Source: an uncultured Dehalococcoidales bacterium (GTDB lineage Bacteria > Chloroflexota > Dehalococcoidia > GIF9 > UBA5629). Taken from it: a stretch of 64,000 bases of DNA. The notes under the pieces are model-generated. The model saw only the letters and a list, made by a program, of their open reading frames with translations, made no database searches and was not told the DNA's origin. A program made the position numbers and the translations under genes. This document shows, piece by piece, positions 1 through 64,000 of this stretch; positions within the stretch are counted from its first letter, which is position 1, and every line of letters starts with the position of its first letter. The stretch is taken from assembly GCA_964549635.1 (NCBI GenBank), contig CAZJVJ010000002.1:40567-104566 (forward strand). The letters run 5' to 3'.

Positions 1-1
1 T

Positions 2-475
2 GACAGTATTGTAGCTCCACTATTTTATTTCTTGATTTTCGGAGTACCGGGAGCAATAGCTTACCGGGTAGTTAATACCTTTGATGCTATGGTGGGGTAT
101 CATGGTAAATTCGAGTATCTGGGCAAGTTCGCTGCTAAACTAGACGACGTGGCGAACTTTTTACCCGCACGGATTACCGGGATGATAATAGTTCTGGCTG
201 CTTTAGTCTGCAAGAAAAATATGCCCCAGGCCTGGCGCATAATGCTTCGAGACCATAGTAGAACAGAGAGCCCTAATGCTGGCTGGACAATGAGTGCTAT
301 CGCCGGTGCTCTAGGTACACAACTGGAAAAGGTCGGTCATTACAAGCTGGGTGATAACTTGGAGCCATTATCATTAGCCACCATAGATGCTGCTCTGCAA
401 ATGATTTTTGCAGTAGCCATAATCTGGAGTTTTGTGTTCATTTTGGTTGAGGTGATACGTTTTGCTGCAGCCTAA
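2..475 (+). CDS. cbiB: adenosylcobinamide-phosphate synthase (CbiB family), C-terminal part; 5' end lies outside the window
   Basis: Frame open to the window edge. 'FGVPGAIAYRVVNTFDAMVGYHGKFEYLGKFAAKLDDVANFLPARITG' is the conserved CbiB core. It heads a run of cobamide genes. Confidence 0.8.
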   Translation, partial: DSIVAPLFYFLIFGVPGAIAYRVVNTFDAMVGYHGKFEYLGKFAAKLDDVANFLPARITGMIIVLAALVCKKNMPQAWRIMLRDHSRTESPNAGWTMSAIAGALGTQLEKVGHYKLGDNLEPLSLATIDAALQMIFAVAIIWSFVFILVEVIRFAAA

Positions 476-1559
476 ACCGAACATAAGTAAACTTGCCCCA
501 TGTATCCACGGTGGGATTGATTATGCCGAGCTTAAGGGTTTGGGCATCCCGCCAGAGGCAATATTAGACTTCAGTGTTTGTTGCAATCCCTTTGGGCCGC
601 CACCAGGCGTAAAAGAGGCCTTAGCCAGCGCCCCAATTGACAATTATCCTGACTCAGAGGCCAGCCATTTGAAACAATTGCTCGCCGAAAGGCTGAAAAT
701 AGCTGCCGACAATATTCTAATAGGTAGTGGCTCAACCGAACTCATCAGGTTGTTGACAATTGTCTACTTCGGCAGAGATGATTTAGTGCTTATTCCGCAG
801 CCAACTTATGGTGAGTATGAAATAGCCTGCCATATTGTTGATGCTCAGATATTGAAGCAACCGGTGTTGTCAGGGCCGTGTTTTCGTCTAAATATTGCTG
901 AAACAACTAACCTGATTCAAAAATACCGACCTAAAGGGGTATTCCTGTGCAATCCGAACAACCCTACCGGAGAGTACCTGAGTAAGAGAGAGGTCAAACA
1001 TATTATGTTGGCTATGAAAGATGGCCTGCTTATTCTGGATGAGGCCTATATTGCCTTTACTGAAAAGGCTTGGCTGTCACAGGATTTGGTAGATAATGGC
1101 AATCTGGTTATCCTGCGATCAATGACCAAGGATTATGCTTTAGCTGGATTGCGTCTGGGTTATGCCATAGCTGCCAAGCCGGTAATTTCTGCTCTAAAAC
1201 GAGTTTGCCCACCGTGGAATGTAAATTCTTTAGCCCAGAAAGCTGGAATTGTAGCCATTAGTGTGCGAGGCTATCTGGACGAATGCAATAAAAAGATAAG
1301 CGAGGCCAAAGCTTTTCTAGTAAGAGAGCTGGAGTGTCTGGGGTTATCACCAATACCCTCGCAAACTAATTTTTTCTTGGTTAAGGTGGGCAATGCTACA
1401 AAATTCAGATTGGCGTTGCTGAAAAAGGGGTTCCTAGTTAGAGATTGCACCTCGTTCGGTTTACCCGAATATATCCGTCTGGCACCGCGCACCTTGCCTG
1501 AATGTCAGAAGTTAATCGTTGCGATTAAGGAGGTGACTAGCGCGAACCATGTCAGTTAG
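462..1559 (+). CDS. cobD: HisC-like PLP enzyme, most likely L-threonine-O-3-phosphate decarboxylase CobD
   Basis: 365-aa ORF overlapping the cbiB stop. Aminotransferase class I/II motifs 'NPNNPTG' and 'RSMTKDYALAGLRLGY', plus 'DFSVCCNPFGPP'. Sits between cbiB and cobO. Confidence 0.65.
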   Translation: MLQPKPNISKLAPCIHGGIDYAELKGLGIPPEAILDFSVCCNPFGPPPGVKEALASAPIDNYPDSEASHLKQLLAERLKIAADNILIGSGSTELIRLLTIVYFGRDDLVLIPQPTYGEYEIACHIVDAQILKQPVLSGPCFRLNIAETTNLIQKYRPKGVFLCNPNNPTGEYLSKREVKHIMLAMKDGLLILDEAYIAFTEKAWLSQDLVDNGNLVILRSMTKDYALAGLRLGYAIAAKPVISALKRVCPPWNVNSLAQKAGIVAISVRGYLDECNKKISEAKAFLVRELECLGLSPIPSQTNFFLVKVGNATKFRLALLKKGFLVRDCTSFGLPEYIRLAPRTLPECQKLIVAIKEVTSANHVS

Positions 1560-1673
1560 GCATGATTTAATTTTGTTTATAATTAAGGAGGAATATGATA
1601 AAGCAGTTAATAAACGAGAAAATATTCTTCATTACAGCAACATGTCTACAATAATTAGTTTCAGGAAGGAATA

Positions 1674-2198
1674 ATGGTTGAAAAAGATTCTAAAGGTCTC
1701 GTTCATATCTACACAGGTGATGGTAAAGGCAAGACTACGGCAGCTTTAGGTTTGGCGATGCGCGCTGTAGGACAGGGGATGAAAGTAGCTTTCATCCAGT
1801 TCCTGAAAGGGATGCAATGCGGGGAACATTTTTTTATTTCACAGTATCAACCTTTTAAAATAGTCCAGATAAGTGTTGGCAACAGTTTCGGCAAGTCTAA
1901 AGAACAGCTAGGCCGGGAAGCCCAGCAGACACTAGCTTACGCTGAACACGAGATACTTAGTGGGGCATATGACCTGGTCATTCTAGATGAAATTTTTGTC
2001 GCAGTCAGCCAAGGCCTAATAAGCGTTAAACAAGTGTTAGATTTACTAGATGAGAAACCGAGCTCGGTCGAGTTAGTTTTAACCGGTCGCGGGGCACCGC
2101 CTGAGATAGTCCAGCGGGCTGACCTGGTTACTGAAATGCTCATGATAAAACACCCCTTTACCGATGGGACAGGTGCCAGACGTGGCATCGAATATTGA
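1674..2198 (+). CDS. cobO: cob(I)yrinic acid a,c-diamide / cob(I)alamin adenosyltransferase (CobO/BtuR type)
   Basis: 174 aa with P-loop 'GDGKGKTTAALGLAMRAVGQG' and 'LVILDE'. RBS GGAAGGA lies upstream. Confidence 0.85.
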   Translation: MVEKDSKGLVHIYTGDGKGKTTAALGLAMRAVGQGMKVAFIQFLKGMQCGEHFFISQYQPFKIVQISVGNSFGKSKEQLGREAQQTLAYAEHEILSGAYDLVILDEIFVAVSQGLISVKQVLDLLDEKPSSVELVLTGRGAPPEIVQRADLVTEMLMIKHPFTDGTGARRGIEY

Positions 2199-3286
2199 GC
2201 GAGGTGCTTAAAGCAATGGCTAGTTCTTTAGATAAAATACTTAAAGAAATAAGGCCGTTAGATAGTTCGGCAATGGCTGCTGCTCAGCGTCGTCAAAATA
2301 GCTTGACAAAACCACAAAATAGCCTGGGCAGGCTGGAAGAACTATCAATTCAAATTGCCGGGATCAAAGGCGAAGCCATGCCTAAACTGGAACACAAAGC
2401 TATAATCGTAATGGCGGCCGACCATGGCGTGGCTGAGGAAACTGTCAGTCTATATCCGCAAGAGATCACTCGGCAAATGGTTTTCAATTTTCTCAAAGGT
2501 GGTGCTGCCATAAATGTCCTGGCTGAACAAGTAGGTGCTCGCGTGGTTGTGGTAGATATGGGAGTAAAAGGTGGTTTTCAACCGTTGCCAGGGCTTATGT
2601 GTAAAATGGTCGATTTCGGCACAAAGAATATGGCGCATGGGCCAGCTATGACTAGACAGCAGGCCATAGACAGTATTGAAGCTGGCATTCAGGTAATCGA
2701 GGCTGAGCTTGGTAAGAGGCTTGACATTATTGGTACAGGGGATATGGGCATCGGCAACACCACGGCCAGCAGTGCCATTTTTTCTGCTTTCAGCGGTCGG
2801 CCGGCCAAGAAAGTCACCGGCCGGGGCACCGGGATAGGTGATAGGCAGCTCTCTCACAAAATCAAAGTGATCGAAAGGGCTCTGTCGGTCAATAAGCCGA
2901 ACCCTAAAGACCCGATTGAGGTGCTGGCCAAGGTTGGCGGTTTTGAAATCGGTGGCCTAGCTGGGGTTATGCTTGCTAGTGCTGCATACAGAATACCAGT
3001 AGTCCTTGATGGATTTATATCAGGGGCAGCAGCACTTATTGCTTCGGGATTATCGCCTCAGGTAAAAGACTATCTCATTGCCGCCCACCTGTCAGCGGAA
3101 GCAGGCCATGAATTACTGCTTCAATTTCTTGGATTAAAGCCGCTGCTCAATTTGAACATGCGCCTGGGAGAAGGTACCGGTGCTGCTGTAGGTATTTTTT
3201 TAGCTGAGGCTGCCGTGAGGACTCTAAGCCGGATGGCTACTTTCGCCGAAGCCGGCGTTTCCGAGGCTAAGCAACTTGAAATATAA
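2195..3286 (+). CDS. cobT: nicotinate-nucleotide--dimethylbenzimidazole phosphoribosyltransferase
   Basis: 363 aa with 'GDMGIGNTTASSA' and 'MRLGEGTGAAVG' CobT signatures. ATGA overlap with the cobO stop. Confidence 0.85.
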   Translation: MSEVLKAMASSLDKILKEIRPLDSSAMAAAQRRQNSLTKPQNSLGRLEELSIQIAGIKGEAMPKLEHKAIIVMAADHGVAEETVSLYPQEITRQMVFNFLKGGAAINVLAEQVGARVVVVDMGVKGGFQPLPGLMCKMVDFGTKNMAHGPAMTRQQAIDSIEAGIQVIEAELGKRLDIIGTGDMGIGNTTASSAIFSAFSGRPAKKVTGRGTGIGDRQLSHKIKVIERALSVNKPNPKDPIEVLAKVGGFEIGGLAGVMLASAAYRIPVVLDGFISGAAALIASGLSPQVKDYLIAAHLSAEAGHELLLQFLGLKPLLNLNMRLGEGTGAAVGIFLAEAAVRTLSRMATFAEAGVSEAKQLEI

Positions 3287-3301
3287 CCGGGAGTTTCAAT
3301 T

Positions 3302-4033
3302 TTGGGATTTTGGGCAGCCGTCCAGTTTTTGACTATACTCCCAACTCCGCTTCGTGACAAAATCACAGCCGAAACATCCGGTCAATCTTTAACCTATTTT
3401 CCTGTGGTAGGTTTAATTTTGGGAGCCATACTGTTCGGATTGTATTACGGGATGTCTTTGATTCTGCCTTCTTCGATAATATATGCAATTCTTATCGCAT
3501 CTTTGGCAATACTCACGGGTGCTCATCACCTTGACGGCTTTATAGACACATGTGATGGACTTATCGCTGGCAAAAGCAGCGAAGAGAGGCTTGCTATAAT
3601 GTCAGACAGCAAAGTCGGCGCTTTCGGCATTGTTGGTGTAGTTGTTTTGTTGCTACTGAAATACGTTTCATTATCCGCAGCACCGACATTGCAGGCCCTT
3701 TTGCTTATGCCAGTGATTGGTAGATGGGCAATGGTGTCCGTTATTTTCACCTTCCCCTACGCTAAACTTTGGGGTATGGGGTTAGCCTTTAAGCAGGGGG
3801 CCACTTGGCGAAGGTTGACCCTAGCCACAGCTGTAGCTTCAATCGTATCTGTAGCACTTCTAAGGTGGTGGGGGTTAGTGCTGATAGCAGTTATCTGGCT
3901 TGTCATTTTCGGTGTCGGCAGTTATCTTTGTTCGCGGTTGGGAGGACTCACCGGCGATAACTACGGTGCTATGAACGAGATCGTTGAGGTTCTAGTGCCG
4001 TTGTTACTAGTCGTATTATGGAGGCTAATTTGA
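3302..4033 (+). CDS. cobS: adenosylcobinamide-GDP ribazoletransferase (cobalamin synthase)
   Basis: 243-aa polytopic membrane protein with the 'HHLDGFIDTCDGL' motif. TTG start. Confidence 0.8.
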   Translation: MGFWAAVQFLTILPTPLRDKITAETSGQSLTYFPVVGLILGAILFGLYYGMSLILPSSIIYAILIASLAILTGAHHLDGFIDTCDGLIAGKSSEERLAIMSDSKVGAFGIVGVVVLLLLKYVSLSAAPTLQALLLMPVIGRWAMVSVIFTFPYAKLWGMGLAFKQGATWRRLTLATAVASIVSVALLRWWGLVLIAVIWLVIFGVGSYLCSRLGGLTGDNYGAMNEIVEVLVPLLLVVLWRLI

Positions 4034-4161
4034 CGAAATATCCAAACTCGTTGAGCTGTAACAAAAACCTGTATTAAAGTATGTTAAAACGGTAGGCAAT
4101 CCGTTCCGAAGGTTGAAAAATAACTATAGCTACTTGGTCCTAGATATTTTGGAGTGAGACT

Positions 4162-4704
4162 TTGTCTAAGGAGTTAATCCTCATTCTCGGTGGTGCTCGC
4201 AGTGGCAAGAGCCGATTTGCTCAGGAGCTTGCTGCCGGAATAGGCGATAAGGTTCTTTTTGTAGCTACTGGTGAGCCCCTGGATGAAGAGATGCAGGCCC
4301 GCATTGATGAACATAGAAAGAACCGTCCGGAGAACTGGCGAACCCTGGAGGCCCGTGCTGGCATCGGCAGACAGATTAACAAACAAGCCGGCGATGCCGA
4401 TGTGGTGATTGTTGATTGCCTTACTTTGCTCCTGTCGAACCTGCTTAGCGATGAACCCAACTACATTGAGGCAGAGAACCGCGTGACTGCTGAAATAAAT
4501 GAACTCATCGCCTCTATAAGCGGATTAGGTGCCACCTTCATCATTGTCTCAAACGAGGTCGGTATGGGCCTTGTGCCCGACAATAGGCTTGGCCGTATAT
4601 ATCGCGACATGTTAGGCAAGGCCAACCAGCTAATTGCTCAATGTGCCACTGAGGTCTACGTAATGGTAGCTGGTATACCGACAAAAGTGAAGCGGAAAAA
4701 GTGA
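4162..4704 (+). CDS. cobU: adenosylcobinamide kinase / adenosylcobinamide-phosphate guanylyltransferase
   Basis: 180 aa with P-loop 'GGARSGKSRFAQ' and CobU-like 'VATGEPLDEEMQARIDEHR'. TTG start preceded by GGAG. Confidence 0.8.
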   Translation: MSKELILILGGARSGKSRFAQELAAGIGDKVLFVATGEPLDEEMQARIDEHRKNRPENWRTLEARAGIGRQINKQAGDADVVIVDCLTLLLSNLLSDEPNYIEAENRVTAEINELIASISGLGATFIIVSNEVGMGLVPDNRLGRIYRDMLGKANQLIAQCATEVYVMVAGIPTKVKRKK

Positions 4705-4749
4705 AAAGAATTGTTTTAAATTAATCGATTGCATTAGCGGAGGCGAAAG

Positions 4750-5061
4750 ATGAAATTCTGGGATTTAAAATCAGTGAAGCTGAATGAATTTCGTCCCGGC
4801 ATCTGGAGCAAAATAGAAACTGGGGCAAACCTGACCATGGCTTTCATGAAGATAGAGGCTGGTAATGAAGGTACTGCCCATGAACATCCCTTTGACCAAT
4901 GTGGCGTGGTAATCGAGGGAGAAATAGAGATGTCCATTGGTGAGGAGAAGAAATTGCTGAAGCCTTTGGAGACATATTTTATTACAGCGGGCACACGTCA
5001 CAGCTGGAAAACACTAGCATCGTGGGCGAAAATTTTAGATGTTGCGCCAAAACAGAGCTGA
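4750..5061 (+). CDS. small cupin-domain protein
   Basis: 103 aa with cupin motifs 'GTAHEHPFDQCGVVIEGE' and 'ITAGTRHSW'. RBS GGAGG 6 nt upstream. Confidence 0.6.
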   Translation: MKFWDLKSVKLNEFRPGIWSKIETGANLTMAFMKIEAGNEGTAHEHPFDQCGVVIEGEIEMSIGEEKKLLKPLETYFITAGTRHSWKTLASWAKILDVAPKQS

Positions 5062-5368
5062 CAGCTAAGATTAAGAATTGAAATCATCTGAATAGAGGCT
5101 AACTTACATAAGACCTGCCTATGTTGTGACTATCTAAGCGACTGTATTCTTATTTGCCCCGGCTCCAGTGATTGTTTAATCTACTTGATAGCTGCTGGCC
5201 AGGAGTACTTTCGAAACCTTGAATTTTTTGTGACATATATCGACAAGCCGGGCCCTGTTCATTTGAGATCGTAGAAATTCAATAATTTGGACGTTGTTGT
5301 GATATGGATTATTGTTGATGTGACGCTTCCATAAACTCTCATTCCCTCTGCTGGTTCAGTACAACGAA

Positions 5369-5397
5369 TTGACACCCAAGCGATGCTCTATTAAAAT
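5369..5397 (+). promoter_or_regulatory. candidate sigma70-type promoter for alaS (TTGACA-17 nt-TAAAAT)
   Basis: -35 TTGACA at 5369-5374 and -10 TAAAAT at 5392-5397. The predicted TSS would sit at the AGGTGA RBS (5404-5409), so the leader would be unusually short. Confidence 0.35.
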
Positions 5398-5415
5398 CCA
5401 AACAGGTGATAACAA

Positions 5416-8094
5416 GTGACCAGTGATGAAATCAGGGCAGCATTTTTACGCTTTTTCGAACAAAGAGGGCACCTGATTATTCCCAGTTCGTCTTTAGTTC
5501 CACACGGTGACCCTACTCTGTTGCTAACAACTGCGGGTATGGTGCAGATAAAGCCCTACTTTTTGGGGTTGGCCGTGCCACCTAGCCCAAGGTTAGCCTC
5601 GTGCCAGAAATGCTTCCGTACCACGGATATTGATTCAGTTGGCGATGCCAAGCACTTGACATTCTTCGAGATGCTGGGGAATTTCAGCGTAGGTGACTAT
5701 TTCAAGAAAGAGGCTATTGCCTGGGCGTGGGAGTTTATCACCGAGCATCTGCACATTGTGCCTGAAAGACTGTGGGTGACCATCTATTTAGACGATGATG
5801 AAGCGTTTAAGTATTGGCAAGAGATAGGTTTCCCTGAAAGCAGGATAGTGCGACTTGGAGAGGAGGATAATTTCTGGGGCCCTGCTGGAGATTCAGGCCC
5901 GTGTGGGCCATGCAGCGAAATACACTATGATTTTGGCGGAGAATTTGGTTGTGGTAAGCGTGATTGTCAACCTGGCTGCGAATGCGGCCGCTTTTCTGAA
6001 ATATGGAATCTGGTGTTTACTCAGTATGACCAAGACCGCAGTGGCAAACGAACTCCGCTGCCCAAGCCTAATATCGATACCGGGATGGGATTGGAAAGAA
6101 CAGCGGTTGTCATGCAAGGAGTATTATCTGTTTATGATACAGATGTTTTCATTCCTCTGCGTGATGCGGTATGTGATTTGGCAGGTGTTATTTATGGCCG
6201 TGACAAAGCTATTGATCAGGCTGTCAGGATCGTGGCTGAGCACAGTCGGGCGATTGCCTTTCTTATTGCTGACGGTGTGCTACCTTCTAACGATGGCAGA
6301 GGCTATGTTCTGCGTCGGATATTAAGACGTGCTGGTTTCTTTGGCCGCAAACTGGGCATAGACAAGACATTCTTGGGCACGGTGGCTGATGCTGTAATCG
6401 CCAAGATGGGGCATGTGTATCCCGAGCTTATCAAAAATCGAAGGCTTATACAGGAAGTGGTTAAATTAGAAGAAGAAAAATTCGTCAGCACGCTTGATGC
6501 TGGAATGAATCTTGTTGATAAAGCTATTGATGAGGCCTTAATGCAGGGAAGAGATTATATTTCAGGCGCAGAGGCTTTCAGGTTCTGGGATACTTACGGT
6601 TTTCCTCTGGAATTGACTGTTGAGGTTGCCCAGGAGAAAGGATTAAGTGTTGATCTTGAAGGCTTCAGGGCTGAGATGGAGCAGCAACGAGAGAGAGCCA
6701 GAGCCGGTCATAAGTTTAGCCAGCCCATTACTTCAAAAGGTGTGCCCTCAGTTGCAGAACTTGGTACCACTGCAATTGTACAGCCGAGCCCAACTAGGTT
6801 TGTAGGTTATGATAAGATGAGAACCCGGTCAAGGGTAACTTGCCTCTTAGATCAGGATTCGGGTCTTAGCATAGTATCTGCCAGCCAGGGTCAGAAAATT
6901 GCTGTTGTTCTGGAGGAAACACCTTTCTATGGTGAGATGGGTGGTCAGGTGGGTGACACTGGTAGAATAACTGCTGATTCCAGTCAAATCGTCGTGCATG
7001 ATACCATATGGTCTCCCTATGGCAGCTTGGCTGAAGGGGCTATTGTACATTTAGGTGAAGTTAGTAAAGGTACAATATCATTGGGCGATACCGTTGAAGC
7101 TGAGATAGATGTAAACCGCCGCCTCGATATTGCCCGAAATCATACCGCAACACACTTATTGCACGCTGGTTTACGACAGGTGCTGGGTGCTCATGCTTCC
7201 CAGAGGGGCTCTCTAGTTCATTCTGAAGGCTTTCGATTTGATTTCTCGCACCTGACTCCCATGAGCAAAGAGCAGCTCATTGATATCCAGCGTATTGTCA
7301 ACGAGATGATACGCCAGAATTTGCCGGTTAGAAGCAAGATTGTGACTTACCAGGAGGCCATTAATAGTGGCGCAATTGCCCTTTTCGAAGAAAAGTATGG
7401 AGAAAAAGTTAGAGTGCTGGAGATAGGTGAGCCTGCCATAAGTGCCGAGCTTTGTGGAGGGACGCATGTCAGATATACCGGAGAGATCGGCTTTTTCATC
7501 ATAACAAGTGAGGGTAGCATAGGTACAGGTTTGCGAAGAATTGAAGCTGTCACCGGGAGAGGCGCTGAGAAATATTTCCAGCAATGTCTTGGGGTATTGG
7601 AAACCGTAGCTGAAGAACTTAGAAGCTCGCCAGCAGAAGTTGCAGGCAAGGTAAAAGCTCTCCTAGCTGAACTTACGTCAGAACGCAAGCGTTCTGCTTT
7701 TATGGAGAAGGAATTACTGCGAGGTGCTGTTGAGACCCTGCTTAGTAAAGCAGAGCAAGTGGGTGGAATAACAGTTTTAGCGGCTAGAGTGCCAGCTATT
7801 TCGATGTCTGCCCTAAGGGAGATGGGTGATTTACTAAAGGATCGTCTGAAGAGCGCTGTAATAGTTTTAGGAATGGTTCAGGATGGAAAGCCTAATTTTA
7901 TAGCTGTCGTCACGCCGGATCTGGTGGACAGAGGGTTGCATGCTGGTGATATTATTAAACATGTGGCTTCAATTACGGGGGGTAGTGGTGGCGGAAAAGC
8001 AACAATGGCACAAGCTGGCGGTAAGGATAAGAACAAACTCGATGAAGCTATTAATACAGTAAAACAGCTAGTCAGCAAGTATGGTAACCTTTGA
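5416..8094 (+). CDS. alaS: alanine--tRNA ligase
   Basis: 892 aa with N-terminal 'EIRAAFLRFFEQRGH', 'FTTAGM'-type core, editing-domain 'HTATHLLH' and 'CGGTH', and a C-terminal DHHA1-like region. GTG start. Confidence 0.95.
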   Translation: MTSDEIRAAFLRFFEQRGHLIIPSSSLVPHGDPTLLLTTAGMVQIKPYFLGLAVPPSPRLASCQKCFRTTDIDSVGDAKHLTFFEMLGNFSVGDYFKKEAIAWAWEFITEHLHIVPERLWVTIYLDDDEAFKYWQEIGFPESRIVRLGEEDNFWGPAGDSGPCGPCSEIHYDFGGEFGCGKRDCQPGCECGRFSEIWNLVFTQYDQDRSGKRTPLPKPNIDTGMGLERTAVVMQGVLSVYDTDVFIPLRDAVCDLAGVIYGRDKAIDQAVRIVAEHSRAIAFLIADGVLPSNDGRGYVLRRILRRAGFFGRKLGIDKTFLGTVADAVIAKMGHVYPELIKNRRLIQEVVKLEEEKFVSTLDAGMNLVDKAIDEALMQGRDYISGAEAFRFWDTYGFPLELTVEVAQEKGLSVDLEGFRAEMEQQRERARAGHKFSQPITSKGVPSVAELGTTAIVQPSPTRFVGYDKMRTRSRVTCLLDQDSGLSIVSASQGQKIAVVLEETPFYGEMGGQVGDTGRITADSSQIVVHDTIWSPYGSLAEGAIVHLGEVSKGTISLGDTVEAEIDVNRRLDIARNHTATHLLHAGLRQVLGAHASQRGSLVHSEGFRFDFSHLTPMSKEQLIDIQRIVNEMIRQNLPVRSKIVTYQEAINSGAIALFEEKYGEKVRVLEIGEPAISAELCGGTHVRYTGEIGFFIITSEGSIGTGLRRIEAVTGRGAEKYFQQCLGVLETVAEELRSSPAEVAGKVKALLAELTSERKRSAFMEKELLRGAVETLLSKAEQVGGITVLAARVPAISMSALREMGDLLKDRLKSAVIVLGMVQDGKPNFIAVVTPDLVDRGLHAGDIIKHVASITGGSGGGKATMAQAGGKDKNKLDEAINTVKQLVSKYGNL

Positions 8095-8095
8095 G

Positions 8096-8515
8096 ATGCG
8101 TGCTATGGGGCTGGACATTGGCGATAGAAGAATAGGGGTCGCTATCAGCGATCCTGAAAAGATTTTAGCCAGCCCCCTGGTTACTATAATCAGGGATAGT
8201 GATGATAAAGCTATAAATGCTATAGTCAAACTGGTCGACAGGCACAACGTGGGGCGAATTGTAGTGGGTTTACCTTATTCGCTTGATGGTAGTATTGGTA
8301 GACAGGCTAGCAAAGTAATGGATTTCATTAAAAGGCTTTCCACAGCCACGAACGTGGAAATCGAAACAAGGGATGAGCGTTTATCCACTGTAGCTGTTGA
8401 GCGTATGCTGGCAAAAGCTGGTGTCAAAAGCATCAGATCGAAATCACGACGTGATGCTGCAGCAGCTGCCTTTATCTTGCAAGGATATTTAGACAGTCTA
8501 AAAGACTGCGACTAA
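8096..8515 (+). CDS. ruvX: YqgF/RuvX family putative pre-16S rRNA nuclease (Holliday junction resolvase-like)
   Basis: 'MRAMGLDIGDRRIGVAISD' is the canonical N-terminus. I prefer ATG 8096, just after the alaS stop, over the track start at 8081. Confidence 0.8.
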   Translation: MRAMGLDIGDRRIGVAISDPEKILASPLVTIIRDSDDKAINAIVKLVDRHNVGRIVVGLPYSLDGSIGRQASKVMDFIKRLSTATNVEIETRDERLSTVAVERMLAKAGVKSIRSKSRRDAAAAAFILQGYLDSLKDCD

Positions 8516-9390
8516 TGACAAGTTTTATTAGCGTTATAGGATACCCGCTGAAGCACACTGTTTCTCCAGTTTTTCAACAGGCCGCTCTGGATTATTACCG
8601 TCTTGATGTTCGCTATGAAGTGTGGGAAACGAAAGCCAGAGACCTAGCAGTTGTGGTAAATCAATTGCGACAGCCTAAAAGTCTTGGGGCAAACATAACT
8701 ATACCCTACAAAGAAGCGGTATTACCCTTTATGGACGAGTTGGATGACTTTGCCAGCTTTGTAGGTGCGGTGAATACCGTGGTCAATCGTGGCGGTAAAC
8801 TGGCGGGTTTTAATACTGATGGGTATGGCTTTATCAAATCTTTACGAGAGGAGGCTGAATTTCAACCGGCAAATAAGAAAGTGGTGATTATTGGCGCTGG
8901 TGGAGCTGCTCGTGCAGTGAGCTTCGTTCTTTTGCGAGAAGGAATAGATTTGCTGGCCATCGCCAATCGGACATTGGCACGAGCTGAAAGCTTGGCAGAT
9001 TCGCTAAAAAAATATGCTACTAATGAGGGAATTAAGGCTGCAATAATTGCTTTACCATGTCATGGATTTGAGTTTTCTAAGATGGTTAAAGGGTGTCATT
9101 TGATAGTAAACTGTACTTCATTGGGAATGAAAAATACTAATGAAGAGGGGCTGTCACCTTTAACGGGAGACTTAATCCCGCGAGGTGCTTTGGTTTATGA
9201 CTTAGTGTATAATCCTTTAATAACACCTTTGATGAGGATAGCTAAAGAATCAGGAGCTTATACAATGGGCGGCTTACAAATGCTGGTTTATCAAGGCGCT
9301 GCCTCATTCAAACTATGGGTAGGTAGGGAAGCCCCAGTGGACATAATGCTTTCAGCGGCTGAGCAGGCTTTACTTAAGATGCAGGAGTAA
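8515..9390 (+). CDS. aroE: shikimate dehydrogenase
   Basis: 291 aa with 'GYPLKHTVSPVFQQAA', 'GANITIPYK', 'NTDGYGF' and 'GAGGAARA'. TAATG junction with ruvX. Confidence 0.85.
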   Translation: MTSFISVIGYPLKHTVSPVFQQAALDYYRLDVRYEVWETKARDLAVVVNQLRQPKSLGANITIPYKEAVLPFMDELDDFASFVGAVNTVVNRGGKLAGFNTDGYGFIKSLREEAEFQPANKKVVIIGAGGAARAVSFVLLREGIDLLAIANRTLARAESLADSLKKYATNEGIKAAIIALPCHGFEFSKMVKGCHLIVNCTSLGMKNTNEEGLSPLTGDLIPRGALVYDLVYNPLITPLMRIAKESGAYTMGGLQMLVYQGAASFKLWVGREAPVDIMLSAAEQALLKMQE

Positions 9391-9393
9391 GGG

Positions 9394-10302
9394 ATGAAAA
9401 AGGCAGCTATCTTAGGCACATTTGTTCTGCTGGTGTTGGCTAATCTATCGATTGCCTGTTCCATTGGAACGAACAAAATTGCAGTAATCCCGCTAAGAGG
9501 ACCGATACAATCGGAAGGAAGTGGGCTATTTTTCACCACCGATGTTATTACTCCGCAGATAGTCAGAACTCATTTAGAACGAGCCAAGAATGATACTGCT
9601 GTGAAAGCGATTGTCCTTCAAATAGAAAGTCCTGGGGGCAATGTTGCTGCCTGTCAGGAGATCGTAAACGAGCTCAGGCGTGTGGAGAAACCTGTGGTAG
9701 TTAGTATGGGTAGTGTAGTTGCTTCCGGAGGGTATTATATTTCGGCGCAAGCTGACAAAATTGTGGCTCTGCCTGGTACGTTGACCGGGAGCATAGGGGT
9801 TATTGCTCAGGTCCCCAACATTAAGGGGCTTTTTCAAAAGCTTGGCATAGAGATGGAAGTGTTTACAGGGGGAAAGTATAAAGACATGTATGCTGGGCTT
9901 AGAGAGCTAACTCTCGAAGAGAGGATAATAATGCAGGAAATTACCGACCAGCTATATGATCAGTTTGTTCAAGTAGTGGTTGAAGGCAGAGGCTTGACGG
10001 AGGAGAGGGTTAGGGAATTAGCTACAGGTCAATTATATACGGGAGTACAGGCGAAGGAGCTGGGTTTGATTGATGAGCTGGGTGGAGTTAACGTAGCTAT
10101 AGAGCTAGCGGCTGGTTTGGCTGGTATCGAAAAGCCACAGGTTGTGTACTACAAGCGTGAAGTTCCTTCTTTACTGAGTACTTTGCTAGGGATGAATTTG
10201 CGGAATTTGAAGGGTCTAATTCGACTAGAGCCATTAAGTGTCGAAAGCCTTATTCTTCTGGAAATTCTGAATAACCCTTACCCACAGCCGGAATACCGTT
10301 AG
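9394..10302 (+). CDS. sppA: signal peptide peptidase SppA (36K type)
   Basis: 302 aa with an N-terminal membrane anchor and ClpP-fold motifs 'ESPGG', 'ASGGYYIS' and 'TGSIGV'. Confidence 0.8.
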   Translation: MKKAAILGTFVLLVLANLSIACSIGTNKIAVIPLRGPIQSEGSGLFFTTDVITPQIVRTHLERAKNDTAVKAIVLQIESPGGNVAACQEIVNELRRVEKPVVVSMGSVVASGGYYISAQADKIVALPGTLTGSIGVIAQVPNIKGLFQKLGIEMEVFTGGKYKDMYAGLRELTLEERIIMQEITDQLYDQFVQVVVEGRGLTEERVRELATGQLYTGVQAKELGLIDELGGVNVAIELAAGLAGIEKPQVVYYKREVPSLLSTLLGMNLRNLKGLIRLEPLSVESLILLEILNNPYPQPEYR

Positions 10303-10322
10303 CAAATCAGTGGTTAGGTACC

Positions 10323-11516
10323 TTGGGGCATTTTAGCTTTTACACTGCTGGAGAATCGCACGGCAAGGGTTTAGTTGCTGTTATTGAGGGAATGGTAGCC
10401 GGCTTGCCTCTAAGTGAAGAGTACATAGCGAAAGATTTAAGAAGGCGACAAATTGGTTATGGGCGAAGCGCTCGTATGGAAATAGAACATGACAGGGCCG
10501 AGATTATCTCTGGCGTGCGCCACGGCTTTACAATAGGCACCCCGATAAGCCTGCTGATATGGAATCGTGTTTGGGATGATTGGCATGAGATAATGAGCAT
10601 TTCCCCTATAGATAAAAAAATACCATTGTTAACCTTGCCCAGACCGGGTCATGCTGACCTTGCTGGCGTAATCAAGTATGGTCTAACAGATATTCGTCCG
10701 ATTTTGGAGAGGGCAAGTGCCAGAGAAACAGCGGCTAGAGTTGCTGTTGGTGCTGTAGCTCGAAGATTTCTCGAAGAGTTCGGTATAGTAATTCGCAGTC
10801 ATACGATAAGTATTGGCAAACATCGTTTGGTGAAGTTGCGCAAGCCGATAGATTGGCAACAAGTTGAGGATTCACCTGTTCGCTGCGCTGATCCTGGGGT
10901 GGAAAAGTCAATGATTGCGGCCATTGAGGGGGCTAAAGCTGAAGGAAATACACTTGGTGGTATTTTTGAGCTAATCGCCGTTGGAGTGCCTGTCGGGCTG
11001 GGTAGTCATGTACAGTGGTCTCGTCGGCTTGATGGTCAAATTGCCCAGGCGATAATGAGTATCAATGCTGTGAAAGGTGTTGAGATAGGAGATGGCTTTT
11101 CTTTAGCTAAGATGAGAGGTTCCCGGGCTCACGATGTAATCCAGCGTGGTTCGCGTGGGGCAATGCCATTTTACCACCGAACTACCAATAGAGCTGGGGG
11201 CATTGAGGGTGGAATAAGTAACGGAGAACCAATTGTAGTCAGGGCGGCGGTGAAACCAGTTGCTACGCTTGGTAAACCATTGCCATCTATAGACCTGCGC
11301 AGTAAAAAAGCAAGCAGAGCTCATTATGAAAGGAGCGACGTTTGCATTGTTCCCGCCGCTGGAGTTATCGGTGAGGCCATGTTGGCGATAGTTTTGGCAA
11401 ATAACATGTTGGAAAAATTCGGTGGTGACCACCTAAAGGAAACATTAAGAAACTATAACAACTATATGAGCTCTGCTTTTTCTTTCGGTTATCATGCATC
11501 GTCCGAAGCCAAATAG
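10323..11516 (+). CDS. aroC: chorismate synthase
   Basis: 397 aa with 'TAGESHGKGL', 'GRSARMEI', 'RPGHAD' and 'ERSDVCIVPAAGV'. TTG start. Confidence 0.9.
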   Translation: MGHFSFYTAGESHGKGLVAVIEGMVAGLPLSEEYIAKDLRRRQIGYGRSARMEIEHDRAEIISGVRHGFTIGTPISLLIWNRVWDDWHEIMSISPIDKKIPLLTLPRPGHADLAGVIKYGLTDIRPILERASARETAARVAVGAVARRFLEEFGIVIRSHTISIGKHRLVKLRKPIDWQQVEDSPVRCADPGVEKSMIAAIEGAKAEGNTLGGIFELIAVGVPVGLGSHVQWSRRLDGQIAQAIMSINAVKGVEIGDGFSLAKMRGSRAHDVIQRGSRGAMPFYHRTTNRAGGIEGGISNGEPIVVRAAVKPVATLGKPLPSIDLRSKKASRAHYERSDVCIVPAAGVIGEAMLAIVLANNMLEKFGGDHLKETLRNYNNYMSSAFSFGYHASSEAK

Positions 11517-13158
11517 AAACATTGCTCTTACAGGTTTTTCAGCTACTGGCAAATCAACTGTAGCCAAGAAAGTAGCTGAATTTTTGAATTGGGCCTTTAT
11601 AGATACGGATGATGAGATAGTCAGAATTAGCGGCAAACCCATTCCGGAAATTTTCGCGCAAAATGGAGAGTCTGAATTCAGAAGGCTTGAACGTGAAGTA
11701 TTACGGGAAGCTTGCCGAAAAAGGAATGTGGTTATAGCTACGGGAGGTGGAGCTATCCTAGACCCTGTGAACCAGGAATTGCTTTGTAAGACTAGCGTCG
11801 TTATTTGTCTGGAGGCCAAGCCGGAAACTATATATCAACGCCTGCTCCGTGATGGTATTTACTCTTCTAATCCTGTGGTACGACCGTTGCTCGTTGCTGA
11901 TAATCCTCAAGAACGTATAAAGCAGCTTAAGGCTTACAGGCAGCCTTATTATGCTATTGCGGATTGGACGGTCCATACAGATAATCTGACCGTTCAGGAA
12001 GTAAGTCAGGAGGTGATAAAGGGCTGGCGGTATATAATTCGCACTGAGGGTAAGCGACCTGATGATCCTGATTTGGCTTGTGAAGTGAAAACAGCAACTT
12101 CCAGTTATCCAATCTTTGTTGGATGGGGTCTGTTGAGTAAACTTGGGGACAAAATGAGACAGGCTGGTTTATCGGGCACAGCTAACCTTATTAGCGATGA
12201 AGTCGTTTTTTCTATTTATGGGGCACATGTTACAGAGACGTTGGAAAAGGCGGATTTCAACGTTAACTGCTGTGTGGTACCTCCCGGCGAAGCTACAAAG
12301 AATATCGCACAGGTAGTCAAAATTTATGATTTTCTTATTGAGCGCCATACTGAGAGGACTGATGTAATAGTTGCTTTGGGCGGTGGAATGGTTGGTGATT
12401 TGGCTGGCTTTGTTGCGGCTACTTTTGCAAGAGGATTGCCTTGGCTTCAGGTTCCTACCACTTTGATAGCTATGGCAGATGCCAGTATCGGGGGAAAGGT
12501 AGCCGTTGACCATCCACGAGGGAAAAACCTGATAGGTGCTTTTTATCAACCAAGCCTTGTTTTGGAGGACATTCAAACTTTGACCACTTTGCCTGAGCGG
12601 GAGTTCATTTCAGGGTGGGCTGAGATTATCAAACATGGTTTAATTCTTGATGGCGAGCTTTTCCAACTTATAGAAGGCAATGTTGACAGGCTTATTAAAT
12701 TGATACCCGATATCACATTAAACATTGTTGTCCGGAGTGCCTGTCTGAAGGCTCAAGTTGTTGCAGAGGACGAGAGAGAAACTGGGAGACGGATTATACT
12801 AAACTATGGACACACCATAGCTCATGGGCTTGAAGCTGCTACCAGATATAGACGCTTCCTCCATGGTGAGGCGGTAGCTATAGGAATGATGGGAGAGGCT
12901 AAACTGAGCAATAGGTTGGGTCTATTACCTCAACATGTTGTTGAACGGCTGGAGGCACTTTTGCAGAGATTTAATTTGCCTACCTTTTGTTCGAGAGTAG
13001 CTTTAGCTGATGTGCTTGCAGCTATGAAGCTGGATAAGAAAGTCCGTGGTAAAGAAATACAGTGGGTTTTACCAGTGGATATTGGCAAGGTAACAATTCG
13101 CGGCGATGTGCCTCAAAAAGAAGTTGTGGGTGTCCTTAAAGAGGTGATAAAACTTTGA
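11494..13158 (+). CDS. aroKB: bifunctional shikimate kinase / 3-dehydroquinate synthase fusion
   Basis: 554 aa. The N-terminal P-loop 'GFSATGKSTVAK' and 'DTDDEI' indicate AroK. Residues after about 190 carry AroB motifs 'GGGMVGDLAGFVAAT', 'GGKVAVD' and 'NYGHTIAHGLE'. Overlaps aroC by 23 nt. Confidence 0.85.
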   Translation: MHRPKPNRNIALTGFSATGKSTVAKKVAEFLNWAFIDTDDEIVRISGKPIPEIFAQNGESEFRRLEREVLREACRKRNVVIATGGGAILDPVNQELLCKTSVVICLEAKPETIYQRLLRDGIYSSNPVVRPLLVADNPQERIKQLKAYRQPYYAIADWTVHTDNLTVQEVSQEVIKGWRYIIRTEGKRPDDPDLACEVKTATSSYPIFVGWGLLSKLGDKMRQAGLSGTANLISDEVVFSIYGAHVTETLEKADFNVNCCVVPPGEATKNIAQVVKIYDFLIERHTERTDVIVALGGGMVGDLAGFVAATFARGLPWLQVPTTLIAMADASIGGKVAVDHPRGKNLIGAFYQPSLVLEDIQTLTTLPEREFISGWAEIIKHGLILDGELFQLIEGNVDRLIKLIPDITLNIVVRSACLKAQVVAEDERETGRRIILNYGHTIAHGLEAATRYRRFLHGEAVAIGMMGEAKLSNRLGLLPQHVVERLEALLQRFNLPTFCSRVALADVLAAMKLDKKVRGKEIQWVLPVDIGKVTIRGDVPQKEVVGVLKEVIKL

Positions 13159-14024
13159 AGATTTTGGTGACCAATCAGAAAACGTTTCTTGATCACATTG
13201 GCGTATTAAAGCCTAGAGAGACGGCTTTACTTACCTTTATTGGTGCTTGCTCATCAATTGTTGCTGCCGGGAGATATTTGCCTTTAGATGCCTTTGTCCT
13301 TGCTTTAGTAGCCATTTTTCTTGGCAGTGCTGGGTGTAACGGGCTAACTAACTACCTTGACAGAGATGTGGATGTCAGGATGGTGAGGACAGCTAATCGG
13401 GCTTTGCCTTCAGGACGTATTTCACCTCCACAGAAGGTTTTACCGCTTATCATAGTGCTTTTGATAGCTGCACTTGCATTAGCCTGGCTGTTACATCCTC
13501 TTTGTTTCCTATTTGGCTTGATTGGCATTGTTGCCGCAGCAGTGTGGCGAAAGACTGTTTCCTGTACATTTCTTGGCATAGTTGCCGGTTGTAGCCCAGT
13601 TCTTATCGGCTGGTATGCTCTCAGACCTACCTTTGATTTTGTTATCCTGCTACTTTGTTGCCTGGTTGCTATCTGGACTCCAATTCATGTCTGGAGTGTC
13701 ATGATCGCCAACCGGGATGATTATTTAAGTGCCGGTTTAAGTTACTTCCCATTAAGCTGGCAAGTCAAGGATGTGGTAAAAGTGCTTTTTGTTTTAGCCA
13801 TTTTCTTATATCTTGTTTCCATTCTTATTTATCTTGTCGGCGATTTTCATTATCTATATCTAATTGTGGCAAATATACTTGGACTATTGATGATTTATGC
13901 TAATGCCCGATTACTGTTCTCAATAACATCGACAGATGCCTGGCGAGTATACAAGTTGTCTGCATTTCCCTACCTAGGTGTAATCTTTTTGGGTATGTGT
14001 TTAGATATTTGGCTAATGCAGTAA
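13155..14024 (+). CDS. UbiA-superfamily prenyltransferase with a heme O synthase (CtaB/COX10)-like signature
   Basis: 289-aa polytopic membrane protein. 'NYLDRDVDVRMVRTANRALPSG' fits the CtaB-type first Asp-rich motif. TTG start overlaps the aroKB stop (TTGA). Confidence 0.6.
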   Translation: MKILVTNQKTFLDHIGVLKPRETALLTFIGACSSIVAAGRYLPLDAFVLALVAIFLGSAGCNGLTNYLDRDVDVRMVRTANRALPSGRISPPQKVLPLIIVLLIAALALAWLLHPLCFLFGLIGIVAAAVWRKTVSCTFLGIVAGCSPVLIGWYALRPTFDFVILLLCCLVAIWTPIHVWSVMIANRDDYLSAGLSYFPLSWQVKDVVKVLFVLAIFLYLVSILIYLVGDFHYLYLIVANILGLLMIYANARLLFSITSTDAWRVYKLSAFPYLGVIFLGMCLDIWLMQ

Positions 14025-15481
14025 TGGATGCGAGCCTGATAGATACGTTAGAAGCTGCCTTTCACGCTAAAGCTATTGCTGTAGTTGGAGCATCTGAAAC
14101 ACCGATTTCTTTCGGTTATCATTATATGAGGCATCTTCTGGACTATGGTTACCCTGGCCGCATTTATCCCGTAAATCCCGAAAAGTCCACGATTTTAGGC
14201 CTGAAAGCTTACCCAGATGTATCCAATATACCGGATACCGTAGATTATGTTATCTGTTGTCTTCCAGCAACTAAAGTTTTGGAGTTGCTGACACAATGTC
14301 GCTCTCGTGGTGCGAAGGTAATTCATCTCCTCGCAGCTCGACTGAGTGAAACAGGTCGACAGGCCGCCAAGGACCTCGAAGCTAGTATCCTTCGGGAAGC
14401 TAAAAAGCTCGGTATCCGACTTATTGGGCCTAATTGCATGGGGATTTACTATCCGCGGGGCGGATTAGGGCACGGTTATGACTTATCGAGGGAGCCAGGA
14501 ACAATAGGCTGTGTGTTTCAAAGCGGTGGTTCTTCTACGTTGCTCGTTCGTTATGGAGAATTGCGCGGGCTTCGTTTCAGCAAGGTCATCAGCTATGGCA
14601 ATGCCCTTGACTTGGACGAGAGCGACTTCTTGTACTATCTTGCACATGATGACGAGACAAAAATTATAGCAGCTTATTTTGAAGGCGTAAAAAATGGCAA
14701 AAAGTTCCTCAAAGCTCTGACTGATGCAGCGCGGGTCAAGCCTGTTATTGCCATTAAAGGTGGGCGGAGTATGGCAGGGGCAAAAGCAGCTGCTTCACAT
14801 ACCGCTGCGATAGCCGGCTCTGCAATTGTGTGGCAAACGGCTTTCAAAAAGGCAAATGTAGTAATAGCCCAAGACTTGAATGAGCTTGTTGATTTGCTTG
14901 TTGCCTTTTATTTCCTGCCCAAGATTACGGGGAACAGAGTTGCCATAGTCAGTGCCGGCGGTGGCCTAACTGTAATGGCTGCCGATCTTTGTGAGGAGGC
15001 CGGACTTGTCGTGCCACCGTTACCTGAAGAGATTAGAGAGGAACTCAAGGTACGAGCACCGGAAATATGGGATTGGCTTAACAATCCCATAGATGGCTCT
15101 GCCGTGGCTACAATCTCTACAGGTTTTCCAGAGACTCTTATGGAAATCACAAAAATTCTGGCCAGTAGCCCCAAATTTGATTTGGTCATTGCTGAATTCA
15201 CTGATGACAATCCGTTTCAAGAAGAAATATGGTCCAACGTTGCAAAGAGTCAAACCGAGGCATTTATTAATCTTTCCAGAAAAAAGTTGAACCCTTTAGT
15301 CGCCGTAGTTAGCAGTGGAATAACCGATTCCAAGCGCTGCAGGCACGGGCGCTGGAAGATGCTTGCCGAACAGAGAATGAGACTTATTGATGCCCACATT
15401 CCGACCTATTCTACAGTCGCTGAAGCTGCGAGGGCGGTCAGCAAGTTTATAAATTACTGGAAAGCGCGAGCTGAAACTTAG
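14024..15481 (+). CDS. ADP-forming acyl-CoA synthetase alpha-like subunit (CoA-binding + succinyl-CoA-synthetase-like domains), no adjacent ATP-grasp partner
   Basis: 'AIAVVGASETP', 'GRIYPVNPEKSTILGLKAY' and the phosphohistidine-loop-like 'AASHTAAIAGS'. I prefer ATG 14024, which forms a TAATG junction with the upstream stop. Confidence 0.7.
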   Translation: MDASLIDTLEAAFHAKAIAVVGASETPISFGYHYMRHLLDYGYPGRIYPVNPEKSTILGLKAYPDVSNIPDTVDYVICCLPATKVLELLTQCRSRGAKVIHLLAARLSETGRQAAKDLEASILREAKKLGIRLIGPNCMGIYYPRGGLGHGYDLSREPGTIGCVFQSGGSSTLLVRYGELRGLRFSKVISYGNALDLDESDFLYYLAHDDETKIIAAYFEGVKNGKKFLKALTDAARVKPVIAIKGGRSMAGAKAAASHTAAIAGSAIVWQTAFKKANVVIAQDLNELVDLLVAFYFLPKITGNRVAIVSAGGGLTVMAADLCEEAGLVVPPLPEEIREELKVRAPEIWDWLNNPIDGSAVATISTGFPETLMEITKILASSPKFDLVIAEFTDDNPFQEEIWSNVAKSQTEAFINLSRKKLNPLVAVVSSGITDSKRCRHGRWKMLAEQRMRLIDAHIPTYSTVAEAARAVSKFINYWKARAET

Positions 15482-15529
15482 CTTGGTGGCAAGGCAGCAT
15501 TACCCACGTCTTTGTCAGCTTGGTGTTAA

Positions 15530-16729
<1,200 letters not shown>

Positions 16730-16848
16730 ATGAATTCATACATTTACACATTATTTTGGGCAAACAGGACTAGCTAGCATACATGTGAGATCGTACCCGC
16801 CGATTAGTCGCTTGTTTACAGATTTTGAGTTTGAGATAAACTGGCAAA

Positions 16849-16877
16849 TTGAATAGGGGTCTGGCTTAAGTTATAAT
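16849..16877 (+). promoter_or_regulatory. candidate promoter for aspS (TTGAAT-17 nt-TATAAT)
   Basis: -35 at 16849-16854 and a perfect -10 at 16872-16877. Its position argues against the track start at 16879. Confidence 0.4.
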
Positions 16878-16893
16878 CTTGGGACATCTTTAT

Positions 16894-18717
16894 ATGGGGG
16901 TTCCCTTGCTGAAAACTCATTATTGTGGGGAGTTAAAAGAAGAGCATGTTGGTCAAAACGTCATCCTAGCCGGGTGGGTTCACCGTCGTCGAGACCATGG
17001 AGGTTTGATATTCATTGATTTGAGAGACAAGGAAGGCATAGTCCAGGTGGTATTTAACCCAGACACATCAGAAAAAGCACATAAAACGGCAAGTGAACTT
17101 CGCATCGAGTACGTGGCTAAAATTGCTGGCAAAGTAGTTAAGCGTCCTCCTGGCACTGAAAATTTAAAGCTACCCACGGGGCAAATAGAAGTTATCGCCA
17201 GTGATATACAGATACTCAATACAGCGAAAACACCACCGTTTTACATAAATGAGGATGTGGAGGTTGACGAAAACCTTTGCCTTAAATACCGCTATCTTTA
17301 TCTCAGACGCCCTAGAATGAAAGACAACATGATACTTCGCTACAAGGTCGAGAAATTTATGCGCGATTTTCTCGATGCCAGGGGCTTCGTTGAAATTGAG
17401 ACGCCCATTTTGTTCAAAAGCACTCCTGAGGGGGCACGGGATTATCTTGTGCCCAGTCGTCTACACCCAGGGAAGTTCTATGCGTTGCCTCAATCACCTC
17501 AACAGCTCAAACAACTATTAATGGTCGCTGGCTTTGAAAAGTACTATCAGATAGCTCGCTGTTTTCGCGATGAAGACTTGCGTGCTGATCGTCAGCCTGA
17601 ATTTACACAGCTCGACCTGGAAATGAGCTTTATTGACGAGGAGGATATCCTTAATCTTCTCGAAGAAATGTTCACGTCTCTGGTAGAGACCGTTAAACCG
17701 GAAATGCGGGTGTTAAAGCCTTTTCCACGAATTTCCTATGCTGAAGCGATAGACCGGTATGGTACTGATAAGCCGGATATGCGGTTCGGTCTTGAGCTAA
17801 AGGATCTGTCGACGATATTTGCTAATTCCGAGTTTTCGGTTTTTCGTTCTGTCCTCGAGAGCGGTGGTGCAGTGAGAGGTATATGCCTGCCGGGCTGCGC
17901 CGAATATTCGCATAAGCAACTCGAAGAATTGACCGAATTGGCGAAGTCTTATGGAGCCAAAGGGCTGGTAACGATGGCATTGCCTTCGGGTAACTACAAG
18001 TATCCGGAACAACTGACTCATGACAAGGTTAAATCTGTAGCCGCCAAATATCTGACTTTGGAGCAGCTAAGGGATATAGTCTGCAGGTTTGAAGCTAATC
18101 CTGGTGATTTGATATTAATTGTGGCCGGGGAGCGCAAGATGGTTGGTAAAGTGCTGGCTGAGTTGCGGCGAGAAATGGGGCACCGTCTTGGCCTCATTGA
18201 CCGAAGTCTGTTGGCTTTTGTTTTTATTGTAGATTATCCCTTGTTGGACTGGAATGAAGAAACAGGGAAGTGGGAGCCGATGCACCATCCCTTTACAGCA
18301 CCTGTGGAAGAGGACGTTCCACTACTTGATATAGACCCAGCCAAGGTGCGGGCGCGCCACTATGATATTGTGTGCAATGGTTACGAATTGTCAAGTGGGA
18401 GCATTAGAATTCATACGCGTCAACTGCAAGAGAAGATATTTCGGCTGCTTGGCTATAGTGATGAAGAGATAGAAGCACGTTTTGGGCATTTGCTTGAGGC
18501 ATTTGACTACGGCGCACCCCCTCATGGTGGTATCGCACCAGGTATTGACCGTCTTGTAATGTTACTGGCAGGGGCAGAAAACATCAGGGAGGTGATCGCT
18601 TTTCCTAAGAACCAGAGCGCTATTGATGTTATGAGCGACTCCCCTTCCCCAGTTTCCAAAGCCCAACTTGGTGAGTTGCATTTGGAACTGAAGGTTGAGA
18701 AGATTACCCAGATGTAG
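16894..18717 (+). CDS. aspS: aspartate--tRNA ligase
   Basis: 'THYCGEL', 'GWVHRRRDHGGLIFIDLRD', 'FRDEDLRADRQPEFTQLD' and 'GGIAPGIDRLVMLL'. The start is uncertain (ATG 16894 or TTG 16906). Confidence 0.9.
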   Translation: MGVPLLKTHYCGELKEEHVGQNVILAGWVHRRRDHGGLIFIDLRDKEGIVQVVFNPDTSEKAHKTASELRIEYVAKIAGKVVKRPPGTENLKLPTGQIEVIASDIQILNTAKTPPFYINEDVEVDENLCLKYRYLYLRRPRMKDNMILRYKVEKFMRDFLDARGFVEIETPILFKSTPEGARDYLVPSRLHPGKFYALPQSPQQLKQLLMVAGFEKYYQIARCFRDEDLRADRQPEFTQLDLEMSFIDEEDILNLLEEMFTSLVETVKPEMRVLKPFPRISYAEAIDRYGTDKPDMRFGLELKDLSTIFANSEFSVFRSVLESGGAVRGICLPGCAEYSHKQLEELTELAKSYGAKGLVTMALPSGNYKYPEQLTHDKVKSVAAKYLTLEQLRDIVCRFEANPGDLILIVAGERKMVGKVLAELRREMGHRLGLIDRSLLAFVFIVDYPLLDWNEETGKWEPMHHPFTAPVEEDVPLLDIDPAKVRARHYDIVCNGYELSSGSIRIHTRQLQEKIFRLLGYSDEEIEARFGHLLEAFDYGAPPHGGIAPGIDRLVMLLAGAENIREVIAFPKNQSAIDVMSDSPSPVSKAQLGELHLELKVEKITQM

Positions 18718-18754
18718 CCTAAAAATATAGGATGAAGAGGTAGTACATAAAATA

Positions 18755-20032
18755 ATGAAAGTATCCACAGAGCCAGTCAAGAATGGCCAGATGACATTGA
18801 AGATCGAAATGGAAGGCACGGAGGTAGACAGATACCTGGAGCGAGCTTACAATCGTCTGGTCAGGAAAGTCTCTATTCCGGGTTTCCGTAAAGGGAAAGC
18901 GCCAAGAGCAATACTCGAGCAACACATCGGTAAAGAAACTTTACTTCGAGAAGCTTTTGAGGATTTGATACCAGAGGCATACAAGGAAGCTACACAGAAT
19001 ATTGAAATAGACGCTATTGCGTCGCCCCAATTCGAGATTATTCAGACTGAGCCGTTAGTTCTAAAAGCAGTGATACCGTTGAGACCTACGGTCAAAATTG
19101 GAGATTACAAACAAATAAGGATTGATCCCAAACCTATACAAGTTGGGCAGGACGATGTTGATGCGGTTATGGAACAACTTCGTCTTCAGCAAGCGGTCTT
19201 ATTACCGGTAGACCGTCCAGTCCAATTTGGAGATGTAGTAACTATAGATGTAGAAGGTGAGAAACAGGGAGAATCGTTCCCCATCCGTAAGAATCTGGTA
19301 TATGAAGTTATTCAGGGGGCTAGGCTGCCCCTGCCCGGGTTTGCAGAGAAGCTGGAAGGCATGAGAAAAGGCGAGGAAAGGCACTTCGTATTATCCTATC
19401 CTGAAGATTATGAAATGCGGGAACTGGCTGGAAAAGAGCATACCTTTAAAGTCACAGTTACGGAGATAAAAGAGAAAAGACTGCCTCCGGTAAATGATGA
19501 ATTTGCTAAGAAATTCGGTAGTCAGGATTTGGCTTCATTCCGGGAATTGGTATTTGCTGATCTAAAGGCAAGAGCGGAGGAGAGGACCCGAATGGAGCTT
19601 GAACAACAAGTAGTTAACTCCGCTATTGAAATGAGTGAAGTGGAATACCCACCGATATTAGTTGACAGGGAAATCGAGCGATTGCTGAATGAGGAGTCGA
19701 GGCATTTTCACCAGGGGATCAAAGGCCTAGCGAATTACTTGAAAAGTGTTGATAGAACGCTTGATGAGCATCTTGAGGAATTGCGCCCTGTAGCAAGCAG
19801 GCGTGTTGCCCGCAGCTTGGTCTTGGCGAAGATAGCAGAAGAAGAGAATATCGAAGTTGGTGAGGCGGAGATTGATGAGGAAGTAGAGAAAATATTGAAA
19901 GACGCAGGCAAACAAACCGAGGAGCTTAGTAAATTATTAGATTTGGCACAAACCCGCGAGTCTATAAAGCAGTTTATAATTGCTCGGAAAACTGTGGAAC
20001 GGCTAGTTCAGATTGCCACTCAGAAAAGTTAA
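18755..20032 (+). CDS. tig: trigger factor
   Basis: 425 aa with the ribosome-binding 'GFRKGKAPRAILEQ' signature, a central FKBP-like region and a C-terminal helical domain. Confidence 0.9.
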   Translation: MKVSTEPVKNGQMTLKIEMEGTEVDRYLERAYNRLVRKVSIPGFRKGKAPRAILEQHIGKETLLREAFEDLIPEAYKEATQNIEIDAIASPQFEIIQTEPLVLKAVIPLRPTVKIGDYKQIRIDPKPIQVGQDDVDAVMEQLRLQQAVLLPVDRPVQFGDVVTIDVEGEKQGESFPIRKNLVYEVIQGARLPLPGFAEKLEGMRKGEERHFVLSYPEDYEMRELAGKEHTFKVTVTEIKEKRLPPVNDEFAKKFGSQDLASFRELVFADLKARAEERTRMELEQQVVNSAIEMSEVEYPPILVDREIERLLNEESRHFHQGIKGLANYLKSVDRTLDEHLEELRPVASRRVARSLVLAKIAEEENIEVGEAEIDEEVEKILKDAGKQTEELSKLLDLAQTRESIKQFIIARKTVERLVQIATQKS

Positions 20033-20110
20033 TGAAACGAACCTTTAACACTAGCGTTTTTCCTACCAGTCAGTTTATGCTAAAATTCAACTGAGCACGG
20101 GTGGAAGGGA

Positions 20111-20479
20111 ATGCCGCTTTATGAGTACTGGTGTAGCAATTGCCAACGCAAGGTCACGATATTTCACGTGACCTTAACTCAAGACTCGCCTATTTGTCCA
20201 AGATGTGGTAACAGCACCCTACGCCGGTTATTTTCTACCTTTTCCATACGTAGTAAAACATATAAAGATGTTTATGAAGATATCCTCTCCGATTCTAAGC
20301 TAACCAGGGGTATGTTGAGCAATGACCCGAGAGCTTTAGCCGAATGGAATAGGCGAATGAGTCAAGGTGAGGAAGTTGCTCCTGAATATAAAGAAATGCT
20401 TGAGCGGATGGAAAGAGGAGAGATGCCCACTGCGTTAGCTGGCACCGGTGCCGACGAGTCCTTTGAGGAATGTGAGTAA
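20111..20479 (+). CDS. FmdB-family zinc-ribbon protein (copy 1)
   Basis: N-terminal 'MPLYEYWCSNCQ...CPRCG' (CxxC-x16-CxxC) and an acidic C-terminal tail. Confidence 0.6.
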   Translation: MPLYEYWCSNCQRKVTIFHVTLTQDSPICPRCGNSTLRRLFSTFSIRSKTYKDVYEDILSDSKLTRGMLSNDPRALAEWNRRMSQGEEVAPEYKEMLERMERGEMPTALAGTGADESFEECE

Positions 20480-20483
20480 TACT

Positions 20484-20858
20484 ATGCCAGTTTATGAGTT
20501 TTACTGTTCAGCATGTGGTAAAAAGAGTAGCTTTTTTACAAGGACCGTCTTGACCTCTTTTGTGCCGAGTTGTACAAGCTGTGGTAGTCACGATTTGACT
20601 CGCATTATATCAACCTTCGCTTATCATAAGTCAATTAAAACCATTCATGAAGAGAGTGGCGAGCCGACTATGTATCCAAGTCCTGACTACTATAAGGATC
20701 CGCGTAACATAGGCAGGTGGGTGGAGAAGAGGTTTAAAGACATGGGGATGGAGATGCCTGATGAAATTCGGCAGAAGATTCAAGCTGCCAGAGAAGGTGT
20801 ACTACCAGAACCCTTGAAGGACTTACAAAGTGCCTCACCAGATGCTGCGTATCATTGA
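20484..20858 (+). CDS. FmdB-family zinc-ribbon protein (copy 2)
   Basis: 'MPVYEFYCSACG...CTSCG'. I prefer ATG 20484, 4 nt after the copy-1 stop, over the track start at 20448. Confidence 0.6.
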   Translation: MPVYEFYCSACGKKSSFFTRTVLTSFVPSCTSCGSHDLTRIISTFAYHKSIKTIHEESGEPTMYPSPDYYKDPRNIGRWVEKRFKDMGMEMPDEIRQKIQAAREGVLPEPLKDLQSASPDAAYH

Positions 20859-21894
20859 TGCTAATTGCAACCGTATTGGCGAAGGATTGCGTTTCCTAGA
20901 GGACGTTGCACGCTTTATAATCAATGATGCTGAACTCACACAGCAGCTGAAGGCAATGCGGCATGAACTAGTCAAAGGGCTCAGCAAATTTGGTATCCGC
21001 CTCCTTTCTGAAAGAAACGCAAAATCAGATATTGGGCTGAGCATTGAGATGCCTCAACAAAAACAGGACTTGCCATCGCTAATAACAGCTAATGCAAAAA
21101 GGGTAGAAGAGGCTTTACGTGTCGTTGAGGAGCTGGCCAACTCTCCGGATTTAGGGATAGAATTAAGCTCGAAGGAATTTGAGCGGGCGAGGTTCGGTCT
21201 CTATTCACTAGAGCGGGAGCTGTTATCTAAGGTATCACGTCGGCAAAAATTGGCACGCCTAAGCGGCCTTTACGTCATAATTGATACCGAAAAGTTGGGC
21301 CAAAAAGATGAAGTTGATGCCGCCAGTCAAGTTATTCTTGGAGGAGCCAGTATTATACAACTTCGTGACAAGCGTTATGATAAAAATAAACTTTTCACAA
21401 TAGCGCAAAAAATAAAGGACCTGTGCTATAAATCGGGTTCACTTTTCATAGTCAATGATTATCTAGATATAGCCTTAGCTGTTAATGCCGATGGGTTGCA
21501 CATAGGGCAAGAAGATTTACCATTGCCGGTAGTTCGAAGATTGTTGCCTATTGACAAGCTTGTTGGCGTGTCGACACACACGTTGGCGGAAGCCCAGCGG
21601 GCGGAAATCGAGGGCGCGGACTATATCGCCCTTGGCTCCATATTTCCGTCGCAAACTAAAAAAGATGCCAAAGTGGTTGGTCTAGAATGCTTGCGTCAAG
21701 TCAGGCAAGAGATATCTATTCCCATAGTAGCTATTGGTGGCATTGATAAGGAGAATATTACTGAAGTTATAACCGCAGGGGCTAATGCAATAGCAGTCAT
21801 CAGTGCTGTCATGACTAAAGGAGATATAGAGGCGGCAACTCGCCAACTGGTGAACGCGATTGAGGAGAAAACAAAAAGCTACAAAGAACCTTGA
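20830..21894 (+). CDS. thiE: thiamine-phosphate synthase with an N-terminal extension of about 140 aa
   Basis: The C-terminal ~210 aa carry 'GLYVIIDT', 'IQLRDK', '[10 protein letters not shown]', 'GVSTH' and 'IVAIGGI'. The N-terminal helical region '[25 protein letters not shown]' is absent from minimal ThiE. Confidence 0.8.
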   Translation: [354 protein letters not shown]

Positions 21895-22519
21895 ATCTAT
21901 CGCTGAGAAAATCCGCCTCGATTTTTCAACCAAAGATGCAGCGAGAGAAAATGCTTTACGCCTTTGCCGAGAGATAATTCGTTGTAGCGCCAGTGCAATT
22001 CGTACTGTGCACCGACGGGAGAGTGCGAAAGCCAAGCGCATGTTGAATCTGGCACACACCTTGCTTCGGGAGTTGAACCAGGATATACTCCAGAAACATA
22101 ATGATATACTTCATTCCGGCTTTGTTCACGACGCTCAAAAAGAGTTTGCCGAGGCAAGCGCTATTTATGCCATAGTCACAGGCAAAGTGATTCCAGCACC
22201 GGAGGATATTGGGGTTAGCTATGCGGCGTACCTGAATGGTTTAGGGGAAGCGGTAGGTGAACTCAGGCGCCATATCTTGGACAACCTACGGCGTGATGAC
22301 CTTGGTGGATGTGAAGAATTATTGTCAATTATGGATGATATTTATGCTGCGTTGGTAACCATGGACTTTCCAGAGGGCATTACCTACGGTTTAAGAAGGA
22401 CAACTGATTCTGTTCGCGCTATTTTGGAGCGCACTCGTGGAGAGTTAACTTTAATCCTCAAACAGAGAGAATTTGCAAAAAAACTAGAACAGATGACTGT
22501 AAAAGAAAGAAAGAAGTAG
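21860..22519 (+). CDS. translin-family-like (COG2178-type) helical protein
   Basis: 219 aa, all-helical. 'HSGFVHDAQKEFAEA', 'YLNGLGEAVGELRR' and 'ITYGLRRTTDSVRAILERTRGEL' resemble archaeal/bacterial translin-like proteins. Overlaps the thiE 3' end by 35 nt. Confidence 0.5.
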   Translation: MRRKQKATKNLESIAEKIRLDFSTKDAARENALRLCREIIRCSASAIRTVHRRESAKAKRMLNLAHTLLRELNQDILQKHNDILHSGFVHDAQKEFAEASAIYAIVTGKVIPAPEDIGVSYAAYLNGLGEAVGELRRHILDNLRRDDLGGCEELLSIMDDIYAALVTMDFPEGITYGLRRTTDSVRAILERTRGELTLILKQREFAKKLEQMTVKERKK

Positions 22520-22850
22520 CAAACGCACCTGTTTACTAGCAATGCGCGGCATTTCCAGACATGTGTCCAATTCGAACAAATATTTCTTTGTAGATTTGTT
22601 ATGAAATTAGGCTGCGGTATACCTTATTTTCTGTATCGGGATAACATGCTTTTGAGATGTCGCAAAGACAACTATTTTGGCAGCTTAGCTAGTTGCCTGC
22701 CAGTCTACTCGTTTCTCTGAAAATACTTAGATATCAATGCCTTTATGCTGCTGGTTGCCCAATACCGCCTTTGTCATAATGATGGCATTTTTACTGAACA
22801 GTTGGGCGGCAACAAAATAGTAGGACATCAATGTCCCAATTATGCTTTGA

Positions 22851-22880
22851 TTGACAGCGTTACAATGCATTAGCTAGACT
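22851..22880 (+). promoter_or_regulatory. weak candidate promoter upstream of the acyl-CoA synthetase alpha gene (TTGACA-18 nt-TAGACT)
   Basis: Perfect -35 at 22851-22856, imperfect -10 at 22875-22880. No clear SD precedes ATG 22922. Confidence 0.3.
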
Positions 22881-22921
22881 AACCACCTGCTGGCTAAAAA
22901 GTGGATCAAAAATAGCCTACT

Positions 22922-24304
22922 ATGCGAATTCTGCAACAGATGAAGCAATTTATGGAGCCACAATCAGTGGCCCTCATCGGGGTATCACGCTACACTGGCG
23001 AAGGCACTTTTAATGTGCTGGAGAACCTGCTTAGCTATGGCTACAAGGGCAGAATCTATCCGGTTAACCCAAGCGTTAGTGAAATACTTGGTATGAAAAC
23101 TTATTCCAAAGTCACTGAGATAAATGAACCTGTTGACTTAGCAGTGTTAACAACACCGCGCGTCTTGGTGCCTTCTCTGCTGAAAGAATGTATCTCAAGC
23201 AATATTAAATCAGCGATAGTAGTAGCCCAAGGCTTTTCTGATGCTCGTGACATGGAAGGCAGGGAACTTCAAAATGAGTTGAACAGTATTGTGGAAAGCA
23301 AACAAATACGAGTGGTTGGGCCTAACACCTTTGGCACTGCCAATGTGTTCATCAATTTTAGCTCATCATTTGTAAAAATAAGAATGAAAAGGCAGCCAGT
23401 CGGTATCATTTGCCAGACAGGAGTCTTTTTCATTGGCTTTTCGGAGATGACGTTCATAGGTAAAGGTATTGACCTGGGTAATGCCTGCGATATTAAATTT
23501 TCTGATTGTTTAGAATATTTTGAGCACGATGTGGAAACGAAAGTAATAGCCCTTCATATCGAAGGTATGCAGGATACGCAGGGTTTCATTAACGTTTGTA
23601 AACGCATCGCCCCCAAGAAGGCCATAATAGCATTGAAAACCGGAAAAAGCGAGCTTGCCGCTAAGGCAGTCCAATCTCATACCGGTTCTATTGCAGGTAA
23701 GAAGGAAGTTTGGGACATAGCCTTGAAGCAATCCGGTGTAATTTCAGTAGCTGATTTAGAGGAGCTTATCGATTTGACCAGAGCATTCTGCATACTGCCC
23801 CCTATGGAGACGCCCAAGGTCGGCGTTATCACTATCACTGGTGGCTTGGGTGTTATGGCCATAGATGCCTGTCGGAACTCGGTTGTAAGGATAGATACGC
23901 TATCACCAAAGACAAAAAGTTTACTGAATGCCATGTCGCCTGTCTGGCTTAGCGTTGGAAATCCAGTAGACATTTGGCCGGCAATGATGACATCACAAAT
24001 ACCACTAAGACCGCTGATAGATGGCCTAAAAATCCTTCTATCGGACTCTGACATAGGCGCAGTTCTGTTTATAGGAGCCGCTTTTGACGAAAAATGGGGT
24101 AGCGGCATTTGTCAGCTTTTGACCGAGCTGGCTACGGCATATGAAAATAAGCCTTTAGTATGTTGTATTTATGGACCTTACGCCGCTGAAACTGTAGAGA
24201 GGCTACAAAGTGAAGGAAAAGTGGTAGGTTTTGCAACCCCTGAAAGAGCTATGAGAGCGCTTATCCGACTCTACGAATATTCAGAATTACGAAAAGGGCT
24301 CTAA
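22922..24304 (+). CDS. ADP-forming acyl-CoA synthetase, alpha subunit
   Basis: 460 aa with 'SVALIGVSR', 'GRIYPVNPSVSEILGMKTY' and the phosphohistidine loop 'AVQSHTGSIAGK'. The size matches archaeal ACD alpha subunits. Confidence 0.75.
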   Translation: MRILQQMKQFMEPQSVALIGVSRYTGEGTFNVLENLLSYGYKGRIYPVNPSVSEILGMKTYSKVTEINEPVDLAVLTTPRVLVPSLLKECISSNIKSAIVVAQGFSDARDMEGRELQNELNSIVESKQIRVVGPNTFGTANVFINFSSSFVKIRMKRQPVGIICQTGVFFIGFSEMTFIGKGIDLGNACDIKFSDCLEYFEHDVETKVIALHIEGMQDTQGFINVCKRIAPKKAIIALKTGKSELAAKAVQSHTGSIAGKKEVWDIALKQSGVISVADLEELIDLTRAFCILPPMETPKVGVITITGGLGVMAIDACRNSVVRIDTLSPKTKSLLNAMSPVWLSVGNPVDIWPAMMTSQIPLRPLIDGLKILLSDSDIGAVLFIGAAFDEKWGSGICQLLTELATAYENKPLVCCIYGPYAAETVERLQSEGKVVGFATPERAMRALIRLYEYSELRKGL

Positions 24305-24988
24305 GATAACCCTGGCATCAACCGCAACGGCCCCATTTTTATAGGCAAAAATCGGGTTAAGGTCGAGCTCCTTTATCTCCGGGTTATTCTGGACAAAATC
24401 AGAAACCTTTAATATCAAATCTTCCAAAAACTCAATATCTGCTGGCTCTTGCCCCCTATAACCTTCAAGCAGAGGGTATCCTTTTATCTCCCGTATCATC
24501 TCTCTGGCATCTCTCTTAGCCAGTGGAACAATCCTGAAAGCTACATCCTTCAATACCTCTACTAACACTCCTCCCAAGCCAAACATCAGCACTGGCCCGA
24601 ACTGTGCGTCTTTTGTCATACCTATGATTATCTCTATTCCAGGACGTGCCATCTTCTGTACAGAGACCCCATGAATTTTTGCCACGGGATTATGTTTCTT
24701 AATGCTAGCGAGAATCTCGCTGTATGCGTTTCCCACCTGGGTAGCATTTTTTAAGTTGAGTTTGACACCGCCAGAATCGCTTTTGTGGATAATATCAGGT
24801 GAGACTATTTTAAGTACCACGGGGAACCCCATGCTTTTGCTAAGAGCTACAGCTTCCTTCTTGGCTCGTGCCAGCTTGGCCTCAACAACAGGTATCCCAG
24901 CTTCCTTAAGCCATTCTTTGGACTCAATTTCGGTCAATTGTGTCCTGTTCTCTTTTCTGGCCAGTTTTAATATCTCGTTCTTCTTCAT
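24287..24988 (-). CDS. ADP-forming acyl-CoA synthetase, beta subunit (ATP-grasp)
   Basis: 233 aa with 'FPVVLKIVSPDIIHKSDSGGVKLNL' and 'ELDLNPI'. Convergent with the alpha gene; the 3' ends overlap by 18 nt. Confidence 0.75.
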   Translation of the reverse strand: MKKNEILKLARKENRTQLTEIESKEWLKEAGIPVVEAKLARAKKEAVALSKSMGFPVVLKIVSPDIIHKSDSGGVKLNLKNATQVGNAYSEILASIKKHNPVAKIHGVSVQKMARPGIEIIIGMTKDAQFGPVLMFGLGGVLVEVLKDVAFRIVPLAKRDAREMIREIKGYPLLEGYRGQEPADIEFLEDLILKVSDFVQNNPEIKELDLNPIFAYKNGAVAVDARVILEPFS

Positions 24989-25236
24989 TTAATCCCCCTT
25001 ATAGTTCATCGGCCATAAAAACGCGAGCAACATTTTAGCTAATTTTGTTTACCTATGTAAAGAATTTGCATCTGCGAGGTCTTTTTTCAAGCACAATTAA
25101 CATTATTGGATTATTTGCCTACAATACGCCATATCGCTGTCGGTGTTATACATAAACTCATACCTAGAAAAGAATTTACTACAATCTCCGTGCTATACTT
25201 TGTGGTGCAAGATAAACCACTGTAGGGGGGAGATAA

Positions 25237-25860
25237 TTGTCGAGGCACGAAAGCTTATCCAGATTGAAAGTCCTGGGCATCGCCGGGAGTCCTCGTCGAA
25301 ACGGCAATACGGATATCCTATTGAAACAGGCAATGGCTGGTGTTACAAGTCAGGGTGCCGAGGCAAAAACAGTCATTTTAAGTGAATTGAATATTTTCCC
25401 TTGCCGGCACTGCGATGGTTGTATTAAAACAGGCAAGTGTGTGATAAATGATGATATGCAATGGTTGCACAACGACCTAAGAGAGGCTGACCGGGTGATT
25501 CTAGCGTCACCCATTTTTTTCATGGGGGTTACTGCTCAAACAAAAGCTATGATTGACCGCTGTCAGGCATTGTGGGTGATAAAATATGTTCTTAAACTTC
25601 CAGTGGCAACTGACCCTGAAAAAGGGCGCAGAGGCATCTTCGTTTCGGTAGGTGGGACGAAGCTTCGTAACTTATTCCAGCCAGCGATAGCTACGGTCAA
25701 AAGCTGGTTTACAACACTAGAAGTCAAATATGCGGGTGAATTAGTTTTCCCAGGTATAGATGAAAGAGATGCCATCTTTAAGCATCCTACGGCGATTAGA
25801 GACGCATATATTATGGGCCAAAAATTAGTCAGTAGCCTCGGTGATAAGGTAGATTTTTAA
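25237..25860 (+). CDS. iron-sulfur flavoprotein (Isf / NADPH-dependent FMN reductase family)
   Basis: 207 aa with flavodoxin-like 'GIAGSPRRNGNT' and the compact Cys motif 'CRHCDGCIKTGKC' (CX2CX2CX5C). TTG start after GGGGGGAG. Confidence 0.65.
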   Translation: MSRHESLSRLKVLGIAGSPRRNGNTDILLKQAMAGVTSQGAEAKTVILSELNIFPCRHCDGCIKTGKCVINDDMQWLHNDLREADRVILASPIFFMGVTAQTKAMIDRCQALWVIKYVLKLPVATDPEKGRRGIFVSVGGTKLRNLFQPAIATVKSWFTTLEVKYAGELVFPGIDERDAIFKHPTAIRDAYIMGQKLVSSLGDKVDF

Positions 25861-25885
25861 CTGCTTGGTTTAGCAAAACGCGGGA

Positions 25886-25914
25886 TTGACACAGGTTGTA
25901 GCGTGTGCTATATT
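25886..25914 (+). promoter_or_regulatory. near-consensus extended -10 promoter for the thiolase/hydratase/ACAD operon (TTGACA-17 nt-TGcTATATT)
   Basis: -35 TTGACA at 25886-25891, TG at 25906-25907, -10 TATATT at 25909-25914. AGGAGG lies 8 nt before ATG 25955. Confidence 0.55.
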
Positions 25915-25954
25915 GCCGTTCGGCTTTAAACGCTGACATCAGGAGGTTAATTAC

Positions 25955-27397
25955 ATGGTTGGTATTAAGTCCTATGGCGCTTACATCCCGCGGTACAGAA
26001 TGAACCGCAATACTATCTTTGGAGCGGTGGGGTTTCTGGGTACATTTCCAACACCTGGCGAGAAAGCGGTTGCCAATCACGATGAGGATACCCTTAGCAT
26101 GGCGGTAGCTGCTGGGATCGACTGCATCGATGGGCTGAAAAGAGAAGTAATAGATGGTTTGTATCTTGCTACTACCAGTCAGCCATATGTGCTGAGACAA
26201 AACTCGGCGATAGTTGCTGTTGCTCTTGATTTGCAGCCTAATATAAGGACAGCTGATTTCATCGCCTCCAACAAGGCGGGTACTACTGCTCTCATTGCTG
26301 CCTTTGACGCTGTAAAGGGGGGTACCTCGAGCAATATTTTAGTCTGCGCTTCAGATTGCCGACTGAGCAAGCCTGGTGGTCCTCAGGAACATCTGTATGG
26401 TGACGGCGCTGCAGCTTTATGGGTAGCGAATGACGATGTAATTGCTACTTTCGAGGGTTTTTATTCTGTTTCCTACGATTTCCCGGACCGCTGGAAGGCA
26501 AGCACCGAGGACTTTGAACATGCTTGGGAAGATAGATTCATTCGGGACGAAGGCTATACAAAAATGATACCCGAAGCAATTGCTGGCCTACTTAAGAAGT
26601 ATAATTTGAACATAAGGGAATTTGCCAAAATTGCGTTTCCCGGTATTTATGCCAGAGAGCATGCCGGTATTCTCAAAAGACTGGGTGCAGAACCGGGCCA
26701 AAGTCAGGATACCTTAATTGACAAAGTTGGTGATACCGGGACAGCTTCACCCTTAATGATGCTTGTAGCTGCGCTAGAGGATGCCAAACCTGGAGACAAG
26801 ATTCTGGTTGCCAGCTTTGGTAACGGCAGTGATGCCCTGTTTTTCCAAGTGACCGAAAATATAAAGAACGTAGGCGAGAGGCGTGGAGTGAAGAAACATT
26901 TGGTTTCAAAAAAGGAGCTCACCAGCTATGAAAAATATCTGGCTTTCCGTAAGTTAGCGCCGATGGACGTTGGCCTTCGGGGTGAGGTAGGCATTCGCAC
27001 CCCAATGTCTGCACTATATAGGGAACGAAAGACGATCCTAGGCTTGGTTGGCTCCAGGTGTAAAAAGTGTGGCACTCCGCAATATCCACCTCAAAGAGTT
27101 TGCGTCAACCCTGATTGTGGATCTGTGGATGAGATGGAAGACTATCGCTTTTCAGATAAGAAGGGCGTTGTGTTTACTTATACTGGAGACAATTTAGCTG
27201 CAAGTATTGACCCACCGTCAATTTATGGTCTGGTGGATTTTGAAGCTGGTGGAAGGTACTGGTTTGATTTTACAGATTGCGACCTTGACTCAGTTAGAGT
27301 AGGTATACCTGTGGAGATGACCTTTCGCAAAAGGTATGCGGACGAACCAACAGGTGTATATGGTTATTCTTGGAAGGCAACACCTATACGTGACTAG
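25955..27397 (+). CDS. HMG-CoA-synthase-like thiolase-fold domain fused to a DUF35 zinc-ribbon/OB-fold domain; catalytic residues apparently substituted
   Basis: The N-terminus 'MVGIKSYGAYIPRYRM' and overall pattern are HMGCS-like. The C-terminal 'CKKCGTPQYPPQRVCVNPDCGS' plus OB region matches DUF35. The Glu/Cys/His positions read T74/N106/P229 by eye alignment to MvaS. Confidence 0.7.
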   Translation: MVGIKSYGAYIPRYRMNRNTIFGAVGFLGTFPTPGEKAVANHDEDTLSMAVAAGIDCIDGLKREVIDGLYLATTSQPYVLRQNSAIVAVALDLQPNIRTADFIASNKAGTTALIAAFDAVKGGTSSNILVCASDCRLSKPGGPQEHLYGDGAAALWVANDDVIATFEGFYSVSYDFPDRWKASTEDFEHAWEDRFIRDEGYTKMIPEAIAGLLKKYNLNIREFAKIAFPGIYAREHAGILKRLGAEPGQSQDTLIDKVGDTGTASPLMMLVAALEDAKPGDKILVASFGNGSDALFFQVTENIKNVGERRGVKKHLVSKKELTSYEKYLAFRKLAPMDVGLRGEVGIRTPMSALYRERKTILGLVGSRCKKCGTPQYPPQRVCVNPDCGSVDEMEDYRFSDKKGVVFTYTGDNLAASIDPPSIYGLVDFEAGGRYWFDFTDCDLDSVRVGIPVEMTFRKRYADEPTGVYGYSWKATPIRD

Positions 27398-27432
27398 AGT
27401 TGCCTAATTGAATAAAGTACGGAGGATACAAA

Positions 27433-28635
27433 ATGGCAGAAGGCATTAAAGACAAGGTAGCTATTATAGGTATGGGATGTACTAAATTTGGAGAACTGTG
27501 GGACAAGAGCGCTGAGGATTTGATGGTTGATGCGTTTAAGGAATGCATTGAGGATGCGGGGATAGATAAGAAAGACCTTCAGGCTGCTTGGTTTGGGGTA
27601 CACTTTGAAGAGCAAAGTGTCGGCAAAGGCGCCACATCCTTGGCGCTGGCACTTAAGTTGCCCTTTATTCCGGTCACACGGACAGAAAACTTTTGTGCTA
27701 CCGCAACCGAAGCTTTCAGAGGTGCCTGTTACGCGGTGGCTTCTGGGGCTTATGACATTGTGCTTGCGTTAGGCGTGGAGAAGCTCAAGGATACTGGATA
27801 TGGTGGACTTCCTGGTGGCCCTGGTTTGATGGGGACGAGAAATGCACTTATCATGCCCAAGCTGACTGCCCCGGGGGCTTTTGCTATGATGGCTACTAGA
27901 TATTTTGCCGTGTATGGGCTCAGTCCGGAGGAAGGCAAAAGGATGTTGGCTAAGGTGTCAGTCAAAAGTCATTACAATGGAGCCAGGAATCCAAAGGCAC
28001 ACCTGCGCCGCGAGATAACTGAAGAGCAGGTGGTTAACGCCCCTATTATTGCTTGGCCGCTTGGGCTTTTCGACTGCTGTGGAGTGAGTGATGGCGCGGC
28101 AGCAGCAATTGTTACTCGAGCCGACATGGCTAAAAATTTCAGGCCTGACCCTGTATATGTGAAAGCGCTCCAGGTTGCCGTAAGTTCAGGTGAAGAGTTG
28201 ATGTATACCAAGTGGGATGGCGCTCATGTTGAGACGGGGTACCGGGCCGGAGTCCTTGCTTACAAAGAGGCTGGTATCAAGAATCCGCGCCAGGAGATAA
28301 GTATGGCCGAGGTACACGACTGCTTTTCGATTACTGAAGCAGTAACAATGGAGGATTTGCAGTTCAGCCCCAGAGGAAAGGTTAAAGAAGATATTGAATC
28401 TGGTCGCTTTAATATTAATGGAGAGCAACCTATCCAGCCTGATGGTGGCTTGAAATGCTTTGGGCATCCTATTGGCGCTTCTGGGTTGAGAATGCTGTAT
28501 GAAATGTACAAGCAGTTACAGGGGAAGGCTCAGTTGCCCGAGCGCCAGATAAAGAATCCCAAACTGGGTCTCACTCATAACATGGGTGGCTTCCCGGCGA
28601 TGAATATAGTCAGCGTGGCTATCGTCGGACTGTAA
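27433..28635 (+). CDS. SCP2-type (nonspecific lipid-transfer-protein-like) thiolase
   Basis: 400 aa with nucleophile region 'ENFCATATEAF', 'VHDCFS' (the HDCF motif of SCP2 thiolases), 'CFGHPIGASG' and 'HNMGG'. Confidence 0.8.
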   Translation: MAEGIKDKVAIIGMGCTKFGELWDKSAEDLMVDAFKECIEDAGIDKKDLQAAWFGVHFEEQSVGKGATSLALALKLPFIPVTRTENFCATATEAFRGACYAVASGAYDIVLALGVEKLKDTGYGGLPGGPGLMGTRNALIMPKLTAPGAFAMMATRYFAVYGLSPEEGKRMLAKVSVKSHYNGARNPKAHLRREITEEQVVNAPIIAWPLGLFDCCGVSDGAAAAIVTRADMAKNFRPDPVYVKALQVAVSSGEELMYTKWDGAHVETGYRAGVLAYKEAGIKNPRQEISMAEVHDCFSITEAVTMEDLQFSPRGKVKEDIESGRFNINGEQPIQPDGGLKCFGHPIGASGLRMLYEMYKQLQGKAQLPERQIKNPKLGLTHNMGGFPAMNIVSVAIVGL

Positions 28636-28662
28636 TAAGTAACTAAAGTTAAGGAGGTTTAT

Positions 28663-29142
28663 ATGATGGCTGAAGGCTCCCTAATTACGGATGCACTTAA
28701 AAAGCTGATAGGTGTTCCTGGAGAGCCAGTTATTTTTAAAGTTGAAGAAGGAGCGATACAAAGGTATGCACAAGCTATAGGTGACCCTAATCCTTTATTC
28801 AACGATATAGAGAATGCCAGCAAGAACAAATATGGCAGGTTGATTTGCCCTCCAGGCTTTACCGGGTGGCCGATAAAGCCCGGATTTTCTATGTTTAAAC
28901 TGATTGATTCGTTGGTCAAAGCTGGGGCACCACCTCGGTTGCTGGACGGCGGTGTGGAATATGAATTTTTTGAGCCGATAGGGGCCGGAGATGTGCTAGT
29001 TGCTACCACAAAGGTTGCTGATATCACTGAACGTGAAACAAGAATGGGCAAGACCTTGTTTACCACTGTCGAGACGACCTTTGTCAACCAAAAGAATAAC
29101 AAGGTCATGCTAAAAAGCCGTTCCACGTTGATCCAATTTTAG
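28663..29142 (+). CDS. MaoC_dehydrat_N / FAS1-like hot-dog subunit (non-catalytic hydratase partner)
   Basis: 159 aa. 'FKVEEGAIQRYAQAIGDPNPLF' is typical of the N-terminal hot-dog half of (R)-hydratases. It lacks the hydratase-2 motif. Confidence 0.65.
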   Translation: MMAEGSLITDALKKLIGVPGEPVIFKVEEGAIQRYAQAIGDPNPLFNDIENASKNKYGRLICPPGFTGWPIKPGFSMFKLIDSLVKAGAPPRLLDGGVEYEFFEPIGAGDVLVATTKVADITERETRMGKTLFTTVETTFVNQKNNKVMLKSRSTLIQF

Positions 29143-29176
29143 GTGGCTTGTAACCATTTCAGATTGAGGAGGAGAC

Positions 29177-29647
29177 ATGGCTAAGCAAGTTTATTATGAA
29201 GATGTTGAAGTGGGAACCGAAATACCCCCGCTAGCTAAAATTGCCACAACTCGGATGCTGGTTCAGTGGGCAGGAGCCAGTGGTGATTTTAACCCATTAC
29301 ATTATGAAGATGACTTTGCCAAAGCTATGGGTGTAGGTGCACCTATAGTGCACGGTGCACTCAAACGTGCCTGGCTTGGACAACTGATGACAGATTGGAT
29401 TGGTGAGGAGGGGGTGCTAAAAAAACTGTCATGCCAGTATCGTGGCATGGACTACCCGCGTAAGATGAAAACCATAGAAGAACCGCACGATGGTGAGACA
29501 TGGTGGTGCAAAGGTAGGGTGGTCAAGAAATATGAGGAGGGTGGCGAGCACCTGGTAGAGTGTGAAATCTGGGTAGAAAATGGTAAGGGGGAAAAGACGA
29601 CACCGGGTAAAGCCTTGGTTGCCCTACCATCAAGAGGCAAGAAATAA
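29177..29647 (+). CDS. MaoC-like (R)-specific enoyl-CoA hydratase catalytic subunit
   Basis: 156 aa with the hydratase-2 motif 'SGDFNPLHYEDDFAKAMG'. Confidence 0.8.
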   Translation: MAKQVYYEDVEVGTEIPPLAKIATTRMLVQWAGASGDFNPLHYEDDFAKAMGVGAPIVHGALKRAWLGQLMTDWIGEEGVLKKLSCQYRGMDYPRKMKTIEEPHDGETWWCKGRVVKKYEEGGEHLVECEIWVENGKGEKTTPGKALVALPSRGKK

Positions 29648-29758
29648 GCATAGAGCTTGGCTGGATAGGTAATCGAAGAGTGATTTGTACGAAACATTTG
29701 AAACGAGCTGGCGTTCCGCCAGACGAAAATAACAACGTAAAGGAGGTAAAGATAGAAA

Positions 29759-30538
29759 ATGGGAAAACTTGATGGAAAGGTAGCAGTTATTACCGGAGCG
29801 GCAAGGGGTATAGGCGAAGCTGATGCGGTATTGTTTGCCAAAGAGGGCGCTGCTGTTTTGTTGAGCGACATTGATGAAGCTCCGCTAAAGGAAGTGGTTC
29901 AGAAGATAAGGGCTGCTGGTGGAAAGGCCGAAGCTTGTGCCGGCGATGTTACGAAACCGGAGGATTGCCAGAGGATGATGGATATGGCAGTCGAGAAATT
30001 CGGCAAAATCGATATCCTAGTCAACAATGCCGGGCTTACCAGAGATGCCTTAATACATAAGATGACTGATGCCCAGTGGGACTTGTGCATCAACATTAAC
30101 CTTAAGGGGACTTTCAATTGCATTAGAGCTGCTTCCAAATATATGATGAAGGAAGGGCATAACGGAAGAATAATCAATGTTGCCTCTGTGGCCGGACTAA
30201 TGGGCAATGTAGGGCAGATAAACTATTCTGCGGCTAAGGCAGGTCTTATTGGGCTCACCAAAACCGTGGCCAGGGAATGGGGTAGATACGGTATTACTTG
30301 CAATGTTATAGCTTATGGTTTCGTTGATACGCGGTTGACAAGAGAGAAGGAAGTACAGCAAGAGGAAGTAGCTGGTGAACTAGTAGGTATACCAAAGAAA
30401 GTGAGGGATATGGTTCTTTTGCAAGTTAAGCCTATGACACCTGAAGATGCTGCCAAACCTGTACTTTTCTTGGCTTCTGATGATGCTGCTTTTATCACAG
30501 GCCAGGTATTGAACGTTTCAGCCGGAATGTATATGTAG
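29759..30538 (+). CDS. short-chain dehydrogenase/reductase (FabG-like 3-oxoacyl reductase / hydroxyacyl-CoA dehydrogenase)
   Basis: 259 aa with 'TGAARGIGEA', 'NNAG' and 'YSAAKAG'. Confidence 0.8.
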   Translation: MGKLDGKVAVITGAARGIGEADAVLFAKEGAAVLLSDIDEAPLKEVVQKIRAAGGKAEACAGDVTKPEDCQRMMDMAVEKFGKIDILVNNAGLTRDALIHKMTDAQWDLCININLKGTFNCIRAASKYMMKEGHNGRIINVASVAGLMGNVGQINYSAAKAGLIGLTKTVAREWGRYGITCNVIAYGFVDTRLTREKEVQQEEVAGELVGIPKKVRDMVLLQVKPMTPEDAAKPVLFLASDDAAFITGQVLNVSAGMYM

Positions 30539-30631
30539 TTTTACCATCTAGCCTGTTGGGGACATCGGGCTTATTGATGAGATAACAACTACGGGTGGGC
30601 AACAACCGAAATAAATATGAGGAGGCCTGAG

Positions 30632-31567
30632 ATGGCAAGGAGGCTGGAAGGTAAGGTAGCTGTGGTTACTGGTGCTGGGCGTGGTATTGGTAGGGCTGAG
30701 GCGTTGGCTTTAGCTGCCGAAGGGGCCAGGGTGGTGGTTAACGACTTTGGTGGTGCTGGTGATGGCACTGGTGCCTCTAAGGCTCCAGCAGGTGAGGTTG
30801 TCCAGGAGATTAAGAAACTTGGTGGCGAGGCCGTTGCTAATTATGACACTGTAGCCACTCCAGAAGGCGGGGAGAATATCATCAAGACCGCAATTGATGC
30901 TTTTGGTCGCATCGATATCCTAGTTAACAATGCCGGAATCCTTCGCGACCGCATGATTTTCAATATGAGCGAAGAGGAATGGGATGCGGTAATTAAAGTT
31001 CATTTGTATGGTACTTTCCATTGTACAAAACCGGCATGTGTCTATTTCAGGCAGCAGAGGAGTGGCAGGATAGTAAATACGTCCTCTACCTCAGGTTTAG
31101 GTAATATGGGACAGGCTAACTACAGTGCTGCCAAAGAAGGAATTGTTGGCTTTACTCGGACAGTAGCCAGGGACATGGGGAGGTATGGTGTAACGTGTAA
31201 CGCTATTCGCCCCAGTGCCGGAACAAGGCTGACGCTAACGCCGGAGCTGAGAGCTGCCTGGGAGAAGGCTAAGGCTGAAGGCTTGCGTCCTCAAGCAGGT
31301 GTCATAACCCTCGATGAACTTGAAAAAATGACCCCTGAGATGGTAGCTCCGCTGGTTGTATACCTGTGCACTGACGAAGCAGCGAACATAAACGGTTGCA
31401 CCTTCTGGGTGGGTGGTGGTGAGATAGGTATTTACTCGGAACCGGAAGTAAGAAGCCGGATATATAAAGAAGGTATATGGACAGTGGATGAACTGATTAA
31501 CATCGTTCCCAGAACTCTGGCTAGGGGACTGATAAATCCGGCACCTCCACAGACACCAAAGCAATAG
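30632..31567 (+). CDS. SDR resembling the (3R)-hydroxyacyl-CoA dehydrogenase domain of multifunctional enzyme type 2
   Basis: 'VVTGAGRGIGRAEALALAAEGARVVVNDFGG...GGEAVANYDTV...AFGRIDILVNNAGILRDR...GQANYSAAK' tracks the MFE-2/HSD17B4 N-terminal domain. I prefer ATG 30632 (GAGGAGG 6 nt upstream) over 30617. Confidence 0.7.
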   Translation: MARRLEGKVAVVTGAGRGIGRAEALALAAEGARVVVNDFGGAGDGTGASKAPAGEVVQEIKKLGGEAVANYDTVATPEGGENIIKTAIDAFGRIDILVNNAGILRDRMIFNMSEEEWDAVIKVHLYGTFHCTKPACVYFRQQRSGRIVNTSSTSGLGNMGQANYSAAKEGIVGFTRTVARDMGRYGVTCNAIRPSAGTRLTLTPELRAAWEKAKAEGLRPQAGVITLDELEKMTPEMVAPLVVYLCTDEAANINGCTFWVGGGEIGIYSEPEVRSRIYKEGIWTVDELINIVPRTLARGLINPAPPQTPKQ

Positions 31568-31772
31568 TTTGGTGATATACACACAGCATGGCTTGGCGCA
31601 CCAAGAAATTAGTCAGTGTAGCTAACAGCGATATCTGCGTTGGCGCTGCCTGCTTGTTAGTGTTTAGTTTCTGCTGGTAGGGGGCACTTGCTTTAGTTGA
31701 CATCGTGCTTCACTTAATGACTGGAGACTCAACAAAATGTCTCGTTAACACCAAGTTTTGGGAGGCTTTAGG

Positions 31773-32975
31773 ATGGATTTCAAACTGAGTGACAAAGAAA
31801 AAGCTTTAATAGAAGAGATTGCAAAATTTGCCAAGGAAGAGCTACCTGAAGATTTTGTCGGCACTCATCTAATTGACCAAGAGTACCCAAACTTCGAATT
31901 CGAAATATCTATGTCCAAAAAGCTGGCCCAGAAAGGGTGGCTAGTAATGAGCTGGCCGAAGGAGTATGGTGGGCAAGGAGCTTCTTTACTTGAACAAACA
32001 GTGTATGAAATGGAGATATCCTACTGGGGGATACCAGGAGCATGGATGGGCATAAGTGGCACACAGTGGGTGGGGCCATGCCTCATGCTGTTCGGAACAG
32101 AAGAACAGAAGAAGAAATACCTGCCGCTCATTGCCTCCGGTGATAAAGACGGTGTCTGGTGCACCGGGTACAGTGAGCCAAATGCAGGCTCTGACCTTGC
32201 CAATCTGCAGACACGAGCTGTGAGGGATGGTACCGATTACATAATCAATGGCCAGAAGGTATGGACTAGCAAGGCCCACCACGCAAGGTGGTGCTGGCTT
32301 CTGGCGAGGACAGACCCTAGTGCAGCGAAGAAACACCGTGGACTTAGCCTGTTTATAGTGGACATGAAGAGTCCGGGAATAACGGTCAACCCTATATTGA
32401 ACTACTACGGTCGGCATCACTTTAATGAGGTGTTTTTTGACAATGTTAAGATCCCGGCTTCTAATCTGGTTGGTGAGGAGAACAGGGGATGGTATCACCT
32501 GATGCAAGCTCTGGCATTTGAGAGACGAAGTGTGGCCCCCCTAGCTTATGGAAGTTCTAAGAGGTTGCTGGAATCACTGGTTAAGTATGCCAGAGAAACT
32601 CATTACCAGGGTAAGTTACTGAGCCAGGTTCCCGCTGTCCGTCATAAACTGGCTGAGCTGGCGATAGATGTGGAGGTGATTAAACTGTTTGCTTACCAGT
32701 TTACTTGGCGAGTGATGCAGGGTGCGATACCCGCCTATGAATCCTCTAGAAATAAAATCATGGGTGATGACGTGCTTCGAAAGGTGGCCATTTTGGGGGC
32801 AGATATATTAGGAGTATACTCGCAAGTTGATCCGAATTCGAAATGGGCCCGACTTAAGGGGGCCATTCAGGGGGCTTATCTCGGTTTTCCTGGCTCTATG
32901 ATTGCTGCGGGTACTGCTGAAATTGAAAGAAGCATTATAGCCCAGTTTAAGCTGGGCCTGCCGAAATCGTACTAG
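31773..32975 (+). CDS. acyl-CoA dehydrogenase, class A (IVD/LCAD-type catalytic Glu present)
   Basis: 'MDFKLSDKEKALIEE', 'ALAFERRSV' (Glu at the IVD position) and 'AAGTAEIERSII' (Ala at the MCAD Glu position). I prefer ATG 31773 after GGGAGG. Confidence 0.8.
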   Translation: MDFKLSDKEKALIEEIAKFAKEELPEDFVGTHLIDQEYPNFEFEISMSKKLAQKGWLVMSWPKEYGGQGASLLEQTVYEMEISYWGIPGAWMGISGTQWVGPCLMLFGTEEQKKKYLPLIASGDKDGVWCTGYSEPNAGSDLANLQTRAVRDGTDYIINGQKVWTSKAHHARWCWLLARTDPSAAKKHRGLSLFIVDMKSPGITVNPILNYYGRHHFNEVFFDNVKIPASNLVGEENRGWYHLMQALAFERRSVAPLAYGSSKRLLESLVKYARETHYQGKLLSQVPAVRHKLAELAIDVEVIKLFAYQFTWRVMQGAIPAYESSRNKIMGDDVLRKVAILGADILGVYSQVDPNSKWARLKGAIQGAYLGFPGSMIAAGTAEIERSIIAQFKLGLPKSY

Positions 32976-32994
32976 ACGTTTGTAGGAGGTCACC

Positions 32995-34149
32995 ATGGAT
33001 TTTGGTTTCACAGAAGAGCAAGAGATGCTCCGAACCATGGCAAGAGATTTTCTAGCCAATGAATGTCCCAAGTCGAAGGTTAGAGAGCTGGACAGAGATG
33101 AAAAGGGCTACGATCCTAAGATGTGGCGCGATATGGCAGAACTGGGGTGGATGGGACTTATCTTCCCGGAGAAGTATGGCGGGACTGGAGCCAAATTTGT
33201 AGATATGGTAGTTTTGATGGAAGAAATGGGGAGGAATATTGTACCGGGGCCTTTCTTTTCAACCATTGCCCTGTGCGCCTTACCCATCCTTGAATTCGGT
33301 ACGGAGGAACAGAAATCTAAATTTCTGCCAGAGATAATAAAAGGTGAAGCTATATGGACGTTAGCTCTGATGGAACCATCAGCTAGTTATGAGGCACCAG
33401 GGATAAATTTTAGTGCTTATTTGGAAGGAGATGAGTATGTACTAGAGGGTGAGAAGATTTTTGTTCCCGATGCTCACATAGCTGATTACGTTCTTGTGGT
33501 AGCCAGGACGGGCAAAGGTGAAACACCTGAAACGGGCATCGCGTTATTCATAGTCCAGGGCAAATCTCCAGCCCTCAAAATTGAAAGAATACCTACCATG
33601 GCTGGAGACAGGCAGTTTCAGGTTATTTTTGATAGAATCAAGGTATCTAGGAATGACATTCTGGGAATAGCAGGTAAGGGATGGGAAGTAGTGGACTTTA
33701 TTTTACAGAGAGCCGCTGTATTGAAATGTGCTGAGATTTCAGGCGCGTGTCAAGCTGTTCTTGATATGACCAGCACGTATGCCAGGGAGCGGATTCAGTT
33801 CGAACGTCCGATAGGAGCGTTTCAGGCGGTACAGCAAAAATTGGCTGACATGCTTATAGATGTTGAAGCGATTCAGTTCCTTGTTTACCAGGCGGCCTGC
33901 AGTATTGATGAAGGTAAACCATCCCAATTACTGATTTCAATAGCCAAAGCTAAAGCAAGCGAGGCTTATCAGAAGATTTGTATTGATGGCATTACCTCAC
34001 ATGGAGCGATAGGTTTTACCTGGGATCACGATATCGGGCTCTACTACAGGCGAGTCAAGGCAGCCCAGTTCACTGCTGGTGATATTGATCTGCATCGGGA
34101 GAAAATAGCTATTGAGCTGGGGCTTCAGCATGACACAGAGCTTAATTAG
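32995..34149 (+). CDS. acyl-CoA dehydrogenase family, class B (both known catalytic-base positions substituted)
   Basis: ACAD fold ('MDFGFTEEQEMLR', 'PEKYGGTG'), but 'DFILQRAAV' has Gln at the IVD position and 'FTAGDIDLHRE' has Ala at the MCAD position. Confidence 0.75.
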   Translation: MDFGFTEEQEMLRTMARDFLANECPKSKVRELDRDEKGYDPKMWRDMAELGWMGLIFPEKYGGTGAKFVDMVVLMEEMGRNIVPGPFFSTIALCALPILEFGTEEQKSKFLPEIIKGEAIWTLALMEPSASYEAPGINFSAYLEGDEYVLEGEKIFVPDAHIADYVLVVARTGKGETPETGIALFIVQGKSPALKIERIPTMAGDRQFQVIFDRIKVSRNDILGIAGKGWEVVDFILQRAAVLKCAEISGACQAVLDMTSTYARERIQFERPIGAFQAVQQKLADMLIDVEAIQFLVYQAACSIDEGKPSQLLISIAKAKASEAYQKICIDGITSHGAIGFTWDHDIGLYYRRVKAAQFTAGDIDLHREKIAIELGLQHDTELN

Positions 34150-34374
34150 TTTCCAGCGTTCCACTACATACATTAACATTTACTGGTTTTTGGCTAAAGT
34201 TCATGGTAAACTGTAAGGGGGCATGTATACGAGAATCATGGTGAAGGGAGGTGGTGTCACTGAAAGACTTGTGTAATTTGCTGGAGGAAATTCTAAAGGT
34301 CGATTTTGTCTGGCAAAAGTGAAGAGTTATCCCAACAAGTGAAGGTGTAATAATCGAGGGAGGTTAATTGGCAA

Positions 34375-36165
34375 ATGAAAAAGGGTCTGTTTCTATTGTT
34401 AACTGGTCTTTTGTCGGCATCATTGTGCCTGCCAGCGTGTCAACCTAAGGCTATAGAGGAGAACATCATCAAAATCGGCATCGTCGGGCCGATGCAGTTC
34501 ATGCAAGGTGAGCATCACTGGATGGGTGCGACTATGGCTGCTGAGGAAATCAACAATGCTGGCGGAGTAAGTTTGGGCGGGAAAAAGTATCTTATAAAGC
34601 TCGTCAAAATTGATAGCAATGAGATACTTGATGTTGCTGGTGCTGCATCCGCAGTGGAGAGAGCCATAACCGTGGATAAAGTTGACTTCCTAATGGGCGG
34701 TTTCAGGACAGAAGCAGTTTACCCCATGTCCGATGTAGCCATGGACTATAAAAAGATTTTCATCAACTGTGGCGCTGCCACTGCAGCACTTCAGAAGCGA
34801 GTGGCCGATGATTACAATCGTTATAAGTACTTTTTCAAGGGCACTCCGTTCAATGAGTACTTTTTGGTGGAAAACAATTTCCGCATGTTAGGAATGGTTG
34901 CCGCTATTTTAAAAAAGGAACTGGGCATAGAAGAACCTAGGGTTGCCATAATTGCTGAAAAGCTGGAGTGGACTGAAGCAATGGTGCGATTAGCCCAGGC
35001 GAAATTACCGGGTATGGGGATGGAGGTAGTTGGTGTGTGGCGGCCATCGGATACGGCTACAGATGTCACCGCCGAGCTGACGGCCATTGCTGCCAAGGAA
35101 CCCCACATTATATTTACCGTGTTCTCTGGCCCTGTGGGCATTACCTATGCTAAACAACGCGGCGAGCTGAAGATACCTGCTTGTTCAGTTGGTATTGTTG
35201 TTGAAGGTCAGAAAAAGGAGTTCTGGACAGCTACCGGTGGCAAAGGCAACTATGAGACATTCTTAAACACGTATGCCAAGGGTGTAGCCTTAACTCACAA
35301 GACGGTACCTTTCTTCGAAGAGTTCGAGAGGCGAACTGGTCAATTCCCGACATACACCGCGGCTACTTATGATGCTGTCTGGAGTACCAAAGAAACGATT
35401 GAAGCGCTTCAGACCCTAGATGCTGATGCTCATGTTCCCTATATTGAAAAGTCATCATTTGTTAGCACTGGTGGGGTTCGAGAGTACTATCAACTGGGTG
35501 ATTCGCCATGTCCGCCAAAGTGTCCTCATGACCTAGTTTATGGTCCGGGCAAACTAACAGGTATTTGCACACAGTGGCAGGATGGAGAGCTTAAAGCTGT
35601 CTGGCCAAAGAAGGAATATGGCACGGGTGAGTGGGCATTTGAGTATCCAGGCACTGTTCCATTCAAGATACCGCCTGAGGTAATCGCTAAGTTTAAGGAC
35701 GCCAAACCTGTACCGAAACCGGAAGCACCGAGACCTAAAGTTAACGAGTATGTCAATGCTGACTATGGCTTTTCAGTGAGATATCCAATACAGTGGGTGG
35801 CGGCAGCACCTACTGCGCCGGCTGTGCTATATGCTGCTAGCCCAGCTAGGGTTCCAGCTATTCATGTTTTCGTGCTAGAAGGTGCCACTTTTGCCGATGC
35901 GGTAAAAACCGCGCTGGAGAAAGGGGCTGGTGGTTCGGCTATTAAGATTGGGGGTGAGAAGGAGACAACCCTAGCTGACGGCACTAAAGCTACGGCAGCT
36001 AAGGTGGACTGGACAGTCCTGGGATTTTCAGGCGAATCATATGCCTTGGGAGTGAAAAAGGCTGACAAGTGGATTATAGTTACTATAACCACTGTAGCCC
36101 TGGTTGAGGCTTATGACGAGGCTAAATTCTCAGAGATAGCGCGCACTCTTGAGTTTAAAAAGTAG
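34375..36165 (+). CDS. lipoprotein: type-1 periplasmic-binding-fold (Leu/Ile/Val-binding family) solute-binding protein with an extra C-terminal domain of about 139 aa
   Basis: Lipobox 'LCLPAC'. SBP core 'IKIGIVGPMQF...AAEEINNAGGV'. A Pro-rich linker 'KPVPKPEAPRPK' precedes a C-terminal domain (nt 35746-36162) homologous to the C-terminus of the 48964 lipoprotein. Confidence 0.75.
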   Translation: MKKGLFLLLTGLLSASLCLPACQPKAIEENIIKIGIVGPMQFMQGEHHWMGATMAAEEINNAGGVSLGGKKYLIKLVKIDSNEILDVAGAASAVERAITVDKVDFLMGGFRTEAVYPMSDVAMDYKKIFINCGAATAALQKRVADDYNRYKYFFKGTPFNEYFLVENNFRMLGMVAAILKKELGIEEPRVAIIAEKLEWTEAMVRLAQAKLPGMGMEVVGVWRPSDTATDVTAELTAIAAKEPHIIFTVFSGPVGITYAKQRGELKIPACSVGIVVEGQKKEFWTATGGKGNYETFLNTYAKGVALTHKTVPFFEEFERRTGQFPTYTAATYDAVWSTKETIEALQTLDADAHVPYIEKSSFVSTGGVREYYQLGDSPCPPKCPHDLVYGPGKLTGICTQWQDGELKAVWPKKEYGTGEWAFEYPGTVPFKIPPEVIAKFKDAKPVPKPEAPRPKVNEYVNADYGFSVRYPIQWVAAAPTAPAVLYAASPARVPAIHVFVLEGATFADAVKTALEKGAGGSAIKIGGEKETTLADGTKATAAKVDWTVLGFSGESYALGVKKADKWIIVTITTVALVEAYDEAKFSEIARTLEFKK

Positions 36166-36189
36166 TTTAAAGATAGTTTGTTGGTTGTG

Positions 36190-36234
36190 CCAGATGGTTC
36201 CCCGGTTAGCTTCATCAGCCTGGGAACCATCTGG
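36190..36234 (+). promoter_or_regulatory. intercistronic stem-loop (13-bp perfect stem, 19-nt loop) between the SBP and permease genes
   Basis: ccagatggttccc (36190-36202) pairs with gggaaccatctgg (36222-36234). No T-run follows. Confidence 0.5.
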
Positions 36235-36273
36235 ACGGATATAGAGCTTTTTGAATTTCAGTTTGGAAAGTAA

Positions 36274-37146
36274 ATGATTCAGGCATTCATTGTCCAATTG
36301 TTAATAGCTAGCGGGATATATGCACTGCTGGCCGTCGGTTTTTCTCTTATTTTTGGTGTAGCCCGTGTGATAAATCTAGCCCACACTGCATTCTTCATGA
36401 TAGCAGCGTATGGTATGTTTTTTTGCAGCTATCAACTTGGTCTGAATCCCATTTTGTCAGTAATTCTGTCGCTATGTGTTGCTACCTTCGCTGGCGTTGC
36501 AAGCTACAAGCTGTTTATTGATCGAGTAAGAGAACATCACGCAGCAGTATTATTGATAACTTTGACACTGGCTATGATCTTCCAGGAATTGTTATTATTG
36601 GCTTTTGGTGCCCATTTTCGTGACACCCCTGTTATCGTAGCTGGCTTCGCGGAGGTATTTGGCGTTAGAGTGGCCTATCAGCAGTTGCTATCGCTTGGTA
36701 TAGTAATTGTTGTGCTGCTGGGTGTTATAACGCTGTTAAATTGGACAAAGTTGGGCATTGCTATCAGGGCAACGGCTCAGGATACAGAGATCGCTAATCT
36801 TATGGGAATAAACGTCTCCAGGGTACTTTTGGTGACTATGGGCATAGCTTCGGCTCTGGCGGCGATTGCTGGTGTGGTAGTGGCACCATTATGGGTAACT
36901 TTTCCTTACATGTGGATGTCTCCGCTGGTGATGATAATGGCGATTGTGACTCTAGGTGGATTAGGCAGTATCAAGGGAAGTGTTATAGGGGCTTTCATAA
37001 TCGGACTGGTTGAAACACTGGTTGTTTTCTTGATTCCAGCGGGTGCGTTTCTCAGGCTGCCCTTCGCTTTGCTTATCATGGTAATAATACTTGTGGTCAG
37101 GCCCGGAGGCCTTTACGGTATAGTTTTTGAGGAGGAAAGATTGTAA
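36274..37146 (+). CDS. ABC importer permease, LivH type
   Basis: 290-aa polytopic protein of the branched-chain-amino-acid-type permease family ('GINVSRVLLVTMGIASALAAIAG'). Confidence 0.8.
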   Translation: MIQAFIVQLLIASGIYALLAVGFSLIFGVARVINLAHTAFFMIAAYGMFFCSYQLGLNPILSVILSLCVATFAGVASYKLFIDRVREHHAAVLLITLTLAMIFQELLLLAFGAHFRDTPVIVAGFAEVFGVRVAYQQLLSLGIVIVVLLGVITLLNWTKLGIAIRATAQDTEIANLMGINVSRVLLVTMGIASALAAIAGVVVAPLWVTFPYMWMSPLVMIMAIVTLGGLGSIKGSVIGAFIIGLVETLVVFLIPAGAFLRLPFALLIMVIILVVRPGGLYGIVFEEERL

Positions 37147-38184
37147 GTGTTAAGACGGTTGCTCAAAGATTTTCAAGGCGATGTACTGGCTATTCCGGGA
37201 CGGCTTCTTGCGCTTATTTTCTTTTTGTTCCTGTTCATGATGCCCCTGATTACACAAGACCCTTATATTCTCCGCATTCTTATCTTTTGCAATATTTTTG
37301 CCATTTTTGCTGTTAGCTGGGACTTTTTGTCAGGCTACACCGGCCAGATAAACTTTGGACATGCGCTGTTCTTCGGTGTTGCTGCCTATACTGCAGCCAT
37401 GCTGAATAAATATTTGGATTTTGAGCCGTGGGCAACGATATCTATAGGTGCAATTTTCGCCGTGCTGGCTGGAGTACTTATGTGCCTACCTGCATTAAGA
37501 TTGAGAGGGCCTTATCTATCGCTGGTTACCCTGGCCTTTCCTCTCATAATGCTCGGAATCATCAAAGCGTTTCCCGATATTACTGGCGGGGAGCATGGTA
37601 TAACAGGCCTTTCCCGTCTCTCTGAATCCCGTGTGGCCGACTATTATATATCAGCGCTGGTCATGACTATTTCTGTCTTGATAATGTGGAAACTCACTGA
37701 TGCTAGGAGTGGCCTGGTCAGAACAGGAATTATTCTCCACGCCATCCGTGAGGATGAGATTACGGCTCGGGCTACCGGAATTAACACCATACGTTACAAG
37801 ATGCTTGCCTTTGCTGTAGGTGGTTTTTTTGCTGGAGTGGCTGGCGGTTTATATGCCCACTTTATGAGAATTGCAGGCCCATCAACTCTGGACCTTCTCC
37901 TATCTTTCCAGGCAGTGATATGGACTATCTTTGGGGGCATAGTCAGCATATATGGACCAATTGTTGGCGTCTATGTGCTATATCCACTTACAGAAGTACT
38001 GAGGATTATTCCTGAGCTGCGGTTTTTAATCCTTGGTGCTATAGTTATAGTGATTATTCTTTTTATGCCTGAGGGGATTGCAGTATGGATTAGAGATAAA
38101 ATTGAGAGGCGTTGTCCACGCTGCAAATTAGCTAACGCCTCGTTACGCCGTGAATGCAGAGCCTGTGGTGCTTCTTTGTACTAG
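37147..38184 (+). CDS. ABC importer permease, LivM type, with a C-terminal 4-Cys zinc-ribbon tail
   Basis: 345 aa with LivM-like 'GYTGQINFGHALFFGVAAY'. The last 23 aa are 'CPRCKLANASLRRECRACGASLY'. GTG start directly after the livH-type stop. Confidence 0.8.
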   Translation: MLRRLLKDFQGDVLAIPGRLLALIFFLFLFMMPLITQDPYILRILIFCNIFAIFAVSWDFLSGYTGQINFGHALFFGVAAYTAAMLNKYLDFEPWATISIGAIFAVLAGVLMCLPALRLRGPYLSLVTLAFPLIMLGIIKAFPDITGGEHGITGLSRLSESRVADYYISALVMTISVLIMWKLTDARSGLVRTGIILHAIREDEITARATGINTIRYKMLAFAVGGFFAGVAGGLYAHFMRIAGPSTLDLLLSFQAVIWTIFGGIVSIYGPIVGVYVLYPLTEVLRIIPELRFLILGAIVIVIILFMPEGIAVWIRDKIERRCPRCKLANASLRRECRACGASLY

Positions 38185-38198
38185 GCGCAGTTAAAGTC

Positions 38199-38948
38199 TT
38201 ATAAACCTAGATAGGTCTTTCTGATAGTTTCGTCTTTAAGTAGCTCCTGGGCTGTTCCTTGAGCTATTATGTGCCCTCTGGACATAACGTAGTTTCTGCT
38301 TGACAAGTTGAAGGCGAAGCTGACGTCTTGTTCAGCCAGAAGTATAGTGACGCCCAGTTCGTGATAAATTTCCTCTATGCGTTTAAACAGGTCGTCTTTC
38401 AGTTTTGGTGCCAGTCCACTTGATGGTTCATCGACCAGCATAAACTTCGGTTTACGCATCAGTGCTCTGCCGATAGCCAGCATTTGCCGTTCACCGCCGG
38501 ATAAAGTGCCAGATATCTGATTTTCTCTTTCCTTTAATCTGGGAAACAATTCATAGACCTTGTTGAGACTGTCGTTGACTTCCTTTTTATCCTTGACTAG
38601 GAAGGCTCCGGCCAGCAAATTGTCCTTTACCGTCATTTCGGCGAATGGTCTACCTCTTTCTGGGCAGAGAAGCAGTCCTCTTTTGGCTATTTCGAAAGCT
38701 GAAAGTTTTTCAATCCTCTCTCCTTCGAACTCAATAGAACCCTCAAAAGTTATGTCTGCTTGCCTTGTCCCTTTTAATATTTCCTTCTCCCAGTTTATCA
38801 GTCCAGCTATAGCGCGAAGGAGAGTGCTTTTACCGGCGCCATTAGGACCGACAAGCCCCACCAGCTCTCCCCTCTCAACCTTGAGGTCAGCTTCATCCAG
38901 CACCATTGCCGTATCATAACAAACGGTGACATTCTTAACTTCTAGCAA
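38199..38948 (-). CDS. ABC ATPase, LivF type
   Basis: 249 aa with Walker A 'GPNGAGKST', signature 'LSGGERQ' and Walker B 'MLVDEPS'. Confidence 0.85.
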   Translation of the reverse strand: MLEVKNVTVCYDTAMVLDEADLKVERGELVGLVGPNGAGKSTLLRAIAGLINWEKEILKGTRQADITFEGSIEFEGERIEKLSAFEIAKRGLLLCPERGRPFAEMTVKDNLLAGAFLVKDKKEVNDSLNKVYELFPRLKERENQISGTLSGGERQMLAIGRALMRKPKFMLVDEPSSGLAPKLKDDLFKRIEEIYHELGVTILLAEQDVSFAFNLSSRNYVMSRGHIIAQGTAQELLKDETIRKTYLGL

Positions 38949-39711
38949 TGAGCACCTCCCTACCGGTATAGGCTTCGATTACCGCCGGGTTTTTGGCTAT
39001 TTCTTCAGGTGTGCCCTGGGCGATAACCTCACCGAAGGCAAGCACAATAACTCTATCAACAATCTTCATGAGTTCGGTTAGCTTATGTTCGATAATCAGC
39101 ATAGCTGGCCCTTCGCTGTGCAGTCTGCCGAATCTTCCACCCTTGTGTAACCTTTTCATTGATTTGGCTACGAGATCCGTTTCTGCTGGATTTAGCCCGC
39201 CGAAAGGCTCATCAAGTATAAGTAACTCCGGCTCGGTGGCAATGGCTCTGGCTACCTCCAGTCGCTTTAGGTCCCCATGGGAGAGGATTGAAGCTGGTTC
39301 AAGGGCCAAGTCAGCGATTCCGACAAACTCTAAAGCATCCCTCGCCTTCATCTCAGCTCTCTTGACCCACTCACCTCGTTTGGTTATCCTGGGACAGAGA
39401 CAGCCTACCATGACATTTGCAATGATAGGTAAATGGCGGAACGGCTTAACTACCTGAAAAGTCCCTACTACACCCTTCTGGACGATTTCCCAGGGGCGTC
39501 GTCTAGTTATGTCTTCGCCTTTGAACCTGACCTTTCCAGAATCGGGCTTTAATATACCGAGTATGCACCGTATGAGAGTGGTCTTACCAGAACCGTTTGG
39601 CCCAATGAGACCAACGATTTCATCTCGTTCTATTTTGAAGCTTACATTGTTGACAGCAACTAGCCCACCAAAGCGTTTTGTAAGGTTTTCTACTTCGAAG
39701 AATGGTACCAT
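38935..39711 (-). CDS. ABC ATPase, LivG type
   Basis: 258 aa with 'GPNGSGKTT', 'LSHGDLKRLEVARA' and 'LILDEP'. The start lies 1 nt after the upstream acyl-CoA ligase stop. Confidence 0.85.
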   Translation of the reverse strand: MVPFFEVENLTKRFGGLVAVNNVSFKIERDEIVGLIGPNGSGKTTLIRCILGILKPDSGKVRFKGEDITRRRPWEIVQKGVVGTFQVVKPFRHLPIIANVMVGCLCPRITKRGEWVKRAEMKARDALEFVGIADLALEPASILSHGDLKRLEVARAIATEPELLILDEPFGGLNPAETDLVAKSMKRLHKGGRFGRLHSEGPAMLIIEHKLTELMKIVDRVIVLAFGEVIAQGTPEEIAKNPAVIEAYTGREVLIARS

Positions 39712-39712
39712 T

Positions 39713-41428
39713 CTACATTTCCTCCTCCCTCAGCTCTCGGCGGGATACTTTGCCCACATCTGTCTTAGGCACTTCGCCTCTAAATTCAACGATTTTCGGA
39801 CATTTGTAGTGTGCCAGCCGTTCCCCACAATATTTTATAATCTCTTCCTCTGAGATTTTGCCCCGTGCTTCTGTTTCTAGCACTACGATAGCTTTGACTT
39901 TTTCGCCAACATCGGGGTCAGGCACGCCGATTACTCCAGCCTCTTTAACTTTTGGATGGGAAACCAGAACCTCCTCTACCTCGCGCGCAAACACAGCCAG
40001 CCCTTTGTATTTGATCATGTCTCGTTTTCTATCGTAGAAATAGAAATAGCCGTCCTCGTCCATTTTTGCTAAGTCACCGGTCCTAAGCCACGTTTCGCCA
40101 TCTATATCGACAAACATTTTCTTGGTCTCTTCAGGCTTATTCCAGTACCCTTTGCATACTTGTGGCCCCTTGACTACAAGTTCTCCTATTTCGCCCACAG
40201 GTAGGAAGTTAGTGCCTTCGGGATCGATAATGCCTGCTACGGTATTGGGAAGAGGAATGCCGAATGAGCCAACTTTCGGTTTACCATAGGGGCTGACCAT
40301 ACCTACTGAGCTGGTCTCAGTCATACCCCAGCCTTCGTGTATTTTAGTACCGGTGCGTTTTTCCCAGCCTTTAGCGGTGTCTTCAAGCAGTGCATCAGCA
40401 CCGGAGATGAGAACTTTGATGCGTTTCCAATTCACCCTGTCGGTGCGGTGATAGTCTCTGAGAAATTCATATAAGGACGGCACACTGTAGAAGATGGTTG
40501 CCTTGTAGCTCTCCATTGAGTTTAAGATGTCGTCAAGGTCGGGTGTAGTGAATATCACGAGTGTATAGCCTTGGGAAAGGCCACCCATCATAACCACGGC
40601 TTGACCATAGATATGATAGAAGGGAAGATAAGCTAGTATTGTTTCTTTGCCCTCCTGGACAACATCACCCCAGAACTTTTCTCCTAGATATCGAGCAGCA
40701 GTGAGATTGTAATGAGTTATCATTGCCCCCTTGGGCAGTCCTGTGGTGCCACCTGTGTAGGGCAAGGTTACTAAATCCTCTCTGATGTTGAATTTGATTT
40801 TGGGTGGATTGGGTGGATATTTTCTGAGCAAGTCCTGGAACCTGTAAAATCCCTCCCGTTCATATATCTCTACCGGTGGTGCTGCCATCTTTTGATATAC
40901 CGCCCGGAGTACGCTGCTACCGAGGAACTTCTTTGTTCCGGGTAAATACTCAGTAATGCTGGTTAGTATGACCCTATCTAGCTTGACACCTGTCCTTTCT
41001 ACATTATCATAGAGGATGTCCTGGCAAACAATAGTCTTAGCCTCACTGTCTTCAAGCTGGTACTTAATTTCAGGACTGACATAAAGTGGGCTGATGGCAG
41101 TTATGGTGGCACCAGCTTTTAAGGCTCCGAAATAAGCAATGATAAACTGCGGGGAGTTCAGTAGCAAAAGGGCAACTCTGTCACCCTTTTTTATACCTAA
41201 ATCATGTAGCGCGGTAGCAAAGCGATCAACCTGCTCCCTTAGCTCCTTGTAACTCATTTTTTTACCATAGAATATTATGGCGGTTTTATTTTTCCATTTA
41301 TCCGTGCCTTCATCGAAAGTTTGCACGACGGATTTCTCCGGAATTTCCACATCTGGTGGCACATCTTTAAGATACCATTTTAGCCAGGGTCTGGACTCAT
41401 AAATAGCTTTATTTGGATCGGTTGGCAC
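39713..41428 (-). CDS. AMP-forming (long/medium-chain) fatty-acid--CoA ligase
   Basis: 571 aa with the AMP-binding motif 'LPYTGGTTGLPKGAMITH', plus 'GWGMTE' and 'TGDLAKMDEDGYFYFYDRKRDMIKYKG'. Confidence 0.85.
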   Translation of the reverse strand: MPTDPNKAIYESRPWLKWYLKDVPPDVEIPEKSVVQTFDEGTDKWKNKTAIIFYGKKMSYKELREQVDRFATALHDLGIKKGDRVALLLLNSPQFIIAYFGALKAGATITAISPLYVSPEIKYQLEDSEAKTIVCQDILYDNVERTGVKLDRVILTSITEYLPGTKKFLGSSVLRAVYQKMAAPPVEIYEREGFYRFQDLLRKYPPNPPKIKFNIREDLVTLPYTGGTTGLPKGAMITHYNLTAARYLGEKFWGDVVQEGKETILAYLPFYHIYGQAVVMMGGLSQGYTLVIFTTPDLDDILNSMESYKATIFYSVPSLYEFLRDYHRTDRVNWKRIKVLISGADALLEDTAKGWEKRTGTKIHEGWGMTETSSVGMVSPYGKPKVGSFGIPLPNTVAGIIDPEGTNFLPVGEIGELVVKGPQVCKGYWNKPEETKKMFVDIDGETWLRTGDLAKMDEDGYFYFYDRKRDMIKYKGLAVFAREVEEVLVSHPKVKEAGVIGVPDPDVGEKVKAIVVLETEARGKISEEEIIKYCGERLAHYKCPKIVEFRGEVPKTDVGKVSRRELREEEM

Positions 41429-41488
41429 CTTTTGCCTCCTTCATTTTGCTACAAGCACTATAACATAACTTGTCGGGCTTTGACAAAC

Positions 41489-41526
41489 ACTCACAAGTTT
41501 GCAAATAAGTGGTTTCACATGTGAGT
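41489..41526. promoter_or_regulatory. inverted repeat ACTCACA-N24-TGTGAGT (includes the palindrome CACATGTG) in the divergent control region
   Basis: Arms at 41489-41495 and 41520-41526. Flanked by -10-like boxes TATAAT (+, 41541-41546) and TATAGT (-, 41462-41457). Confidence 0.3.
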
Positions 41527-41592
41527 ATTGACAGATGTAGTATAATTATCTAAATCATCTTTGCGGAACGTTTTATAGAGTTAAGGAGCTTT

Positions 41593-42366
41593 TTGGGGGC
41601 ACGAGATCAGATCAAATTAAGAGTTGAAGACCTCGGTTTATATTTCGGAAAGCTCCGTGCTTTGGACGGGGTTAGTTTGGAGGTCAGGGGGACAGAAATA
41701 CTGGCTGTTATAGGGCCGAATGGTGCTGGAAAGAGCTGCCTCCTCAACTGCATAAATGGCTTCTATCGTCCCCAGCAGGGAAATATCTATTTCGAGGGCA
41801 GGAATATTACCCGGATGCCTCCTCACAAGATTGCCGAGATGGGCCTGGCTCGGACCTTCCAGAACATCGAGCTCTATACTGGACTTACTGTTCTAGACAA
41901 TATTATGGCAGCCAGGCATGTTAAAATGAAGCAAGGAGCACTGGCTTGTGCCTTCTATTTTGGTCCGGCCTATCGAGAGGAGATAGAGCACCGAAAGGTG
42001 GTTGAGGACATAATAGACTTTCTGGAACTGGAACCGATTAGGAAGAAGGTGGTGGGTCTTCTTCCCTATGGAATGCGGAAGCGAGTGGAATTAGCTAGAG
42101 CACTGGCTTTAGAACCGAAGCTCCTTTTACTTGATGAGCCTATGGCGGGTATGAACATAGATGAGAAGGAGGACATGGCTCGTTTCATTATTGATACTAT
42201 AGAACTACGTCGTATACCTATTGTCCTTATTGAACATGATATGGAAGTGGTGATGGATATTGCTGATAGGGTAGTTGTCCTTGATTTTGGACATAAAATC
42301 GCTGAGGGTACACCTGATGAGATAAAGGTCAACCCTGCAGTCATTAAGGCATATCTGGGTGAATAG
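41593..42366 (+). CDS. ABC ATPase, LivG type (second system)
   Basis: 257 aa with 'GPNGAGKSC', 'LPYGMRKRVELARA' and 'LLLDEP'. TTG start after AAGGAG. Confidence 0.85.
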   Translation: MGARDQIKLRVEDLGLYFGKLRALDGVSLEVRGTEILAVIGPNGAGKSCLLNCINGFYRPQQGNIYFEGRNITRMPPHKIAEMGLARTFQNIELYTGLTVLDNIMAARHVKMKQGALACAFYFGPAYREEIEHRKVVEDIIDFLELEPIRKKVVGLLPYGMRKRVELARALALEPKLLLLDEPMAGMNIDEKEDMARFIIDTIELRRIPIVLIEHDMEVVMDIADRVVVLDFGHKIAEGTPDEIKVNPAVIKAYLGE

Positions 42367-42376
42367 GAGGCCGTAG

Positions 42377-44344
42377 ATGGAGGAAATTCCCTTTTTTGAC
42401 ACTGCGGCAAAATACCTGAAATACAATTACGAAAAATGGGGCGATAAAAAAGTAGCGCTGCGGGTTAAGGACCGGGGTATCTGGCAGTCATACACCTGGA
42501 AGGACTACTACGAAAAGGTTAAGTATTTCTCGCTTGGCCTGATCAGCCTCGGCCTGGAGAGAGGGGATAAGGTTGCCATACTGGGTGAAAACAAACCCGA
42601 ATGGTTCATCGCTGAGGTCGGCGCTGGTGCTGCGGGGGCTACTGTGACCGGCATATTTGTGGACTGTCTACCGATTGAAGTCAAGTACTATGTTGAGAAT
42701 TCAGAGTCTAAGTTTGTCATAGCTCATGACCAGGAGCAGGTAGACAAGTTCTTACTCCCATATAAAGATAGGGAAGGTAATGAGCACCCACCTCTTAAGG
42801 ACGAGCTACCGCTATTAAAGAAAATTATTTTCTGGGATCCGAAGGGGATATTGGGTTATGAAGGGACTCCTATAGGTGCGTACGCCGACCCGATTTTAAT
42901 GGGCTTCGACCAGGTTATGGAGCTGGGCAAGGAGTACGAGAAATCCCACCCTGGCTTGTTTGAGGAAAACATCGAGAAGACGAGCGGTGACGACATAGGC
43001 CTTTTCATGTATACATCTGGCACCACTGGTCTACCCAAGGCTGCTATGCTCCGAAACAGGGTGTCACAGCTGACCAACAGGGCATGGTGTTCTGTGGACA
43101 AGTGGAGTCCTAATGAGCAATATGTCTCCTTCTTACCGCCAGCCTGGGTTACAGAGCAAGCCCTTGGCGTAGGTGCCAATTTGCTAACGGGCATGGAGGT
43201 GAACTTTCCTGAAGAGCCGGAGACGGTACTGGAAAACATAAGGGAGATCGGCCCTAGTATTCTCTTCTGGGGGCCGGCTAATTGGGAGAGTATAAGTCGG
43301 ATAATTCAGGCGAAGATCATTGACACTAGTCCGTTAAGAAGATTTCTATACCATCTTTTCTTGCCGGTTGGCTATAAAGTAGGTGACCTGAGGGTGGCTG
43401 AGAAAAAAGTTAACTGGTTCTGGCGAACGCTATATGCAATTGCAGAATTAATCATGTTCCGGCAGCTCAAGGACAAGGTCGGTCTGTCAAAGGTGAGGGT
43501 TGCCTACAGCGCTGGGTCGGCGATAAGCCCTGAAATCTTCCGCTATTTCCAGGCCCTTGGTGTGAAGCTCAAGCAACTATACGGCAGCACGGAAATGGGG
43601 CTGGTTACCATACATCCCGATAATGATATCAGGCCGGAAACTTGCGGGCCACTTATGCCTGGATATGAATGCCGGTTGTCTGAAGACGGCGAGATCTTGG
43701 TGCGGAGTGAGATGCTCTTTGCTGGTTATTACAAGAAGCCTGAAGCTACAAAGGAAAAGTATATAGGAGACTGGTATCGCAGCGGTGATTTTGGCTATAT
43801 CGAAGAACATGGGCATCTTATCTGCATTGACAGAATGGACCATTTGAGGGAATTGAAGGGCGGTCAAAAGTTTTCGCCACAATTTGCTGAAATCAGACTG
43901 AGGTTCAGTCCTTTTATCAAGGGTGCTTTGATCGTAGGAGGCGAGGACAAGGATTTTGTCACTGCCATAATAAATATCGACCTCGATAATGTAGGTAGGT
44001 GGGCAGAGCAAAGACGTATAGCATACACCACCTTCACTGATTTGTCCCAGAAGCCTGAAGTCATTGACCTGATAAAGAAAGAAATACAGAGGGTTAACAG
44101 GGTACTTCCAGAATGGACAAGGATAAAAAGGTTTGTCAATTTGCACAAGGAATTTGATGCTGATGATGCAGAGCTGACGAGGACCAGAAAACTACGGCGA
44201 GATTTTATCGAAGAGCGATATGGATATTTGATAGATGCGCTCTACGGTGATAAAGATGAACTTAAGGTTGAAGCGCCGATTACATACCGAGATGGTCGAA
44301 CAGGGACGATAACAACGACGGTGAAGGTTTGCACGGTTGCGTAG
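42377..44344 (+). CDS. AMP-forming long-chain acyl-CoA synthetase embedded in the ABC importer operon
   Basis: 655 aa with 'MYTSGTTGLPKAAML', 'YGSTEMG' and 'SGDFGYIEEHGHLICIDRMDHLRELKGGQKF'. Lies between the livG-type and livH-type genes. Confidence 0.85.
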   Translation: MEEIPFFDTAAKYLKYNYEKWGDKKVALRVKDRGIWQSYTWKDYYEKVKYFSLGLISLGLERGDKVAILGENKPEWFIAEVGAGAAGATVTGIFVDCLPIEVKYYVENSESKFVIAHDQEQVDKFLLPYKDREGNEHPPLKDELPLLKKIIFWDPKGILGYEGTPIGAYADPILMGFDQVMELGKEYEKSHPGLFEENIEKTSGDDIGLFMYTSGTTGLPKAAMLRNRVSQLTNRAWCSVDKWSPNEQYVSFLPPAWVTEQALGVGANLLTGMEVNFPEEPETVLENIREIGPSILFWGPANWESISRIIQAKIIDTSPLRRFLYHLFLPVGYKVGDLRVAEKKVNWFWRTLYAIAELIMFRQLKDKVGLSKVRVAYSAGSAISPEIFRYFQALGVKLKQLYGSTEMGLVTIHPDNDIRPETCGPLMPGYECRLSEDGEILVRSEMLFAGYYKKPEATKEKYIGDWYRSGDFGYIEEHGHLICIDRMDHLRELKGGQKFSPQFAEIRLRFSPFIKGALIVGGEDKDFVTAIINIDLDNVGRWAEQRRIAYTTFTDLSQKPEVIDLIKKEIQRVNRVLPEWTRIKRFVNLHKEFDADDAELTRTRKLRRDFIEERYGYLIDALYGDKDELKVEAPITYRDGRTGTITTTVKVCTVA

Positions 44345-44370
44345 AGCAAAGCTGAGTTGAAGGAGGCGAA

Positions 44371-45255
44371 GTGCAGTTTTTCCTGGATCTGAGTGTTAAC
44401 GGGTTGATTATAGGGGGGCTTTACGCCCTGGTGGCACTGGCTATAGTTCTTGTGTGCAAAGCCACGGAAGTGGTAAGCCTAGCCCACGGTCAATTGCTTG
44501 CCTTCGGTGCTCTGTTTTTCTATGTTGGCTATGTATTGCTTGGGCTACCTCTCTGGACAAGCTGGGTCCTGGCTATAGCAATGGGTGCCTTGCTGGGTTT
44601 CACGGTGGAGCGTGTCTGCCTGCGGCCATTGATCGGGCAGCCCTTATTTTCAGGCTTCCTCATGACCTTTGCTGTATTTATGGTGCTTGACGGCATTTTT
44701 GCGCTCATCTTGAAGGGTGAAGCCTGGGGATTTCCTGATTTTTTGCCCAAGGGTGAAATCAACATTGTAGGTGTCAATGTACATCTAGGCGGCCTATACA
44801 GTCTGGGTATCAGTATCTTAATCTTCCTGTTGACGACGGCTTTCTTCCGTTACACCAAAATTGGCTTGGGAATGAGGGCTACAGCAGAGTCGCACCAGCT
44901 AGCCCAGAGCGTGGGGATAAATGTCAGGACGATATTCTCGCTTGTCTGGATTCTGTCAGCGGTGGTGGCTGTGGTGGCAGGTGTTATGCTGGCAAGGTAC
45001 TACGACATCCGTTTTATGTTGACGCTTGTTGCCTTCAAAGGTCTGGTGGTGGCTATGGTCGGGGGCCTTGACTCGTTGCTTGGCGCTATTGTCGGCGGTC
45101 TGTTTCTGGGCTGGGTAGAGCATGTGGCTGCCGGCTATCTTGACCCGATTGTCGGTGGCGGCGTCATGGAGGTGGCTGGATACATTATACTCCTGTTCGT
45201 TTTGCTGGTGAGGCCATACGGGTTCTTTGGCTTAGAAAGAATAGAGAGGATATGA
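44371..45255 (+). CDS. ABC importer permease, LivH type (second system)
   Basis: 294-aa polytopic protein with 'GINVRTIFSLVWILSAVVAVVAG'. GTG start after GGAGG. Confidence 0.8.
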   Translation: MQFFLDLSVNGLIIGGLYALVALAIVLVCKATEVVSLAHGQLLAFGALFFYVGYVLLGLPLWTSWVLAIAMGALLGFTVERVCLRPLIGQPLFSGFLMTFAVFMVLDGIFALILKGEAWGFPDFLPKGEINIVGVNVHLGGLYSLGISILIFLLTTAFFRYTKIGLGMRATAESHQLAQSVGINVRTIFSLVWILSAVVAVVAGVMLARYYDIRFMLTLVAFKGLVVAMVGGLDSLLGAIVGGLFLGWVEHVAAGYLDPIVGGGVMEVAGYIILLFVLLVRPYGFFGLERIERI

Positions 45256-45256
45256 A

Positions 45257-46303
45257 ATGCTTCCCTGCGGTACTTTCAACCAGGATTATGGCAGAGATAC
45301 AGCGGTTATACGGACAAGGTTGCAGTGGATCATAACCATACTTGCCATTGTGGCGCTGTTAACTGTACCGCTTTATGGTGGCCATTACTTAATTGGTCTA
45401 ATAAACAAGATGTCAATTACCATAATTGCTGTGCTGGGATTGCAGTTGACGATGGGTTATTGTGGGCTCATCTCATTTGGTCAGGTGGCGTTTGTAGCTA
45501 TAGGTGCATTCACCTCGGCTATTCTCTGTGACACCTATAACTGGCCATTCTGGCTGGCGTTACCGGTTTGTGGCATTTTTGCAGGGGTAATTGGGGTACT
45601 CGGTGGCACTCCGGCCCTAAGGATTAAAGGATTCTATCTTGCTATCGCCACTTTAGCGATCCACTACCTCGTATCATGGCTGATAATACACCTGAAAATC
45701 ACCGGCGGTGTTATTGGTTTACATGTGCCACCCCCCACGGCGTTTGGTTTTACCTTCGATGATGATGGGAAGATGTATTATATAATCGTACCCATGATGC
45801 TGCTGATGACCTATTTTGCCAAGAACCTGGCTAGGTCAAGGATAGGCAGAGCCTTTGTGGCCATAAGAGACAATGACCTAGCAGCCTCGGTAATGGGGGT
45901 GAGCCTGTTTAGGTACAAAATGCTTGCCTTTTTCATCGGCTGTTTCTACGCAGGTATTGCTGGCTCACTGTTTGCTCACTGGATGCAGTTTGTTCACGTA
46001 GAACAGTTCCCGCTATCTGACGCCGTTTTTTACATAGGTATGCTCATCGTCGGTGGTCTGGGAACCATAGTCGGCGTTTTCTTCGGTACCATTTTTATAA
46101 GCCTGCTTATTGAGGCAGTCACGTTTGCTTCGCCGACTTTAACCGCATTGTTCCCGGCGCTTGGTATTGCCCCAGCAGCGGCGCTTGGGGTTACTGCCTT
46201 CGGGGTCATAATTGTTCTTTTCTTAATCTATGAGCCCAGAGGGCTAGCTCACCGGTGGAGTATTTTTAAGGCTTCTTACAGGCTCTTCCCGTTTGCGTAT
46301 TAA
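45257..46303 (+). CDS. ABC importer permease, LivM type (second system)
   Basis: 348 aa with 'GYCGLISFGQVAFVAIGAF'. No zinc-ribbon tail. Confidence 0.8.
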   Translation: MLPCGTFNQDYGRDTAVIRTRLQWIITILAIVALLTVPLYGGHYLIGLINKMSITIIAVLGLQLTMGYCGLISFGQVAFVAIGAFTSAILCDTYNWPFWLALPVCGIFAGVIGVLGGTPALRIKGFYLAIATLAIHYLVSWLIIHLKITGGVIGLHVPPPTAFGFTFDDDGKMYYIIVPMMLLMTYFAKNLARSRIGRAFVAIRDNDLAASVMGVSLFRYKMLAFFIGCFYAGIAGSLFAHWMQFVHVEQFPLSDAVFYIGMLIVGGLGTIVGVFFGTIFISLLIEAVTFASPTLTALFPALGIAPAAALGVTAFGVIIVLFLIYEPRGLAHRWSIFKASYRLFPFAY

Positions 46304-46330
46304 GACGGGGGTGAAAAAATAAAGGGAGGT

Positions 46331-47593
46331 TTGGAAATGGGAAAACAAAAGTCTCTGGTGGGCGTTATTTTTCTCGCAACAATGTTAGCTTTGGCATTAG
46401 CCTGCGCTCCTGGAGCTGCGCCAGCGCCGAAGGAGAAAGTGGTCACCTATCTGGATTTGGCAGATTATACTGGACCGATAGCCGGACTTAATGTACCTGT
46501 GGGTATAGCTACTGAAGACATGTACAACGAGATAAATGCCAAGGGTGGTGTTATGGGGGTTAAGATAAATTACCTGAGCGTGGACACCCGCTATGATTTA
46601 GCACGAGGAGTATCAGCCTACAAAAGGTATAGAACTGAGCCGAAGCTGATGGCGGTGGTTGCCATAAGCACAGCGCTGAGCAAAGCTATAACTCCCATGA
46701 CCGAAAAAGACGAGGTGGTCCAGTTCGTGACAGGCGATGGTGAGCCACAGGCCCGCCTGGGCTGGGTATTCATCATAGGTCCGGCTTATCAGAACGGCTT
46801 CGGCGCTAGTGTTGATTTCCTGCTGGAGGACTGGAAAAGGAAGGGTAATCCAGGTATGCCTACCATCGGTTACATAAACTGGGACAACCCCTACGGTCGG
46901 GAGTTGCTGCGTGGTGGTAAGGAATATGTTGAGAAACTGGGAGTGAAATTGCTGCCGCCGGAGTTTTTCCCAACTGGTGCTCCAGACCACACTGTGTGGT
47001 TGAAGAGACTGGCTGAAGGCAATCCTGATTACATACTTATTGCTGGTGTTGACCCGACACCGAGCAATATATTGCGGGATGCATACAAGCTGGGGCTTAC
47101 TAAAAAGATACAGTTTATTGACGCATCTTACTGGGGGCCCACCGAGGCAGTTGGCATCAAGCTGCACCCTGAGGCTACAGAAGGTTGCTGGGTTAATTCT
47201 TATTATCTTCGTGGTGATGAAGCCTGGGCACATCCACTGGCTGCCTCCATGGTGACTAAGTATCATGGCAAGAGTGTGGCGGAATTTCGTAAAACGACGG
47301 CCACAATATATGTTTCCGGGTTGACTCGACCGCTCGTTTTTGCCAAAGCCTTGGAGATAGCCCTTGGCAAAGCTGGTGGCTACGAAAAACTGGATGGCAA
47401 AGCTATGAAAGCCGGTTTTGAAGCTCTCACTGGTATGGACTTGTCACAAGGTCTGACAGGGCCAATTGCTTACAGTCCTACCAGCCGCCAGAATGTCGAG
47501 GAGGTAAAGTTTTATCAGGTTAAGGGCGGTACAGAAATACCTATAAGTGGCTGGAGAAAGGTGCCCGACTGCGTGTCGCTTCATTATAAATAA
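46331..47593 (+). CDS. lipoprotein solute-binding protein, type-1 PBP fold (paralogue 1)
   Basis: Lipobox 'LALAC' followed by an Ala/Pro tether. 'VDTRYDLARGVSAYKRYR'. About 70% identical by eye to the next gene. The start could be ATG 46337. Confidence 0.75.
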   Translation: MEMGKQKSLVGVIFLATMLALALACAPGAAPAPKEKVVTYLDLADYTGPIAGLNVPVGIATEDMYNEINAKGGVMGVKINYLSVDTRYDLARGVSAYKRYRTEPKLMAVVAISTALSKAITPMTEKDEVVQFVTGDGEPQARLGWVFIIGPAYQNGFGASVDFLLEDWKRKGNPGMPTIGYINWDNPYGRELLRGGKEYVEKLGVKLLPPEFFPTGAPDHTVWLKRLAEGNPDYILIAGVDPTPSNILRDAYKLGLTKKIQFIDASYWGPTEAVGIKLHPEATEGCWVNSYYLRGDEAWAHPLAASMVTKYHGKSVAEFRKTTATIYVSGLTRPLVFAKALEIALGKAGGYEKLDGKAMKAGFEALTGMDLSQGLTGPIAYSPTSRQNVEEVKFYQVKGGTEIPISGWRKVPDCVSLHYK

Positions 47594-47676
47594 ATGAGAG
47601 GGGGTGGTAATAGGCATTGTTTGATAGGAGACATGAAAGCAAGAGAATTGAATCAAGGAGGTGAAAGGTCGAAAAT

Positions 47677-48945
47677 ATGAGTAAAAAGATTTATTTACTA
47701 ATCGGTGCTATTCTAATCTGTGCTGCATTAGTGCTGCCGGCGGTATCAGCCTGTGCCCCAGCTGCAGCGCCACCACCTAAGGAGAAAGTGGTCACTTACC
47801 TTAGTCTGGCGGACTATACCGGACCTATTGCCGGCCTTAATGTTCCAGCCGACATGGGCTGCGAGGATATGTTTAAGGAGATAAACGCCGCAGGTGGAAT
47901 TGACGGCATAAAGGTCAATTTCATAGGTGTTGATACCAGATATGACGTAGCTCGTGGTGTTTCCGCGTATAAGAGGTACCGGACGGAGCCCAAGCTGCTG
48001 GTGGTGAATGCCATCAGCACGGCGTTTGGCAAGGCAATTTATCCGCTGACAATGGCTGACAAGGTGGTACAGCTGGCTCCGGGCGACGGGGAAGCCCAGG
48101 CAAAGATAGGTTGGGTGTTCCCCTGGGGGGTCTGCTACCAGAACGCCTTCGGTGCTACCATAGACTTCATACTGAACGACTGGAAGGCAAAGGGCAAAAC
48201 TGGCGTGCCGACCATAGGCTATATGAGCTGGGACAACGCTTACGGCAGAGAGCCATTGCGTGGCGGCAAAGAATATGCTGAGAAAATGGGTGTTAAGTTG
48301 CTGCCTCCAGAATTCTTCCCTACTGGCGCACCAGACCATACGGTGTGGCTGAAGAGGCTAGCTGAGGGTGGTGCGCAGTATATCATCATCGGTGGCGTTG
48401 ACCCGACGCCAAGCAACATACTGCGTGATGCCCACAAACTGGGACTGACCAAGACGATTCAGTTTGTTGACTCTACCTTCTGGGGGCCGACTGAAGCTCT
48501 CGGTGTTAAGCTGCATCCGGAAGCTACTGAGGGCTGCTGGGTAAATAGCTACTATCTGCGTGGTGACGAAGTCTGGACCCATCCTTTGGCTTCAAGGATG
48601 ATACCGAAGTATCGAGGAAAGAGCGTGGACGAGTTTCGTAAGACCACGCCGGCTAACTATGTAACAGGCATGATATGGGCGCTGGTATATCAGGAAGGCG
48701 CAAAGAGAGCCATCAAGGCTGTTGGCTATGACAAGCTGGACGGTTCAGCCATGAAAGCAGCCTACGAGTCGCTCACCGGCCTGGATCTGGGCCAGGGGCT
48801 GGTGGGGCCTTGCACCTACAGTCCCACCAACCGGCAGGGGAGCGACGTGACAAGGTTCTACCAGATACGGAATGGTAAAGAGGTCCCTATCAGTGGCTGG
48901 GTGAAGGTGCCTGATTGCGTTGCCCTGCATGATTGGAGCAAATAG
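47677..48945 (+). CDS. lipoprotein solute-binding protein, type-1 PBP fold (paralogue 2)
   Basis: Lipobox 'AVSAC'. Shares long identical blocks with paralogue 1 ('GVKLLPPEFFPTGAPDHTVWLKRLAEG', 'KLHPEATEGCWVNSYYLRGDE'). Confidence 0.75.
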   Translation: MSKKIYLLIGAILICAALVLPAVSACAPAAAPPPKEKVVTYLSLADYTGPIAGLNVPADMGCEDMFKEINAAGGIDGIKVNFIGVDTRYDVARGVSAYKRYRTEPKLLVVNAISTAFGKAIYPLTMADKVVQLAPGDGEAQAKIGWVFPWGVCYQNAFGATIDFILNDWKAKGKTGVPTIGYMSWDNAYGREPLRGGKEYAEKMGVKLLPPEFFPTGAPDHTVWLKRLAEGGAQYIIIGGVDPTPSNILRDAHKLGLTKTIQFVDSTFWGPTEALGVKLHPEATEGCWVNSYYLRGDEVWTHPLASRMIPKYRGKSVDEFRKTTPANYVTGMIWALVYQEGAKRAIKAVGYDKLDGSAMKAAYESLTGLDLGQGLVGPCTYSPTNRQGSDVTRFYQIRNGKEVPISGWVKVPDCVALHDWSK

Positions 48946-48963
48946 GCGGAAAGGAGGCCTGAG

Positions 48964-50040
48964 ATGAAATACGGTTTTAAGGCATTAATTATCATAGCTG
49001 CGGTGGCACTTCTGATATTGCCGATGGCAGCCTGTGCTAAACAGCCGCCTGCTCCTCCTCCCCCTCCGCCCCCTCCAGCAGGGACAATTAGCGTGGAGCC
49101 AGCGAAGGTTGACTTCGAGCTTTTGAAGAAGTACTTCCCGCCGATTGCCAAGGCGTTGGGACTTCCTGAGGCTATGTCAGCAACGGTGCCGCATTTGGCT
49201 ATGCTGGCTGTTCCCGTGACATTCAAGGGGAGCGGCTGGCGGCCCAATGAGATAATCACAGTGGAGTTGGTCGTACCTCCCGATATTGAAATACCGGGGC
49301 TTGACCGGGCTCGCGGCGAGGATTCTGTTGGTATCGCTTATGCGACCGCAGACAGCGCAGGAAACTTTGAAGCGAAGCTGGAGAGGACGGCGACTATTGG
49401 GTTCATACTGCGCGGTGGATTTCAGCCGACACTGGCGATAGACCCAAAGACGCTAATCCCAGGAAACCCGTTGCCCAATGGCAGCTATACGTTGAGGGCT
49501 ATGGGTGATGACCCCCGTGCCGTAGCTACCACGACCTGGGTGTTAGAGCTAAAGCCACCAGCAGCGCCGCCAACTCCACCGGCAGAGAAGCCAGCTGAGC
49601 CTGGCAAACTTACGTTTGAGGCTGCAGAGTACACCAACGCTGAATTTGGTTTCTCAGTCAAGTATCCTAAGGAGTGGAAGCCTGAGAAGTCTGAAACGCT
49701 TCTATTCTATGCTGCAGCACCTACCATGGTTCCGGTTTTGTTTGTTGATGTTGAGACAGGGGCCACCTGTGCCGAAGCACTCAAGAAAATGCTTGAGGCT
49801 GCCGGCGGGACTGCCTTTAAAGTCCTCTCTGAAAAGGACAGCACTTTGGCCGATGGTACAAAGGCCTCAACAGTGACATTCGAAATATCGTTGAGGGGAT
49901 TCGCCGGCAAAGGCTTTGCACTGGGCACGAAAAAGGATGACAAGTGGATTATGGTTTCAGTTGGAACCGTGGAGATGCTGGCGAAGTATGATGAGGCTAA
50001 GTTCTCGGAGATAGTCCATACCCTGCAACTCAAGAAGTAA
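48964..50040 (+). CDS. two-domain lipoprotein of unknown function; its C-terminal domain is homologous to the C-terminal extension of the 34375 SBP
   Basis: Lipobox 'PMAAC', then an 8-Pro run, a beta-rich N-domain of about 160 aa, a Pro-rich linker, and a 137-aa C-domain (nt 49627-50037) ending 'KYDEAKFSEIVHTLQLKK'. The SBP C-terminus ends 'AYDEAKFSEIARTLEFKK'. Confidence 0.7.
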   Translation: MKYGFKALIIIAAVALLILPMAACAKQPPAPPPPPPPPAGTISVEPAKVDFELLKKYFPPIAKALGLPEAMSATVPHLAMLAVPVTFKGSGWRPNEIITVELVVPPDIEIPGLDRARGEDSVGIAYATADSAGNFEAKLERTATIGFILRGGFQPTLAIDPKTLIPGNPLPNGSYTLRAMGDDPRAVATTTWVLELKPPAAPPTPPAEKPAEPGKLTFEAAEYTNAEFGFSVKYPKEWKPEKSETLLFYAAAPTMVPVLFVDVETGATCAEALKKMLEAAGGTAFKVLSEKDSTLADGTKASTVTFEISLRGFAGKGFALGTKKDDKWIMVSVGTVEMLAKYDEAKFSEIVHTLQLKK

Positions 50041-50075
50041 TGCATCGGGGCAAGATAGATAGCCGAGGAGGGCAA

Positions 50076-50116
50076 GGAAGGAGAAGCCTAATTCTGTGGC
50101 AAGGGCTTCTCCTTCC
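50076..50116 (+). promoter_or_regulatory. stem-loop (13-bp perfect stem, 15-nt loop) just after the lipoprotein gene
   Basis: ggaaggagaagcc (50076-50088) pairs with ggcttctccttcc (50104-50116). No T-run follows. Confidence 0.5.
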
Positions 50117-50163
50117 ACCTCCAATGTATTCATCATATTCTGTATGGAAGACAACATTTGCCA

Positions 50164-50224
50164 ATGTAGCGCGAGGCTTCAGCTTCGCTGAGGAGAGAGG
50201 CGACCCTGAAGGGTCGCGCTACAT
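50164..50224 (+). promoter_or_regulatory. structured intergenic element with mutually exclusive helices
   Basis: An 11-bp outer helix atgtagcgcga/tcgcgctacat (50164-50174 / 50214-50224) competes with the hairpin gcgaccc-tgaa-gggtcgc (50200-50217). An internal 6-bp hairpin lies at 50177-50193. Confidence 0.4.
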
Positions 50225-50374
50225 CGGACAACAAATTTATAAGGCTTTTTGTGAGCTTCCCATAAGCCAGCGGGAAAATGTGTGAATAAGCGGCGTCACT
50301 AAGGAAGGACGAACGAAATGAAGACAGGGTGTATCGTTATTCGGTTTAAAGCGAAAGTAGGAGAGGTATAAAGT

Positions 50375-51169
50375 ATGTTAAGGTTAAACAATATTGAAGT
50401 TATCTATCTGAATGTGATATTGGTGCTGAAGGGGGTATCTCTGGAAGTGCCAGATGGGCAGATTGTGACGCTGCTCGGCGGCAACGGTGCTGGTAAGACG
50501 ACAACACTCAAGGCTATTTCCGGGCTGCTTTATACAGAAGAGGGCGAGGTGACCGACGGCAGCATCGAGTGGGACGGACACCGAATAGATAGAATGAATC
50601 CCGAAGATGTGGTCAAGTTAGGGATTGTCCAGGTTTTGGAGGGGCGGCCGATGTTCGAACACCTATCTGTGGAGGAGGAATTAAAAGTAGGTGCATATAC
50701 GCGGCGTGATGCTGCGGGGGTAAAAAGGGACCTTGATATGGTATATAACTACTTCCCAAAGCTGAAGGATCTGCGTCATGCCACGACAGGCTATCTTTCC
50801 GGTGGTGAAAGGCAGATGGTGGTGATGGGGCGGGGGCTGATGGCACGTCCAAAGCTGATGCTTCTGGACGAGCCATCTCTTGGGCTCAGTCCTATACTTG
50901 TAAAAGAGATCTTTGACATAGTGAGGAAAATAAACGCGGAGGAAAAGACATCTTTTCTATTAGTGGAACAAAATGCCAGGGCTGCACTGGAACTAGCTAA
51001 CTATGGGTATGTAATGGAGAATGGCCGGGTGGTTATGGATGGGCCAGCTGAGAAGCTTAGAGATAATGAGGACATAAAGGAATTTTATCTGGGGTTGAGT
51101 AAGCTGGGCCAGAGGAGGAGTTACCGAGAGGTCAAGCACTATAAGCGACGTAAGCGCTGGCTGGCTTAA
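50375..51169 (+). CDS. ABC ATPase, LivF type (second system) with a basic C-terminal tail
   Basis: 264 aa with 'GGNGAGKTT', 'LSGGERQ' and 'LLDEPS'. A 23-aa tail 'SKLGQRRSYREVKHYKRRKRWLA' follows the usual 'EFYLGL' end. Confidence 0.85.
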   Translation: MLRLNNIEVIYLNVILVLKGVSLEVPDGQIVTLLGGNGAGKTTTLKAISGLLYTEEGEVTDGSIEWDGHRIDRMNPEDVVKLGIVQVLEGRPMFEHLSVEEELKVGAYTRRDAAGVKRDLDMVYNYFPKLKDLRHATTGYLSGGERQMVVMGRGLMARPKLMLLDEPSLGLSPILVKEIFDIVRKINAEEKTSFLLVEQNARAALELANYGYVMENGRVVMDGPAEKLRDNEDIKEFYLGLSKLGQRRSYREVKHYKRRKRWLA

Positions 51170-51230
51170 TGGAATGACATTGAAATGCACGGCTCTTTGA
51201 TTTGGAGCCTGTCTGCAGATAATAGGTTTT

Positions 51231-51262
51231 AGGCAGGTCTATTTCTGACCTGCCTCTTTTTT
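51231..51262 (+). terminator. rho-independent terminator after the livF-type gene
   Basis: A 9-bp stem aggcaggtc/gacctgcct with a 7-nt loop, followed by cTTTTTTg. Confidence 0.6.
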
Positions 51263-51348
51263 GCGCCATTACTGGATAAAGTTACACGATCGCTTAAGGG
51301 CAAAACTTAGGTGAGCCACCTCAAATCTTTGAGCTGAGGGATAGAAAT

Positions 51349-52482
51349 CTATAGGCCTAATTCCCTGGCTACGATGGCACGTTGAAAATTACTATCGCCG
51401 AACATTATATCGCCAGTCTTGGCCCGTCTGTAGTACAGATGAATATCGTGGTCCATAGTGAAGCCGATTGCACCGAATATTTGGTGTGCAAGCAGGGTAA
51501 CCCGGCAACAGGCTTCGCCGGTCCACGCTTTGGCAATAGCCACGTCCATATCAGAAGGTAGCCCCTCGCTCACCTTCCAGGCTGCCTTATACGTGATAAA
51601 CCGTGCTCCATCAACATCGGTCACCATATTGGCACAATAATGCTGAATAGCTTGAAAGCTGCCGATAGGTCGGTTAAACTGAATTCTTTCTTTGGCATAC
51701 TGTACAGCCATCTCTAATGCGGCTTGGGCACCACCGACCATTTCAGCGCATTTTGCCACAGTGGCTTTTCGGAGCGTTTCTTTCACTATAGGCCAGCCTT
51801 GGTCTAGACTTCCTATAATATTCTTCTGCGGGACGCTTACATTGTCGAAAACGACCTCACACTGTTTGTCACGAGCTAACGTTTTTAGTAGAGTGCACTT
51901 AACTCCTGGGCTTTTGGCATCAACAAGGAAAATGGTGATTCCATTCTCCGGGTCACCTCCATCCTTTGTCCTGGCCACGCATAGTATGTAGTCAGCTACA
52001 TTGGCATCAGGAATGAAAAGTTTGATACCATTAATAATGTACCCGTTGCTGCTAGCCACGGCCTTGGTCTTGATTGATGGAGCATCATACCTGGCGCTGG
52101 GTTCTGTTAGTGCTAGTGTGAGGAGCATCTTACCACTGGCGATTTGAGGCAGGAATTCCTTCTTTTGCTCCTCGTTTCCCGCTGCCAATATGGTAAGACC
52201 ACCGAGAACGACGGTGGAGAAAAATGGGCCGGGCACAATATTGTGGCCCATTACCTCAAGTAGGACTATCAAATCCAGGAATCTGCCGTTGCTACCGCCG
52301 TATTTTTCGGGGAAAACCAACCCCATCCAGCCCAGTTCAGCCATTTTCCTCCACAAATCAGGGGAGTAGCCTGTATCGCTTTCGTCTAATTGCCTAACCA
52401 ACTGCTTGGGGCATTCCTTTTGCAGAAAGTCACTGGCCGATTTTTTCAACATCTCTTGTTCTTCAGTTAGACCAAGGTCCAT
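51349..52482 (-). CDS. acyl-CoA dehydrogenase family, class B (catalytic-base positions substituted)
   Basis: 377 aa, a close paralogue of 32995-34149 ('MDLGLTEEQEMLK', 'PEKYGGSNG'). 'KETLRKATV' and 'IMFGDSNFQRA' lack Glu at both reference positions. Confidence 0.75.
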   Translation of the reverse strand: MDLGLTEEQEMLKKSASDFLQKECPKQLVRQLDESDTGYSPDLWRKMAELGWMGLVFPEKYGGSNGRFLDLIVLLEVMGHNIVPGPFFSTVVLGGLTILAAGNEEQKKEFLPQIASGKMLLTLALTEPSARYDAPSIKTKAVASSNGYIINGIKLFIPDANVADYILCVARTKDGGDPENGITIFLVDAKSPGVKCTLLKTLARDKQCEVVFDNVSVPQKNIIGSLDQGWPIVKETLRKATVAKCAEMVGGAQAALEMAVQYAKERIQFNRPIGSFQAIQHYCANMVTDVDGARFITYKAAWKVSEGLPSDMDVAIAKAWTGEACCRVTLLAHQIFGAIGFTMDHDIHLYYRRAKTGDIMFGDSNFQRAIVARELGL

Positions 52483-52582
52483 CTGGTTACCTCCTAGTCT
52501 ATTTCATGAAGTCTTTATATAAGCTGCGCAGCACCATTTGTGTAAACATCTAAAATAGCGTAAGTGGACATAATTTCCAGCT

Positions 52583-53779
52583 CTATCCACGAGGTAATCC
52601 GAGTCCTCTCATAGCGATGATGTTTCGCTGGATTTCAGAGGTACCAGCACCGACGAGGGCAGAAATACAATCCAGGTACCCGGCTTGGACTCTGCCCCTT
52701 AGAGCTGCCCACTTAGCATTTTTTTCCAGTAGCCCGTAATGACCCAGGATCTGCATTCCAGCGCTGGCTAACTTTTGGCTAAGCTGGGTGGTGAACAGCT
52801 TCAGCACAGAGGCTTCAATGTTCGGGACGAGGCCTTTGTCTAGCATCCAGGCCGTTTGCCAGAAGAACATGTAGGCGACCTCAATCTCGATTGCCGTGGA
52901 AGCTAACAGGTTCTTAACCATGGGGTCTTGGCTTAAGGTGCGGCCGTCTAGTTTTGTTTCTTTGGCATACTGGACTATCTCTTCGAACGTTCGCTTAAAG
53001 CCTCCAATGGGAATTACAAGTCTCTCAAAATCTAAGGCTACCATTACATAGTACCAACCCTTGTTCTTTTCGCCCACGATGTTCTTTTTGGGTACGCGTA
53101 CATTGTCAAAAAATACTTCATTGAAGGAATGGGTACCGCAGATGTTTATCAAAGGCCGGATAGTAACGCCCGGAGACTTATTGTCCACTATAAGCAGTGT
53201 AATTCCTTTGTGGGGAGCAGCATTGGGGTCTGTTCTGACAATCATCCAGGCATAATGCGATACATGGGCAGCCGTACTCCAGATTTTCTGTCCGTTGATA
53301 ACAAGGTAATCACCATCCTCCACAGCACGGGTTTGAATGGAGGCAAGGTCGGAGCCGGCATTTGGCTCGCTATAGGCGAGCCAGAAACGCACCTCACCTC
53401 GGGCTATTCTAGGGAGCCATTCCTTTTTCATCTCGTCGTTACCAAATAGCATAATCGTTGGTCCGCCAATGAGCGTGGCTACTTCACCGCTAGGCGCCCT
53501 GTAATAGCTCATTCGCTCATGGAAGATGGCTTGTTCAATATTGGAGCGGCCAGCTCCACCGTATTCTTTAGGCCACGAAATAGTAAGCCAGCCTTTCTGG
53601 GCTAGTTTGTGTCTGAACATTTCTATCTGAATGTTGATCTCTTCAAATTCTGATAGCGTGCCATATCCGCCGGGCCAGTAGATGGTTTTCTCAGCCCAGT
53701 CCGGCGGCAGTTCCTGCTTTATAAAGTCTTCGACTTCTTTTCGAAATGCCTCTTCCTTCTCACTGAAACGGAAGTCCAT
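52583..53779 (-). CDS. acyl-CoA dehydrogenase, class A
   Basis: 398 aa with 'MDFRFSEKEEAFRKEV', 'ALDFERLVI' (IVD-position Glu) and 'GAGTSEIQRNII'. Confidence 0.8.
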   Translation of the reverse strand: MDFRFSEKEEAFRKEVEDFIKQELPPDWAEKTIYWPGGYGTLSEFEEINIQIEMFRHKLAQKGWLTISWPKEYGGAGRSNIEQAIFHERMSYYRAPSGEVATLIGGPTIMLFGNDEMKKEWLPRIARGEVRFWLAYSEPNAGSDLASIQTRAVEDGDYLVINGQKIWSTAAHVSHYAWMIVRTDPNAAPHKGITLLIVDNKSPGVTIRPLINICGTHSFNEVFFDNVRVPKKNIVGEKNKGWYYVMVALDFERLVIPIGGFKRTFEEIVQYAKETKLDGRTLSQDPMVKNLLASTAIEIEVAYMFFWQTAWMLDKGLVPNIEASVLKLFTTQLSQKLASAGMQILGHYGLLEKNAKWAALRGRVQAGYLDCISALVGAGTSEIQRNIIAMRGLGLPRG

Positions 53780-53817
53780 GTTGTGTTGCCCTTTCCTTAA
53801 AGCCGGTGTTGTGCTTA

Positions 53818-55005
53818 CTATCGAGGTAACCCTAAACCTCTCACCGCAATAATGGTACGCTGGATCTCGTTAGTACCACCGCCCACGCCTATTGAAACTG
53901 AGCTTAGGTACATACGCATTATCATAGCATTGAGGGGAGCCCATTTGGATTCTCTGTCCAGTGCACCATAGTGTCCTAGGATGCGCATTCCAACATCAGC
54001 CACTCGCCTCGTTACTTCGCTACTAAAAACCATTGCCATGGATGATTCGTAGCTTGGGTGAAGGTTCTTACTGTACATCCAGGCGATGCGGTAACACATC
54101 ATTCTGAGGACTTCATTTGCGACTGTTACTTCTGCCAGTGCGTTTCTAATAAGCGGGTCATTGGCGATTGGTTCGCCGTTAACCTTGGTTTCTTTGGCAT
54201 ATTTAACCAGTTCCTCGATGACTCTTTGCTGTGCCGCTGCGGTGCCGACTGATGAGCGCTCATAGTCTAGAGCTATAACCAGTTGATACCAGCCGTTGTT
54301 TTTCTGCCCTACCAGGTTTTCTTTAGGAATGCGTACATCATCGAAGAAAACCTCATTAAACGAGTGGCGGTTCAAGATGTTTATCAAAGGACGAATAGTA
54401 ATCCCTGGTGTCTTCATGTCAACAATAAACATGCTGATCCCTTTATGCTTAGGGGCATTCGGGTCAGTTCTGGCAGCTAGCCAGCAATAGTCAGCTAAGT
54501 GACCGTAGCTACACCATATCTTCTGGCCATTGATCACATAGTAGTCACCGACTTCGACAGCGCGGGTCTGGAGTGCAGCAAGGTCGGACCCTGCGTTTGG
54601 TTCGCTATACCCAAGACAGAAGATGATATCACCTTTTGCCACCCGGGTTACATAGTCCTTTTTTTGTTTCTCAGTCCCGAAGAGCATTATGGTGGGGGCA
54701 ACCCAGTTGACTGTTATCTCTACTTCAACGCTTACTGGTGCTCTGTTGTATGCTAACTCTTCGGCAAGAATGAGCCGTTTTGTATGGCTCAATTCCAAGC
54801 CACCGTACTCCTTAGGATATGCTGGTGCCAGCCAGCCTTTTTGGCCAAGTTTGCGATGAAACTGACGAGAAATTGCCCAGGACTCTTCTGTTTCCTCCCA
54901 CACGCCAGGGGAAAGTTCAAACCACCTTGGCGGGATTTCCTTTTTTAGCCACTCACGCACCTCTTGCCTGAATGCCTCCTCCTCCTCGGAGAATCTGAAA
55001 TCCAT
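53818..55005 (-). CDS. acyl-CoA dehydrogenase, class A
   Basis: 395 aa with 'MDFRFSEEEEAFRQEV', 'ALDYERSSV' (IVD-position Glu) and 'GGGTNEIQRTII'. Confidence 0.8.
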   Translation of the reverse strand: MDFRFSEEEEAFRQEVREWLKKEIPPRWFELSPGVWEETEESWAISRQFHRKLGQKGWLAPAYPKEYGGLELSHTKRLILAEELAYNRAPVSVEVEITVNWVAPTIMLFGTEKQKKDYVTRVAKGDIIFCLGYSEPNAGSDLAALQTRAVEVGDYYVINGQKIWCSYGHLADYCWLAARTDPNAPKHKGISMFIVDMKTPGITIRPLINILNRHSFNEVFFDDVRIPKENLVGQKNNGWYQLVIALDYERSSVGTAAAQQRVIEELVKYAKETKVNGEPIANDPLIRNALAEVTVANEVLRMMCYRIAWMYSKNLHPSYESSMAMVFSSEVTRRVADVGMRILGHYGALDRESKWAPLNAMIMRMYLSSVSIGVGGGTNEIQRTIIAVRGLGLPR

Positions 55006-55040
55006 GCTTACCCTCCGTTAGTAAATTGGGTTGGTTGCGT

Positions 55041-55274
55041 CTATTCAATAATGGCTATAATGTCACCCTCTAAGATGGAATCGCCTTCTTTCACCCTGAT
55101 TTCTGCCACCGTGCCATTATAGGGTGCTTTCACTCGGATTTCCATTTTCATAGATTCGAGTATGACAATAGTTTCACCCTCATTGACTTTCGCACCAACC
55201 TCTGCCAGGATTTTCCAGACACTGCCTGTTATTGGTGAAGCAACTTCTTTCATGGCTATTTTAATTCGGTTCAC
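55041..55274 (-). CDS. stand-alone biotin carboxyl carrier protein (biotinyl domain only)
   Basis: 77 aa with 'ILESMKMEIRV', containing the biotinyl-Lys M-K-M motif. The GTG start overlaps the upstream stop (GTGA). Confidence 0.8.
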   Translation of the reverse strand: MNRIKIAMKEVASPITGSVWKILAEVGAKVNEGETIVILESMKMEIRVKAPYNGTVAEIRVKEGDSILEGDIIAIIE

Positions 55275-56137
55275 TCGTTCTTTGTTTCACTCAGCCCCAG
55301 AATGACTTTTGCCTCCTCCACTGTAGCTGGCTCTCTGCCGATATCTCGCGTCATCCTTACTGCTTTCTCCACCAGTGGGCCGTTTCCCTCTGCCATTATG
55401 CCGGGTGCTAGATAGAAATTATCCTCCAGTCCGACCCTAACATTGCCACCAAGAGCCAGCGCAGTGGCTACCAGCAACCATTGCTCCTCGCTGATACCTA
55501 TTACCTGCCACTGTGTTCCCTGAGGGACTACACTAGAAACGTGGGCTAAATTTCTAGCCGTGGCAGCCATCCCTCCCACTACGCCGAAAATAAGGCTTAC
55601 TTGAAAGTTCTTAAGCAACCCCATGTCAATCAGCGGAAATAGGCTCTCCAGATGTCCGAGGTCAAAGCATTCGCATTCTGGCTTTACCCCACTCTTGTTC
55701 ATGGTGTCCAAAAAAAACATTATATCGTCGAATGGGTTTTGGAAGACTACAGAGAAAACGAAATTCTTTCGCCTTGGACTGTACTTGGCATAGTTCATTG
55801 TTCCCATATTAAGTGCTGCAATTTCCGGCTTCAGTTCACGGATGTGAGCGATTCTGTTTTCCCTGTCGATGCCTACAGCACCAGTAGAGAAGTTTATTAT
55901 GATGGGACATCTTTTCCTCACCTCGTCCATGATTTCCTTAAAAATTTCCACCCTCCATGACGGCCTGCCATCGTATTCTCTACCGTGGATGTGTACCACG
56001 GAAGCTCCGGCATTGTAAGCTCTTAGTGCCTCGTCAGCAATTTCCTGTGGGGTATAAGGTATCCATTTGCACTGGTCTCTGTTAGCTGCTACACCGGTCA
56101 AAGCAGCAGTGATAACTACCTTGTCTTGCAGCCCCAT
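55271..56137 (-). CDS. BKACE-family (beta-keto acid cleavage enzyme, DUF849) TIM-barrel protein
   Basis: 'VVITAALTGV...PYTPQEIADEALRAYNAGASVVHIHGRE' carries the H-x-H metal motif. I prefer ATG 56137 (GAGAGGAG upstream, 19 nt after the crotonase stop) over 56191. Confidence 0.75.
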   Translation of the reverse strand: MGLQDKVVITAALTGVAANRDQCKWIPYTPQEIADEALRAYNAGASVVHIHGREYDGRPSWRVEIFKEIMDEVRKRCPIIINFSTGAVGIDRENRIAHIRELKPEIAALNMGTMNYAKYSPRRKNFVFSVVFQNPFDDIMFFLDTMNKSGVKPECECFDLGHLESLFPLIDMGLLKNFQVSLIFGVVGGMAATARNLAHVSSVVPQGTQWQVIGISEEQWLLVATALALGGNVRVGLEDNFYLAPGIMAEGNGPLVEKAVRMTRDIGREPATVEEAKVILGLSETKNE

Positions 56138-56156
56138 GTTTACTCCTCTCTTTAAA

Positions 56157-56942
56157 TTATTTTCCTTTCCAAACTGGTTCTCGCTTCTCAAGAAAAGCGG
56201 CTATACCTTCAGCTACGTCTTCGGCCATAGTGTTGACAGCCAGCATTGAGGCCAGATATTCCAGAGCTTTTTCATATTCCATATCTCGCATGGTGTAGAA
56301 AGCTCTTCTACCAAGCCTCAGAATGGCTGGGCTTTTGTTGACTATTTTCTTGGCGACCTCTTCAACTTTTGCATCTAACTGTTCCCTGGGCACGACATAG
56401 TTCACCAGCCCGAGCTCCTGGGCTTCTTTGGCATCTACTCTTTCACCGGTCAGCATTATTTCTAGAAGCCGTTTGGGGGATGAGGTGAACTTAATCAAGG
56501 TAGCCATGATGATGTAAGGGAACAGTCCCACGTTTATCTCCGGGGTTCCAAAGCGGCAATCGTCAGCCGCGATTACTATGTCACAAGCTGCAGCTAGTCC
56601 AAGGCCACCACCGAGGGCGTGACCATTTATCCGGCCAAGCAGCGGTTTCTTAAGTCCGCGGATCAACTTAAAGAGCTCGGCAAAATTCCTCTGACCTTCG
56701 TAACGGTCAAGAAAAGTTGTTGGGGTGCCCATCGATTCTGCAAAGTCAGCACCGGCGCAGAAAACTTTGCTACCAGCTCCTGTTAGCACAATAACTACTG
56801 TTGACGGGTCCTCGTCATATTGCTTGAAGGCATTCAGCAGTTCAACTAACATTGTTGGGGTTATGGCATTCCTGCGCTCTTCGCGAGACAAGGTGATTGT
56901 AGCTACTTTATCTGTAACGGCGGTTGTTATGGTTTGATACAT
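56157..56942 (-). CDS. enoyl-CoA hydratase/isomerase (crotonase) family
   Basis: 261 aa with 'LTGAGSKVFCAGADF', 'INGHALGGGLGLAAACD' and 'FGTPEINVGLFP'. Confidence 0.85.
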   Translation of the reverse strand: MYQTITTAVTDKVATITLSREERRNAITPTMLVELLNAFKQYDEDPSTVVIVLTGAGSKVFCAGADFAESMGTPTTFLDRYEGQRNFAELFKLIRGLKKPLLGRINGHALGGGLGLAAACDIVIAADDCRFGTPEINVGLFPYIIMATLIKFTSSPKRLLEIMLTGERVDAKEAQELGLVNYVVPREQLDAKVEEVAKKIVNKSPAILRLGRRAFYTMRDMEYEKALEYLASMLAVNTMAEDVAEGIAAFLEKREPVWKGK

Positions 56943-56953
56943 AGGTGACCTCC

Positions 56954-58525
56954 TTATACCGGGTAGACTCCATGCTTTCTCGGATGTCGATATATCTTCT
57001 TATCTTTTGTAAACTCAAGGGCTCGGATTAAGACCCTTCTAGTTTCTCTGGGGTCAATAACGTCATCTACGAAGCCAAGTCTGGCTGTCTTATAGATGTT
57101 AATCTGCGGCCTTATCTCGTCGGCAAGGCGTTCTATCATTTCCTGAGGGTTTTCAGCCTCAGCTATTTGTTTTCTAGCGAAGATAGACACCATGCCTTCA
57201 GGCCCCATAACTGCTATTTCAGCTCCCGGATAGGCGATCAGCAGGTCGGGATCAAAAGATCTGCCACACATAGCGTAATAGCCGGCGCCGTAGGCTTTTC
57301 TGGCAATTAGGGTAAATTTGGGGACGGTAGCTTCAGCTACAGCATGAATCATTTTAGCACCGTGTCTAATTATCCCAGACCTTTCTGCCTTGGACCCTAC
57401 CATAAAGCCAGGAACATCGGCTATGAAGAAAAGTGGAATATTAAAAGCATCGCACAGCCAGATGAAACGAGCAGCTTTGTCAGCAGCATCTATGTCAATA
57501 ACTCCACCGTAGAAGAGAGGGTTGTTGGCAACAAATCCTACTGAATAGCCAGCTATCCTGCCGAATCCGACAATAATATTTCTGCCCCATTTTGGCTTAA
57601 TCTCGAAGAAGTAGCCATCGTCAACTATATATTTTATCAGGTCATGCATATCGTAGGCTTCTCGACGATTGTCCGGTATGACATTTAATATACCATCGGA
57701 GATCAAGGCTTCGGGGTCTCCAGTCCACTCTTTTCTGAGCGGTTTCTGGTCGCAGTTCTGGGGGAAAAAGGAGAGATACTGTTTTATGACTTTAATACAT
57801 TCCTCGTCGTTAGCTACTTCCAGATCACCGCAACCACTTATCTCACAGTGGATCTTAGAGCCGCCCAGTTCGTCTTCAGTTAAAGTTTCCTTGATGACCA
57901 TTTTTACAAGGGATGGTCCCCCGAGTCCCATAAAGCTGGTTCCTTTAACCATGGGTACGAAATCGGAAAGTCCAGGGATATAAGCGGTGCCAGCATAACC
58001 TGGGCCCATCATAGCGCACACAAGGGGAATTACTCCTGACATCAATGATTCTTCCTTAAAAAGGTACCCAGAATCGGCAAACATGGCTACCCGTTCACCA
58101 GAGAGACCTCCACCGCTCACTCTGGCACCACCGGAGTCACTCAGCCATATCATGGGGATTCTCTCCTTAAGGGCGATTTCTCTTATTCTGGTTACTTTAA
58201 TCTCGTTGACTACGCCCATGGAGCCGCCTCTAACAGTGAAGTCATAGGCTGCAACAGCTACATCTCTAAGCCTAATACCATCATTCAGCTTGCCATACCC
58301 GGTAATGCATCCGTCTGCCGGAACAAGTTCAGGCACACCAAACTCGCTACCGAGCATACCAATTTCAACAAATGTTCCCTTTTCAATTAAAAGGTCAATC
58401 CGTTCTCTGGCCGTTAATTTTCCTCTTTCATGATGTTTTTTGACAGCCTCTTCGCCGCCCATCTTCATGATTTCAGCGCGGAGTTCCTGAAGCTTTTTAA
58501 CTTCCTGTTTCATCCATTCACCCAT
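56954..58525 (-). CDS. acyl-CoA carboxylase carboxyltransferase (beta) subunit, specificity unresolved
   Basis: 523 aa with 'GKLTARERIDLLIEKGTFVE', 'DFTVRGGSMG', 'SDSGGARV' and 'ELGGSKIH'. The start overlaps the biotin carboxylase stop by 8 nt. Confidence 0.8.
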   Translation of the reverse strand: MGEWMKQEVKKLQELRAEIMKMGGEEAVKKHHERGKLTARERIDLLIEKGTFVEIGMLGSEFGVPELVPADGCITGYGKLNDGIRLRDVAVAAYDFTVRGGSMGVVNEIKVTRIREIALKERIPMIWLSDSGGARVSGGGLSGERVAMFADSGYLFKEESLMSGVIPLVCAMMGPGYAGTAYIPGLSDFVPMVKGTSFMGLGGPSLVKMVIKETLTEDELGGSKIHCEISGCGDLEVANDEECIKVIKQYLSFFPQNCDQKPLRKEWTGDPEALISDGILNVIPDNRREAYDMHDLIKYIVDDGYFFEIKPKWGRNIIVGFGRIAGYSVGFVANNPLFYGGVIDIDAADKAARFIWLCDAFNIPLFFIADVPGFMVGSKAERSGIIRHGAKMIHAVAEATVPKFTLIARKAYGAGYYAMCGRSFDPDLLIAYPGAEIAVMGPEGMVSIFARKQIAEAENPQEMIERLADEIRPQINIYKTARLGFVDDVIDPRETRRVLIRALEFTKDKKIYRHPRKHGVYPV

Positions 58526-59864
58526 TTTTTGCCTCCAATAACTTTGGTATAAAGTGTGTATCGTAGGTTCCTGATTTGAACATGGCAGAATGAAAGGCTT
58601 TTTTCAGAAATGGGATATTGTTTTTAATGCCAGTTATTTCATAATTTTCCAGAGCTTTAAGCATTCTCTCGATTGCTTTATCCCTATTTTCACCCCAAAC
58701 AATTAGCTTTGCAATCAGAGGGTCGTAAAACTGACTAATAGTATCACCAGCTTTATATCCGGAATCGACTCTTATTCCGTCCCCCACTGGTTCCACATAC
58801 GACAGCAGTTTACCTGGTGATGGATAGAATTTTTCTGAGTCTTCAGCATAAATTCTGGCTTCAATGGCCCAGCCTTTCCATTTTATCTCCTCGTCCTTAA
58901 TAGACAAAGGCTGTCCCGAGGCAATTTCGATTTGTTTTTCAACTAGGTCAAATCCAGTGATCATCTCTGTGATCGGATGTTCTACCTGAAGCCTGGTATT
59001 TATTTCCAGGAAGTAAAAGTTTCGGTTTTTGTCGACCACGAACTCTATCGTGCCGGCATTAGTGTATCCAAGCTCCTGAGCTAGCGTCTTGGCTGCCCGT
59101 CTCAGCCCGGTTCGAAGCTCCGGAGTGGCGAATGGTGATGGTGATTCTTCGATTACCTTTTGATGTCGTCTTTGGACTGAACATTCTCTTTCCGGGAAGG
59201 TAACCACATTGCCACTATGGTCTGCTAATACTTGTATTTCTATGTGATGAGGAGATTCCAGATACTTCTCTATGTAGACTCTTTCATCACCGAAAGCCAA
59301 TCTAGAACGATTTGTGGCTTGCTCAAAAGCTTCAGCTATATCCTCCATTCGCTCTACTTTCTGCATCCCTATTCCACCACCGCCGGCTGATGCCTTGAAG
59401 ATAACAGGGAGAGAGAGTCTTTCTGCCCATTCTTTTGCCTCTTCAGCATTGCGCAATATATTGCTACCAGGCGGTATGGGGATACCCAAACTAGTAGCAA
59501 TTTCTCTGGAGCGTGCCTTATCGCCCATTCTGTGGATGACTTGAGATTTTGGGCCGATAAAAATTATTCCCTCCCTCTCACATCTCTCAGCAAATTCCCA
59601 TCTTTCAGAAAGGAAACCATATCCGGGATGAATAGCCTCTACGTTTAGTTCCTTGGCAATAGCAATAATATTGTCAATGTTAAGGTAACTATCTTTGGGT
59701 CTTGGACCGCCAACATTTACAGCTTTATCCGCTTCTTGGACAAACAGGGCTTGCTCATCAATGTCTGAGTAGATGGCTATGGTTTTAATGCCTAACTTTT
59801 TGGCAGTTCTGATTACACGCCTCGCAATCTCCCCGCGGTTAGCAACGAGTATGGATTTAAGCAT
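58518..59864 (-). CDS. biotin carboxylase (stand-alone, no fused BCCP)
   Basis: 448 aa with 'ILVANRGEIARRVIRT', 'IHPGYGFLSE', 'KASAGGGGIGM' and 'EINTRLQVEHPITE'. Confidence 0.9.
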   Translation of the reverse strand: MLKSILVANRGEIARRVIRTAKKLGIKTIAIYSDIDEQALFVQEADKAVNVGGPRPKDSYLNIDNIIAIAKELNVEAIHPGYGFLSERWEFAERCEREGIIFIGPKSQVIHRMGDKARSREIATSLGIPIPPGSNILRNAEEAKEWAERLSLPVIFKASAGGGGIGMQKVERMEDIAEAFEQATNRSRLAFGDERVYIEKYLESPHHIEIQVLADHSGNVVTFPERECSVQRRHQKVIEESPSPFATPELRTGLRRAAKTLAQELGYTNAGTIEFVVDKNRNFYFLEINTRLQVEHPITEMITGFDLVEKQIEIASGQPLSIKDEEIKWKGWAIEARIYAEDSEKFYPSPGKLLSYVEPVGDGIRVDSGYKAGDTISQFYDPLIAKLIVWGENRDKAIERMLKALENYEITGIKNNIPFLKKAFHSAMFKSGTYDTHFIPKLLEAKNG

Positions 59865-60006
59865 GCTCCAATAACATCCTTAAAAATTAGCTAGTTCCCT
59901 TCAGAGTGTGACCCCGTTTTTGGTAGAGGTTTGAGGGACAATTGCTTGTCAATCCTGCAGCATCATCCAAGCGAAACGGCATTCTGTCGATCTGCTTAGC
60001 CGCTAA

Positions 60007-60035
60007 ACTATACCTTATTTTCTAACTATTGTCAA
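60007..60035 (-). promoter_or_regulatory. candidate promoter for the carboxylase operon (TTGACA-17 nt-TATAGT on the minus strand)
   Basis: The reverse complement of 60030-60035 is TTGACA and of 60007-60012 is TATAGT. This predicts a leader of about 135 nt before ATG 59864. Confidence 0.45.
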
Positions 60036-60158
60036 GCTATTGGGGGCTCATCGGGCTGAAGCTGATATTCTCTGAGATAAAAACGCAAGTGAGATATTAA
60101 ACATTAGTTGCAGGTGTGTTCATATGTTTGGCAATTAGGTTAGACTGTAGATATCCAG

Positions 60159-60187
60159 GTGACACTTGGTTTTAAACACTGTATAAT
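60159..60187 (+). promoter_or_regulatory. candidate promoter for the lipoprotein pair (GTGACA-17 nt-TATAAT)
   Basis: -35 at 60159-60164 and a perfect -10 at 60182-60187. The position argues against the ATG 60191 start. Confidence 0.45.
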
Positions 60188-60229
60188 CAGATGGCAGTGA
60201 AGGCTTTTGTTTTTGTGAAGGAGGATTCA

Positions 60230-60736
60230 TTGAGAAGCAACAAGAAGAATCAATTACTGTTTTTTGGACTTATAGTTTTGCTGGTTGGCCTGTCTACTGC
60301 CTGTGGTAAGCCCACAGGTTATATTACGTATAAGAATGATGCTATGGGATATGCCATAAGTTATCCATACAACTGGCAGCTTGAGGTTTCTGAGGATGGG
60401 ACAAAATGTTTCATAGTATCCCCCATGCGTAGAGCTTCGGTTATGATAGACGTGTCTCCACCTATGGCAGCACGAGATGCTGCCAACCGCTGGATTATGG
60501 CGCTGGGAACGGCGTGGTCTGAAATCACCTTGCTCAAAAATGAACCTGGGCAGGGATTGTGGGATTGGTATCTTTCATATGATTATGAGGGTCAATATGG
60601 TCTTTATCATGGCGAAGCCTATTTCAAAAGAACTGAAAAAAGACTTTATAAGGTGGATACGGCAGCAGACAAGAACGGATATGAACATTATCCTTTTGAT
60701 ACGATAATTTCAACATTCAAGTTGCTGGGGAGATAA
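60230..60736 (+). CDS. small lipoprotein whose N-terminal pattern resembles the transporter-associated C-terminal domain (PsbP-like?)
   Basis: I prefer TTG 60230 (AAGGAGG 5 nt upstream). Signal peptide and lipobox 'LSTAC'. 'YKNDAMGYAISYPYNW' parallels 'YVNADYGFSVRYPIQW' and 'YTNAEFGFSVKYPKEW'. Confidence 0.6.
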   Translation: MRSNKKNQLLFFGLIVLLVGLSTACGKPTGYITYKNDAMGYAISYPYNWQLEVSEDGTKCFIVSPMRRASVMIDVSPPMAARDAANRWIMALGTAWSEITLLKNEPGQGLWDWYLSYDYEGQYGLYHGEAYFKRTEKRLYKVDTAADKNGYEHYPFDTIISTFKLLGR

Positions 60737-61743
60737 TGCAATTTGCTTTTCTACGTGGTGCACTGTCGAAAGATTGGTTCAGATACAAGCGCTCTACTCA
60801 GTGTTTACTACTGGCTTGTTGTATAGCTTTATCGCTGATTCACCCATTCACAGCTTGTCGACCAAAACCGCCAGTTATTATTACGTTCAGTGTAATACCA
60901 AGTGAGATTACTGTAGGTGAGGAAACGACTTTAAAATGGATCGTTGAAGGTGCAACCACTGTGACTATTGACCATAATATAGGCAAGGTTACTGCTACTG
61001 GCTCAGTAAAGCTGCTACCCGATAAAACTATTGCCTATACTTTGACAGCCACAAATGCAGGGGGCACTGTTAGCAAGTCGGTGGTCATCAATGTAGTGGC
61101 TGCACCGTTACCACCTCCTGACACTAAGGCGCCAGTAATTTCGAATGTATCAGCTTCATTTGAGTCAGGGGGAAAAGTGCTTATCACCTGGACAACAGAT
61201 GAGCCTAGTACTGGTCAAGTTGAATATGGAAAATCTGTTGACTATGGCTTCGTATTGTCTACAAGTGAGGCTCTAACTACTACCCACAGCGTGACTTTAA
61301 ATGGGCTTGAGCCTAACACCACTTATCATTACCGGGTGAGGTCCAAGGATGAGACTGGAAATGAAGCTTTGTCAGGAGATTACAGCTTTGTTACCCCGGC
61401 ACCTAAGTCGCCATATGTTTTGGAACTGGAAAAGTTCGAGTGGGGACGGGTTAAAGAAGACATTGACCAGGGATTAGACACAGCATCAGTAAGAACGTAC
61501 CTTTTTGTTAAGGGTTCGGTGAGGAATAACAGCCGGGCTACTTTGAGGGCTTTAATATGCACAATGAATTGCTGGAGCGGTAGTACTCTAGCAAAATATG
61601 CAACGTATGTGCATCATAGCCCCATTTTGCCGGGGCATGTCTTGAATTTCGACATTAGGACTCTTGATGATCCTTCTGTTGACAAAGTGACCATAGAGTT
61701 CGCCGATGCTTTGGGGCAGGAAATCCAAGTTATTAAAAAATAG
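60736..61743 (+). CDS. lipoprotein with Ig-like and fibronectin-III-like (purple-acid-phosphatase N-terminal type) domains
   Basis: Lipobox 'PFTAC'. 'ITWTTDEPSTGQVEYGKS...HSVTLNGLEPNTTYHYRVRS' is an FN3-like signature. TAATG junction with the upstream gene. Confidence 0.6.
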   Translation: MQFAFLRGALSKDWFRYKRSTQCLLLACCIALSLIHPFTACRPKPPVIITFSVIPSEITVGEETTLKWIVEGATTVTIDHNIGKVTATGSVKLLPDKTIAYTLTATNAGGTVSKSVVINVVAAPLPPPDTKAPVISNVSASFESGGKVLITWTTDEPSTGQVEYGKSVDYGFVLSTSEALTTTHSVTLNGLEPNTTYHYRVRSKDETGNEALSGDYSFVTPAPKSPYVLELEKFEWGRVKEDIDQGLDTASVRTYLFVKGSVRNNSRATLRALICTMNCWSGSTLAKYATYVHHSPILPGHVLNFDIRTLDDPSVDKVTIEFADALGQEIQVIKK

Positions 61744-61880
61744 TGAGATACAGCCATCACACTGATAGGCTGATAAAAAGTATTTTGATGCCGTGGAGTA
61801 CTATCAGCATAACGCTTTAGTGACAAACTGCACGTGATTACTGTGTCTTAAATTTTGGGCTGAGATAGAATGACAAAGTG

Positions 61881-61954
61881 TCGGGGTGGGCGGATTTGAA
61901 CCGCCGACCACCTGAACCCCATTCAGGTGCGCTACCAGGCTGCGCTACACCCCG
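61881..61954 (-). tRNA. tRNA-Pro: tRNA-Pro (anticodon GGG), CCA not encoded
   Basis: The reverse complement CGGGGTGTAGCGCAGCCTGGTAGCGCACCTGAATGGGGTTCAGGTGGTCGGCGGTTCAAATCCGCCCACCCCGA folds as a cloverleaf: 7-bp acceptor stem, GCGC D-stem, CCTGA/TCAGG anticodon stem with loop AT-GGG-GT, and GGCGG/CCGCC T-stem. Confidence 0.9.
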
Positions 61955-62057
61955 TGGCTTTGAGATAATCAATATGTTATCATAAGTATCGATTTACTAC
62001 AATTGAGCTTGCACTCACGCCGTGATTAGATAGAGCGTCAAGGAGACTTTGTAGACG

Positions 62058-63323
62058 GTGAGTAAAAAGAGAGTTGAGACAAAAAGGCCACTCACTAAAC
62101 GTCAAATATCCAAGTGGCAGCGTGAACGGCGAATACAGCGTATAGCAATAAGCGTAGGTGTCTTTTTCTTCGTTTCCATAGTGGGGTGGATTGCTTATGG
62201 GTACTACACTGAACAGGTGAAACCTCTGAGACAGCCAGCAGTACGCGTAAATGACGCTGTTTTTGACATGGGCTACTATGTCAAGGTGCTTGACATCCTT
62301 AGCCAGGGGCAGGAGCCTGCGGCAATCACGTCCGCAGCAGATACTGCCATTCGATTTATCGCTCAAGCTGAGCTGATAAGACAAAAGGCGGCTGATTTGG
62401 GTGTTGGTATTACTACAGACGAAGTCAGCAATGAGCTAAATAGTCTTGGATTACCTGATGCCAAGATATACAGAGATATTGTTGCCGCTAGAATCCTAAC
62501 AAGCAAATTAATCAAAGACTATTTTGAACCTAAAGTCCCGGCTGCGTGTGAGCAGGCAAAGGTGTACGCCATGTTCTTGGAAAGCAAAAAGGTAGCTGAG
62601 GAAGCAAGAGAGAGGCTTCAGGCTGGCGACGATTTTGCTTTTTTGGCCGAGAAGGGCTCTAGAGAGGCAATGACCAAGGAGAGGAAAGGCGACTTGGGCT
62701 GGCTCCCGAAAGGTTTCACCGACAAATTGTTTGGAGAACTCGGCAATTCTAAACTTGAAGAGATCGTTTTTAGCCTTGACCCTGGAATGGTTAGTGAACC
62801 AGTATACGATGATTCTGTGACAAAGAAGATAGGTTACTGGGTTCTAAAGGTGGTCGAAAAAGATACAGCCAAAGGATCTCACGTCTTAGGCATGTTGTTG
62901 AGCACTTGGGATGAAGCAGCAGATATAAAAGTCAGGCTGGAAGCTGGTGAGGATTTCAGTGACTTGGCCAAAAAATATTCGCAACACCTAGGCAGCAAGG
63001 AGCAAGGTGGTGATTTAGGCTGGACACGAGGTGGTGAATTTCGCAACAGGCTTATTGCAGCATTTGCCGAGCCGCTAGAGCCTGGTGGCATAAGTAAACC
63101 GGTGACTGATGAATCTGTACAGACCAAGGGTGGTTACTGGCTGGTAAAGGTTGAGCAGAGAGACCCTAACCGGCAGCTAGATGAGAAGTTAAGAGAAGCT
63201 CTAGTATTTAAACTTTTCCAGGACTGGGTTAATGAGCTGTTACAGAATAGTATGTTGGAAAATTATCTCACTGAAGAAGATAAGGCATGGGCAGTATCTC
63301 AAGTGCTGAGAAGCAGGAGATAG
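62058..63323 (+). CDS. membrane-anchored peptidyl-prolyl isomerase with two parvulin (PpiC) domains (PrsA/SurA-like foldase)
   Basis: 421 aa with an N-terminal TM helix and two repeats of 'L.AG.DF..LA...S......GDLGW'. GTG start. Confidence 0.75.
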   Translation: MSKKRVETKRPLTKRQISKWQRERRIQRIAISVGVFFFVSIVGWIAYGYYTEQVKPLRQPAVRVNDAVFDMGYYVKVLDILSQGQEPAAITSAADTAIRFIAQAELIRQKAADLGVGITTDEVSNELNSLGLPDAKIYRDIVAARILTSKLIKDYFEPKVPAACEQAKVYAMFLESKKVAEEARERLQAGDDFAFLAEKGSREAMTKERKGDLGWLPKGFTDKLFGELGNSKLEEIVFSLDPGMVSEPVYDDSVTKKIGYWVLKVVEKDTAKGSHVLGMLLSTWDEAADIKVRLEAGEDFSDLAKKYSQHLGSKEQGGDLGWTRGGEFRNRLIAAFAEPLEPGGISKPVTDESVQTKGGYWLVKVEQRDPNRQLDEKLREALVFKLFQDWVNELLQNSMLENYLTEEDKAWAVSQVLRSRR

Positions 63324-63326
63324 TAC

Positions 63327-64000
63327 ATGGTTAAGGAAAGCATTGGCATAGGCTTAATGGGTTTGGGTGTAATTGGAGGTGGTGTAGCTAAAGTTTTGCT
63401 ATCCAAATCTAATATGTTGGCCAGAGAAGCCGGCAGCCAATTAGTGTTAAGAAAGGTCTTGGAGAAAGATTTAAATAAGCATGGTTCACTTGGAATTGAT
63501 CGTGGTATTTTTACTACTGAGTTTGAGGAGCTGGTTAACCATCCTGAGTTGGATATCGTTGTTGAGCTTATAGGTGGTGAGTATCCCGCTTTACAATTTA
63601 TAAGGGAGGCGTTATCTCGTGGTAAACATGTTGTCACCGCTAACAAGGAGGTTATATCCAAGCATTGGAGCGAGCTTTTGACTATAGCCCGCGAGCATAA
63701 GGTGTCGCTTCGCTTTGAAGCAAGCGTGGGTGGAGGTATACCGTTGATTGCTCCGTTCCAAGAAGACCTGGTGGCTAATGAAATTTCTGCTATCTACGCT
63801 ATCGTTAACGGTACTACTAACTACATTTTGACTCAAATGGCTAAGGAAAGGGTGGACTTTTCAGCGGCCCTGAAAAAGGCCCAGGAGTTAGGCTATGCTG
63901 AGGCTGATCCTTCTAAGGACATAGAGGGAGTCGATGCTGCGTATAAGCTGGCTATTCTGGCAACCATTGCTTTTGGAACCGAGATTAAGCCCGATAGTGT
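63327..64000 (+). CDS. hom: homoserine dehydrogenase, N-terminal part (3' end outside the window)
   Basis: I translated this myself because it is not in the track: 'MVKESIGIGLMGLGVIGGGVAKVL...HVVTANKEVISKHW...FEASVGGGIPLI...NGTTNYILT...GYAEADPSKDIEGVDAAYKLAILA'. The frame is open to the window end. Confidence 0.85.
   Translation, partial: MVKESIGIGLMGLGVIGGGVAKVLLSKSNMLAREAGSQLVLRKVLEKDLNKHGSLGIDRGIFTTEFEELVNHPELDIVVELIGGEYPALQFIREALSRGKHVVTANKEVISKHWSELLTIAREHKVSLRFEASVGGGIPLIAPFQEDLVANEISAIYAIVNGTTNYILTQMAKERVDFSAALKKAQELGYAEADPSKDIEGVDAAYKLAILATIAFGTEIKPDS

Follow-up and report, generated by a model that had tools for sequence, protein, structure and literature searches.

A carboxylase-BKACE cassette is found as part of a recurring unit over several phyla, consisting of a Liv-type importer with a FadD11-like ligase, ACADs, and the gene series biotin carboxylase (BC), carboxyltransferase (CT), crotonase (ECH), BKACE and biotin carboxyl carrier protein (BCCP). 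The cassette is widely conserved and uncharacterised. It resembles the methyl-carboxylation pathway for leucine and terpenes, but has another cutting enzyme and appears to contain a new CT lineage. The whole block in which it lies is probably best described as a mosaic of at least six transcription units for the import of organic acids, their activation with CoA and their breakdown, where the cassette would be a Liu/Atu-like route for 3-methyl-branched acyl-CoAs; we give this reading an about even chance of being right.

The stretch of DNA analyzed, in the following called the window, is 64 kb long and comes from a sediment-type, anaerobe-type member of the Dehalococcoidia (Chloroflexota). Genes were identified by an ORF listing combined with Pfam and NCBIfam scans of the window, which gave an uninterrupted run of 33 genes at 22922-59864, all concerned with acyl-CoA chemistry or Liv-type import (Table 1). 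The widest intergenic gap within the block is 403 bp. Housekeeping genes (AlaRS, shikimate genes, Tgt, AspRS, trigger factor and ThiD2-ThiE) are found to the left and tRNA-Pro and PpiC to the right, so that the cluster has sharp borders and is not a chance assembly. An initial annotation, made from the sequence alone, had counted about 35 consecutive acyl-CoA genes, among them two AMP-forming ligases, two Liv-type importers and five ACADs; all the listed items were recovered by the profile scans where it had placed them, while the count becomes 33. It had overlooked BKACE (DUF849), the 70-aa biotin carrier, the PhlA/HMGCS-like-DUF35 fusion, the FMN-reductase-like flavoprotein, the FabG-like SDR and the Pro-rich lipoprotein. 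As it had also stated, no HTH, ETF, integrase or transposase domain was found by Pfam or NCBIfam among the 33 genes. An Rfam scan gave no riboswitch. Gene identities and operon layout are thus established.

Table 1. Genes and gene groups of the acyl-CoA block, numbered as in the window.
Feature	Position	Strand	Basis
ADP-forming acyl-CoA synthetase alpha subunit, CoA_binding + Succ_CoA_lig	22922..24304	+	Pfam
ADP-forming acyl-CoA synthetase beta subunit, ATP-grasp_5	24287..24988	-	Pfam PF13549, 299 bits
FMN_red/iron-sulfur-flavoprotein-like, CxxCxxC motif	25237..25860	+	Pfam, sequence
PhlA/HMGCS-like domain fused to DUF35 (zf-ChsH2 + OB)	25955..27397	+	Pfam, solved relatives
SCP2/PhlC-type thiolase	27433..28635	+	NF004810, 631 bits (cut-off 403); Pfam
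Hotdog (R)-hydratase subunit, FAS1_DH_region	28663-29142	+	Pfam
Hotdog (R)-hydratase subunit, MaoC	29177-29647	+	Pfam
FabG-like SDR	29759..30538	+	Pfam/NCBIfam
MFE-2-type (3R)-hydroxyacyl-CoA dehydrogenase SDR	30617..31567	+	Solved relatives
ACAD pair, PimC-like large subunit	31758-32975	+	NCBIfam
ACAD pair, PimD-like small subunit	32995-34149	+	NCBIfam
Importer 1 part 1: 596-aa binding lipoprotein with extra C-terminal domain, two permeases	34375..38184	+	Pfam
Importer 1 part 2: LivF-like ATPase, LivG-like ATPase, FadD-like acyl-CoA ligase	38199..41428	-	Pfam/NCBIfam
FadD-like AMP-forming acyl-CoA ligase	39713-41428	-	In importer 1
Importer 2: LivG, ligase, two permeases, two binding proteins, Pro-rich lipoprotein, LivF	41593..51169	+	Pfam
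FadD11-like AMP-forming ligase, 655 aa, inside importer 2	42377-44344	+	Pfam
Pro-rich lipoprotein, importer 2	48964-50040	+	
PimD-like small ACAD subunit	51349-52482	-	NCBIfam
ChsE4/PimC-like large ACAD subunit	52583-53779	-	NCBIfam
ChsE4/PimC-like large ACAD subunit	53818-55005	-	NCBIfam
BCCP, 70 aa, ESMKME motif	55041..55253	-	
BKACE (DUF849), Zn-dependent TIM-barrel enzyme	55271..56137	-	PF05853, 314 bits
Crotonase-family enoyl-CoA hydratase	56157..56942	-	Pfam/NCBIfam; 5zai, 169 bits
CT, putative distinct lineage	56954..58525	-	Pfam, tree, active-site loops
Stand-alone BC, AccC-like, 448 aa, without fused BCCP	58518..59864	-	Pfam/NCBIfam

Promoter-like sites are found before the synthetase alpha gene (22851-22880), divergently between the two importers (41486-41457 on the minus strand, 41514-41543 on the plus strand) and ahead of the BC gene (60035-60007, minus strand, 11/12 consensus positions), while a terminator-like hairpin (51231-51255) lies past importer 2. 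The two importers together have four binding proteins, four permeases and four ATPases. In about 35 metagenome loci, part 1 of importer 1 is accompanied by FadD-LivG-LivF.

The best 36 of 80 genome loci are from Dehalococcoidia/Chloroflexota MAGs, with 80-91% identity. Among the relatives found, only the closest locus, L089 (89% identity), keeps the full order of the block. Importer 2 and the carboxylase operon, together 18.6 kb, are absent between identical flanking genes, FadD and unk181/PpiC, in seven other relatives (L090, L092, L093, L097, L103, L105, and L126). The gene set past importer 1 differs among L097, L105, L108, L126, and L130, and the cassette has other neighbours in L006-L037. 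The operons are thus shuffled independently in relatives, and the block is not a single conserved pathway.

The initial annotation had instead read the 37 kb as a single pathway whose substrate has methyl branches alternating between alpha and beta positions, such as phytanate/pristanate-like or archaeal-lipid acids, so that both sets of branch-handling enzymes would be needed. All modules are indeed adjacent both here and in L089, the MFE-2-like and the carboxylase sets are both plausible tools for branched chains, and heteromeric steroid-type ACADs are found in both modules. However, in relatives at 75-86% identity synteny is broken at every module boundary, and outside the window the modules stand together in this order only in L089. 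The pathway chemistry also speaks against it: if an isoprenoid acid were broken down by way of carboxylation, its methyl group would be at C5, and then again at C3 after one ordinary round of beta-oxidation. No 2-methyl intermediate would arise, and tools for alpha- and beta-branches would therefore not be required side by side. The alternating substrate is left without support, and we consider a single pathway very unlikely.

The cassette itself is widely conserved. The CT gene is adjacent in 56 of the 80 BKACE loci, and the order BC-CT-ECH-BKACE-BCCP is kept in Dehalococcoidia, in Syntrophomonadaceae/Bacillota and in one MAG labelled Desulfovibrio, while one Actinomycetota MAG has the five genes rearranged. 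The 70-aa BCCP is found at the equivalent position in about 40 loci, and synteny of the cassette with the three ACADs at 51349..55005 extends to most Dehalococcoidia loci. The cassette is followed by a FadD11-like ligase or an entire importer in L023, L040-L051, L079, and L168; the complete ligase-in-importer unit is downstream in L023, L079, and L168, and only the ligase in the Bacillota loci. In L057, L063, and L071, a lone BKACE relative of about 60% identity lies among housekeeping genes, and BKACE-ECH pairs without any carboxylase exist as well. Among the papers searched that mention BKACE, none describes such an enzyme embedded between biotin carboxylase subunits.

In Desulfobacterota (L079 and L168-L170) the order is (MerR or TetR)-ACAD-ACAD-CT-BC-BCCP-ECH-BKACE-MaoC-ACAD. 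The BKACE of these loci is 59-61% identical to that of the window, while the CT has the MCC motif FGAGNYGMCGRAY and belongs to the MCC/GCC clade in 100/100 bootstraps. The order of the liu operon is liuRABCDE, and the Desulfobacterota cassette mirrors it, with BKACE replacing liuE (HMG-CoA lyase). The Liu/Atu-type look that had been ascribed to the carboxylase and crotonase genes of the window is borne out by this orthologous cassette, with its MCC/GCC-clade CT and its MerR/TetR gene. Full equivalence is not: neither an HMGL- nor a CitE-type lyase was found in the window, in the 80 loci or in L168-L170, and BKACE holds the slot of the HMG-CoA lyase.

The likely start of BKACE is Met19 of the ORF 55271-56191, its homologues being 285-293 aa long. 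It scores 269 bits against the Kce equivalog of NCBIfam, below the cut-off of 382, and the other equivalog cut-offs are not reached either. The best solved relatives give only 157-180 bits, while identity is 57-71% to the relatives that sit in cassettes of other phyla. The catalytic residues of BKACE15 from Paracoccus have been described together with a crystal structure with acetoacetate and acetyl-CoA bound (PMC11961710), and alignment to the reported residues shows that the HxH motif and the equivalents of E171, R254, and E258/D259 are all retained. The crotonase has kept both catalytic glutamates (motifs PEINVG and LLEIMLTG), and the best solved relative of the ACAD at 53818-55005 is ChsE4-ChsE5 (4x28, 240 bits).

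The window CT is 44-45% identical to PCC/ACC enzymes (1x0u 456 bits, 1vrg 452, S. coelicolor PccB 398) and 35-38% to MCC/GCC enzymes (268-275 bits), and mmdA is the sole NCBIfam model above noise. In neighbour-joining trees with few references it is found on the PCC side, yet outside the PCC clade, which is recovered in 100/100 bootstraps. The two BKACE-linked groups of non-MCC CTs are jointly monophyletic in only 26/100 bootstraps. The GGA loop reads GAG, as in MCC, within GAG-Y-Y-x-MCGR; there is an AGTAYIP loop and an insertion after DSGGAR. GAG, MCGR, AG(T/G)AYIP, and a tyrosine at the position of D422 in S. coelicolor PccB are shared by the window CT and MCC-type enzymes; D422 marks the specificity position, which is Ile in acetyl-accepting enzymes. 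The CT thus seems to represent a new lineage with MCC-like active-site loops, and neither of the placements foreseen by the initial annotation, PccB or MccB/AtuC, applies.

These scores, the mmdA match, the position on the PCC side and the separate BC and BCCP, as in Thermotoga/Sulfolobus-type enzymes, are what would be expected from an ordinary acetyl/propionyl-CoA carboxylase handling propionyl-CoA from odd-chain or 2-methyl-branched beta-oxidation, with the crotonase, BKACE and ACADs mechanistically unlinked to it. We find this unlikely, given the position outside the PCC clade, the MCC-type tyrosine and GAG loop, and the MCC-type CT within the equivalent architecture in Desulfobacterota. 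The crotonase and BKACE genes moreover lie between BCCP and BC-CT, in an order kept across phyla, and no methylmalonyl-CoA epimerase or mutase was found in the entire 64-kb window.

From the gene content we infer that the recurring cassette breaks down 3-methyl-branched acyl-CoAs by a Liu/Atu-like route ending in acetoacetate. The acid would be activated with CoA by the ligase and oxidized to a 3-methyl-2-enoyl-CoA by the heteromeric ACAD, the biotin carboxylase system would carboxylate the methyl (gamma) carbon, and hydration by the crotonase would give a 3-hydroxy-3-alkylglutaryl-CoA, which BKACE would cleave. The products of a lyase-type cleavage would be a beta-keto acid and acetyl-CoA, and as these are both substrates of BKACE, the acyl group could be returned to CoA and acetoacetate freed. 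The shortened acyl-CoA would then enter further beta-oxidation. An alcohol dehydrogenase is not part of the conserved cassette core, which fits a tertiary alcohol that needs to be cleaved and not oxidized. Against this route, no BKACE is known to act on a tertiary alcohol of the HMG-CoA type, the window CT is overall nearer to PCC/ACC than to MCC/GCC, BC and BCCP are two small proteins of the archaeal/Thermotoga acetyl/propionyl-CoA carboxylase type and not a fused MCC alpha subunit, and the ACADs are ChsE/PimCD-like, not IVD-like.

Since all canonical residues are kept, BKACE may carry out the known beta-keto-acid:acetyl-CoA reaction on some keto acid. It could then be the entry step, converting a free beta-keto acid, imported or made elsewhere, and acetyl-CoA to acyl-CoA and acetoacetate, or work in the decarboxylating/biosynthetic direction. 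In the former case the ACADs, crotonase and carboxylase would process the acyl-CoA in a valine/isobutyryl-CoA-like manner, ending in carboxylation of propionyl-CoA. The carboxylase-free BKACE-ECH pairs, the BKACE genes of this clade that stand alone and the ABC importer linked to the cassette would agree with this. However, the cassette is conserved along with an acyl-CoA ligase of its own, so the free acid is presumably activated by ATP and not by BKACE; the valine-type steps after hydration (a hydrolase and two dehydrogenases) are missing, and the MCC-type CT in Desulfobacterota indicates gamma-carboxylation of an enoyl-CoA. BKACE as entry enzyme is thus distinctly unlikely.

The left part of the block contains the ADP-forming acyl-CoA synthetase and the MFE-2-like set, both of which had been recognized in the initial annotation and are confirmed here. 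The alpha subunit scores 356 bits against TIGR02717, below the cut-off of 567, and the convergent alpha and beta genes overlap by 18 bp; the enzyme would convert a product thioester to ATP. The best solved relatives of the MFE-2-type SDR are 2et6 (348 bits), human HSD17B4 (1zbq, 225 bits), 1gz6 (220 bits), and 3oml (211 bits). The PhlA/HMGCS-like-DUF35 fusion is related to PhlA-type 9skh (121 bits), archaeal HMGCS (6esq_I, 120 bits), and DUF35 (6esq_E, 64 bits), and adjoins the thiolase in L108, L126, and L130 as well. Its catalytic cysteine is replaced by serine ('TADFIASNKAGT' vs 'ADLEFACKAGT'), and it is therefore probably a scaffold partner of the SCP2-type thiolase. Together with the heteromeric ACAD pair (31758..34149), the hotdog hydratases and the two SDRs, these proteins would make up an (R)-specific beta-oxidation module of their own, acting on bulky or branched acyl-CoAs.

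Compared with the Liu (liuRABCDE, leucine/isovalerate, Pseudomonas) and Atu (acyclic terpene) systems, the order of ACAD, CT, BC/BCCP, crotonase and TIM-barrel enzyme is nearly identical, a ligase is linked, and the final enzyme is a metal-dependent TIM-barrel C-C cleaver with acetoacetate as the expected product. Unlike in those systems, the window CT is not of the MccB/AtuC clade, the BC and BCCP are separate, the ACADs are heteromeric and ChsE/PimCD-like, BKACE stands in for the absent HMGL-family lyase, and a regulator is found only in the Desulfobacterota relatives, the window having no LiuR/AtuR. L086 is an atu-like locus for comparison. With the BKACE/DUF849 family (Kce of lysine fermentation, BKACE15, and the triacetate- and 3-oxoadipate-cleaving enzymes) the window enzyme shares a full-length PF05853 domain, HxH and Glu as Zn ligands, the Glu171 and Arg254 equivalents, and the expected product acetoacetate, but differs by its place between subunits of a biotin carboxylase system. 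The CT resembles S. coelicolor PccB, T. maritima 1vrg, and S. tokodaii 1x0u in length, domain layout and separate BC/BCCP, while its position in the tree, its tyrosine and the lack of a nearby epimerase/mutase set it apart from PCC/ACC beta subunits. The left module has the heteromeric ACAD, hotdog pair, (3R)-dehydrogenase, SCP2-type thiolase and DUF35 domain of peroxisomal MFE-2/SCPx and steroid side-chain beta-oxidation (ChsE, ChsH1-ChsH2, Hsd4A, Ltp2/FadA5); unlike in the actinobacterial steroid system, DUF35 is fused to a PhlA/HMGCS-like domain and not to a MaoC subunit, and there are no other steroid genes. As in PhlACB and the archaeal thiolase/HMGCS/DUF35 complex, KAS-III/HMGCS-like, DUF35 and SCP2-type thiolase folds are found side by side, and the serine is shared with PhlA, but here the first two are fused in one 480-aa protein in a catabolic context of ACADs, hydratases and SDRs.

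The block at 22922-59864 comprises 33 tightly packed genes according to the ORF listing (see table). Scans with Pfam and NCBIfam confirmed each of the elements listed in the initial annotation, and its statement that the block is devoid of regulators, ETF, integrases and transposases holds as well, as the block genes carry no HTH, ETF, integrase or transposase domains. No riboswitch was found in an Rfam search. Pfam recognized both subunits of the ADP-forming acyl-CoA synthetase, the alpha subunit by its CoA-binding and ligase-CoA domains and the beta subunit as ATP-grasp_5, and the acetate-specific equivalogs scored below their cut-offs. A second alpha paralogue lies 7.4 kb upstream of the block, surrounded by housekeeping genes. 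The acyl-CoA dehydrogenases (ACADs) are of two types in NCBIfam, PimC-like "large" and PimD-like "small". Promoter and terminator scans gave site totals not above those of shuffled controls, and sites in intergenic gaps alone were used, as weak support for operon borders. The best promoter- or terminator-like sites in such gaps lie before 22922, 25955, 41428(-), 41593 and 59864(-). Together with a strong hairpin after importer 2 they are consistent with at least six transcription units.

Features of the block and its flanks (positions in the window)
Feature	Position	Strand	Remark
ADP-forming acyl-CoA synthetase alpha paralogue	13997-15481		CoA_binding_2 + Succ_CoA_lig
Tandem small Zn-ribbon ORFs, then ThiD2-ThiE fusion gene	20111-20858 and 20830-21894		FmdB-like, PF09723; just upstream of block
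AlaRS, shikimate-pathway genes, Tgt, AspRS, trigger factor, ThiD2-ThiE	left flank
ADP-forming acyl-CoA synthetase alpha	22922-24304	+
ADP-forming acyl-CoA synthetase beta	24287-24988	-
KAS-III/HMGCS-like domain fused to DUF35	25955-27397		gene before thiolase
SCP2-type thiolase	27433-28635		NF004810, 631 bits (cut-off 403)
Two hotdog hydratase subunits	28663-29647
Two SDRs, five ACADs, two AMP-forming ligases, two Liv-type ABC importers	within block
Importer 1	34375-41428		includes FadD-like ligase
Binding protein of importer 1	34375-36165		596 aa
Presence/absence polymorphism, 18.6 kb	41593-60190		importer 2 + carboxylase operon
Importer 2	41593-51169		includes FadD11-like ligase
Lipoprotein of importer 2	48964-50040
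Hairpin	51231-51255
Carboxylase operon	51349-59864	-
ACAD	53818-55005		best solved relative ChsE4-ChsE5, heterotetrameric cholesterol side-chain enzyme
Biotinyl carrier (BCCP)	55041-55253	-	70 aa, ESMKME
Biotin carboxylase, carboxyltransferase, crotonase	56157-59864	-
181-aa lipoprotein	60191-60736		after block
181-aa lipoprotein and PpiC genes	60191-63323
Lipoprotein, fn3 protein, tRNA-Pro, PpiC	right flank

The initial annotation had read the whole block as one supercluster serving a single substrate with alternating alpha- and beta-methyl branches. The arrangement in relatives contradicts this, and the block is very probably a mosaic of several operons. Window proteins were mapped onto 80 loci retrieved from a genome collection with the DUF849 enzyme (BKACE) of the carboxylase operon, and onto 79 loci from metagenomes with the FadD ligase as anchor; L-numbers denote such related loci. 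The order importer 2, FadD, importer 1, ACAD pair and SDRs is kept in L089 only (89% identity), while the unit of FadD-LivG-LivF and permease-permease-binding protein is retained in about 35 loci. In seven loci (L090, L092, L093, L097, L103, L105 and L126) FadD is adjoined by the 181-aa lipoprotein gene and then PpiC. Since FadD directly adjoins these genes there, the 18.6 kb that separates them in the window is missing, and it thus constitutes a presence/absence polymorphism. Neither repeats nor mobile-element genes were detected at its borders, the repeat search giving similarity between ACAD paralogues only. On the other side of importer 1 an SDR is followed directly by thiolase and HMGCS-DUF35 genes in L108, L126 and L130, while an ACAD is found in L105 and an SDR in L097. 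Importer 2 is kept beside the carboxylase operon in the closest loci only (L002, L004, L005 and L053). The chemistry also speaks against a shared substrate, as the carboxylation route on an isoprenoid chain would give a 3-methyl group again after one normal round of beta-oxidation and never a 2-methyl position. A long run of related genes is therefore not the same as one pathway; here it reflects the accretion of independently moving operons.

One of these parts is an MFE-2-like, (R)-specific beta-oxidation set, in which an MFE-2-type SDR, hotdog hydratase(s) and an SCP2-type thiolase occur together. The best solved relatives of the 316-aa SDR are the (3R)-hydroxyacyl-CoA dehydrogenase domains of MFE-2 from yeast, human, rat and fly. 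The HMGCS-DUF35 fusion gene had been missed by the first reading; among solved structures its product is closest to PhlA-type proteins and to the HMG-CoA synthase of the archaeal thiolase/HMGCS/DUF35 complex. A role as a true HMG-CoA synthase, making or cleaving HMG-CoA, was rejected, as the catalytic Cys is replaced by Ser like in PhlA. Because of this replacement the protein is more likely to be a thiolase scaffold than a synthase.

The importers share an additional domain. The lipoprotein of importer 2 carries a lipobox Cys in its signal peptide and a PPPPPPPP linker, and its C-terminal domain shows clear homology to the additional C-terminal domain (about 150 aa) of the importer 1 binding protein, as seen for instance in '...TLADGTKA...KKDDKWIMVSVGT...YDEAKFSEIVHTLQLKK' of the former and '...TLADGTKA...KKADKWIIVTITT...YDEAKFSEIARTLEFKK' of the latter. 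The 181-aa lipoprotein looks similar to this domain as well. Pfam gives only a weak PsbP_2 match, and the domain may be an accessory ligand-capture domain of both importers.

The minus-strand operon is ordered biotin carboxylase (BC), carboxyltransferase (CT), crotonase, BKACE, BCCP and three ACADs. Neither the BKACE gene nor the small BCCP gene, found by a six-frame motif search, had been noticed initially. A CT gene adjoins BKACE in 56 of the 80 loci, and the 36 closest loci belong to MAGs of Dehalococcoidia/Chloroflexota from lake, aquifer and sediment samples (80-91% identity). The exact window CT protein is also encoded by a 6-kb NCBI metagenome contig. Dehalococcoidia share the order BC-CT-crotonase-BKACE-BCCP with Syntrophomonadaceae, other Bacillota and a Desulfovibrio-labelled MAG (protein identities 56-71%); these carry a single ACAD before the run and a FadD11-like ligase after it. 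The Bacillota ACAD was considered as a possible isovaleryl-CoA dehydrogenase, but is generic (275 bits for IVD against 321 for the best match). In L039, an Actinomycetota MAG, the five genes are ordered crotonase-BKACE-BCCP-BC-CT. In a second group (Myxococcota, other "delta" MAGs and some Bacillota) the genes run ACAD(-ACAD)-crotonase-CT-BKACE, and the CT shares about 50% identity with that of the window. A ligase-containing Liv importer is kept next to the cassette in L023, L079 and L168. As the five core genes travel together and are linked to an importer and ligase, the functional unit in the window is importer 2 plus the carboxylase operon, and not the whole 37 kb.

Additional genes are found around some of the cassettes. 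A second, divergent BKACE paralogue (29-35% identical), which the window lacks, is present in L002-L005, where it separates the small ACAD from LivF of importer 2, and in L019, L021, L022 and L034. In L019 and L021 this paralogue is the first gene of a BKACE-MaoC-DUF35-thiolase-thiolase set, and a CT-crotonase-BKACE-ACAD cassette lacking BC and BCCP in its vicinity follows immediately downstream. Next to the cassette, L004, L005, L044, L047 and L049, thus both Dehalococcoidia and Bacillota, have two neighbouring thiolase-like genes (29-36% identity to the window thiolase), which in L044 are immediately preceded by a MaoC-like gene. This points tentatively to a downstream partner set that recurs.

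By overall similarity the window CT resembles propionyl-CoA carboxylases (PCC). Among solved structures it scores 456 bits against the S. tokodaii and 452 bits against the T. maritima enzyme (PccB-type) and about 400 bits against bacterial PccBs, while MccB (3u9r) and GccB give 275 and 268 bits. It is 44% identical to PCC enzymes, which are 57-59% identical among themselves, and 35-38% identical to MCC-type enzymes. This similarity, as well as the separate genes for BC (448 aa, without a biotinyl domain) and BCCP three genes away, would fit a plain propionyl- or acetyl-CoA carboxylase. However, in neighbour-joining trees whose few references came from annotated plasmid records and from two PDB sequences, the window-type CTs fall outside the PCC/ACC reference clade (bootstraps 100/100), and the window CT is also outside the MCC/GCC clade (100/100). 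The BKACE-linked non-MCC CTs are placed outside both, on the PCC side. The window CT is, judged by its sequence, best regarded as a third lineage, because it belongs to neither clade; the two placements predicted initially, with PCC or with MccB and AtuC, are thus both off the mark.

The active-site loops also deviate from those of a plain PCC. At Asp422 of S. coelicolor PccB the BKACE-linked CTs have YGAGYYAMCGR, where PCC has YGGAY(D/I)VM(G/A)SK and MCC (F/Y)GAGNYGMCGR, and the N-domain loop reads AGTAYIP, GGAVYSP and AGGAY(I/V)P, respectively. GAG is found in the window CT and in all 52 other aligned BKACE-linked CTs, the non-MCC ones continuing with Y(Y/F)xMCG and the MCC-type CT of L079 with NYGMCG. 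The D422 position of the window CT is a Tyr, as in MCC, and the PCC-type Asp or Ile/Leu of the GGAY(D/I)xM loop is absent. At the sequence level this is a resemblance to MCC and not membership of its clade. No alignment column behaved like the Phe-to-Gly chain-length position distinguishing MCC from GCC, with the few references used. Three further observations argue against plain propionate or acetate handling: methylmalonyl-CoA epimerase and mutase are absent from the window genes scanned, though possibly encoded elsewhere in the genome; the CT is strictly linked to crotonase and BKACE; and in Desulfobacterota an MCC-type CT is substituted.

The BKACE gene, located between those for BCCP and crotonase, is full-length, its product matching all 274 positions of the PF05853 profile with 313.7 bits (cut-off 24.8). 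Alignment to 8rio/8rip indicates that the Zn ligands (HxH, Glu) and the equivalents of Glu171 and Arg254 of BKACE15, whose roles have been described (PMC11961710), are kept. The NCBIfam equivalogs for characterised members (Kce, triacetate and 3-oxoadipate enzymes) are all below cut-off (269 vs 382, 221 vs 430 and 176 vs 350). The intact catalytic residues would allow a canonical BKACE reaction on a free keto acid as the entry step, and in other phyla (L057, L063, L071) BKACE genes of this clade stand alone among unrelated housekeeping genes. Against such an entry step stands the dedicated ligase conserved with the cassette.

There is about an even chance that the cassette instead encodes a Liu/Atu-like route. 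The ligase would convert the acid to its acyl-CoA, an ACAD would give the 3-methyl-2-enoyl-CoA, and BC, BCCP and CT would carboxylate this at the gamma position. The crotonase, which adjoins CT and retains both catalytic glutamates, would hydrate the product to a tertiary alcohol, and BKACE would cleave its C-C bond; no alcohol dehydrogenase is found in the conserved core. An HMG-CoA-lyase-type cut would yield a beta-keto acid and acetyl-CoA, the two substrates of the canonical BKACE reaction. Since BKACE15 has been crystallised with acetoacetate and acetyl-CoA bound (PMC11961710), one active site could both split the adduct and transfer the acyl group back onto CoA, with acetoacetate and a shortened acyl-CoA as products. 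The transfer step would be relevant only for an alkyl group longer than methyl. This, the extra ACAD and MaoC(-SCP2) genes in cassettes and the steroid-type heteromeric ACADs lean towards longer 3-methyl-branched acids rather than isovalerate alone, which is the weakest step of the argument. Rather unlikely, as a more far-reaching proposal, is that this BKACE clade is bifunctional, combining the retro-aldol cut of 3-hydroxy-3-alkylglutaryl-CoA with beta-ketoacyl transfer to CoA and release of acetoacetate, and that together with a new CT lineage converged on an MCC-like active site it gives the strict anaerobes among Dehalococcoidia, syntrophic Bacillota and Desulfobacterota an O2-independent way to remove 3-methyl groups from isoprenoid acids (phytanate, archaeal-lipid-derived) in sediments.

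Uncultured Dehalococcoidia are among the most abundant bacteria of anoxic sediments and aquifers, and their diet is largely inferred from gene lists. Single-cell and MAG studies of sediment Dehalococcoidia have reportedly described gene-rich beta-oxidation repertoires with ADP-forming synthetases, and the block as a whole is an ordinary example of these. Anaerobes of at least four phyla carry the cassette, and close homologues of its BKACE are very numerous in public metagenomes, with at least 8000 candidates. No description of a link between BKACE and a biotin carboxylase was found in the literature searched, and the NetSyn BKACE case study does not mention a carboxylase. A lyase-independent variant of Liu/Atu would, if true, account for O2-free mineralisation of leucine-derived or isoprenoid methyl-branched acids, extend the BKACE family, already of interest for synthetic CO2-fixation cycles, by a new type of reaction, and define a third functional lineage of acyl-CoA carboxyltransferases.

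A tblastn search with an HMGL query gave no match in the window or the 80 related loci, no HMGL Pfam domain was found on the scanned window genes, and neither an HMGL- nor a CitE-type lyase is present in the window, the 80 loci or the Desulfobacterota loci L168-L170. Such a lyase is found in L086, an ordinary atu-like comparison locus, and a canonical HmgL is in use in Desulfococcus multivorans. On plasmid pRL9 of Rhizobium leguminosarum (L085, 5772-11706) the last genes of an MCC-type carboxylase operon encode a MaoC dehydratase and a CitE-like CoA-ester lyase, which replace crotonase and HMG-CoA lyase, a further case of Liu-like hydratase and lyase slots filled by other families.

The liuRABCDE operon is ordered regulator, dehydrogenase, MCC beta, hydratase, MCC alpha and lyase. 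The Desulfobacterota operons (L079, L168-L170) have the same architecture, [MerR or TetR]-ACAD-ACAD-CT-BC-BCCP-crotonase-BKACE-MaoC-ACAD, except that the alpha subunit is split and that BKACE, 59-61% identical to that of the window, takes the place of HMG-CoA lyase. Their CT carries FGAGNYGMCGRAY and falls inside the MCC/GCC clade; as NCBIfam has no MCC- or GCC-specific models, it cannot name this operon. In L079 and L168 the operon is followed by genes for a binding protein, LivG, LivF, a FadD11-like ligase and permeases. Small genes interrupt these otherwise collinear cassettes at different positions (L079 4780-5208, L168 9594-9950), a PD-(D/E)XK_3 gene between ACAD and CT and a '23S rRNA intervening sequence protein' gene between crotonase and BKACE. 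The window cassette shares the crotonase-family hydratase with the Liu/Atu systems, while its CT lies outside the MccB/AtuC clade and a fused BC-BCCP alpha subunit is lacking. New compared with Liu/Atu are thus the lineage of the CT, the splitting of the subunits and the occupation of the lyase slot by BKACE.

Follow-up and report, generated by a model that had tools for sequence, protein, structure and literature searches.

Dead HMG-CoA synthase (HMGS) subunits are already known from complexes of HMGS, thiolase and DUF35 proteins. PhlA, described in 2018, lacks the catalytic Cys and Glu, and only PhlC is catalytic (PMC6392133); MucA, reported in 2026, is a further dead HMGS subunit of this type (PMC12960953). 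PhlC and MucB have lost the HDxF motif (PMC12960953). PhlACB and MucABC retain an interfacial CoA chamber, and both MucB and the archaeal thiolase depend on their partners for solubility or activity (PMC12960953). A fused HMGS-DUF35 protein of P. fluorescens that lacks the catalytic tetrad was characterised in 2026 together with its intact ACAT thiolase (Liao et al., Nat Commun, PMC12960953). This PfACAT/HMGS-DUF35 pair cleaves acetoacetyl-CoA, makes neither HMG-CoA nor acetoacetyl-CoA, and is interpreted by the authors as an intermediate in evolution that belongs to no pathway (PMC12960953). The mut4 variant of the same work is E82C/C114G/H238Q/N270D (PMC12960953). Finally, a homologue in the edc cluster was flagged earlier as a non-condensing "HMG-CoA synthase" (PMC7793797). 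A preliminary description of the locus studied here had stated that no characterised example of its architecture was known; this does not hold in view of PhlA (PMC6392133), MucA and PfACAT/HMGS-DUF35 (PMC12960953).

Here we analysed a 64-kb stretch of DNA, called the window throughout, which encodes a fused pseudo-HMG-CoA synthase / DUF35 protein with the following features:

25955..27397, + strand: fused pseudo-HMG-CoA synthase / DUF35 protein, 480 aa (ORF, Pfam, NCBIfam, PDB matches, AF2, Foldseek)
25955..26959, + strand: HMGCS-like thiolase-fold domain, aa 1-335, without catalytic tetrad (NF003274 aa 1-334; phmmer aa 2-332 to 6esq_I)
26174..26176, + strand: T74 at the catalytic Glu site, E82 of 6ESQ HMGCS (6esq_I mapping)
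26270..26272, + strand: N106 at the nucleophilic Cys site, C114 (6esq_I mapping)
26639..26641, + strand: P229 at the catalytic His site, H238 (6esq_I mapping)
26732..26734, + strand: D260 at the tetrad Asn site, N270; N-to-D as in PhlA (6esq_I mapping)
27044..27124, + strand: DUF35 rubredoxin-like zinc ribbon, aa 364-390, C369/C372/C383/C388 (CKKC...CVNPDC) (zf-ChsH2, PF12172)
27134..27385, + strand: DUF35 OB-fold domain, aa 394-477 (PF01796; 6esq_E match; beta-strands in AF2 model)

The NCBIfam HMG-CoA synthase model NF003274 aligns with aa 1-334 over model positions 2-343 of 347. The alignment is thus full-length, as had been proposed by eye, but the score stays below threshold (221.4 bits, cutoff 244); the other HMGCS models score 143 bits (TIGR00748, cutoff 353) and 56 bits (TIGR01835, cutoff 360). 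Pfam finds zf-ChsH2 (aa 364-390), OB_ChsH2_C (aa 401-458) and ACP_syn_III_C. Sequence matches in the PDB are the archaeal HMGCS 6esq_I (9e-34), PhlA, MucA and the DUF35 protein 6esq_E, which covers aa 355-479 at 8e-17 and, together with the Pfam hits, bears out the C-terminal zinc ribbon plus OB fold. The AlphaFold2 model (pLDDT 91, pTM 0.92) finds its best Foldseek match in 6esq_I (TM 0.91 on the target, rmsd 2.3 Å), while the TM to MvaS is 0.77. According to this model the protein has an HMGCS-type thiolase fold, and because the best match is 6esq_I, the residue register is not an artefact of alignment by eye. The identity of an HMG-CoA synthase (EC 2.3.3.10) was nevertheless rejected: the fold fits, but the curated-model scores are sub-threshold and the tetrad is missing.

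The tetrad positions were mapped with a phmmer alignment to 6esq_I (PDB 6ESQ) that was parsed by script. E82/C114/H238/N270 of the 6ESQ HMGCS correspond to T74/N106/P229/D260 in the 480-aa ORF. Glu, Cys and His are hence not found at the catalytic positions, which agrees, down to the codons, with the three replacements read in the preliminary description; N270 to D260 adds a fourth. With these residues missing, HMG-CoA synthesis and channelling to the mevalonate pathway are impossible for the window protein.

We then asked how far this loss extends within the family, which comprises 627 clusters of 50% identity at E<1e-30. Two sets were used: 81 genomic relatives, spanning 37-89% identity and several phyla, and 134 cluster representatives (50% identity). 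Glu is absent from its site in every relative and representative (0/81 and 0/134), with Thr present in 71/81 relatives. Cys is equally absent from the nucleophile site (0/81 and 0/134), where the residue varies (L/T/N/A/V/S/I/P/Q), even between close Dehalococcoidia relatives; the Asn of the window protein is one of these states. His occurs in none of the 81 relatives and in one of the 134 representatives, and the tetrad Asn site holds D in 52 and N in 10 of the 81 relatives. The four zinc Cys are kept in 80-81/81 relatives and 126-131/134 representatives. The tetrad substitutions are more than chance and hold family-wide, and the tetrad loss is ancestral.

The approximate dN/dS is ~0.03-0.06 for the HMGS-like domain versus 0.02-0.03 for the thiolase, both values being approximate because dS is near saturation. 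They indicate that the dead domain is under strong purifying selection and not decaying. Across 61 diverse members of the dead HMGS-DUF35 family ~40 columns are invariant, and the family-invariant residues include R15, D43-E44-D45, Y78, E145, R342 and R356, which may point to a role in binding or even in catalysis. The HMGS-like domain may in principle be alive with a new catalytic or substrate-delivering function, such as binding of bulky acyl groups, a KS-Q-like decarboxylation, or docking of the MFE-2-type dehydrogenase and the hydratase into a metabolon. Selection nearly as strong as on the thiolase, the invariant columns, a Gln at the former Cys site in 14/134 representatives, natural fusions of HMGS-DUF35 to an MFE-2-type SDR and to SCP2 lipid-binding domains, and the CoA chamber retained in PhlACB and MucABC all speak for it. 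We nevertheless judge this unlikely: the four catalytic positions hold no conserved plausible nucleophile or base, and in PhlACB residues of PhlC alone touch the substrate (PMC6392133). In addition, many of the invariant residues are common to true HMGCS in a pairwise alignment and therefore may be structural.

The chemistry expected of the pair lies with the thiolase, whose gene starts 8 nt downstream of a GGAGG:

27433..28635, + strand: SCP2-type 3-ketoacyl-CoA thiolase, 400 aa, catalytic motifs intact (NF004810; 6esq_A; motifs)
27694-27696, + strand: Cys88 (NFCAT) of the thiolase (motif)
28315-28326, + strand: HDCF of the thiolase, aa 295-298 (motif)
28462-28470, + strand: GHP of the thiolase, aa 344-346 (motif)

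It scores 630 bits with NF004810 (cutoff 403), and its best PDB match is the 6ESQ thiolase 6esq_A (2e-60), followed by SCP2-type thiolases and BbsB. The nucleophile Cys, HDCF and GHP, which had already been noted as intact, are kept in 62/62 partner thiolases. In 61/66 loci across several phyla, the gene that follows immediately on the same strand encodes the thiolase, with a median gap of ~26 nt; in the remaining 5/66 the thiolase is not adjacent.

These motifs bear on two further explanations. The first is a secondary-metabolic Friedel-Crafts C-acyltransferase of the PhlACB/MucABC type with a small molecule as acceptor. Among PDB sequences, the HMGS-like domain indeed matches a PhlA homologue best (9skh_A, 3.8e-34), and both share the tetrad loss including N-to-D. 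The window thiolase, however, keeps the HDCF that PhlC and MucB have lost, the DUF35 part is fused instead of separate, and the context is one of beta-oxidation and transport; no PKS/NRPS genes turned up when the large ORFs of the whole 64-kb window were scanned with Pfam. This makes such an acyltransferase very improbable. The second is an Ltp2/Sal-type retro-aldolase held via DUF35, as in steroid side-chain cleavage. An SCP2-type enzyme bound to DUF35, a MaoC pair and paired acyl-CoA dehydrogenases resemble the igr/ChsH1-ChsH2-Ltp2 arrangement, and 6ok1 is among the weaker PDB matches. To our knowledge, Ltp2-type aldolases lack the thiolase nucleophile. We took as the mark of the Ltp2/Sal group, partly from PMC8913865, a thiolase-fold protein without nucleophile that is bound to a MaoC-DUF35 hydratase. 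Here Cys88, HDCF and GHP are all kept, as in the 62 partners, DUF35 is fused to the HMGS-like domain and not to MaoC, and an MFE-2-type dehydrogenase is present that would supply a 3-oxo substrate for thiolysis. We therefore give the retro-aldolase next to no credence.

Directly downstream of the pair lie the following genes:

28663..29142, + strand: MaoC-family hot-dog subunit (HadA-like, FAS1_DH_region) (profile matches; syntenic in close relatives)
29177..29647, + strand: MaoC dehydratase subunit (HadB-like), probable (R)-specific enoyl-CoA hydratase (profile matches; syntenic in close relatives)
29759..30538, + strand: short-chain dehydrogenase/reductase 1 (Pfam)
30617..31567, + strand: MFE-2-type (3R)-hydroxyacyl-CoA dehydrogenase, SDR2 (PDB matches)
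31758..32975, + strand: acyl-CoA dehydrogenase 1 (Pfam)
32995..34149, + strand: acyl-CoA dehydrogenase 2 (Pfam)

The best PDB matches of SDR2 are the (3R)-hydroxyacyl-CoA dehydrogenase 2et6_A (3.6e-103) and HSD17B4 (1zbq/1gz6), and SDR2 is 50% identical to the SDR domain that is fused to HMGS-DUF35 in a natural fusion protein (P0123). By their predicted functions, the genes around the pseudo-HMGS/thiolase pair are an MFE-2-like, (R)-specific beta-oxidation set. Flanking the operon are genes for ABC uptake systems, for acyl-CoA ligases of the AMP-forming type and for subunits of ADP-forming acetyl-CoA synthetase. Relatives occur in catabolic contexts in Peribacillus, Desulfobacteraceae, Sphingomonas and Azoarcus KH32C, and one in Novosphingobium ES2-1 sits in an edc-like oestrogen cluster.

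The same genes could be read in the biosynthetic direction, with the complex as the condensing core (ketothiolase/DUF35) of a fatty-acid synthase that is CoA-dependent and runs beta-oxidation in reverse, and the dead HMGS in the place of the downstream enzyme. In S. acidocaldarius an SDR reductase and a MaoC dehydratase assemble on KT/DUF35 (bioRxiv 10.1101/2024.07.05.601840), the operon holds these enzyme types, thiolases are reversible and the host is probably an anaerobe. The operon nevertheless contains acyl-CoA dehydrogenases instead of MDR-type enoyl reductases, it is flanked by the ABC uptake, ligase and synthetase genes named above, relatives are found in clusters for degradation, the edc-like oestrogen cluster being one (PMC7793797), and the P. 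fluorescens complex did not condense acetyl-CoA (PMC12960953). We regard synthesis as improbable.

We consider it likely that the non-catalytic pseudo-HMGS-DUF35 and the catalytic SCP2-type thiolase form a heteromeric 3-ketoacyl-CoA thiolase for the last step of a beta-oxidation module. The idea, put forward in the preliminary description, of a dead HMGCS-DUF35 as partner of a degradative thiolase agrees with the tetrad loss, the zinc ribbon, the selection, the adjacency, the catabolic contexts and the P. fluorescens biochemistry (PMC12960953). We infer that the two proteins bind each other, that the pseudo-HMGS-DUF35 serves as a scaffold, that the reaction runs towards thiolysis and that the substrate is bulky or branched. 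By analogy to the solved dodecamers 6ESQ, PhlACB and MucABC, the thiolase dimer and the HMGS-like dimer would be joined through the DUF35 part. The role of the HMGS-like fold, again by analogy, would be to maintain the solubility and proper shape of the thiolase and to seal off the CoA-binding chamber shared at the interface. Catalysis would be confined to the thiolase, with thiolytic C-C cleavage via Cys88 and the HDCF and GHP residues. The thiolase pair would act after the acyl-CoA dehydrogenases, the MaoC hydratase pair and the MFE-2-type 3-hydroxyacyl-CoA dehydrogenase, in that order, in a putative (R)-specific, MFE-2-like module that is encoded directly downstream of the pair, within an extended island of acyl-CoA catabolism in a Dehalococcoidia-type genome. 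One may speculate further that pseudo-HMGS-DUF35 is the hub of a prokaryotic beta-oxidation metabolon. Bulky or methyl-branched 3-oxoacyl-CoAs would then be held in its acyl/CoA chamber, the MFE-2-type dehydrogenase and the MaoC hydratase would attach to it, and intermediates would be channelled to the thiolase. This is rather doubtful; we keep it open because of the natural SDR and SCP2 fusions and the strong selection on the dead domain. If true, the hub would be the counterpart in degradation, as in a mirror, of two archaeal assemblies, the thiolase/HMGCS complex and the KT/DUF35 fatty-acid-synthase complex.

Genome pipelines label such proteins "hydroxymethylglutaryl-CoA synthase", which implies a mevalonate pathway that the gene does not encode. 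Naming them non-catalytic thiolase partners corrects metabolic reconstructions in Dehalococcoidia, sulfate reducers, Binatia and others, and also supplies a role for one gene of the oestrogen-degrading edc cluster that had been left unassigned (PMC7793797). The size and age of the family, the selection and the fixed operon context argue against the view of an evolutionary intermediate without a pathway (PMC12960953), and the data point to the fused HMGS-DUF35/thiolase as a standard, widespread form of degradative thiolase.

How does the pair compare with known systems? The archaeal 6ESQ complex gives best or near-best matches for all three modules, and its genes are co-encoded as well. It differs in that the window HMGCS-like domain has no tetrad, DUF35 is fused to the HMGS-like domain and the context is catabolic. 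PhlACB (P. protegens, 5M3K/5MG5) and MucABC (S. macacae, 9VBO/9VBT) share the dead HMGS, the DUF35 and the thiolase-fold catalyst, the tetrad loss including N-to-D, and non-catalytic subunits that are required for solubility and activity. Their thiolase-like subunit, in contrast, lacks HDxF and transfers acyl groups to small molecules, their DUF35 is not fused, and the genes belong to antibiotic clusters.

Peroxisomal MFE-2/SCPx resembles the window operon in its (R)-specific hydratase-2 (MaoC), MFE-2-type dehydrogenase and SCP2-type thiolase, and some relatives of the window protein carry SCP2 domains. The window proteins, however, are separate and prokaryotic, and their thiolase is paired with a pseudo-HMGS-DUF35 that SCPx does not have. 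BbsAB, ChsH2(DUF35)/Ltp2 and Shy/Sal belong to beta-oxidation-like pathways and have a DUF35 zinc-ribbon/OB-fold module by which an SCP2-type thiolase-fold enzyme is bound and activated; BbsB uses HDxF as the window thiolase does. BbsA is a DUF35 protein without a fusion partner, ChsH2 and Shy carry DUF35 fused to MaoC, and the window protein carries it fused to the HMGS-like domain; Ltp2 and Sal are aldolases. An assignment as BbsAB benzoylsuccinyl-CoA thiolase was rejected by the NCBIfam BbsA and BbsB models (NF053627, 19.7 versus cutoff 250; NF053628, 135.4 versus 750).

EGO55_13555/EGO55_13550 in the edc cluster of Novosphingobium (Caenibius) tardaugens (PMC7793797) are likewise neighbouring genes, for a non-canonical "HMG-CoA synthase" and a thiolase, within a catabolic operon, which also holds SDR, ACAD, enoyl-CoA hydratase and lipid-transfer/DUF35 genes (PMC7793797). 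In Novosphingobium sp. ES2-1 (L082), the corresponding pair consists of an HMGS-DUF35 fusion that lacks the tetrad and a thiolase that keeps Cys/HDCF/GHP; it is linked to EGO55_13555 by gene order and annotation. The differences are an identity of ~31% to the window protein and the steroid A/B-ring pathway genes (P450, dioxygenase-type, 2-oxoacid oxidoreductase), which are missing from the window.

With PfACAT/HMGS-DUF35, the window pair shares the HMGS-DUF35 fusion, the E-C-H-N loss, an adjacent thiolase with Cys, HDxF and GHx, and neighbours free of PKS/NRPS genes, a likeness of architecture and motifs; our searches for relatives of the window protein surfaced no Pseudomonas member. The window pair belongs to another phylum, sits in a complete (R)-specific beta-oxidation operon and is part of a large, ancient family under selection. 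It thus adds to an architecture that was already characterised biochemically in one pair (2026).

The two genes lie in tandem:

25955-27397, + strand: ORF of 480 aa, the fused protein (HMGCS-like domain plus DUF35, hereafter pseudo-HMGS-DUF35)
27433-28635, + strand: ORF of 400 aa, the SCP2-type thiolase

They are separated by a 35-nt spacer with GGAGG inside. In the fused protein, Pfam detected a KAS-III C-terminal domain, a ChsH2-type zinc ribbon (aa 364-390; cysteines C369/C372/C383/C388) and a DUF35 OB fold (aa 401-458). The NCBIfam HMG-CoA synthase profile NF003274 aligned end to end (aa 1-334 with model positions 2-343 of 347), at a score of 221 bits, which is below the 244-bit cutoff. 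Among PDB sequences, the N-terminal 330 residues matched a PhlA homologue (9skh_A, 3.8e-34) and the archaeal HMGCS of 6ESQ (9.4e-34), and further PhlA (5m3k_A) and MucA (9vbo_A); the C-terminal 125 residues matched the 6ESQ DUF35 chain (8e-17). A Phl-type acyltransferase, the reading to be set beside the PhlA matches, is in our view highly improbable. The partner ORF scored 630 bits against a cutoff of 403 for the thiolase profile NF004810, and in the PDB it is most similar to the 6ESQ thiolase (2e-60), with SCP2-type thiolases and BbsB next. It carries the thiolase motifs NFCAT (Cys88), HDCF (295-298) and GHP (344-346), and we give least credence of all to an Ltp2-type aldolase, which has to be considered next to the ChsH2-type ribbon.

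In the script-parsed phmmer alignment to the archaeal HMGCS chain 6esq_I, the whole catalytic tetrad is substituted (E82 to T74, C114 to N106, H238 to P229 and N270 to D260), with the same residue numbering as in the published tetrad mutant E82C/C114G/H238Q/N270D (PMC12960953). The preliminary description had proposed an HMGCS-like/DUF35 fusion devoid of catalytic residues, and this is fully confirmed by the phmmer alignment, the NCBIfam profile and the fold match. Its codon coordinates for three substitutions are exact, and the Asn to Asp change (D260) is a fourth that it did not list. An AlphaFold2 model of the fused protein, built from a 61-sequence alignment, reached a pLDDT of 91 and a pTM of 0.92; structurally it comes closest to 6esq_I (target TM 0.91, rmsd 2.3 Å), followed by PhlA and MucA at ~0.87 and bacterial MvaS at ~0.77. 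Because profile, pairwise HMM alignment and fold match all support it, we consider the residue register sound. A true HMGCS with a shifted register is ruled out, since the two independent sequence alignments (NCBIfam profile and phmmer to 6esq_I) and the structural match concur. No conserved Cys, Glu or His was found around the catalytic positions, and just 2 of the 81 relatives have a Cys one position ahead of the nucleophile.

The loss extends through the whole family. When one genome from each GTDB species was scanned, 80 loci with full-length fused relatives (37-89% identity) came to light, carried by Dehalococcoidia, Desulfobacterota, Syntrophaceae, Bacillota (cultured Peribacillus, Neobacillus and Cytobacillus among them), Binatia and Ca. 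Methanolliviera bins.

Residues at the tetrad and zinc positions in 81 aligned sequences
Glu position: Glu 0, Thr 71
Cys position: Cys 0; L 37, T 23, N 4, also A, V, S, I, P
His position: His 0
Asn position: D 52, N 10
Four zinc cysteines: kept in 80-81

Even among relatives with more than 75% identity the former nucleophile site still varies (N/T/A/S), which would be the behaviour expected of a position free of catalytic constraint. An exhaustive HMMER search over 1.84 billion cluster representatives returned 3292 matches at E<1e-3 and 627 at E<1e-30. In the 134 full-length representatives, Glu, Cys and His occur 0, 0 and 1 times at the three catalytic sites, and the zinc cysteines are retained in 126-131. 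At the column of residue 106, the former nucleophile, Leu is commonest and Gln is present in 14 of the 134; Gln is the substitution found in decarboxylating KS-Q domains. One relative on a Sphingomonas paeninsulae plasmid (L081:9001-10446) has lost three of its four zinc-ribbon cysteines (C-T...S...D) and keeps an intact thiolase alongside, so that some lineages may be able to do without zinc binding. Some fused relatives are assigned to archaeal alkane- or methyl-metabolising bins, at 59-61% identity for the loci L024 and L029 (Ca. Methanolliviera) and 88% for the cluster representative P0002 (named Methanomethyliaceae), which points to lateral transfer or binning contamination.

In comparisons with close Dehalococcoidia loci, dN/dS is ~0.03-0.06 for the HMGS-like domain, 0.02-0.055 for the DUF35 part and 0.02-0.03 for the thiolase, values that are approximate because dS is near saturation; the departure from neutrality is nevertheless large. 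About 40 columns are invariant across 61 diverse family members. A decaying relic or pseudogene is ruled out by dN/dS together with the conservation across phyla. A dead domain with a new function, which must be weighed here beside the selection and the invariant columns, we regard as unlikely. At 61 of the 66 loci with downstream DNA sufficient to judge adjacency, the thiolase gene follows directly 3' in the same orientation; the gap has a median of ~26 nt, and in some loci the two genes overlap. All 62 full-length partner thiolases have the Cys, HDCF, GHP and GGLK motifs intact, and conservation is consistently higher in the partner than in the fused protein (95% vs 89% in one case, 53% vs 40% in another).

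The operon continues 3' of the pair with a HadA-like/HadB-like MaoC pair (28663-29647), two SDRs and two acyl-CoA dehydrogenases. The second SDR (SDR2, 30617-31567) matches the MFE-2 (3R)-hydroxyacyl-CoA dehydrogenase 2et6_A (3.6e-103) and HSD17B4. Upstream of the pair are genes for an FMN reductase and for subunits of ADP-forming acetyl-CoA synthetase. Beyond the operon on the downstream side come two Liv-type ABC systems, two AMP-forming ligases, three additional acyl-CoA dehydrogenases, a BKACE enzyme, a crotonase and subunits of acyl-CoA carboxylase. The pair is enclosed in an acyl-CoA catabolic island of ~37 kb (22922-59864), and the remainder of the window consists of housekeeping genes. 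Within the island, the acetyl-CoA synthetase alpha and beta genes are convergent with an 18-nt overlap, the Liv-type systems have three binding proteins, the carboxylase genes encode a carboxyltransferase and a biotin carboxylase, and the acyl-CoA dehydrogenases number five in all. The two adjacent ones at 31758-34149 have, by eye, Ala at the MCAD-type catalytic Glu of 'YEGT' ('IAAGTAEIER', 'FTAGDIDLHR'); both may be of IVD/LCAD type, or the two may assemble into a heteromer in the manner of the steroid FadE pairs. A 358-aa ORF between transporter genes (48964-50040) has no Pfam match and lies in the sole stretch of raised G+C (0.545 vs ~0.46). At 20111-20858, two tandem, slightly overlapping ORFs of 122 and 136 aa both open with a CxxC...CxxC zinc-ribbon motif (MPLYEYWCSNC / MPVYEFYCSAC) and seem to have arisen by duplication of a small regulatory zinc-ribbon protein.

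Close relatives retain the entire gene order, and distant ones are located in other acyl-CoA catabolic clusters.

Gene neighbourhoods of relatives
Peribacillus: crotonase, two ACADs, HMG-CoA-lyase-like gene, MaoC, SDR, ETF
Desulfobacteraceae: ligases, ACAD, methylmalonyl-CoA mutase, alcohol dehydrogenase, aldehyde:ferredoxin oxidoreductase
Sphingomonas: SDR, MaoC and the pair
Azoarcus KH32C: the pair with CoA-transferase, MaoC pair, SDR, ETF
Novosphingobium sp. ES2-1: cluster whose genes are ordered as in the oestrogen edc operon

Three cluster representatives are longer fusions, in which HMGS-DUF35 is joined to an MFE-2-type SDR and an SCP2 domain (P0123, 911 aa), to an SDR (P0157, 800 aa) or to two SCP2 domains (P0124, 722 aa). 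SDR2 and the SDR of P0123 share 50% identity, and the dead HMGS-DUF35 is in this way physically tied to lipid binding as well as to the pathway step before it. A further candidate, P0201 (723 aa), was set aside as an apparent chimera with ATP-grasp and molybdopterin domains.

The pair is probably a heteromeric SCP2-type 3-ketoacyl-CoA thiolase, in which the pseudo-HMGS-DUF35 subunit would give structure and close the chamber without taking part in catalysis, and which would carry out the final step of an (R)-specific, MFE-2-like beta-oxidation. We infer the complex itself, the direction of its reaction and its substrate. A complex that works in the opposite sense, biosynthetically like the Sulfolobus KT/DUF35 complex, is to be weighed against these catabolic surroundings, and we think it improbable. 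For the degradative thiolase, bulky or methyl-branched acyl-CoA substrates would agree, short of proof, with the presence of a MaoC heteromer, paired acyl-CoA dehydrogenases and SCP2 fusions, with the nearby carboxylase and crotonase genes and with the relatives in steroid clusters. The earlier idea of a dead HMGS-DUF35 as partner of a degradative thiolase is supported by the family-wide loss, selection, adjacency, catabolic context and a published complex.

PhlA of the PhlACB acyltransferase is without the Cys and Glu (Gly115, Cys83), and catalysis resides in PhlC only (PMC6392133). Liao et al. 2026 solved the MucABC structure, found the tetrad gone in MucA and PhlA, and mined 1,030 bacterial HMGS/ACAT/DUF35 loci, 1,001 of them outside biosynthetic clusters (PMC12960953). 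The preliminary description knew of no characterised example of the present architecture, a statement that does not hold: the P. fluorescens complex characterised there combines a tetrad-less fused HMGS-DUF35 with an ACAT retaining Cys, HDxF and GHx. It cleaved acetoacetyl-CoA, formed neither HMG-CoA nor acetoacetyl-CoA, and lost cleavage in an HDxF His mutant; MucB alone is insoluble and inactive, and the archaeal thiolase alone is insoluble (PMC12960953). The interfacial CoA chamber is retained in the dead complexes PhlACB and MucABC. We liken the P. fluorescens complex to the window pair by architecture and motifs; a homologue search that started from the Azoarcus KH32C member brought up Aromatoleum and Variovorax names and no Pseudomonas. 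A literature search for anaerobic-degradation studies naming this fusion gave steroid, Bbs and Phl papers only. In the edc cluster, Ibero et al. 2020 left the 'HMG-CoA synthase' EGO55_13555, beside the thiolase EGO55_13550, without a place in the pathway, and remarked that it falls in a clade of its own and is probably non-condensing (PMC7793797). In the ES2-1 equivalent of this pair, the fused protein is tetrad-less and the partner has all thiolase motifs. Beyond the published work consulted, there is evidence that the family is ancient, very large and strongly selected, with a fixed position in beta-oxidation operons and fusions to MFE-2-type dehydrogenase and SCP2 domains, which together argue that it is a regular form of degradative thiolase and not an evolutionary leftover.

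What the first reader, a model, noticed from the sequence alone, without database searches (positions are those of the whole stretch)
31773..34149. ACAD pair of one catalytic-type and one apparently non-catalytic subunit
The five ACADs in the window fall into two sequence classes. Class A (31773, 52583, 53818) has Glu at the isovaleryl-CoA-dehydrogenase base position ('AFERR', 'DFERL', 'DYERS') and Ala or Gly at the MCAD Glu376 position ('AAGTAEI', 'GAGTSEI', 'GGGTNEI'). Class B (32995, 51349) has neither: 'ILQRA'/'TLRKA' at the first position and 'FTAGD'/'MFGDS' at the second. Here, A and B are adjacent and 19 nt apart. This layout matches the alpha2beta2 heterotetrameric ACADs of mycobacterial steroid catabolism (the ChsE/FadE pairs), where only one subunit is catalytic.
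Basis: partly seen in the sequence, partly recalled or inferred. Interest (0 to 1): 0.6.

Follow-up and report, generated by a model that had tools for sequence, protein, structure and literature searches.

The report
Two-subunit acyl-CoA dehydrogenase, one subunit inactive
Two adjacent genes in an uncultured Dehalococcoidia bacterium almost certainly encode the active and the inactive helper subunit of one fatty-acid-oxidising flavoenzyme, a design known from cholesterol-degrading bacteria, so this is a new example of a known kind in a new phylum.

Summary
The window has exactly five acyl-CoA dehydrogenase (ACAD) genes in two classes. Class A (31773, 52583, 53818) has Glu at the helix-G base position; A1 Glu250 aligns with ChsE4 Glu247. 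It has Ala or Gly at the MCAD-Glu376 position. Class B (32995, 51349) has no Glu at either position. A1 and B1 are 19 nt apart, with AGGAGG before the B1 start.

Class A keeps the motifs that hold the flavin ring in its own pocket and has lost those that clamp the partner's FAD. Class B shows the reverse. ChsE4/ChsE5 and Tcur3483/Tcur3481 show the same complementary pattern. Homomeric ACADs (1BUC, 1UKW, 2PG0) keep both sets. Class A shares an 8-residue insertion with the solved alpha subunits. In NJ trees A joins the alpha clade (100%) and B the beta clade (99.8%). All 40 A1 orthologues are followed by a B gene. Both genes are under purifying selection.

The operon also encodes a heteromeric MaoC hydratase, an MFE-2-type dehydrogenase and an SCP2-type thiolase with a DUF35 scaffold. 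The substrate is unknown and a steroid role is not shown. Some genomes carry unlinked alpha-like or beta-like genes. This is a new member of a known kind.

The parts
31773..32975 (+). A1, alpha-type (catalytic) ACAD subunit, 400 aa
   Evidence: It has the Pfam ACAD N, M and C domains. Its best solved relatives are ChsE4 (4x28_A, 2.2e-62) and Tcur3483. Its best NCBIfam match is pimC_large, below the cut-off. It falls in the alpha clade with 100% support.
32520..32522 (+). Codon of A1 Glu250, the predicted catalytic base on helix G (AFERR)
   Evidence: It aligns with Glu247 of ChsE4 and with the Glu of 2PG0 'QQERL'. The codon was checked.
32907..32909 (+). Codon of A1 Ala379, at the MCAD Glu376 / 1BUC Glu367 position
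   Evidence: The alignments place IAAGT against IYEGT. The codon was checked.
32976..32994 (+). 19-nt A1-B1 spacer with Shine-Dalgarno AGGAGG at 32984-32989
   Evidence: Read directly from the sequence.
32995..34149 (+). B1, beta-type (non-catalytic) ACAD subunit, 384 aa
   Evidence: It has the Pfam ACAD domains. It has no Glu at either base position. It keeps the trans FAD motifs RERIQFERPIGAFQ (264-277) and HGAIGF (336-341). It has lost the cis motifs (EPSASYE, IFVPD). It falls in the beta clade with 98-99.8% support. The AF2 model has pLDDT 87 and an ACAD fold.
33712..33714 (+). Codon of B1 Ala240, at the helix-G (IVD/ChsE4) base position
   Evidence: From the alignments. The codon was checked.
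34075..34077 (+). Codon of B1 Ala361, at the MCAD Glu376 position
   Evidence: HMMER aligns it to Glu367 of 1BUC. The codon was checked.
53818..55005 (-). A3, second-cluster alpha-type ACAD (Glu249, DYERS)
   Evidence: (ChsE4 5.7e-70).
52583..53779 (-). A2, second-cluster alpha-type ACAD (Glu252, DFERL)
51349..52482 (-). B2, second-cluster beta-type ACAD (Ala240, Phe361), downstream of A3 and A2
   Evidence: The same A-A-B order is seen on a public contig.
25955..27397 (+). HMG-CoA-synthase/PhlA-like domain fused to DUF35, the likely scaffold of the thiolase
   Evidence: Pfam zf-ChsH2, OB_ChsH2_C and ACP_syn_III_C. PDB matches to PhlA, 6esq_I and 6esq_E.
27433..28635 (+). SCP2-type thiolase
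   Evidence: NCBIfam PRK06157 at 630 bits, above the cut-off. PDB matches to 6esq_A, SCP2 thiolases and BbsB. The NFCAT Cys and the HDCF motif are read from the sequence.
28663..29142 (+). MaoC/hot-dog subunit without the catalytic His (IGDPNPLF), HadA/ChsH-like partner
   Evidence: Pfam FAS1_DH_region, NCBIfam HadA-like, and the sequence.
29177..29647 (+). MaoC (R)-hydratase subunit with the SGDFNPLH motif, HadB-like
29759..30538 (+). Classical SDR (FabG-like)
30617..31567 (+). SDR of the MFE-2 / HSD17B4 (3R)-hydroxyacyl-CoA dehydrogenase type
   Evidence: PDB matches to 2et6 (3.6e-103), 1zbq and 1gz6.

Best explanation
A1 (31773-32975) and B1 (32995-34149) are the alpha and beta subunits of one heteromeric acyl-CoA dehydrogenase of the ChsE4-ChsE5 / Tcur3483-Tcur3481 / PimC-PimD kind. 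It is most likely an alpha2beta2 tetramer with two active sites instead of four.

Each alpha-beta dimer would have one working pocket, in alpha. Alpha holds the isoalloxazine and ribityl part of FAD through EPNAGSD 135-141, W164-T165-S166 and G380-T381-x-E383. Alpha also binds the acyl-CoA and carries the base Glu250 on helix G, which removes the alpha-proton while the beta-hydride goes to flavin N5. Beta supplies in trans the residues that clamp the ADP part of that FAD (R266...Q268-F269...P272-I273-G274...F276-Q277, and H336-G-A-I-G340). Beta's own pocket is dead. It has no base (Ala240, Ala361) and its cis flavin motifs are destroyed (EPSASYE, IFVPD, AGDID). The reciprocal site cannot form, because alpha has lost the trans motifs and carries an 8-residue insertion there.

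The two genes are co-transcribed. They are the first step of an operon-encoded beta-oxidation cycle of the (R)-specific MFE-2/SCPx type: a heteromeric MaoC hydratase, an MFE-2-type 3-hydroxyacyl-CoA dehydrogenase, and an SCP2 thiolase on a DUF35 scaffold. The cycle is fed by an ABC importer and CoA ligases. Its substrate is probably a bulky or methyl-branched acyl-CoA.

In the second cluster, the single beta B2 probably serves both A3 and A2.

What is shown: the residues, the motifs, the homology, the synteny and the selection. What is inferred: assembly, FAD stoichiometry, the direction of the reaction, the substrate and the electron acceptor. No ETF was seen among the window ORFs of at least 150 aa that were scanned.
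For: - Residue positions: A1 Glu250 aligns with ChsE4 Glu247. B1 Ala361 aligns with 1BUC Glu367.
- Complementary motif loss matches ChsE4/ChsE5 and Tcur3483/Tcur3481. The homomeric 1BUC, 4L1F, 5OL2, 1UKW and the helix-G-Glu enzyme 2PG0 keep both motif sets and lack the insertion.
- This matches published descriptions. The alpha subunit binds the isoalloxazine and carries the Glu and the substrate site, while beta contacts the ADP-ribose (PMC11153573). There is one Glu and one FAD per alpha-beta dimer (PMC8399759).
- The pattern is conserved in all A-like and B-like genes examined.
- NJ bootstrap support is 100% for the alpha clade and 98-99.8% for the beta clade.
- Best solved relatives of A1 and A3 are ChsE4 and Tcur3483, by a margin of about 50-60 bits. 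NCBIfam gives pimC_large as the best match for A and a full-length pimD_small match for B.
- Synteny: 57 B-like genes have an A gene directly upstream. All 40 A1 orthologues of at least 53% identity with room on the contig have B downstream.
- dN/dS is 0.03-0.09 for A and 0.06-0.08 for B.
- A Shine-Dalgarno sequence sits 5 nt before the B1 start in the 19-nt gap.
- Operon partners are described.
- The Pro aligned with ChsE4 Pro89 is kept in A1-A3. That proline is linked to a widened pocket in PMC11153573.
Against: - No biochemical or structural data exist for this pair, and a heteromer prediction could not be run.
- By score, B1 is closer to ordinary butyryl-CoA dehydrogenases (4l1f, 204 bits) than to Tcur3481 (159 bits) or ChsE5 (117 bits). 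Foldseek does not separate beta subunits from ordinary ACADs.
- Fifteen loci in Binataceae, delta-proteobacterial and other proteobacterial MAGs have a beta-like gene with no alpha within 8 kb.
- 35 loci have an alpha-like gene of 42-50% identity with no beta within 5 kb. So linkage is not universal, and alpha-type or beta-type proteins might be able to work without the other.
- The assignment of motifs to cis or trans FAD contacts rests on my recollection of the MCAD structure plus the empirical alignment pattern, not on a structure of this protein.
- The trees use few outgroups and a simple distance method.
Confidence: 0.78

Rival explanations
1. B1 is not a partner of A1. It is a stand-alone ACAD-fold pseudoenzyme that scaffolds or regulates other enzymes of the operon, such as the MaoC hydratase pair or the SDRs.
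For: In 15 loci from Binataceae, delta-proteobacterial and other proteobacterial MAGs, a beta-like gene with the same dead-site features sits between an SDR and a MaoC pair, with no alpha-type ACAD within 8 kb.
Against: B1 and all its relatives, including the solo ones, keep exactly the residues that contact a partner subunit's FAD (R-x-x-QF-x-RPIG-x-FQ and HGGIGF). This makes sense only beside a flavin-holding ACAD subunit. All A1 orthologues are followed by a B gene. B falls in the clade of the proven beta subunits. Unlinked alpha and beta genes have a precedent: from my own knowledge, M. tuberculosis IpdE1 (FadE30) and IpdE2 (FadE33) are not adjacent.
Confidence: 0.08
2. A1 works alone as an ordinary IVD/LCAD-type homotetramer with its helix-G Glu, and B1 is dispensable.
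For: 35 alpha-like genes in Dehalococcoidia, Tepidiformales and Anaerolineaceae have no beta gene within 5 kb. One locus (L248) has three alpha-like genes in tandem.
Against: A1 has lost the Arg, Phe-Gly and Phe-Gln motif and the GGxG motif, and it has an 8-residue insertion at that site. The nearest homomeric helix-G-Glu enzyme, 2PG0, keeps all of these motifs and has no insertion. B1 is under purifying selection as strong as on A1. It is strictly syntenic with A1 orthologues.
Confidence: 0.07
3. The A1-B1 complex has the proposed architecture but runs in reverse. It would act as an enoyl-CoA reductase in an ACP-independent, thiolase/DUF35-based chain-elongation (reverse beta-oxidation) module rather than in degradation.
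For: [quoted passage not shown] The thiolase here is closest to the archaeal thiolase of the thiolase/HMGCS/DUF35 complex. From established knowledge, ACAD-fold enzymes serve as reductases in anaerobes (Bcd-Etf, CarC).
Against: The operon continues into a solute-binding-protein-dependent ABC importer and acyl-CoA ligases, which fits uptake and catabolism. The archaeal pathway uses an MDR-type enoyl reductase, not an ACAD. No ETF was seen among the window ORFs that were scanned. All characterised alpha2beta2 ACADs are catabolic.
Confidence: 0.1
4. B1 is a conventional active ACAD that uses an unrecognised catalytic base and binds FAD in a modified way.
For: B1 is full length, folds confidently as an ACAD, is highly conserved, and scores best against active butyryl-CoA dehydrogenases. 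Many B-like proteins have Glu or Asp three residues before the Glu376 position.
Against: In B1 itself that residue is Gln358, and in some relatives it is Arg, Ala, Gly or Ser. The G-[ST]-D and [WF]-x-[TS] flavin motifs are replaced in every family member. The same substitutions occur in the structurally proven inactive subunits ChsE5 and Tcur3481.
Confidence: 0.03

Closest known systems
ChsE4-ChsE5 (FadE26-FadE27) of Mycobacterium tuberculosis, PDB 4X28
   Same: - It is encoded by two adjacent ACAD genes in alpha-then-beta order.
- Alpha has Glu on helix G (Glu247, matching A1 Glu250), Gly or Ala at the Glu376 position, intact cis FAD motifs, lost trans motifs and the 8-residue insertion.
- Beta has no Glu, degraded cis motifs and retained trans motifs (RTREQFDRPIGSFQ against RERIQFERPIGAFQ).
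- An MFE-2/Hsd4A-like SDR lies next to the pair in the mycobacterial locus L157 as well.
   Different: - Identity is only about 36% for alpha and about 29% for beta.
- ChsE5 has deleted most of the EPxAGxD loop, whereas B1 keeps the loop with substitutions.
- The host is an uncultured Dehalococcoidia bacterium, not an actinobacterium.
- No steroid-ring degradation genes are present among the window ORFs that were scanned.
- The substrate is unknown.
Tcur3483-Tcur3481 of Thermomonospora curvata, PDB 6WY8
   Same: It has the same alpha/beta signatures. It is the closest solved beta subunit to B1 (about 33% identity, 1.6e-45). Its alpha subunit is about 38% identical to A1.
   Different: It is a bile-acid side-chain enzyme of an actinobacterium. 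In T. curvata the hydratase carries the DUF35 domain and works with an aldolase. Here the DUF35 is fused to an HMGCS-like protein, and the partner is a true thiolase that retains the Cys and the HDCF motif.
PimC-PimD pimeloyl-CoA dehydrogenase (NCBIfam TIGR03204 / TIGR03203)
   Same: It is a two-subunit ACAD outside steroid catabolism. pimC_large is the best NCBIfam model for A1, A2 and A3. pimD_small matches B1 and B2 over their full length.
   Different: The scores (234-257 and 185-206 bits) are far below the equivalog cut-offs (624 and 653). The window genes are therefore not PimCD orthologues. No pimFABE-like context is present.
Homomeric helix-G-Glu ACADs (IVD, LCAD, Geobacillus 2PG0)
   Same: The catalytic Glu is on helix G, and the Glu376 position holds Ala or Gly. 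2PG0 is the sister of the alpha clade, with 77% support.
   Different: They keep both cis and trans FAD motifs, have no 8-residue insertion, and need no second subunit.
CasC / FadE34-type fused double-ACAD proteins
   Same: They divide the work in the same way between a catalytic ACAD domain and a domain that only helps bind FAD.
   Different: The two halves are fused into one polypeptide there. Here they are separate genes.

Membership tests
alpha2beta2 heteromeric ACADs (ChsE/FadE, IpdE, Scd, Tcur3481-3483) | Two ACAD-fold genes, normally adjacent and co-transcribed | tested here: met
   A1 and B1 are on the same strand with a 19-nt gap and a Shine-Dalgarno sequence. The order is conserved in 57 and in 40 related loci.
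alpha2beta2 heteromeric ACADs (ChsE/FadE, IpdE, Scd, Tcur3481-3483) | Only one subunit carries the catalytic Glu (on helix G), and the other has none at either known position | tested here: met
   A1 Glu250 aligns with ChsE4 Glu247. B1 has Ala240 and Ala361.
alpha2beta2 heteromeric ACADs (ChsE/FadE, IpdE, Scd, Tcur3481-3483) | Complementary FAD-site degeneration: alpha holds the isoalloxazine and beta only contacts the ADP-ribose, so there is one FAD per alpha-beta dimer | tested here: met
   This is met at the sequence level only. The motif table and 70 matches the solved pairs and differs from homomeric ACADs.
alpha2beta2 heteromeric ACADs (ChsE/FadE, IpdE, Scd, Tcur3481-3483) | Sequence relationship to proven alpha and beta subunits | tested here: met
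   NJ bootstrap support is 100% for alpha and 98-99.8% for beta. The best PDB hits of A1 and A3 are alpha subunits. For B the raw scores are ambiguous.
alpha2beta2 heteromeric ACADs (ChsE/FadE, IpdE, Scd, Tcur3481-3483) | Physical alpha2beta2 assembly with 2 FAD per tetramer, and activity only as a heteromer | not testable with these tools
   Only monomer prediction was available. This needs co-expression, native mass spectrometry and flavin quantification.
alpha2beta2 heteromeric ACADs (ChsE/FadE, IpdE, Scd, Tcur3481-3483) | Steroid or bile-acid acyl-CoA substrate | not testable with these tools
   The context is an MFE-2/SCPx-type beta-oxidation operon. No steroid-ring genes are present among the window ORFs that were scanned. 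The substrate is open.
PimCD pimeloyl-CoA dehydrogenase (TIGR03204/TIGR03203 equivalogs) | Score above the curated equivalog cut-offs | tested here: not met
   A scores 234-257 bits against a cut-off of 624. B scores 185-206 bits against a cut-off of 653.
Conventional homotetrameric ACAD (MCAD/SCAD/IVD type) | Each subunit has a catalytic Glu and both the cis and the trans FAD-binding motifs | tested here: not met
   A lacks the trans motifs. B lacks the Glu and the cis motifs.

The most novel reading that the evidence does not exclude
In uncultured Dehalococcoidia and Binatia-like bacteria, alpha-type and beta-type ACAD subunits may form a large, partly unlinked mix-and-match system. One dead beta subunit would serve several alphas. 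The evidence is the A-A-B order in this window's second cluster, tandem alpha genes without a beta, and solo beta genes embedded between hydratase and SDR genes. Together with all-heteromeric MFE-2/SCPx-type modules, this would give these organisms a combinatorial capacity to oxidise bulky, methyl-branched, alicyclic or steroid/hopanoid-like acids in anoxic soils, sediments and hot springs.
Probability: 0.2. Interest if true: 0.6.

Novelty: new member of a known kind. Interest (0 to 1): 0.35.

Why it matters
Public records name these proteins only generically, as 'acyl-CoA dehydrogenase' or 'AidB-like'. In the paper library searched, heteromeric ACADs are discussed only for steroid and bile-salt catabolism in Actinobacteria and Proteobacteria.

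Recognising the alpha/beta nature matters in three ways. It halves the number of independent dehydrogenases counted in these genomes. It predicts that either protein expressed alone will be inactive. It also flags a whole operon built from pairs of a catalytic and a non-catalytic subunit: the ACAD, the MaoC hydratase, and the thiolase with its scaffold.

This extends a design thought of as steroid-specific to a widespread, uncultured Chloroflexota lineage. It gives a concrete target for finding what recalcitrant acids these organisms consume. It does not reveal a new mechanism.

Tried and rejected
- **Foldseek of the B1 model against the PDB.** All ACADs score alike (TM 0.85-0.90) and Tcur3481 ranks 33rd. 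This gives no discrimination between beta subunits and ordinary ACADs.
- **Promoter and terminator scans.** Counts equal the shuffled expectation. Only a single strong promoter-like site at 25886-25914, before the first operon gene, is worth noting.
- **First tree attempts.** The Biopython bootstrap timed out. A first NJ run gave NaN distances that deflated the support values. It was redone with capped distances and with more outgroups.
- **Search for conventional YEGT-type ACADs in the fetched loci, for use as outgroups.** None was found. 2PG0 and 1UKW were taken from PDB alignments instead.
- **Primary papers on alpha2beta2 ACADs** (Thomas & Sampson 2013, Wipperman 2013, Yang 2015, Gadbery 2020). 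They are not held in the library. Secondary descriptions were used instead.
- **Search for RNA data.** Only DNA metagenome runs (soil, hot spring) hold the sequence, so co-transcription could not be tested.
- **PimCD orthology.** Rejected on curated cut-offs.
- **The idea that solo alpha-like genes would be complete homomeric enzymes.** Rejected, because they also lack the trans motifs.
- **A steroid-specific role.** This is neither supported nor excluded.
Full report
**What is there**

The window comes from an uncultured Chloroflexota (Dehalococcoidia) bacterium. An identical 10-16 kb segment is present in a public metagenome assembly (GCA_900098825.1) and in a Logan contig. All close relatives of the proteins are from Chloroflexi or Dehalococcoidia MAGs. 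The DNA occurs in soil and hot-spring metagenomes.

A tblastn of the ACAD proteins against the window finds exactly five ACAD loci. Each has the three Pfam ACAD domains. They form two classes:
- A1 (31773-32975, +), A2 (52583-53779, -) and A3 (53818-55005, -) are 45-52% identical to each other.
- B1 (32995-34149, +) and B2 (51349-52482, -) are 52% identical.
- A and B are 27-30% identical.

A1 and B1 are separated by 19 nt that contain AGGAGG, 5 nt before the B1 ATG.

**Checking the residues**

HMMER alignment to solved structures puts A1 Glu250 (AFERR) opposite Glu247 of ChsE4 (NHERV). The same is true of A3 Glu249. B1 Ala361 (FTAGD) lies opposite Glu367 of Megasphaera butyryl-CoA dehydrogenase 1BUC (IYEGT), which is the position of MCAD Glu376.

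I rebuilt the sequences of ChsE4, ChsE5, Tcur3483, Tcur3481, 1BUC, 4L1F, 5OL2_C, 2PG0 and 1UKW from the printed PDB alignments. I aligned them with the window proteins. The result is as follows:
- At the Glu376 column the homomeric MCAD/Bcd-type enzymes have Glu.
- In that column, ChsE4 and Tcur3483 have Gly, A1 and A2 have Ala, and A3 has Gly.
- In that column, ChsE5 and Tcur3481 have Leu, B1 has Ala and B2 has Phe.
- At the helix-G column, ChsE4, Tcur3483, 2PG0 and A1-A3 have Glu.
- In that column, the Bcd/MCAD enzymes have Gly or Thr, and B1 and B2 have Ala.

The codons were verified. A published review of ACAD structures states that the base sits at the Glu376 loop in all known ACADs except LCAD and IVD, which use the helix-G position (PMC11153573). 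So B1 and B2 lack a base at both known positions.

**Beyond the catalytic Glu: complementary decay of the FAD site**

The same alignments show a second, independent signature.

Homomeric ACADs carry two sets of motifs. One is in the middle and C-terminal domains: EPxAG[ST]D, [WF]-I-[TS]-N and G-T-x-E-[IV]. From my knowledge of the MCAD structure, these contact the flavin held in the subunit's own pocket. The other set is R-x-x-F-G-x-P-[IL]-x-x-F-Q and G-G-Y-G-Y, which contact the ADP part of the FAD held by the partner subunit of the dimer.

Class A keeps the first set: EPNAGSD, W-[TSC]-[ST] and GT[ASN]EI. It has lost the second, for example YARETHYQGKLLSQVPAVR and LGVYSQ. At that site it carries an 8-residue insertion that is shared only with ChsE4 and Tcur3483.

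Class B does the reverse. The cis motifs read EPSASYE or EPSARYD, IFVPD or LFIPD, and AGDID or FGDSN. The trans motifs RERIQFERPIGAFQ and HGAIGF are retained, almost as in ChsE5 (RTREQFDRPIGSFQ, HGGVGV) and Tcur3481.

The control is 2PG0. It is a homomeric enzyme with the helix-G Glu and Ala at the Glu376 position, and it is the closest homomeric relative of class A. It keeps both motif sets and has no insertion.

This is the division of labour described for the solved alpha2beta2 enzymes. Alpha binds the isoalloxazine and holds the Glu and the substrate site, and beta contacts the ADP-ribose (PMC11153573). There is one Glu and one FAD per alpha-beta dimer, and the heteromer is required for activity (PMC8399759).

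**Relationship and conservation**

By solved-structure search, A1 and A3 are closest to ChsE4 and Tcur3483, with E-values of 1e-62 to 1e-70. The next hit, 2PG0, scores about 50-60 bits lower. NCBIfam puts pimC_large first for all three A proteins and gives full-length pimD_small and IpdE2 matches for B. All of these are far below the equivalog cut-offs.

B1 scores higher against ordinary butyryl-CoA dehydrogenases than against Tcur3481 or ChsE5. The Foldseek ranking of its AF2 model (pLDDT 87) is uninformative.

Distance trees with 500 bootstraps place A1-A3 and their relatives with ChsE4 and Tcur3483 at 100%. They place B1, B2 and their relatives with ChsE5 and Tcur3481 at 98-99.8%. 2PG0 is sister to the alpha clade at 77%. 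The method is simple and the outgroups are few, so this is supporting evidence only.

Scanning one genome per species with B1 gave 78 loci. In these, 57 B-like genes have an A-like gene directly upstream on the same strand, typically 7-120 nt away. Scanning with A1 gave 80 loci. All 40 with at least 53% identity and enough room on the contig have a B gene directly downstream. One of them is interrupted by a run of N.

All B-likes lack both Glu positions and the cis motifs and keep the trans motifs. All A-likes keep the Glu (with one Asp exception) and the cis motifs and lack the trans motifs.

Against the orthologues in L003 and L004, dN/dS is 0.03-0.09 for A and 0.06-0.08 for B. dS is near saturation, so the ratios are rough. 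B is therefore not a decaying copy.

**Context and likely role**

The pair ends a same-strand gene run that starts after a strong promoter-like site at 25886-25914. The genes in the run are:
- An HMG-CoA-synthase/PhlA-like protein fused to DUF35.
- An SCP2-type thiolase closest to the archaeal thiolase of the thiolase/HMGCS/DUF35 complex and to BbsB. Its nucleophilic Cys (NFCAT) and the HDCF motif are present (and the sequence).
- A MaoC pair. One member has the hydratase motif SGDFNPLH and is HadB-like. The other has IGDPNPLF, without the His, and is HadA-like.
- A FabG-like SDR.
- An SDR closest to the (3R)-hydroxyacyl-CoA dehydrogenase of MFE-2 / HSD17B4.

Downstream lie an ABC importer of the Peripla_BP_6 type and acyl-CoA ligases.

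So the operon encodes a complete (R)-specific beta-oxidation cycle of the MFE-2/SCPx type. In peroxisomes and in steroid-degrading bacteria this type handles methyl-branched or bulky acyl-CoAs. The set of a heteromeric ACAD, a heteromeric MaoC hydratase, a DUF35 domain and an SCP2-thiolase-fold enzyme is the synteny described for steroid side-chain modules (PMC8399759). Here, however, the last enzyme looks like a true thiolase rather than an aldolase, and the DUF35 is attached to a different protein.

A1-A3 keep the Pro aligned with ChsE4 Pro89. That residue is linked to a widened pocket (PMC11153573). The substrate remains unknown.

A reverse, biosynthetic direction cannot be excluded, because related thiolase/DUF35/SDR/MaoC complexes build fatty acids in archaea. 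The importer and the ligases favour catabolism.

**Second cluster**

On the minus strand the order is: biotin carboxylase (58518-59864), carboxyltransferase (56954-58525), enoyl-CoA hydratase (56157-56942), BKACE (55271-56191), a small biotin-carrier ORF (55041-55253, with SMKM), then A3, A2 and B2. With two alphas and one beta, B2 probably pairs with both. An A-A-B-A-B array occurs in L007.

**What does not fit**

- Fifteen loci from Binataceae, delta-proteobacterial and other proteobacterial MAGs have a beta-like gene with the same dead-site features but no alpha within 8 kb. It is flanked by an SDR and a MaoC pair.
- 35 loci have alpha-like genes (42-50% identical to A1) without a beta within 5 kb. 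These solo alphas also lack the trans motifs.

Either the partners are unlinked or shared, or the two types can sometimes act without each other. From memory, IpdE1 and IpdE2 of M. tuberculosis are not adjacent, which would be a precedent for unlinked partners. This lowers my confidence somewhat. It is the basis of the most novel reading.

**Verdict**

Assembly, flavin stoichiometry and substrate remain to be shown. It is a new member of a known kind in a phylum where, in the literature I could search, this architecture has not been discussed. Public annotation is generic. Interest is moderate to low for mechanism and moderate for the ecology of Dehalococcoidia.

Noticed in passing
window 25955-27397 (+) and 27433-28635 (+): An HMG-CoA-synthase/PhlA-like domain is fused to a C-terminal DUF35 (zf-ChsH2 plus OB_ChsH2_C) and lies next to an SCP2-type thiolase. 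In the alignment to PhlA the segment reads 'IASNKAGTTAL'. From memory, HMG-CoA synthases have their nucleophilic Cys where this protein has Asn. It may therefore be a non-catalytic scaffold, like PhlA in the PhlACB complex.
   Followed up: partly
window 28663-29142 (+) and 29177-29647 (+): A MaoC/hot-dog pair in which only the second member has the hydratase motif SGDFNPLH. The first has IGDPNPLF, with the His replaced by Phe. This is another catalytic plus non-catalytic pair in the same operon, resembling HadA/HadB or ChsH1/ChsH2.
   Followed up: partly
window 51349-59864 (-): The second cluster combines a biotin carboxylase, a carboxyltransferase, an enoyl-CoA hydratase, a BKACE beta-keto-acid cleavage enzyme and a 70-aa biotin-carrier ORF (55041-55253, SMKM) with A3-A2-B2. 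It looks like a Liu/Atu-type route for 3-methyl-branched acyl-CoAs, with a BKACE in the place where an HMG-CoA-lyase-type enzyme would be expected.
   Followed up: partly
L050 and L056 (8001-9131 and flanks), plus 13 similar loci: In Binataceae, delta-proteobacterial and other proteobacterial MAGs a beta-like ACAD with no catalytic Glu and degraded cis FAD motifs has no alpha-type ACAD within 8 kb. It always sits between an SDR and a FAS1_DH_region/MaoC pair.
   Followed up: partly
L245-L281 (matches at about 5001-6180), e.g. L248 3771-7380: Alpha-like ACADs 42-50% identical to A1 occur in Dehalococcoidia, Tepidiformales and Anaerolineaceae without any beta-like gene within 5 kb. They still lack the trans FAD motifs and carry the alpha insertion. 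L248 has three in tandem.
   Followed up: partly
L015, L016, L018, L034 (A ends near 7480, B starts at 8001): In one Dehalococcoidia clade the A and B genes are about 480-530 nt apart instead of less than 120 nt. What lies in the spacer was not examined.
   Followed up: no
window 13997-15481 (+), 22922-24304 (+), 24287-24988 (-): There are two CoA_binding/Succ_CoA_lig proteins and an ATP-grasp_5 protein. These are the parts of an ADP-forming acyl-CoA synthetase, which would allow ATP formation from acyl-CoA thioesters made by beta-oxidation.
   Followed up: no
window 34375-36165 (+) and 48964-50040 (+): The Peripla_BP_6 solute-binding protein after B1 is 596 aa long, with a C-terminal extension of about 200 aa and no Pfam match there. 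A predicted lipoprotein in the second transporter cluster has a run of prolines (PPAPPPPPPPPAG) and no Pfam match.
   Followed up: no
L157 6057-6980 (+): In the mycobacterial ChsE4/ChsE5 locus the neighbouring SDR begins '...[36 protein letters not shown]'. This closely resembles the start of the window SDR at 30617 ('[36 protein letters not shown]'). An Hsd4A/MFE-2-type dehydrogenase therefore lies next to the alpha/beta ACAD pair in both phyla.
   Followed up: no
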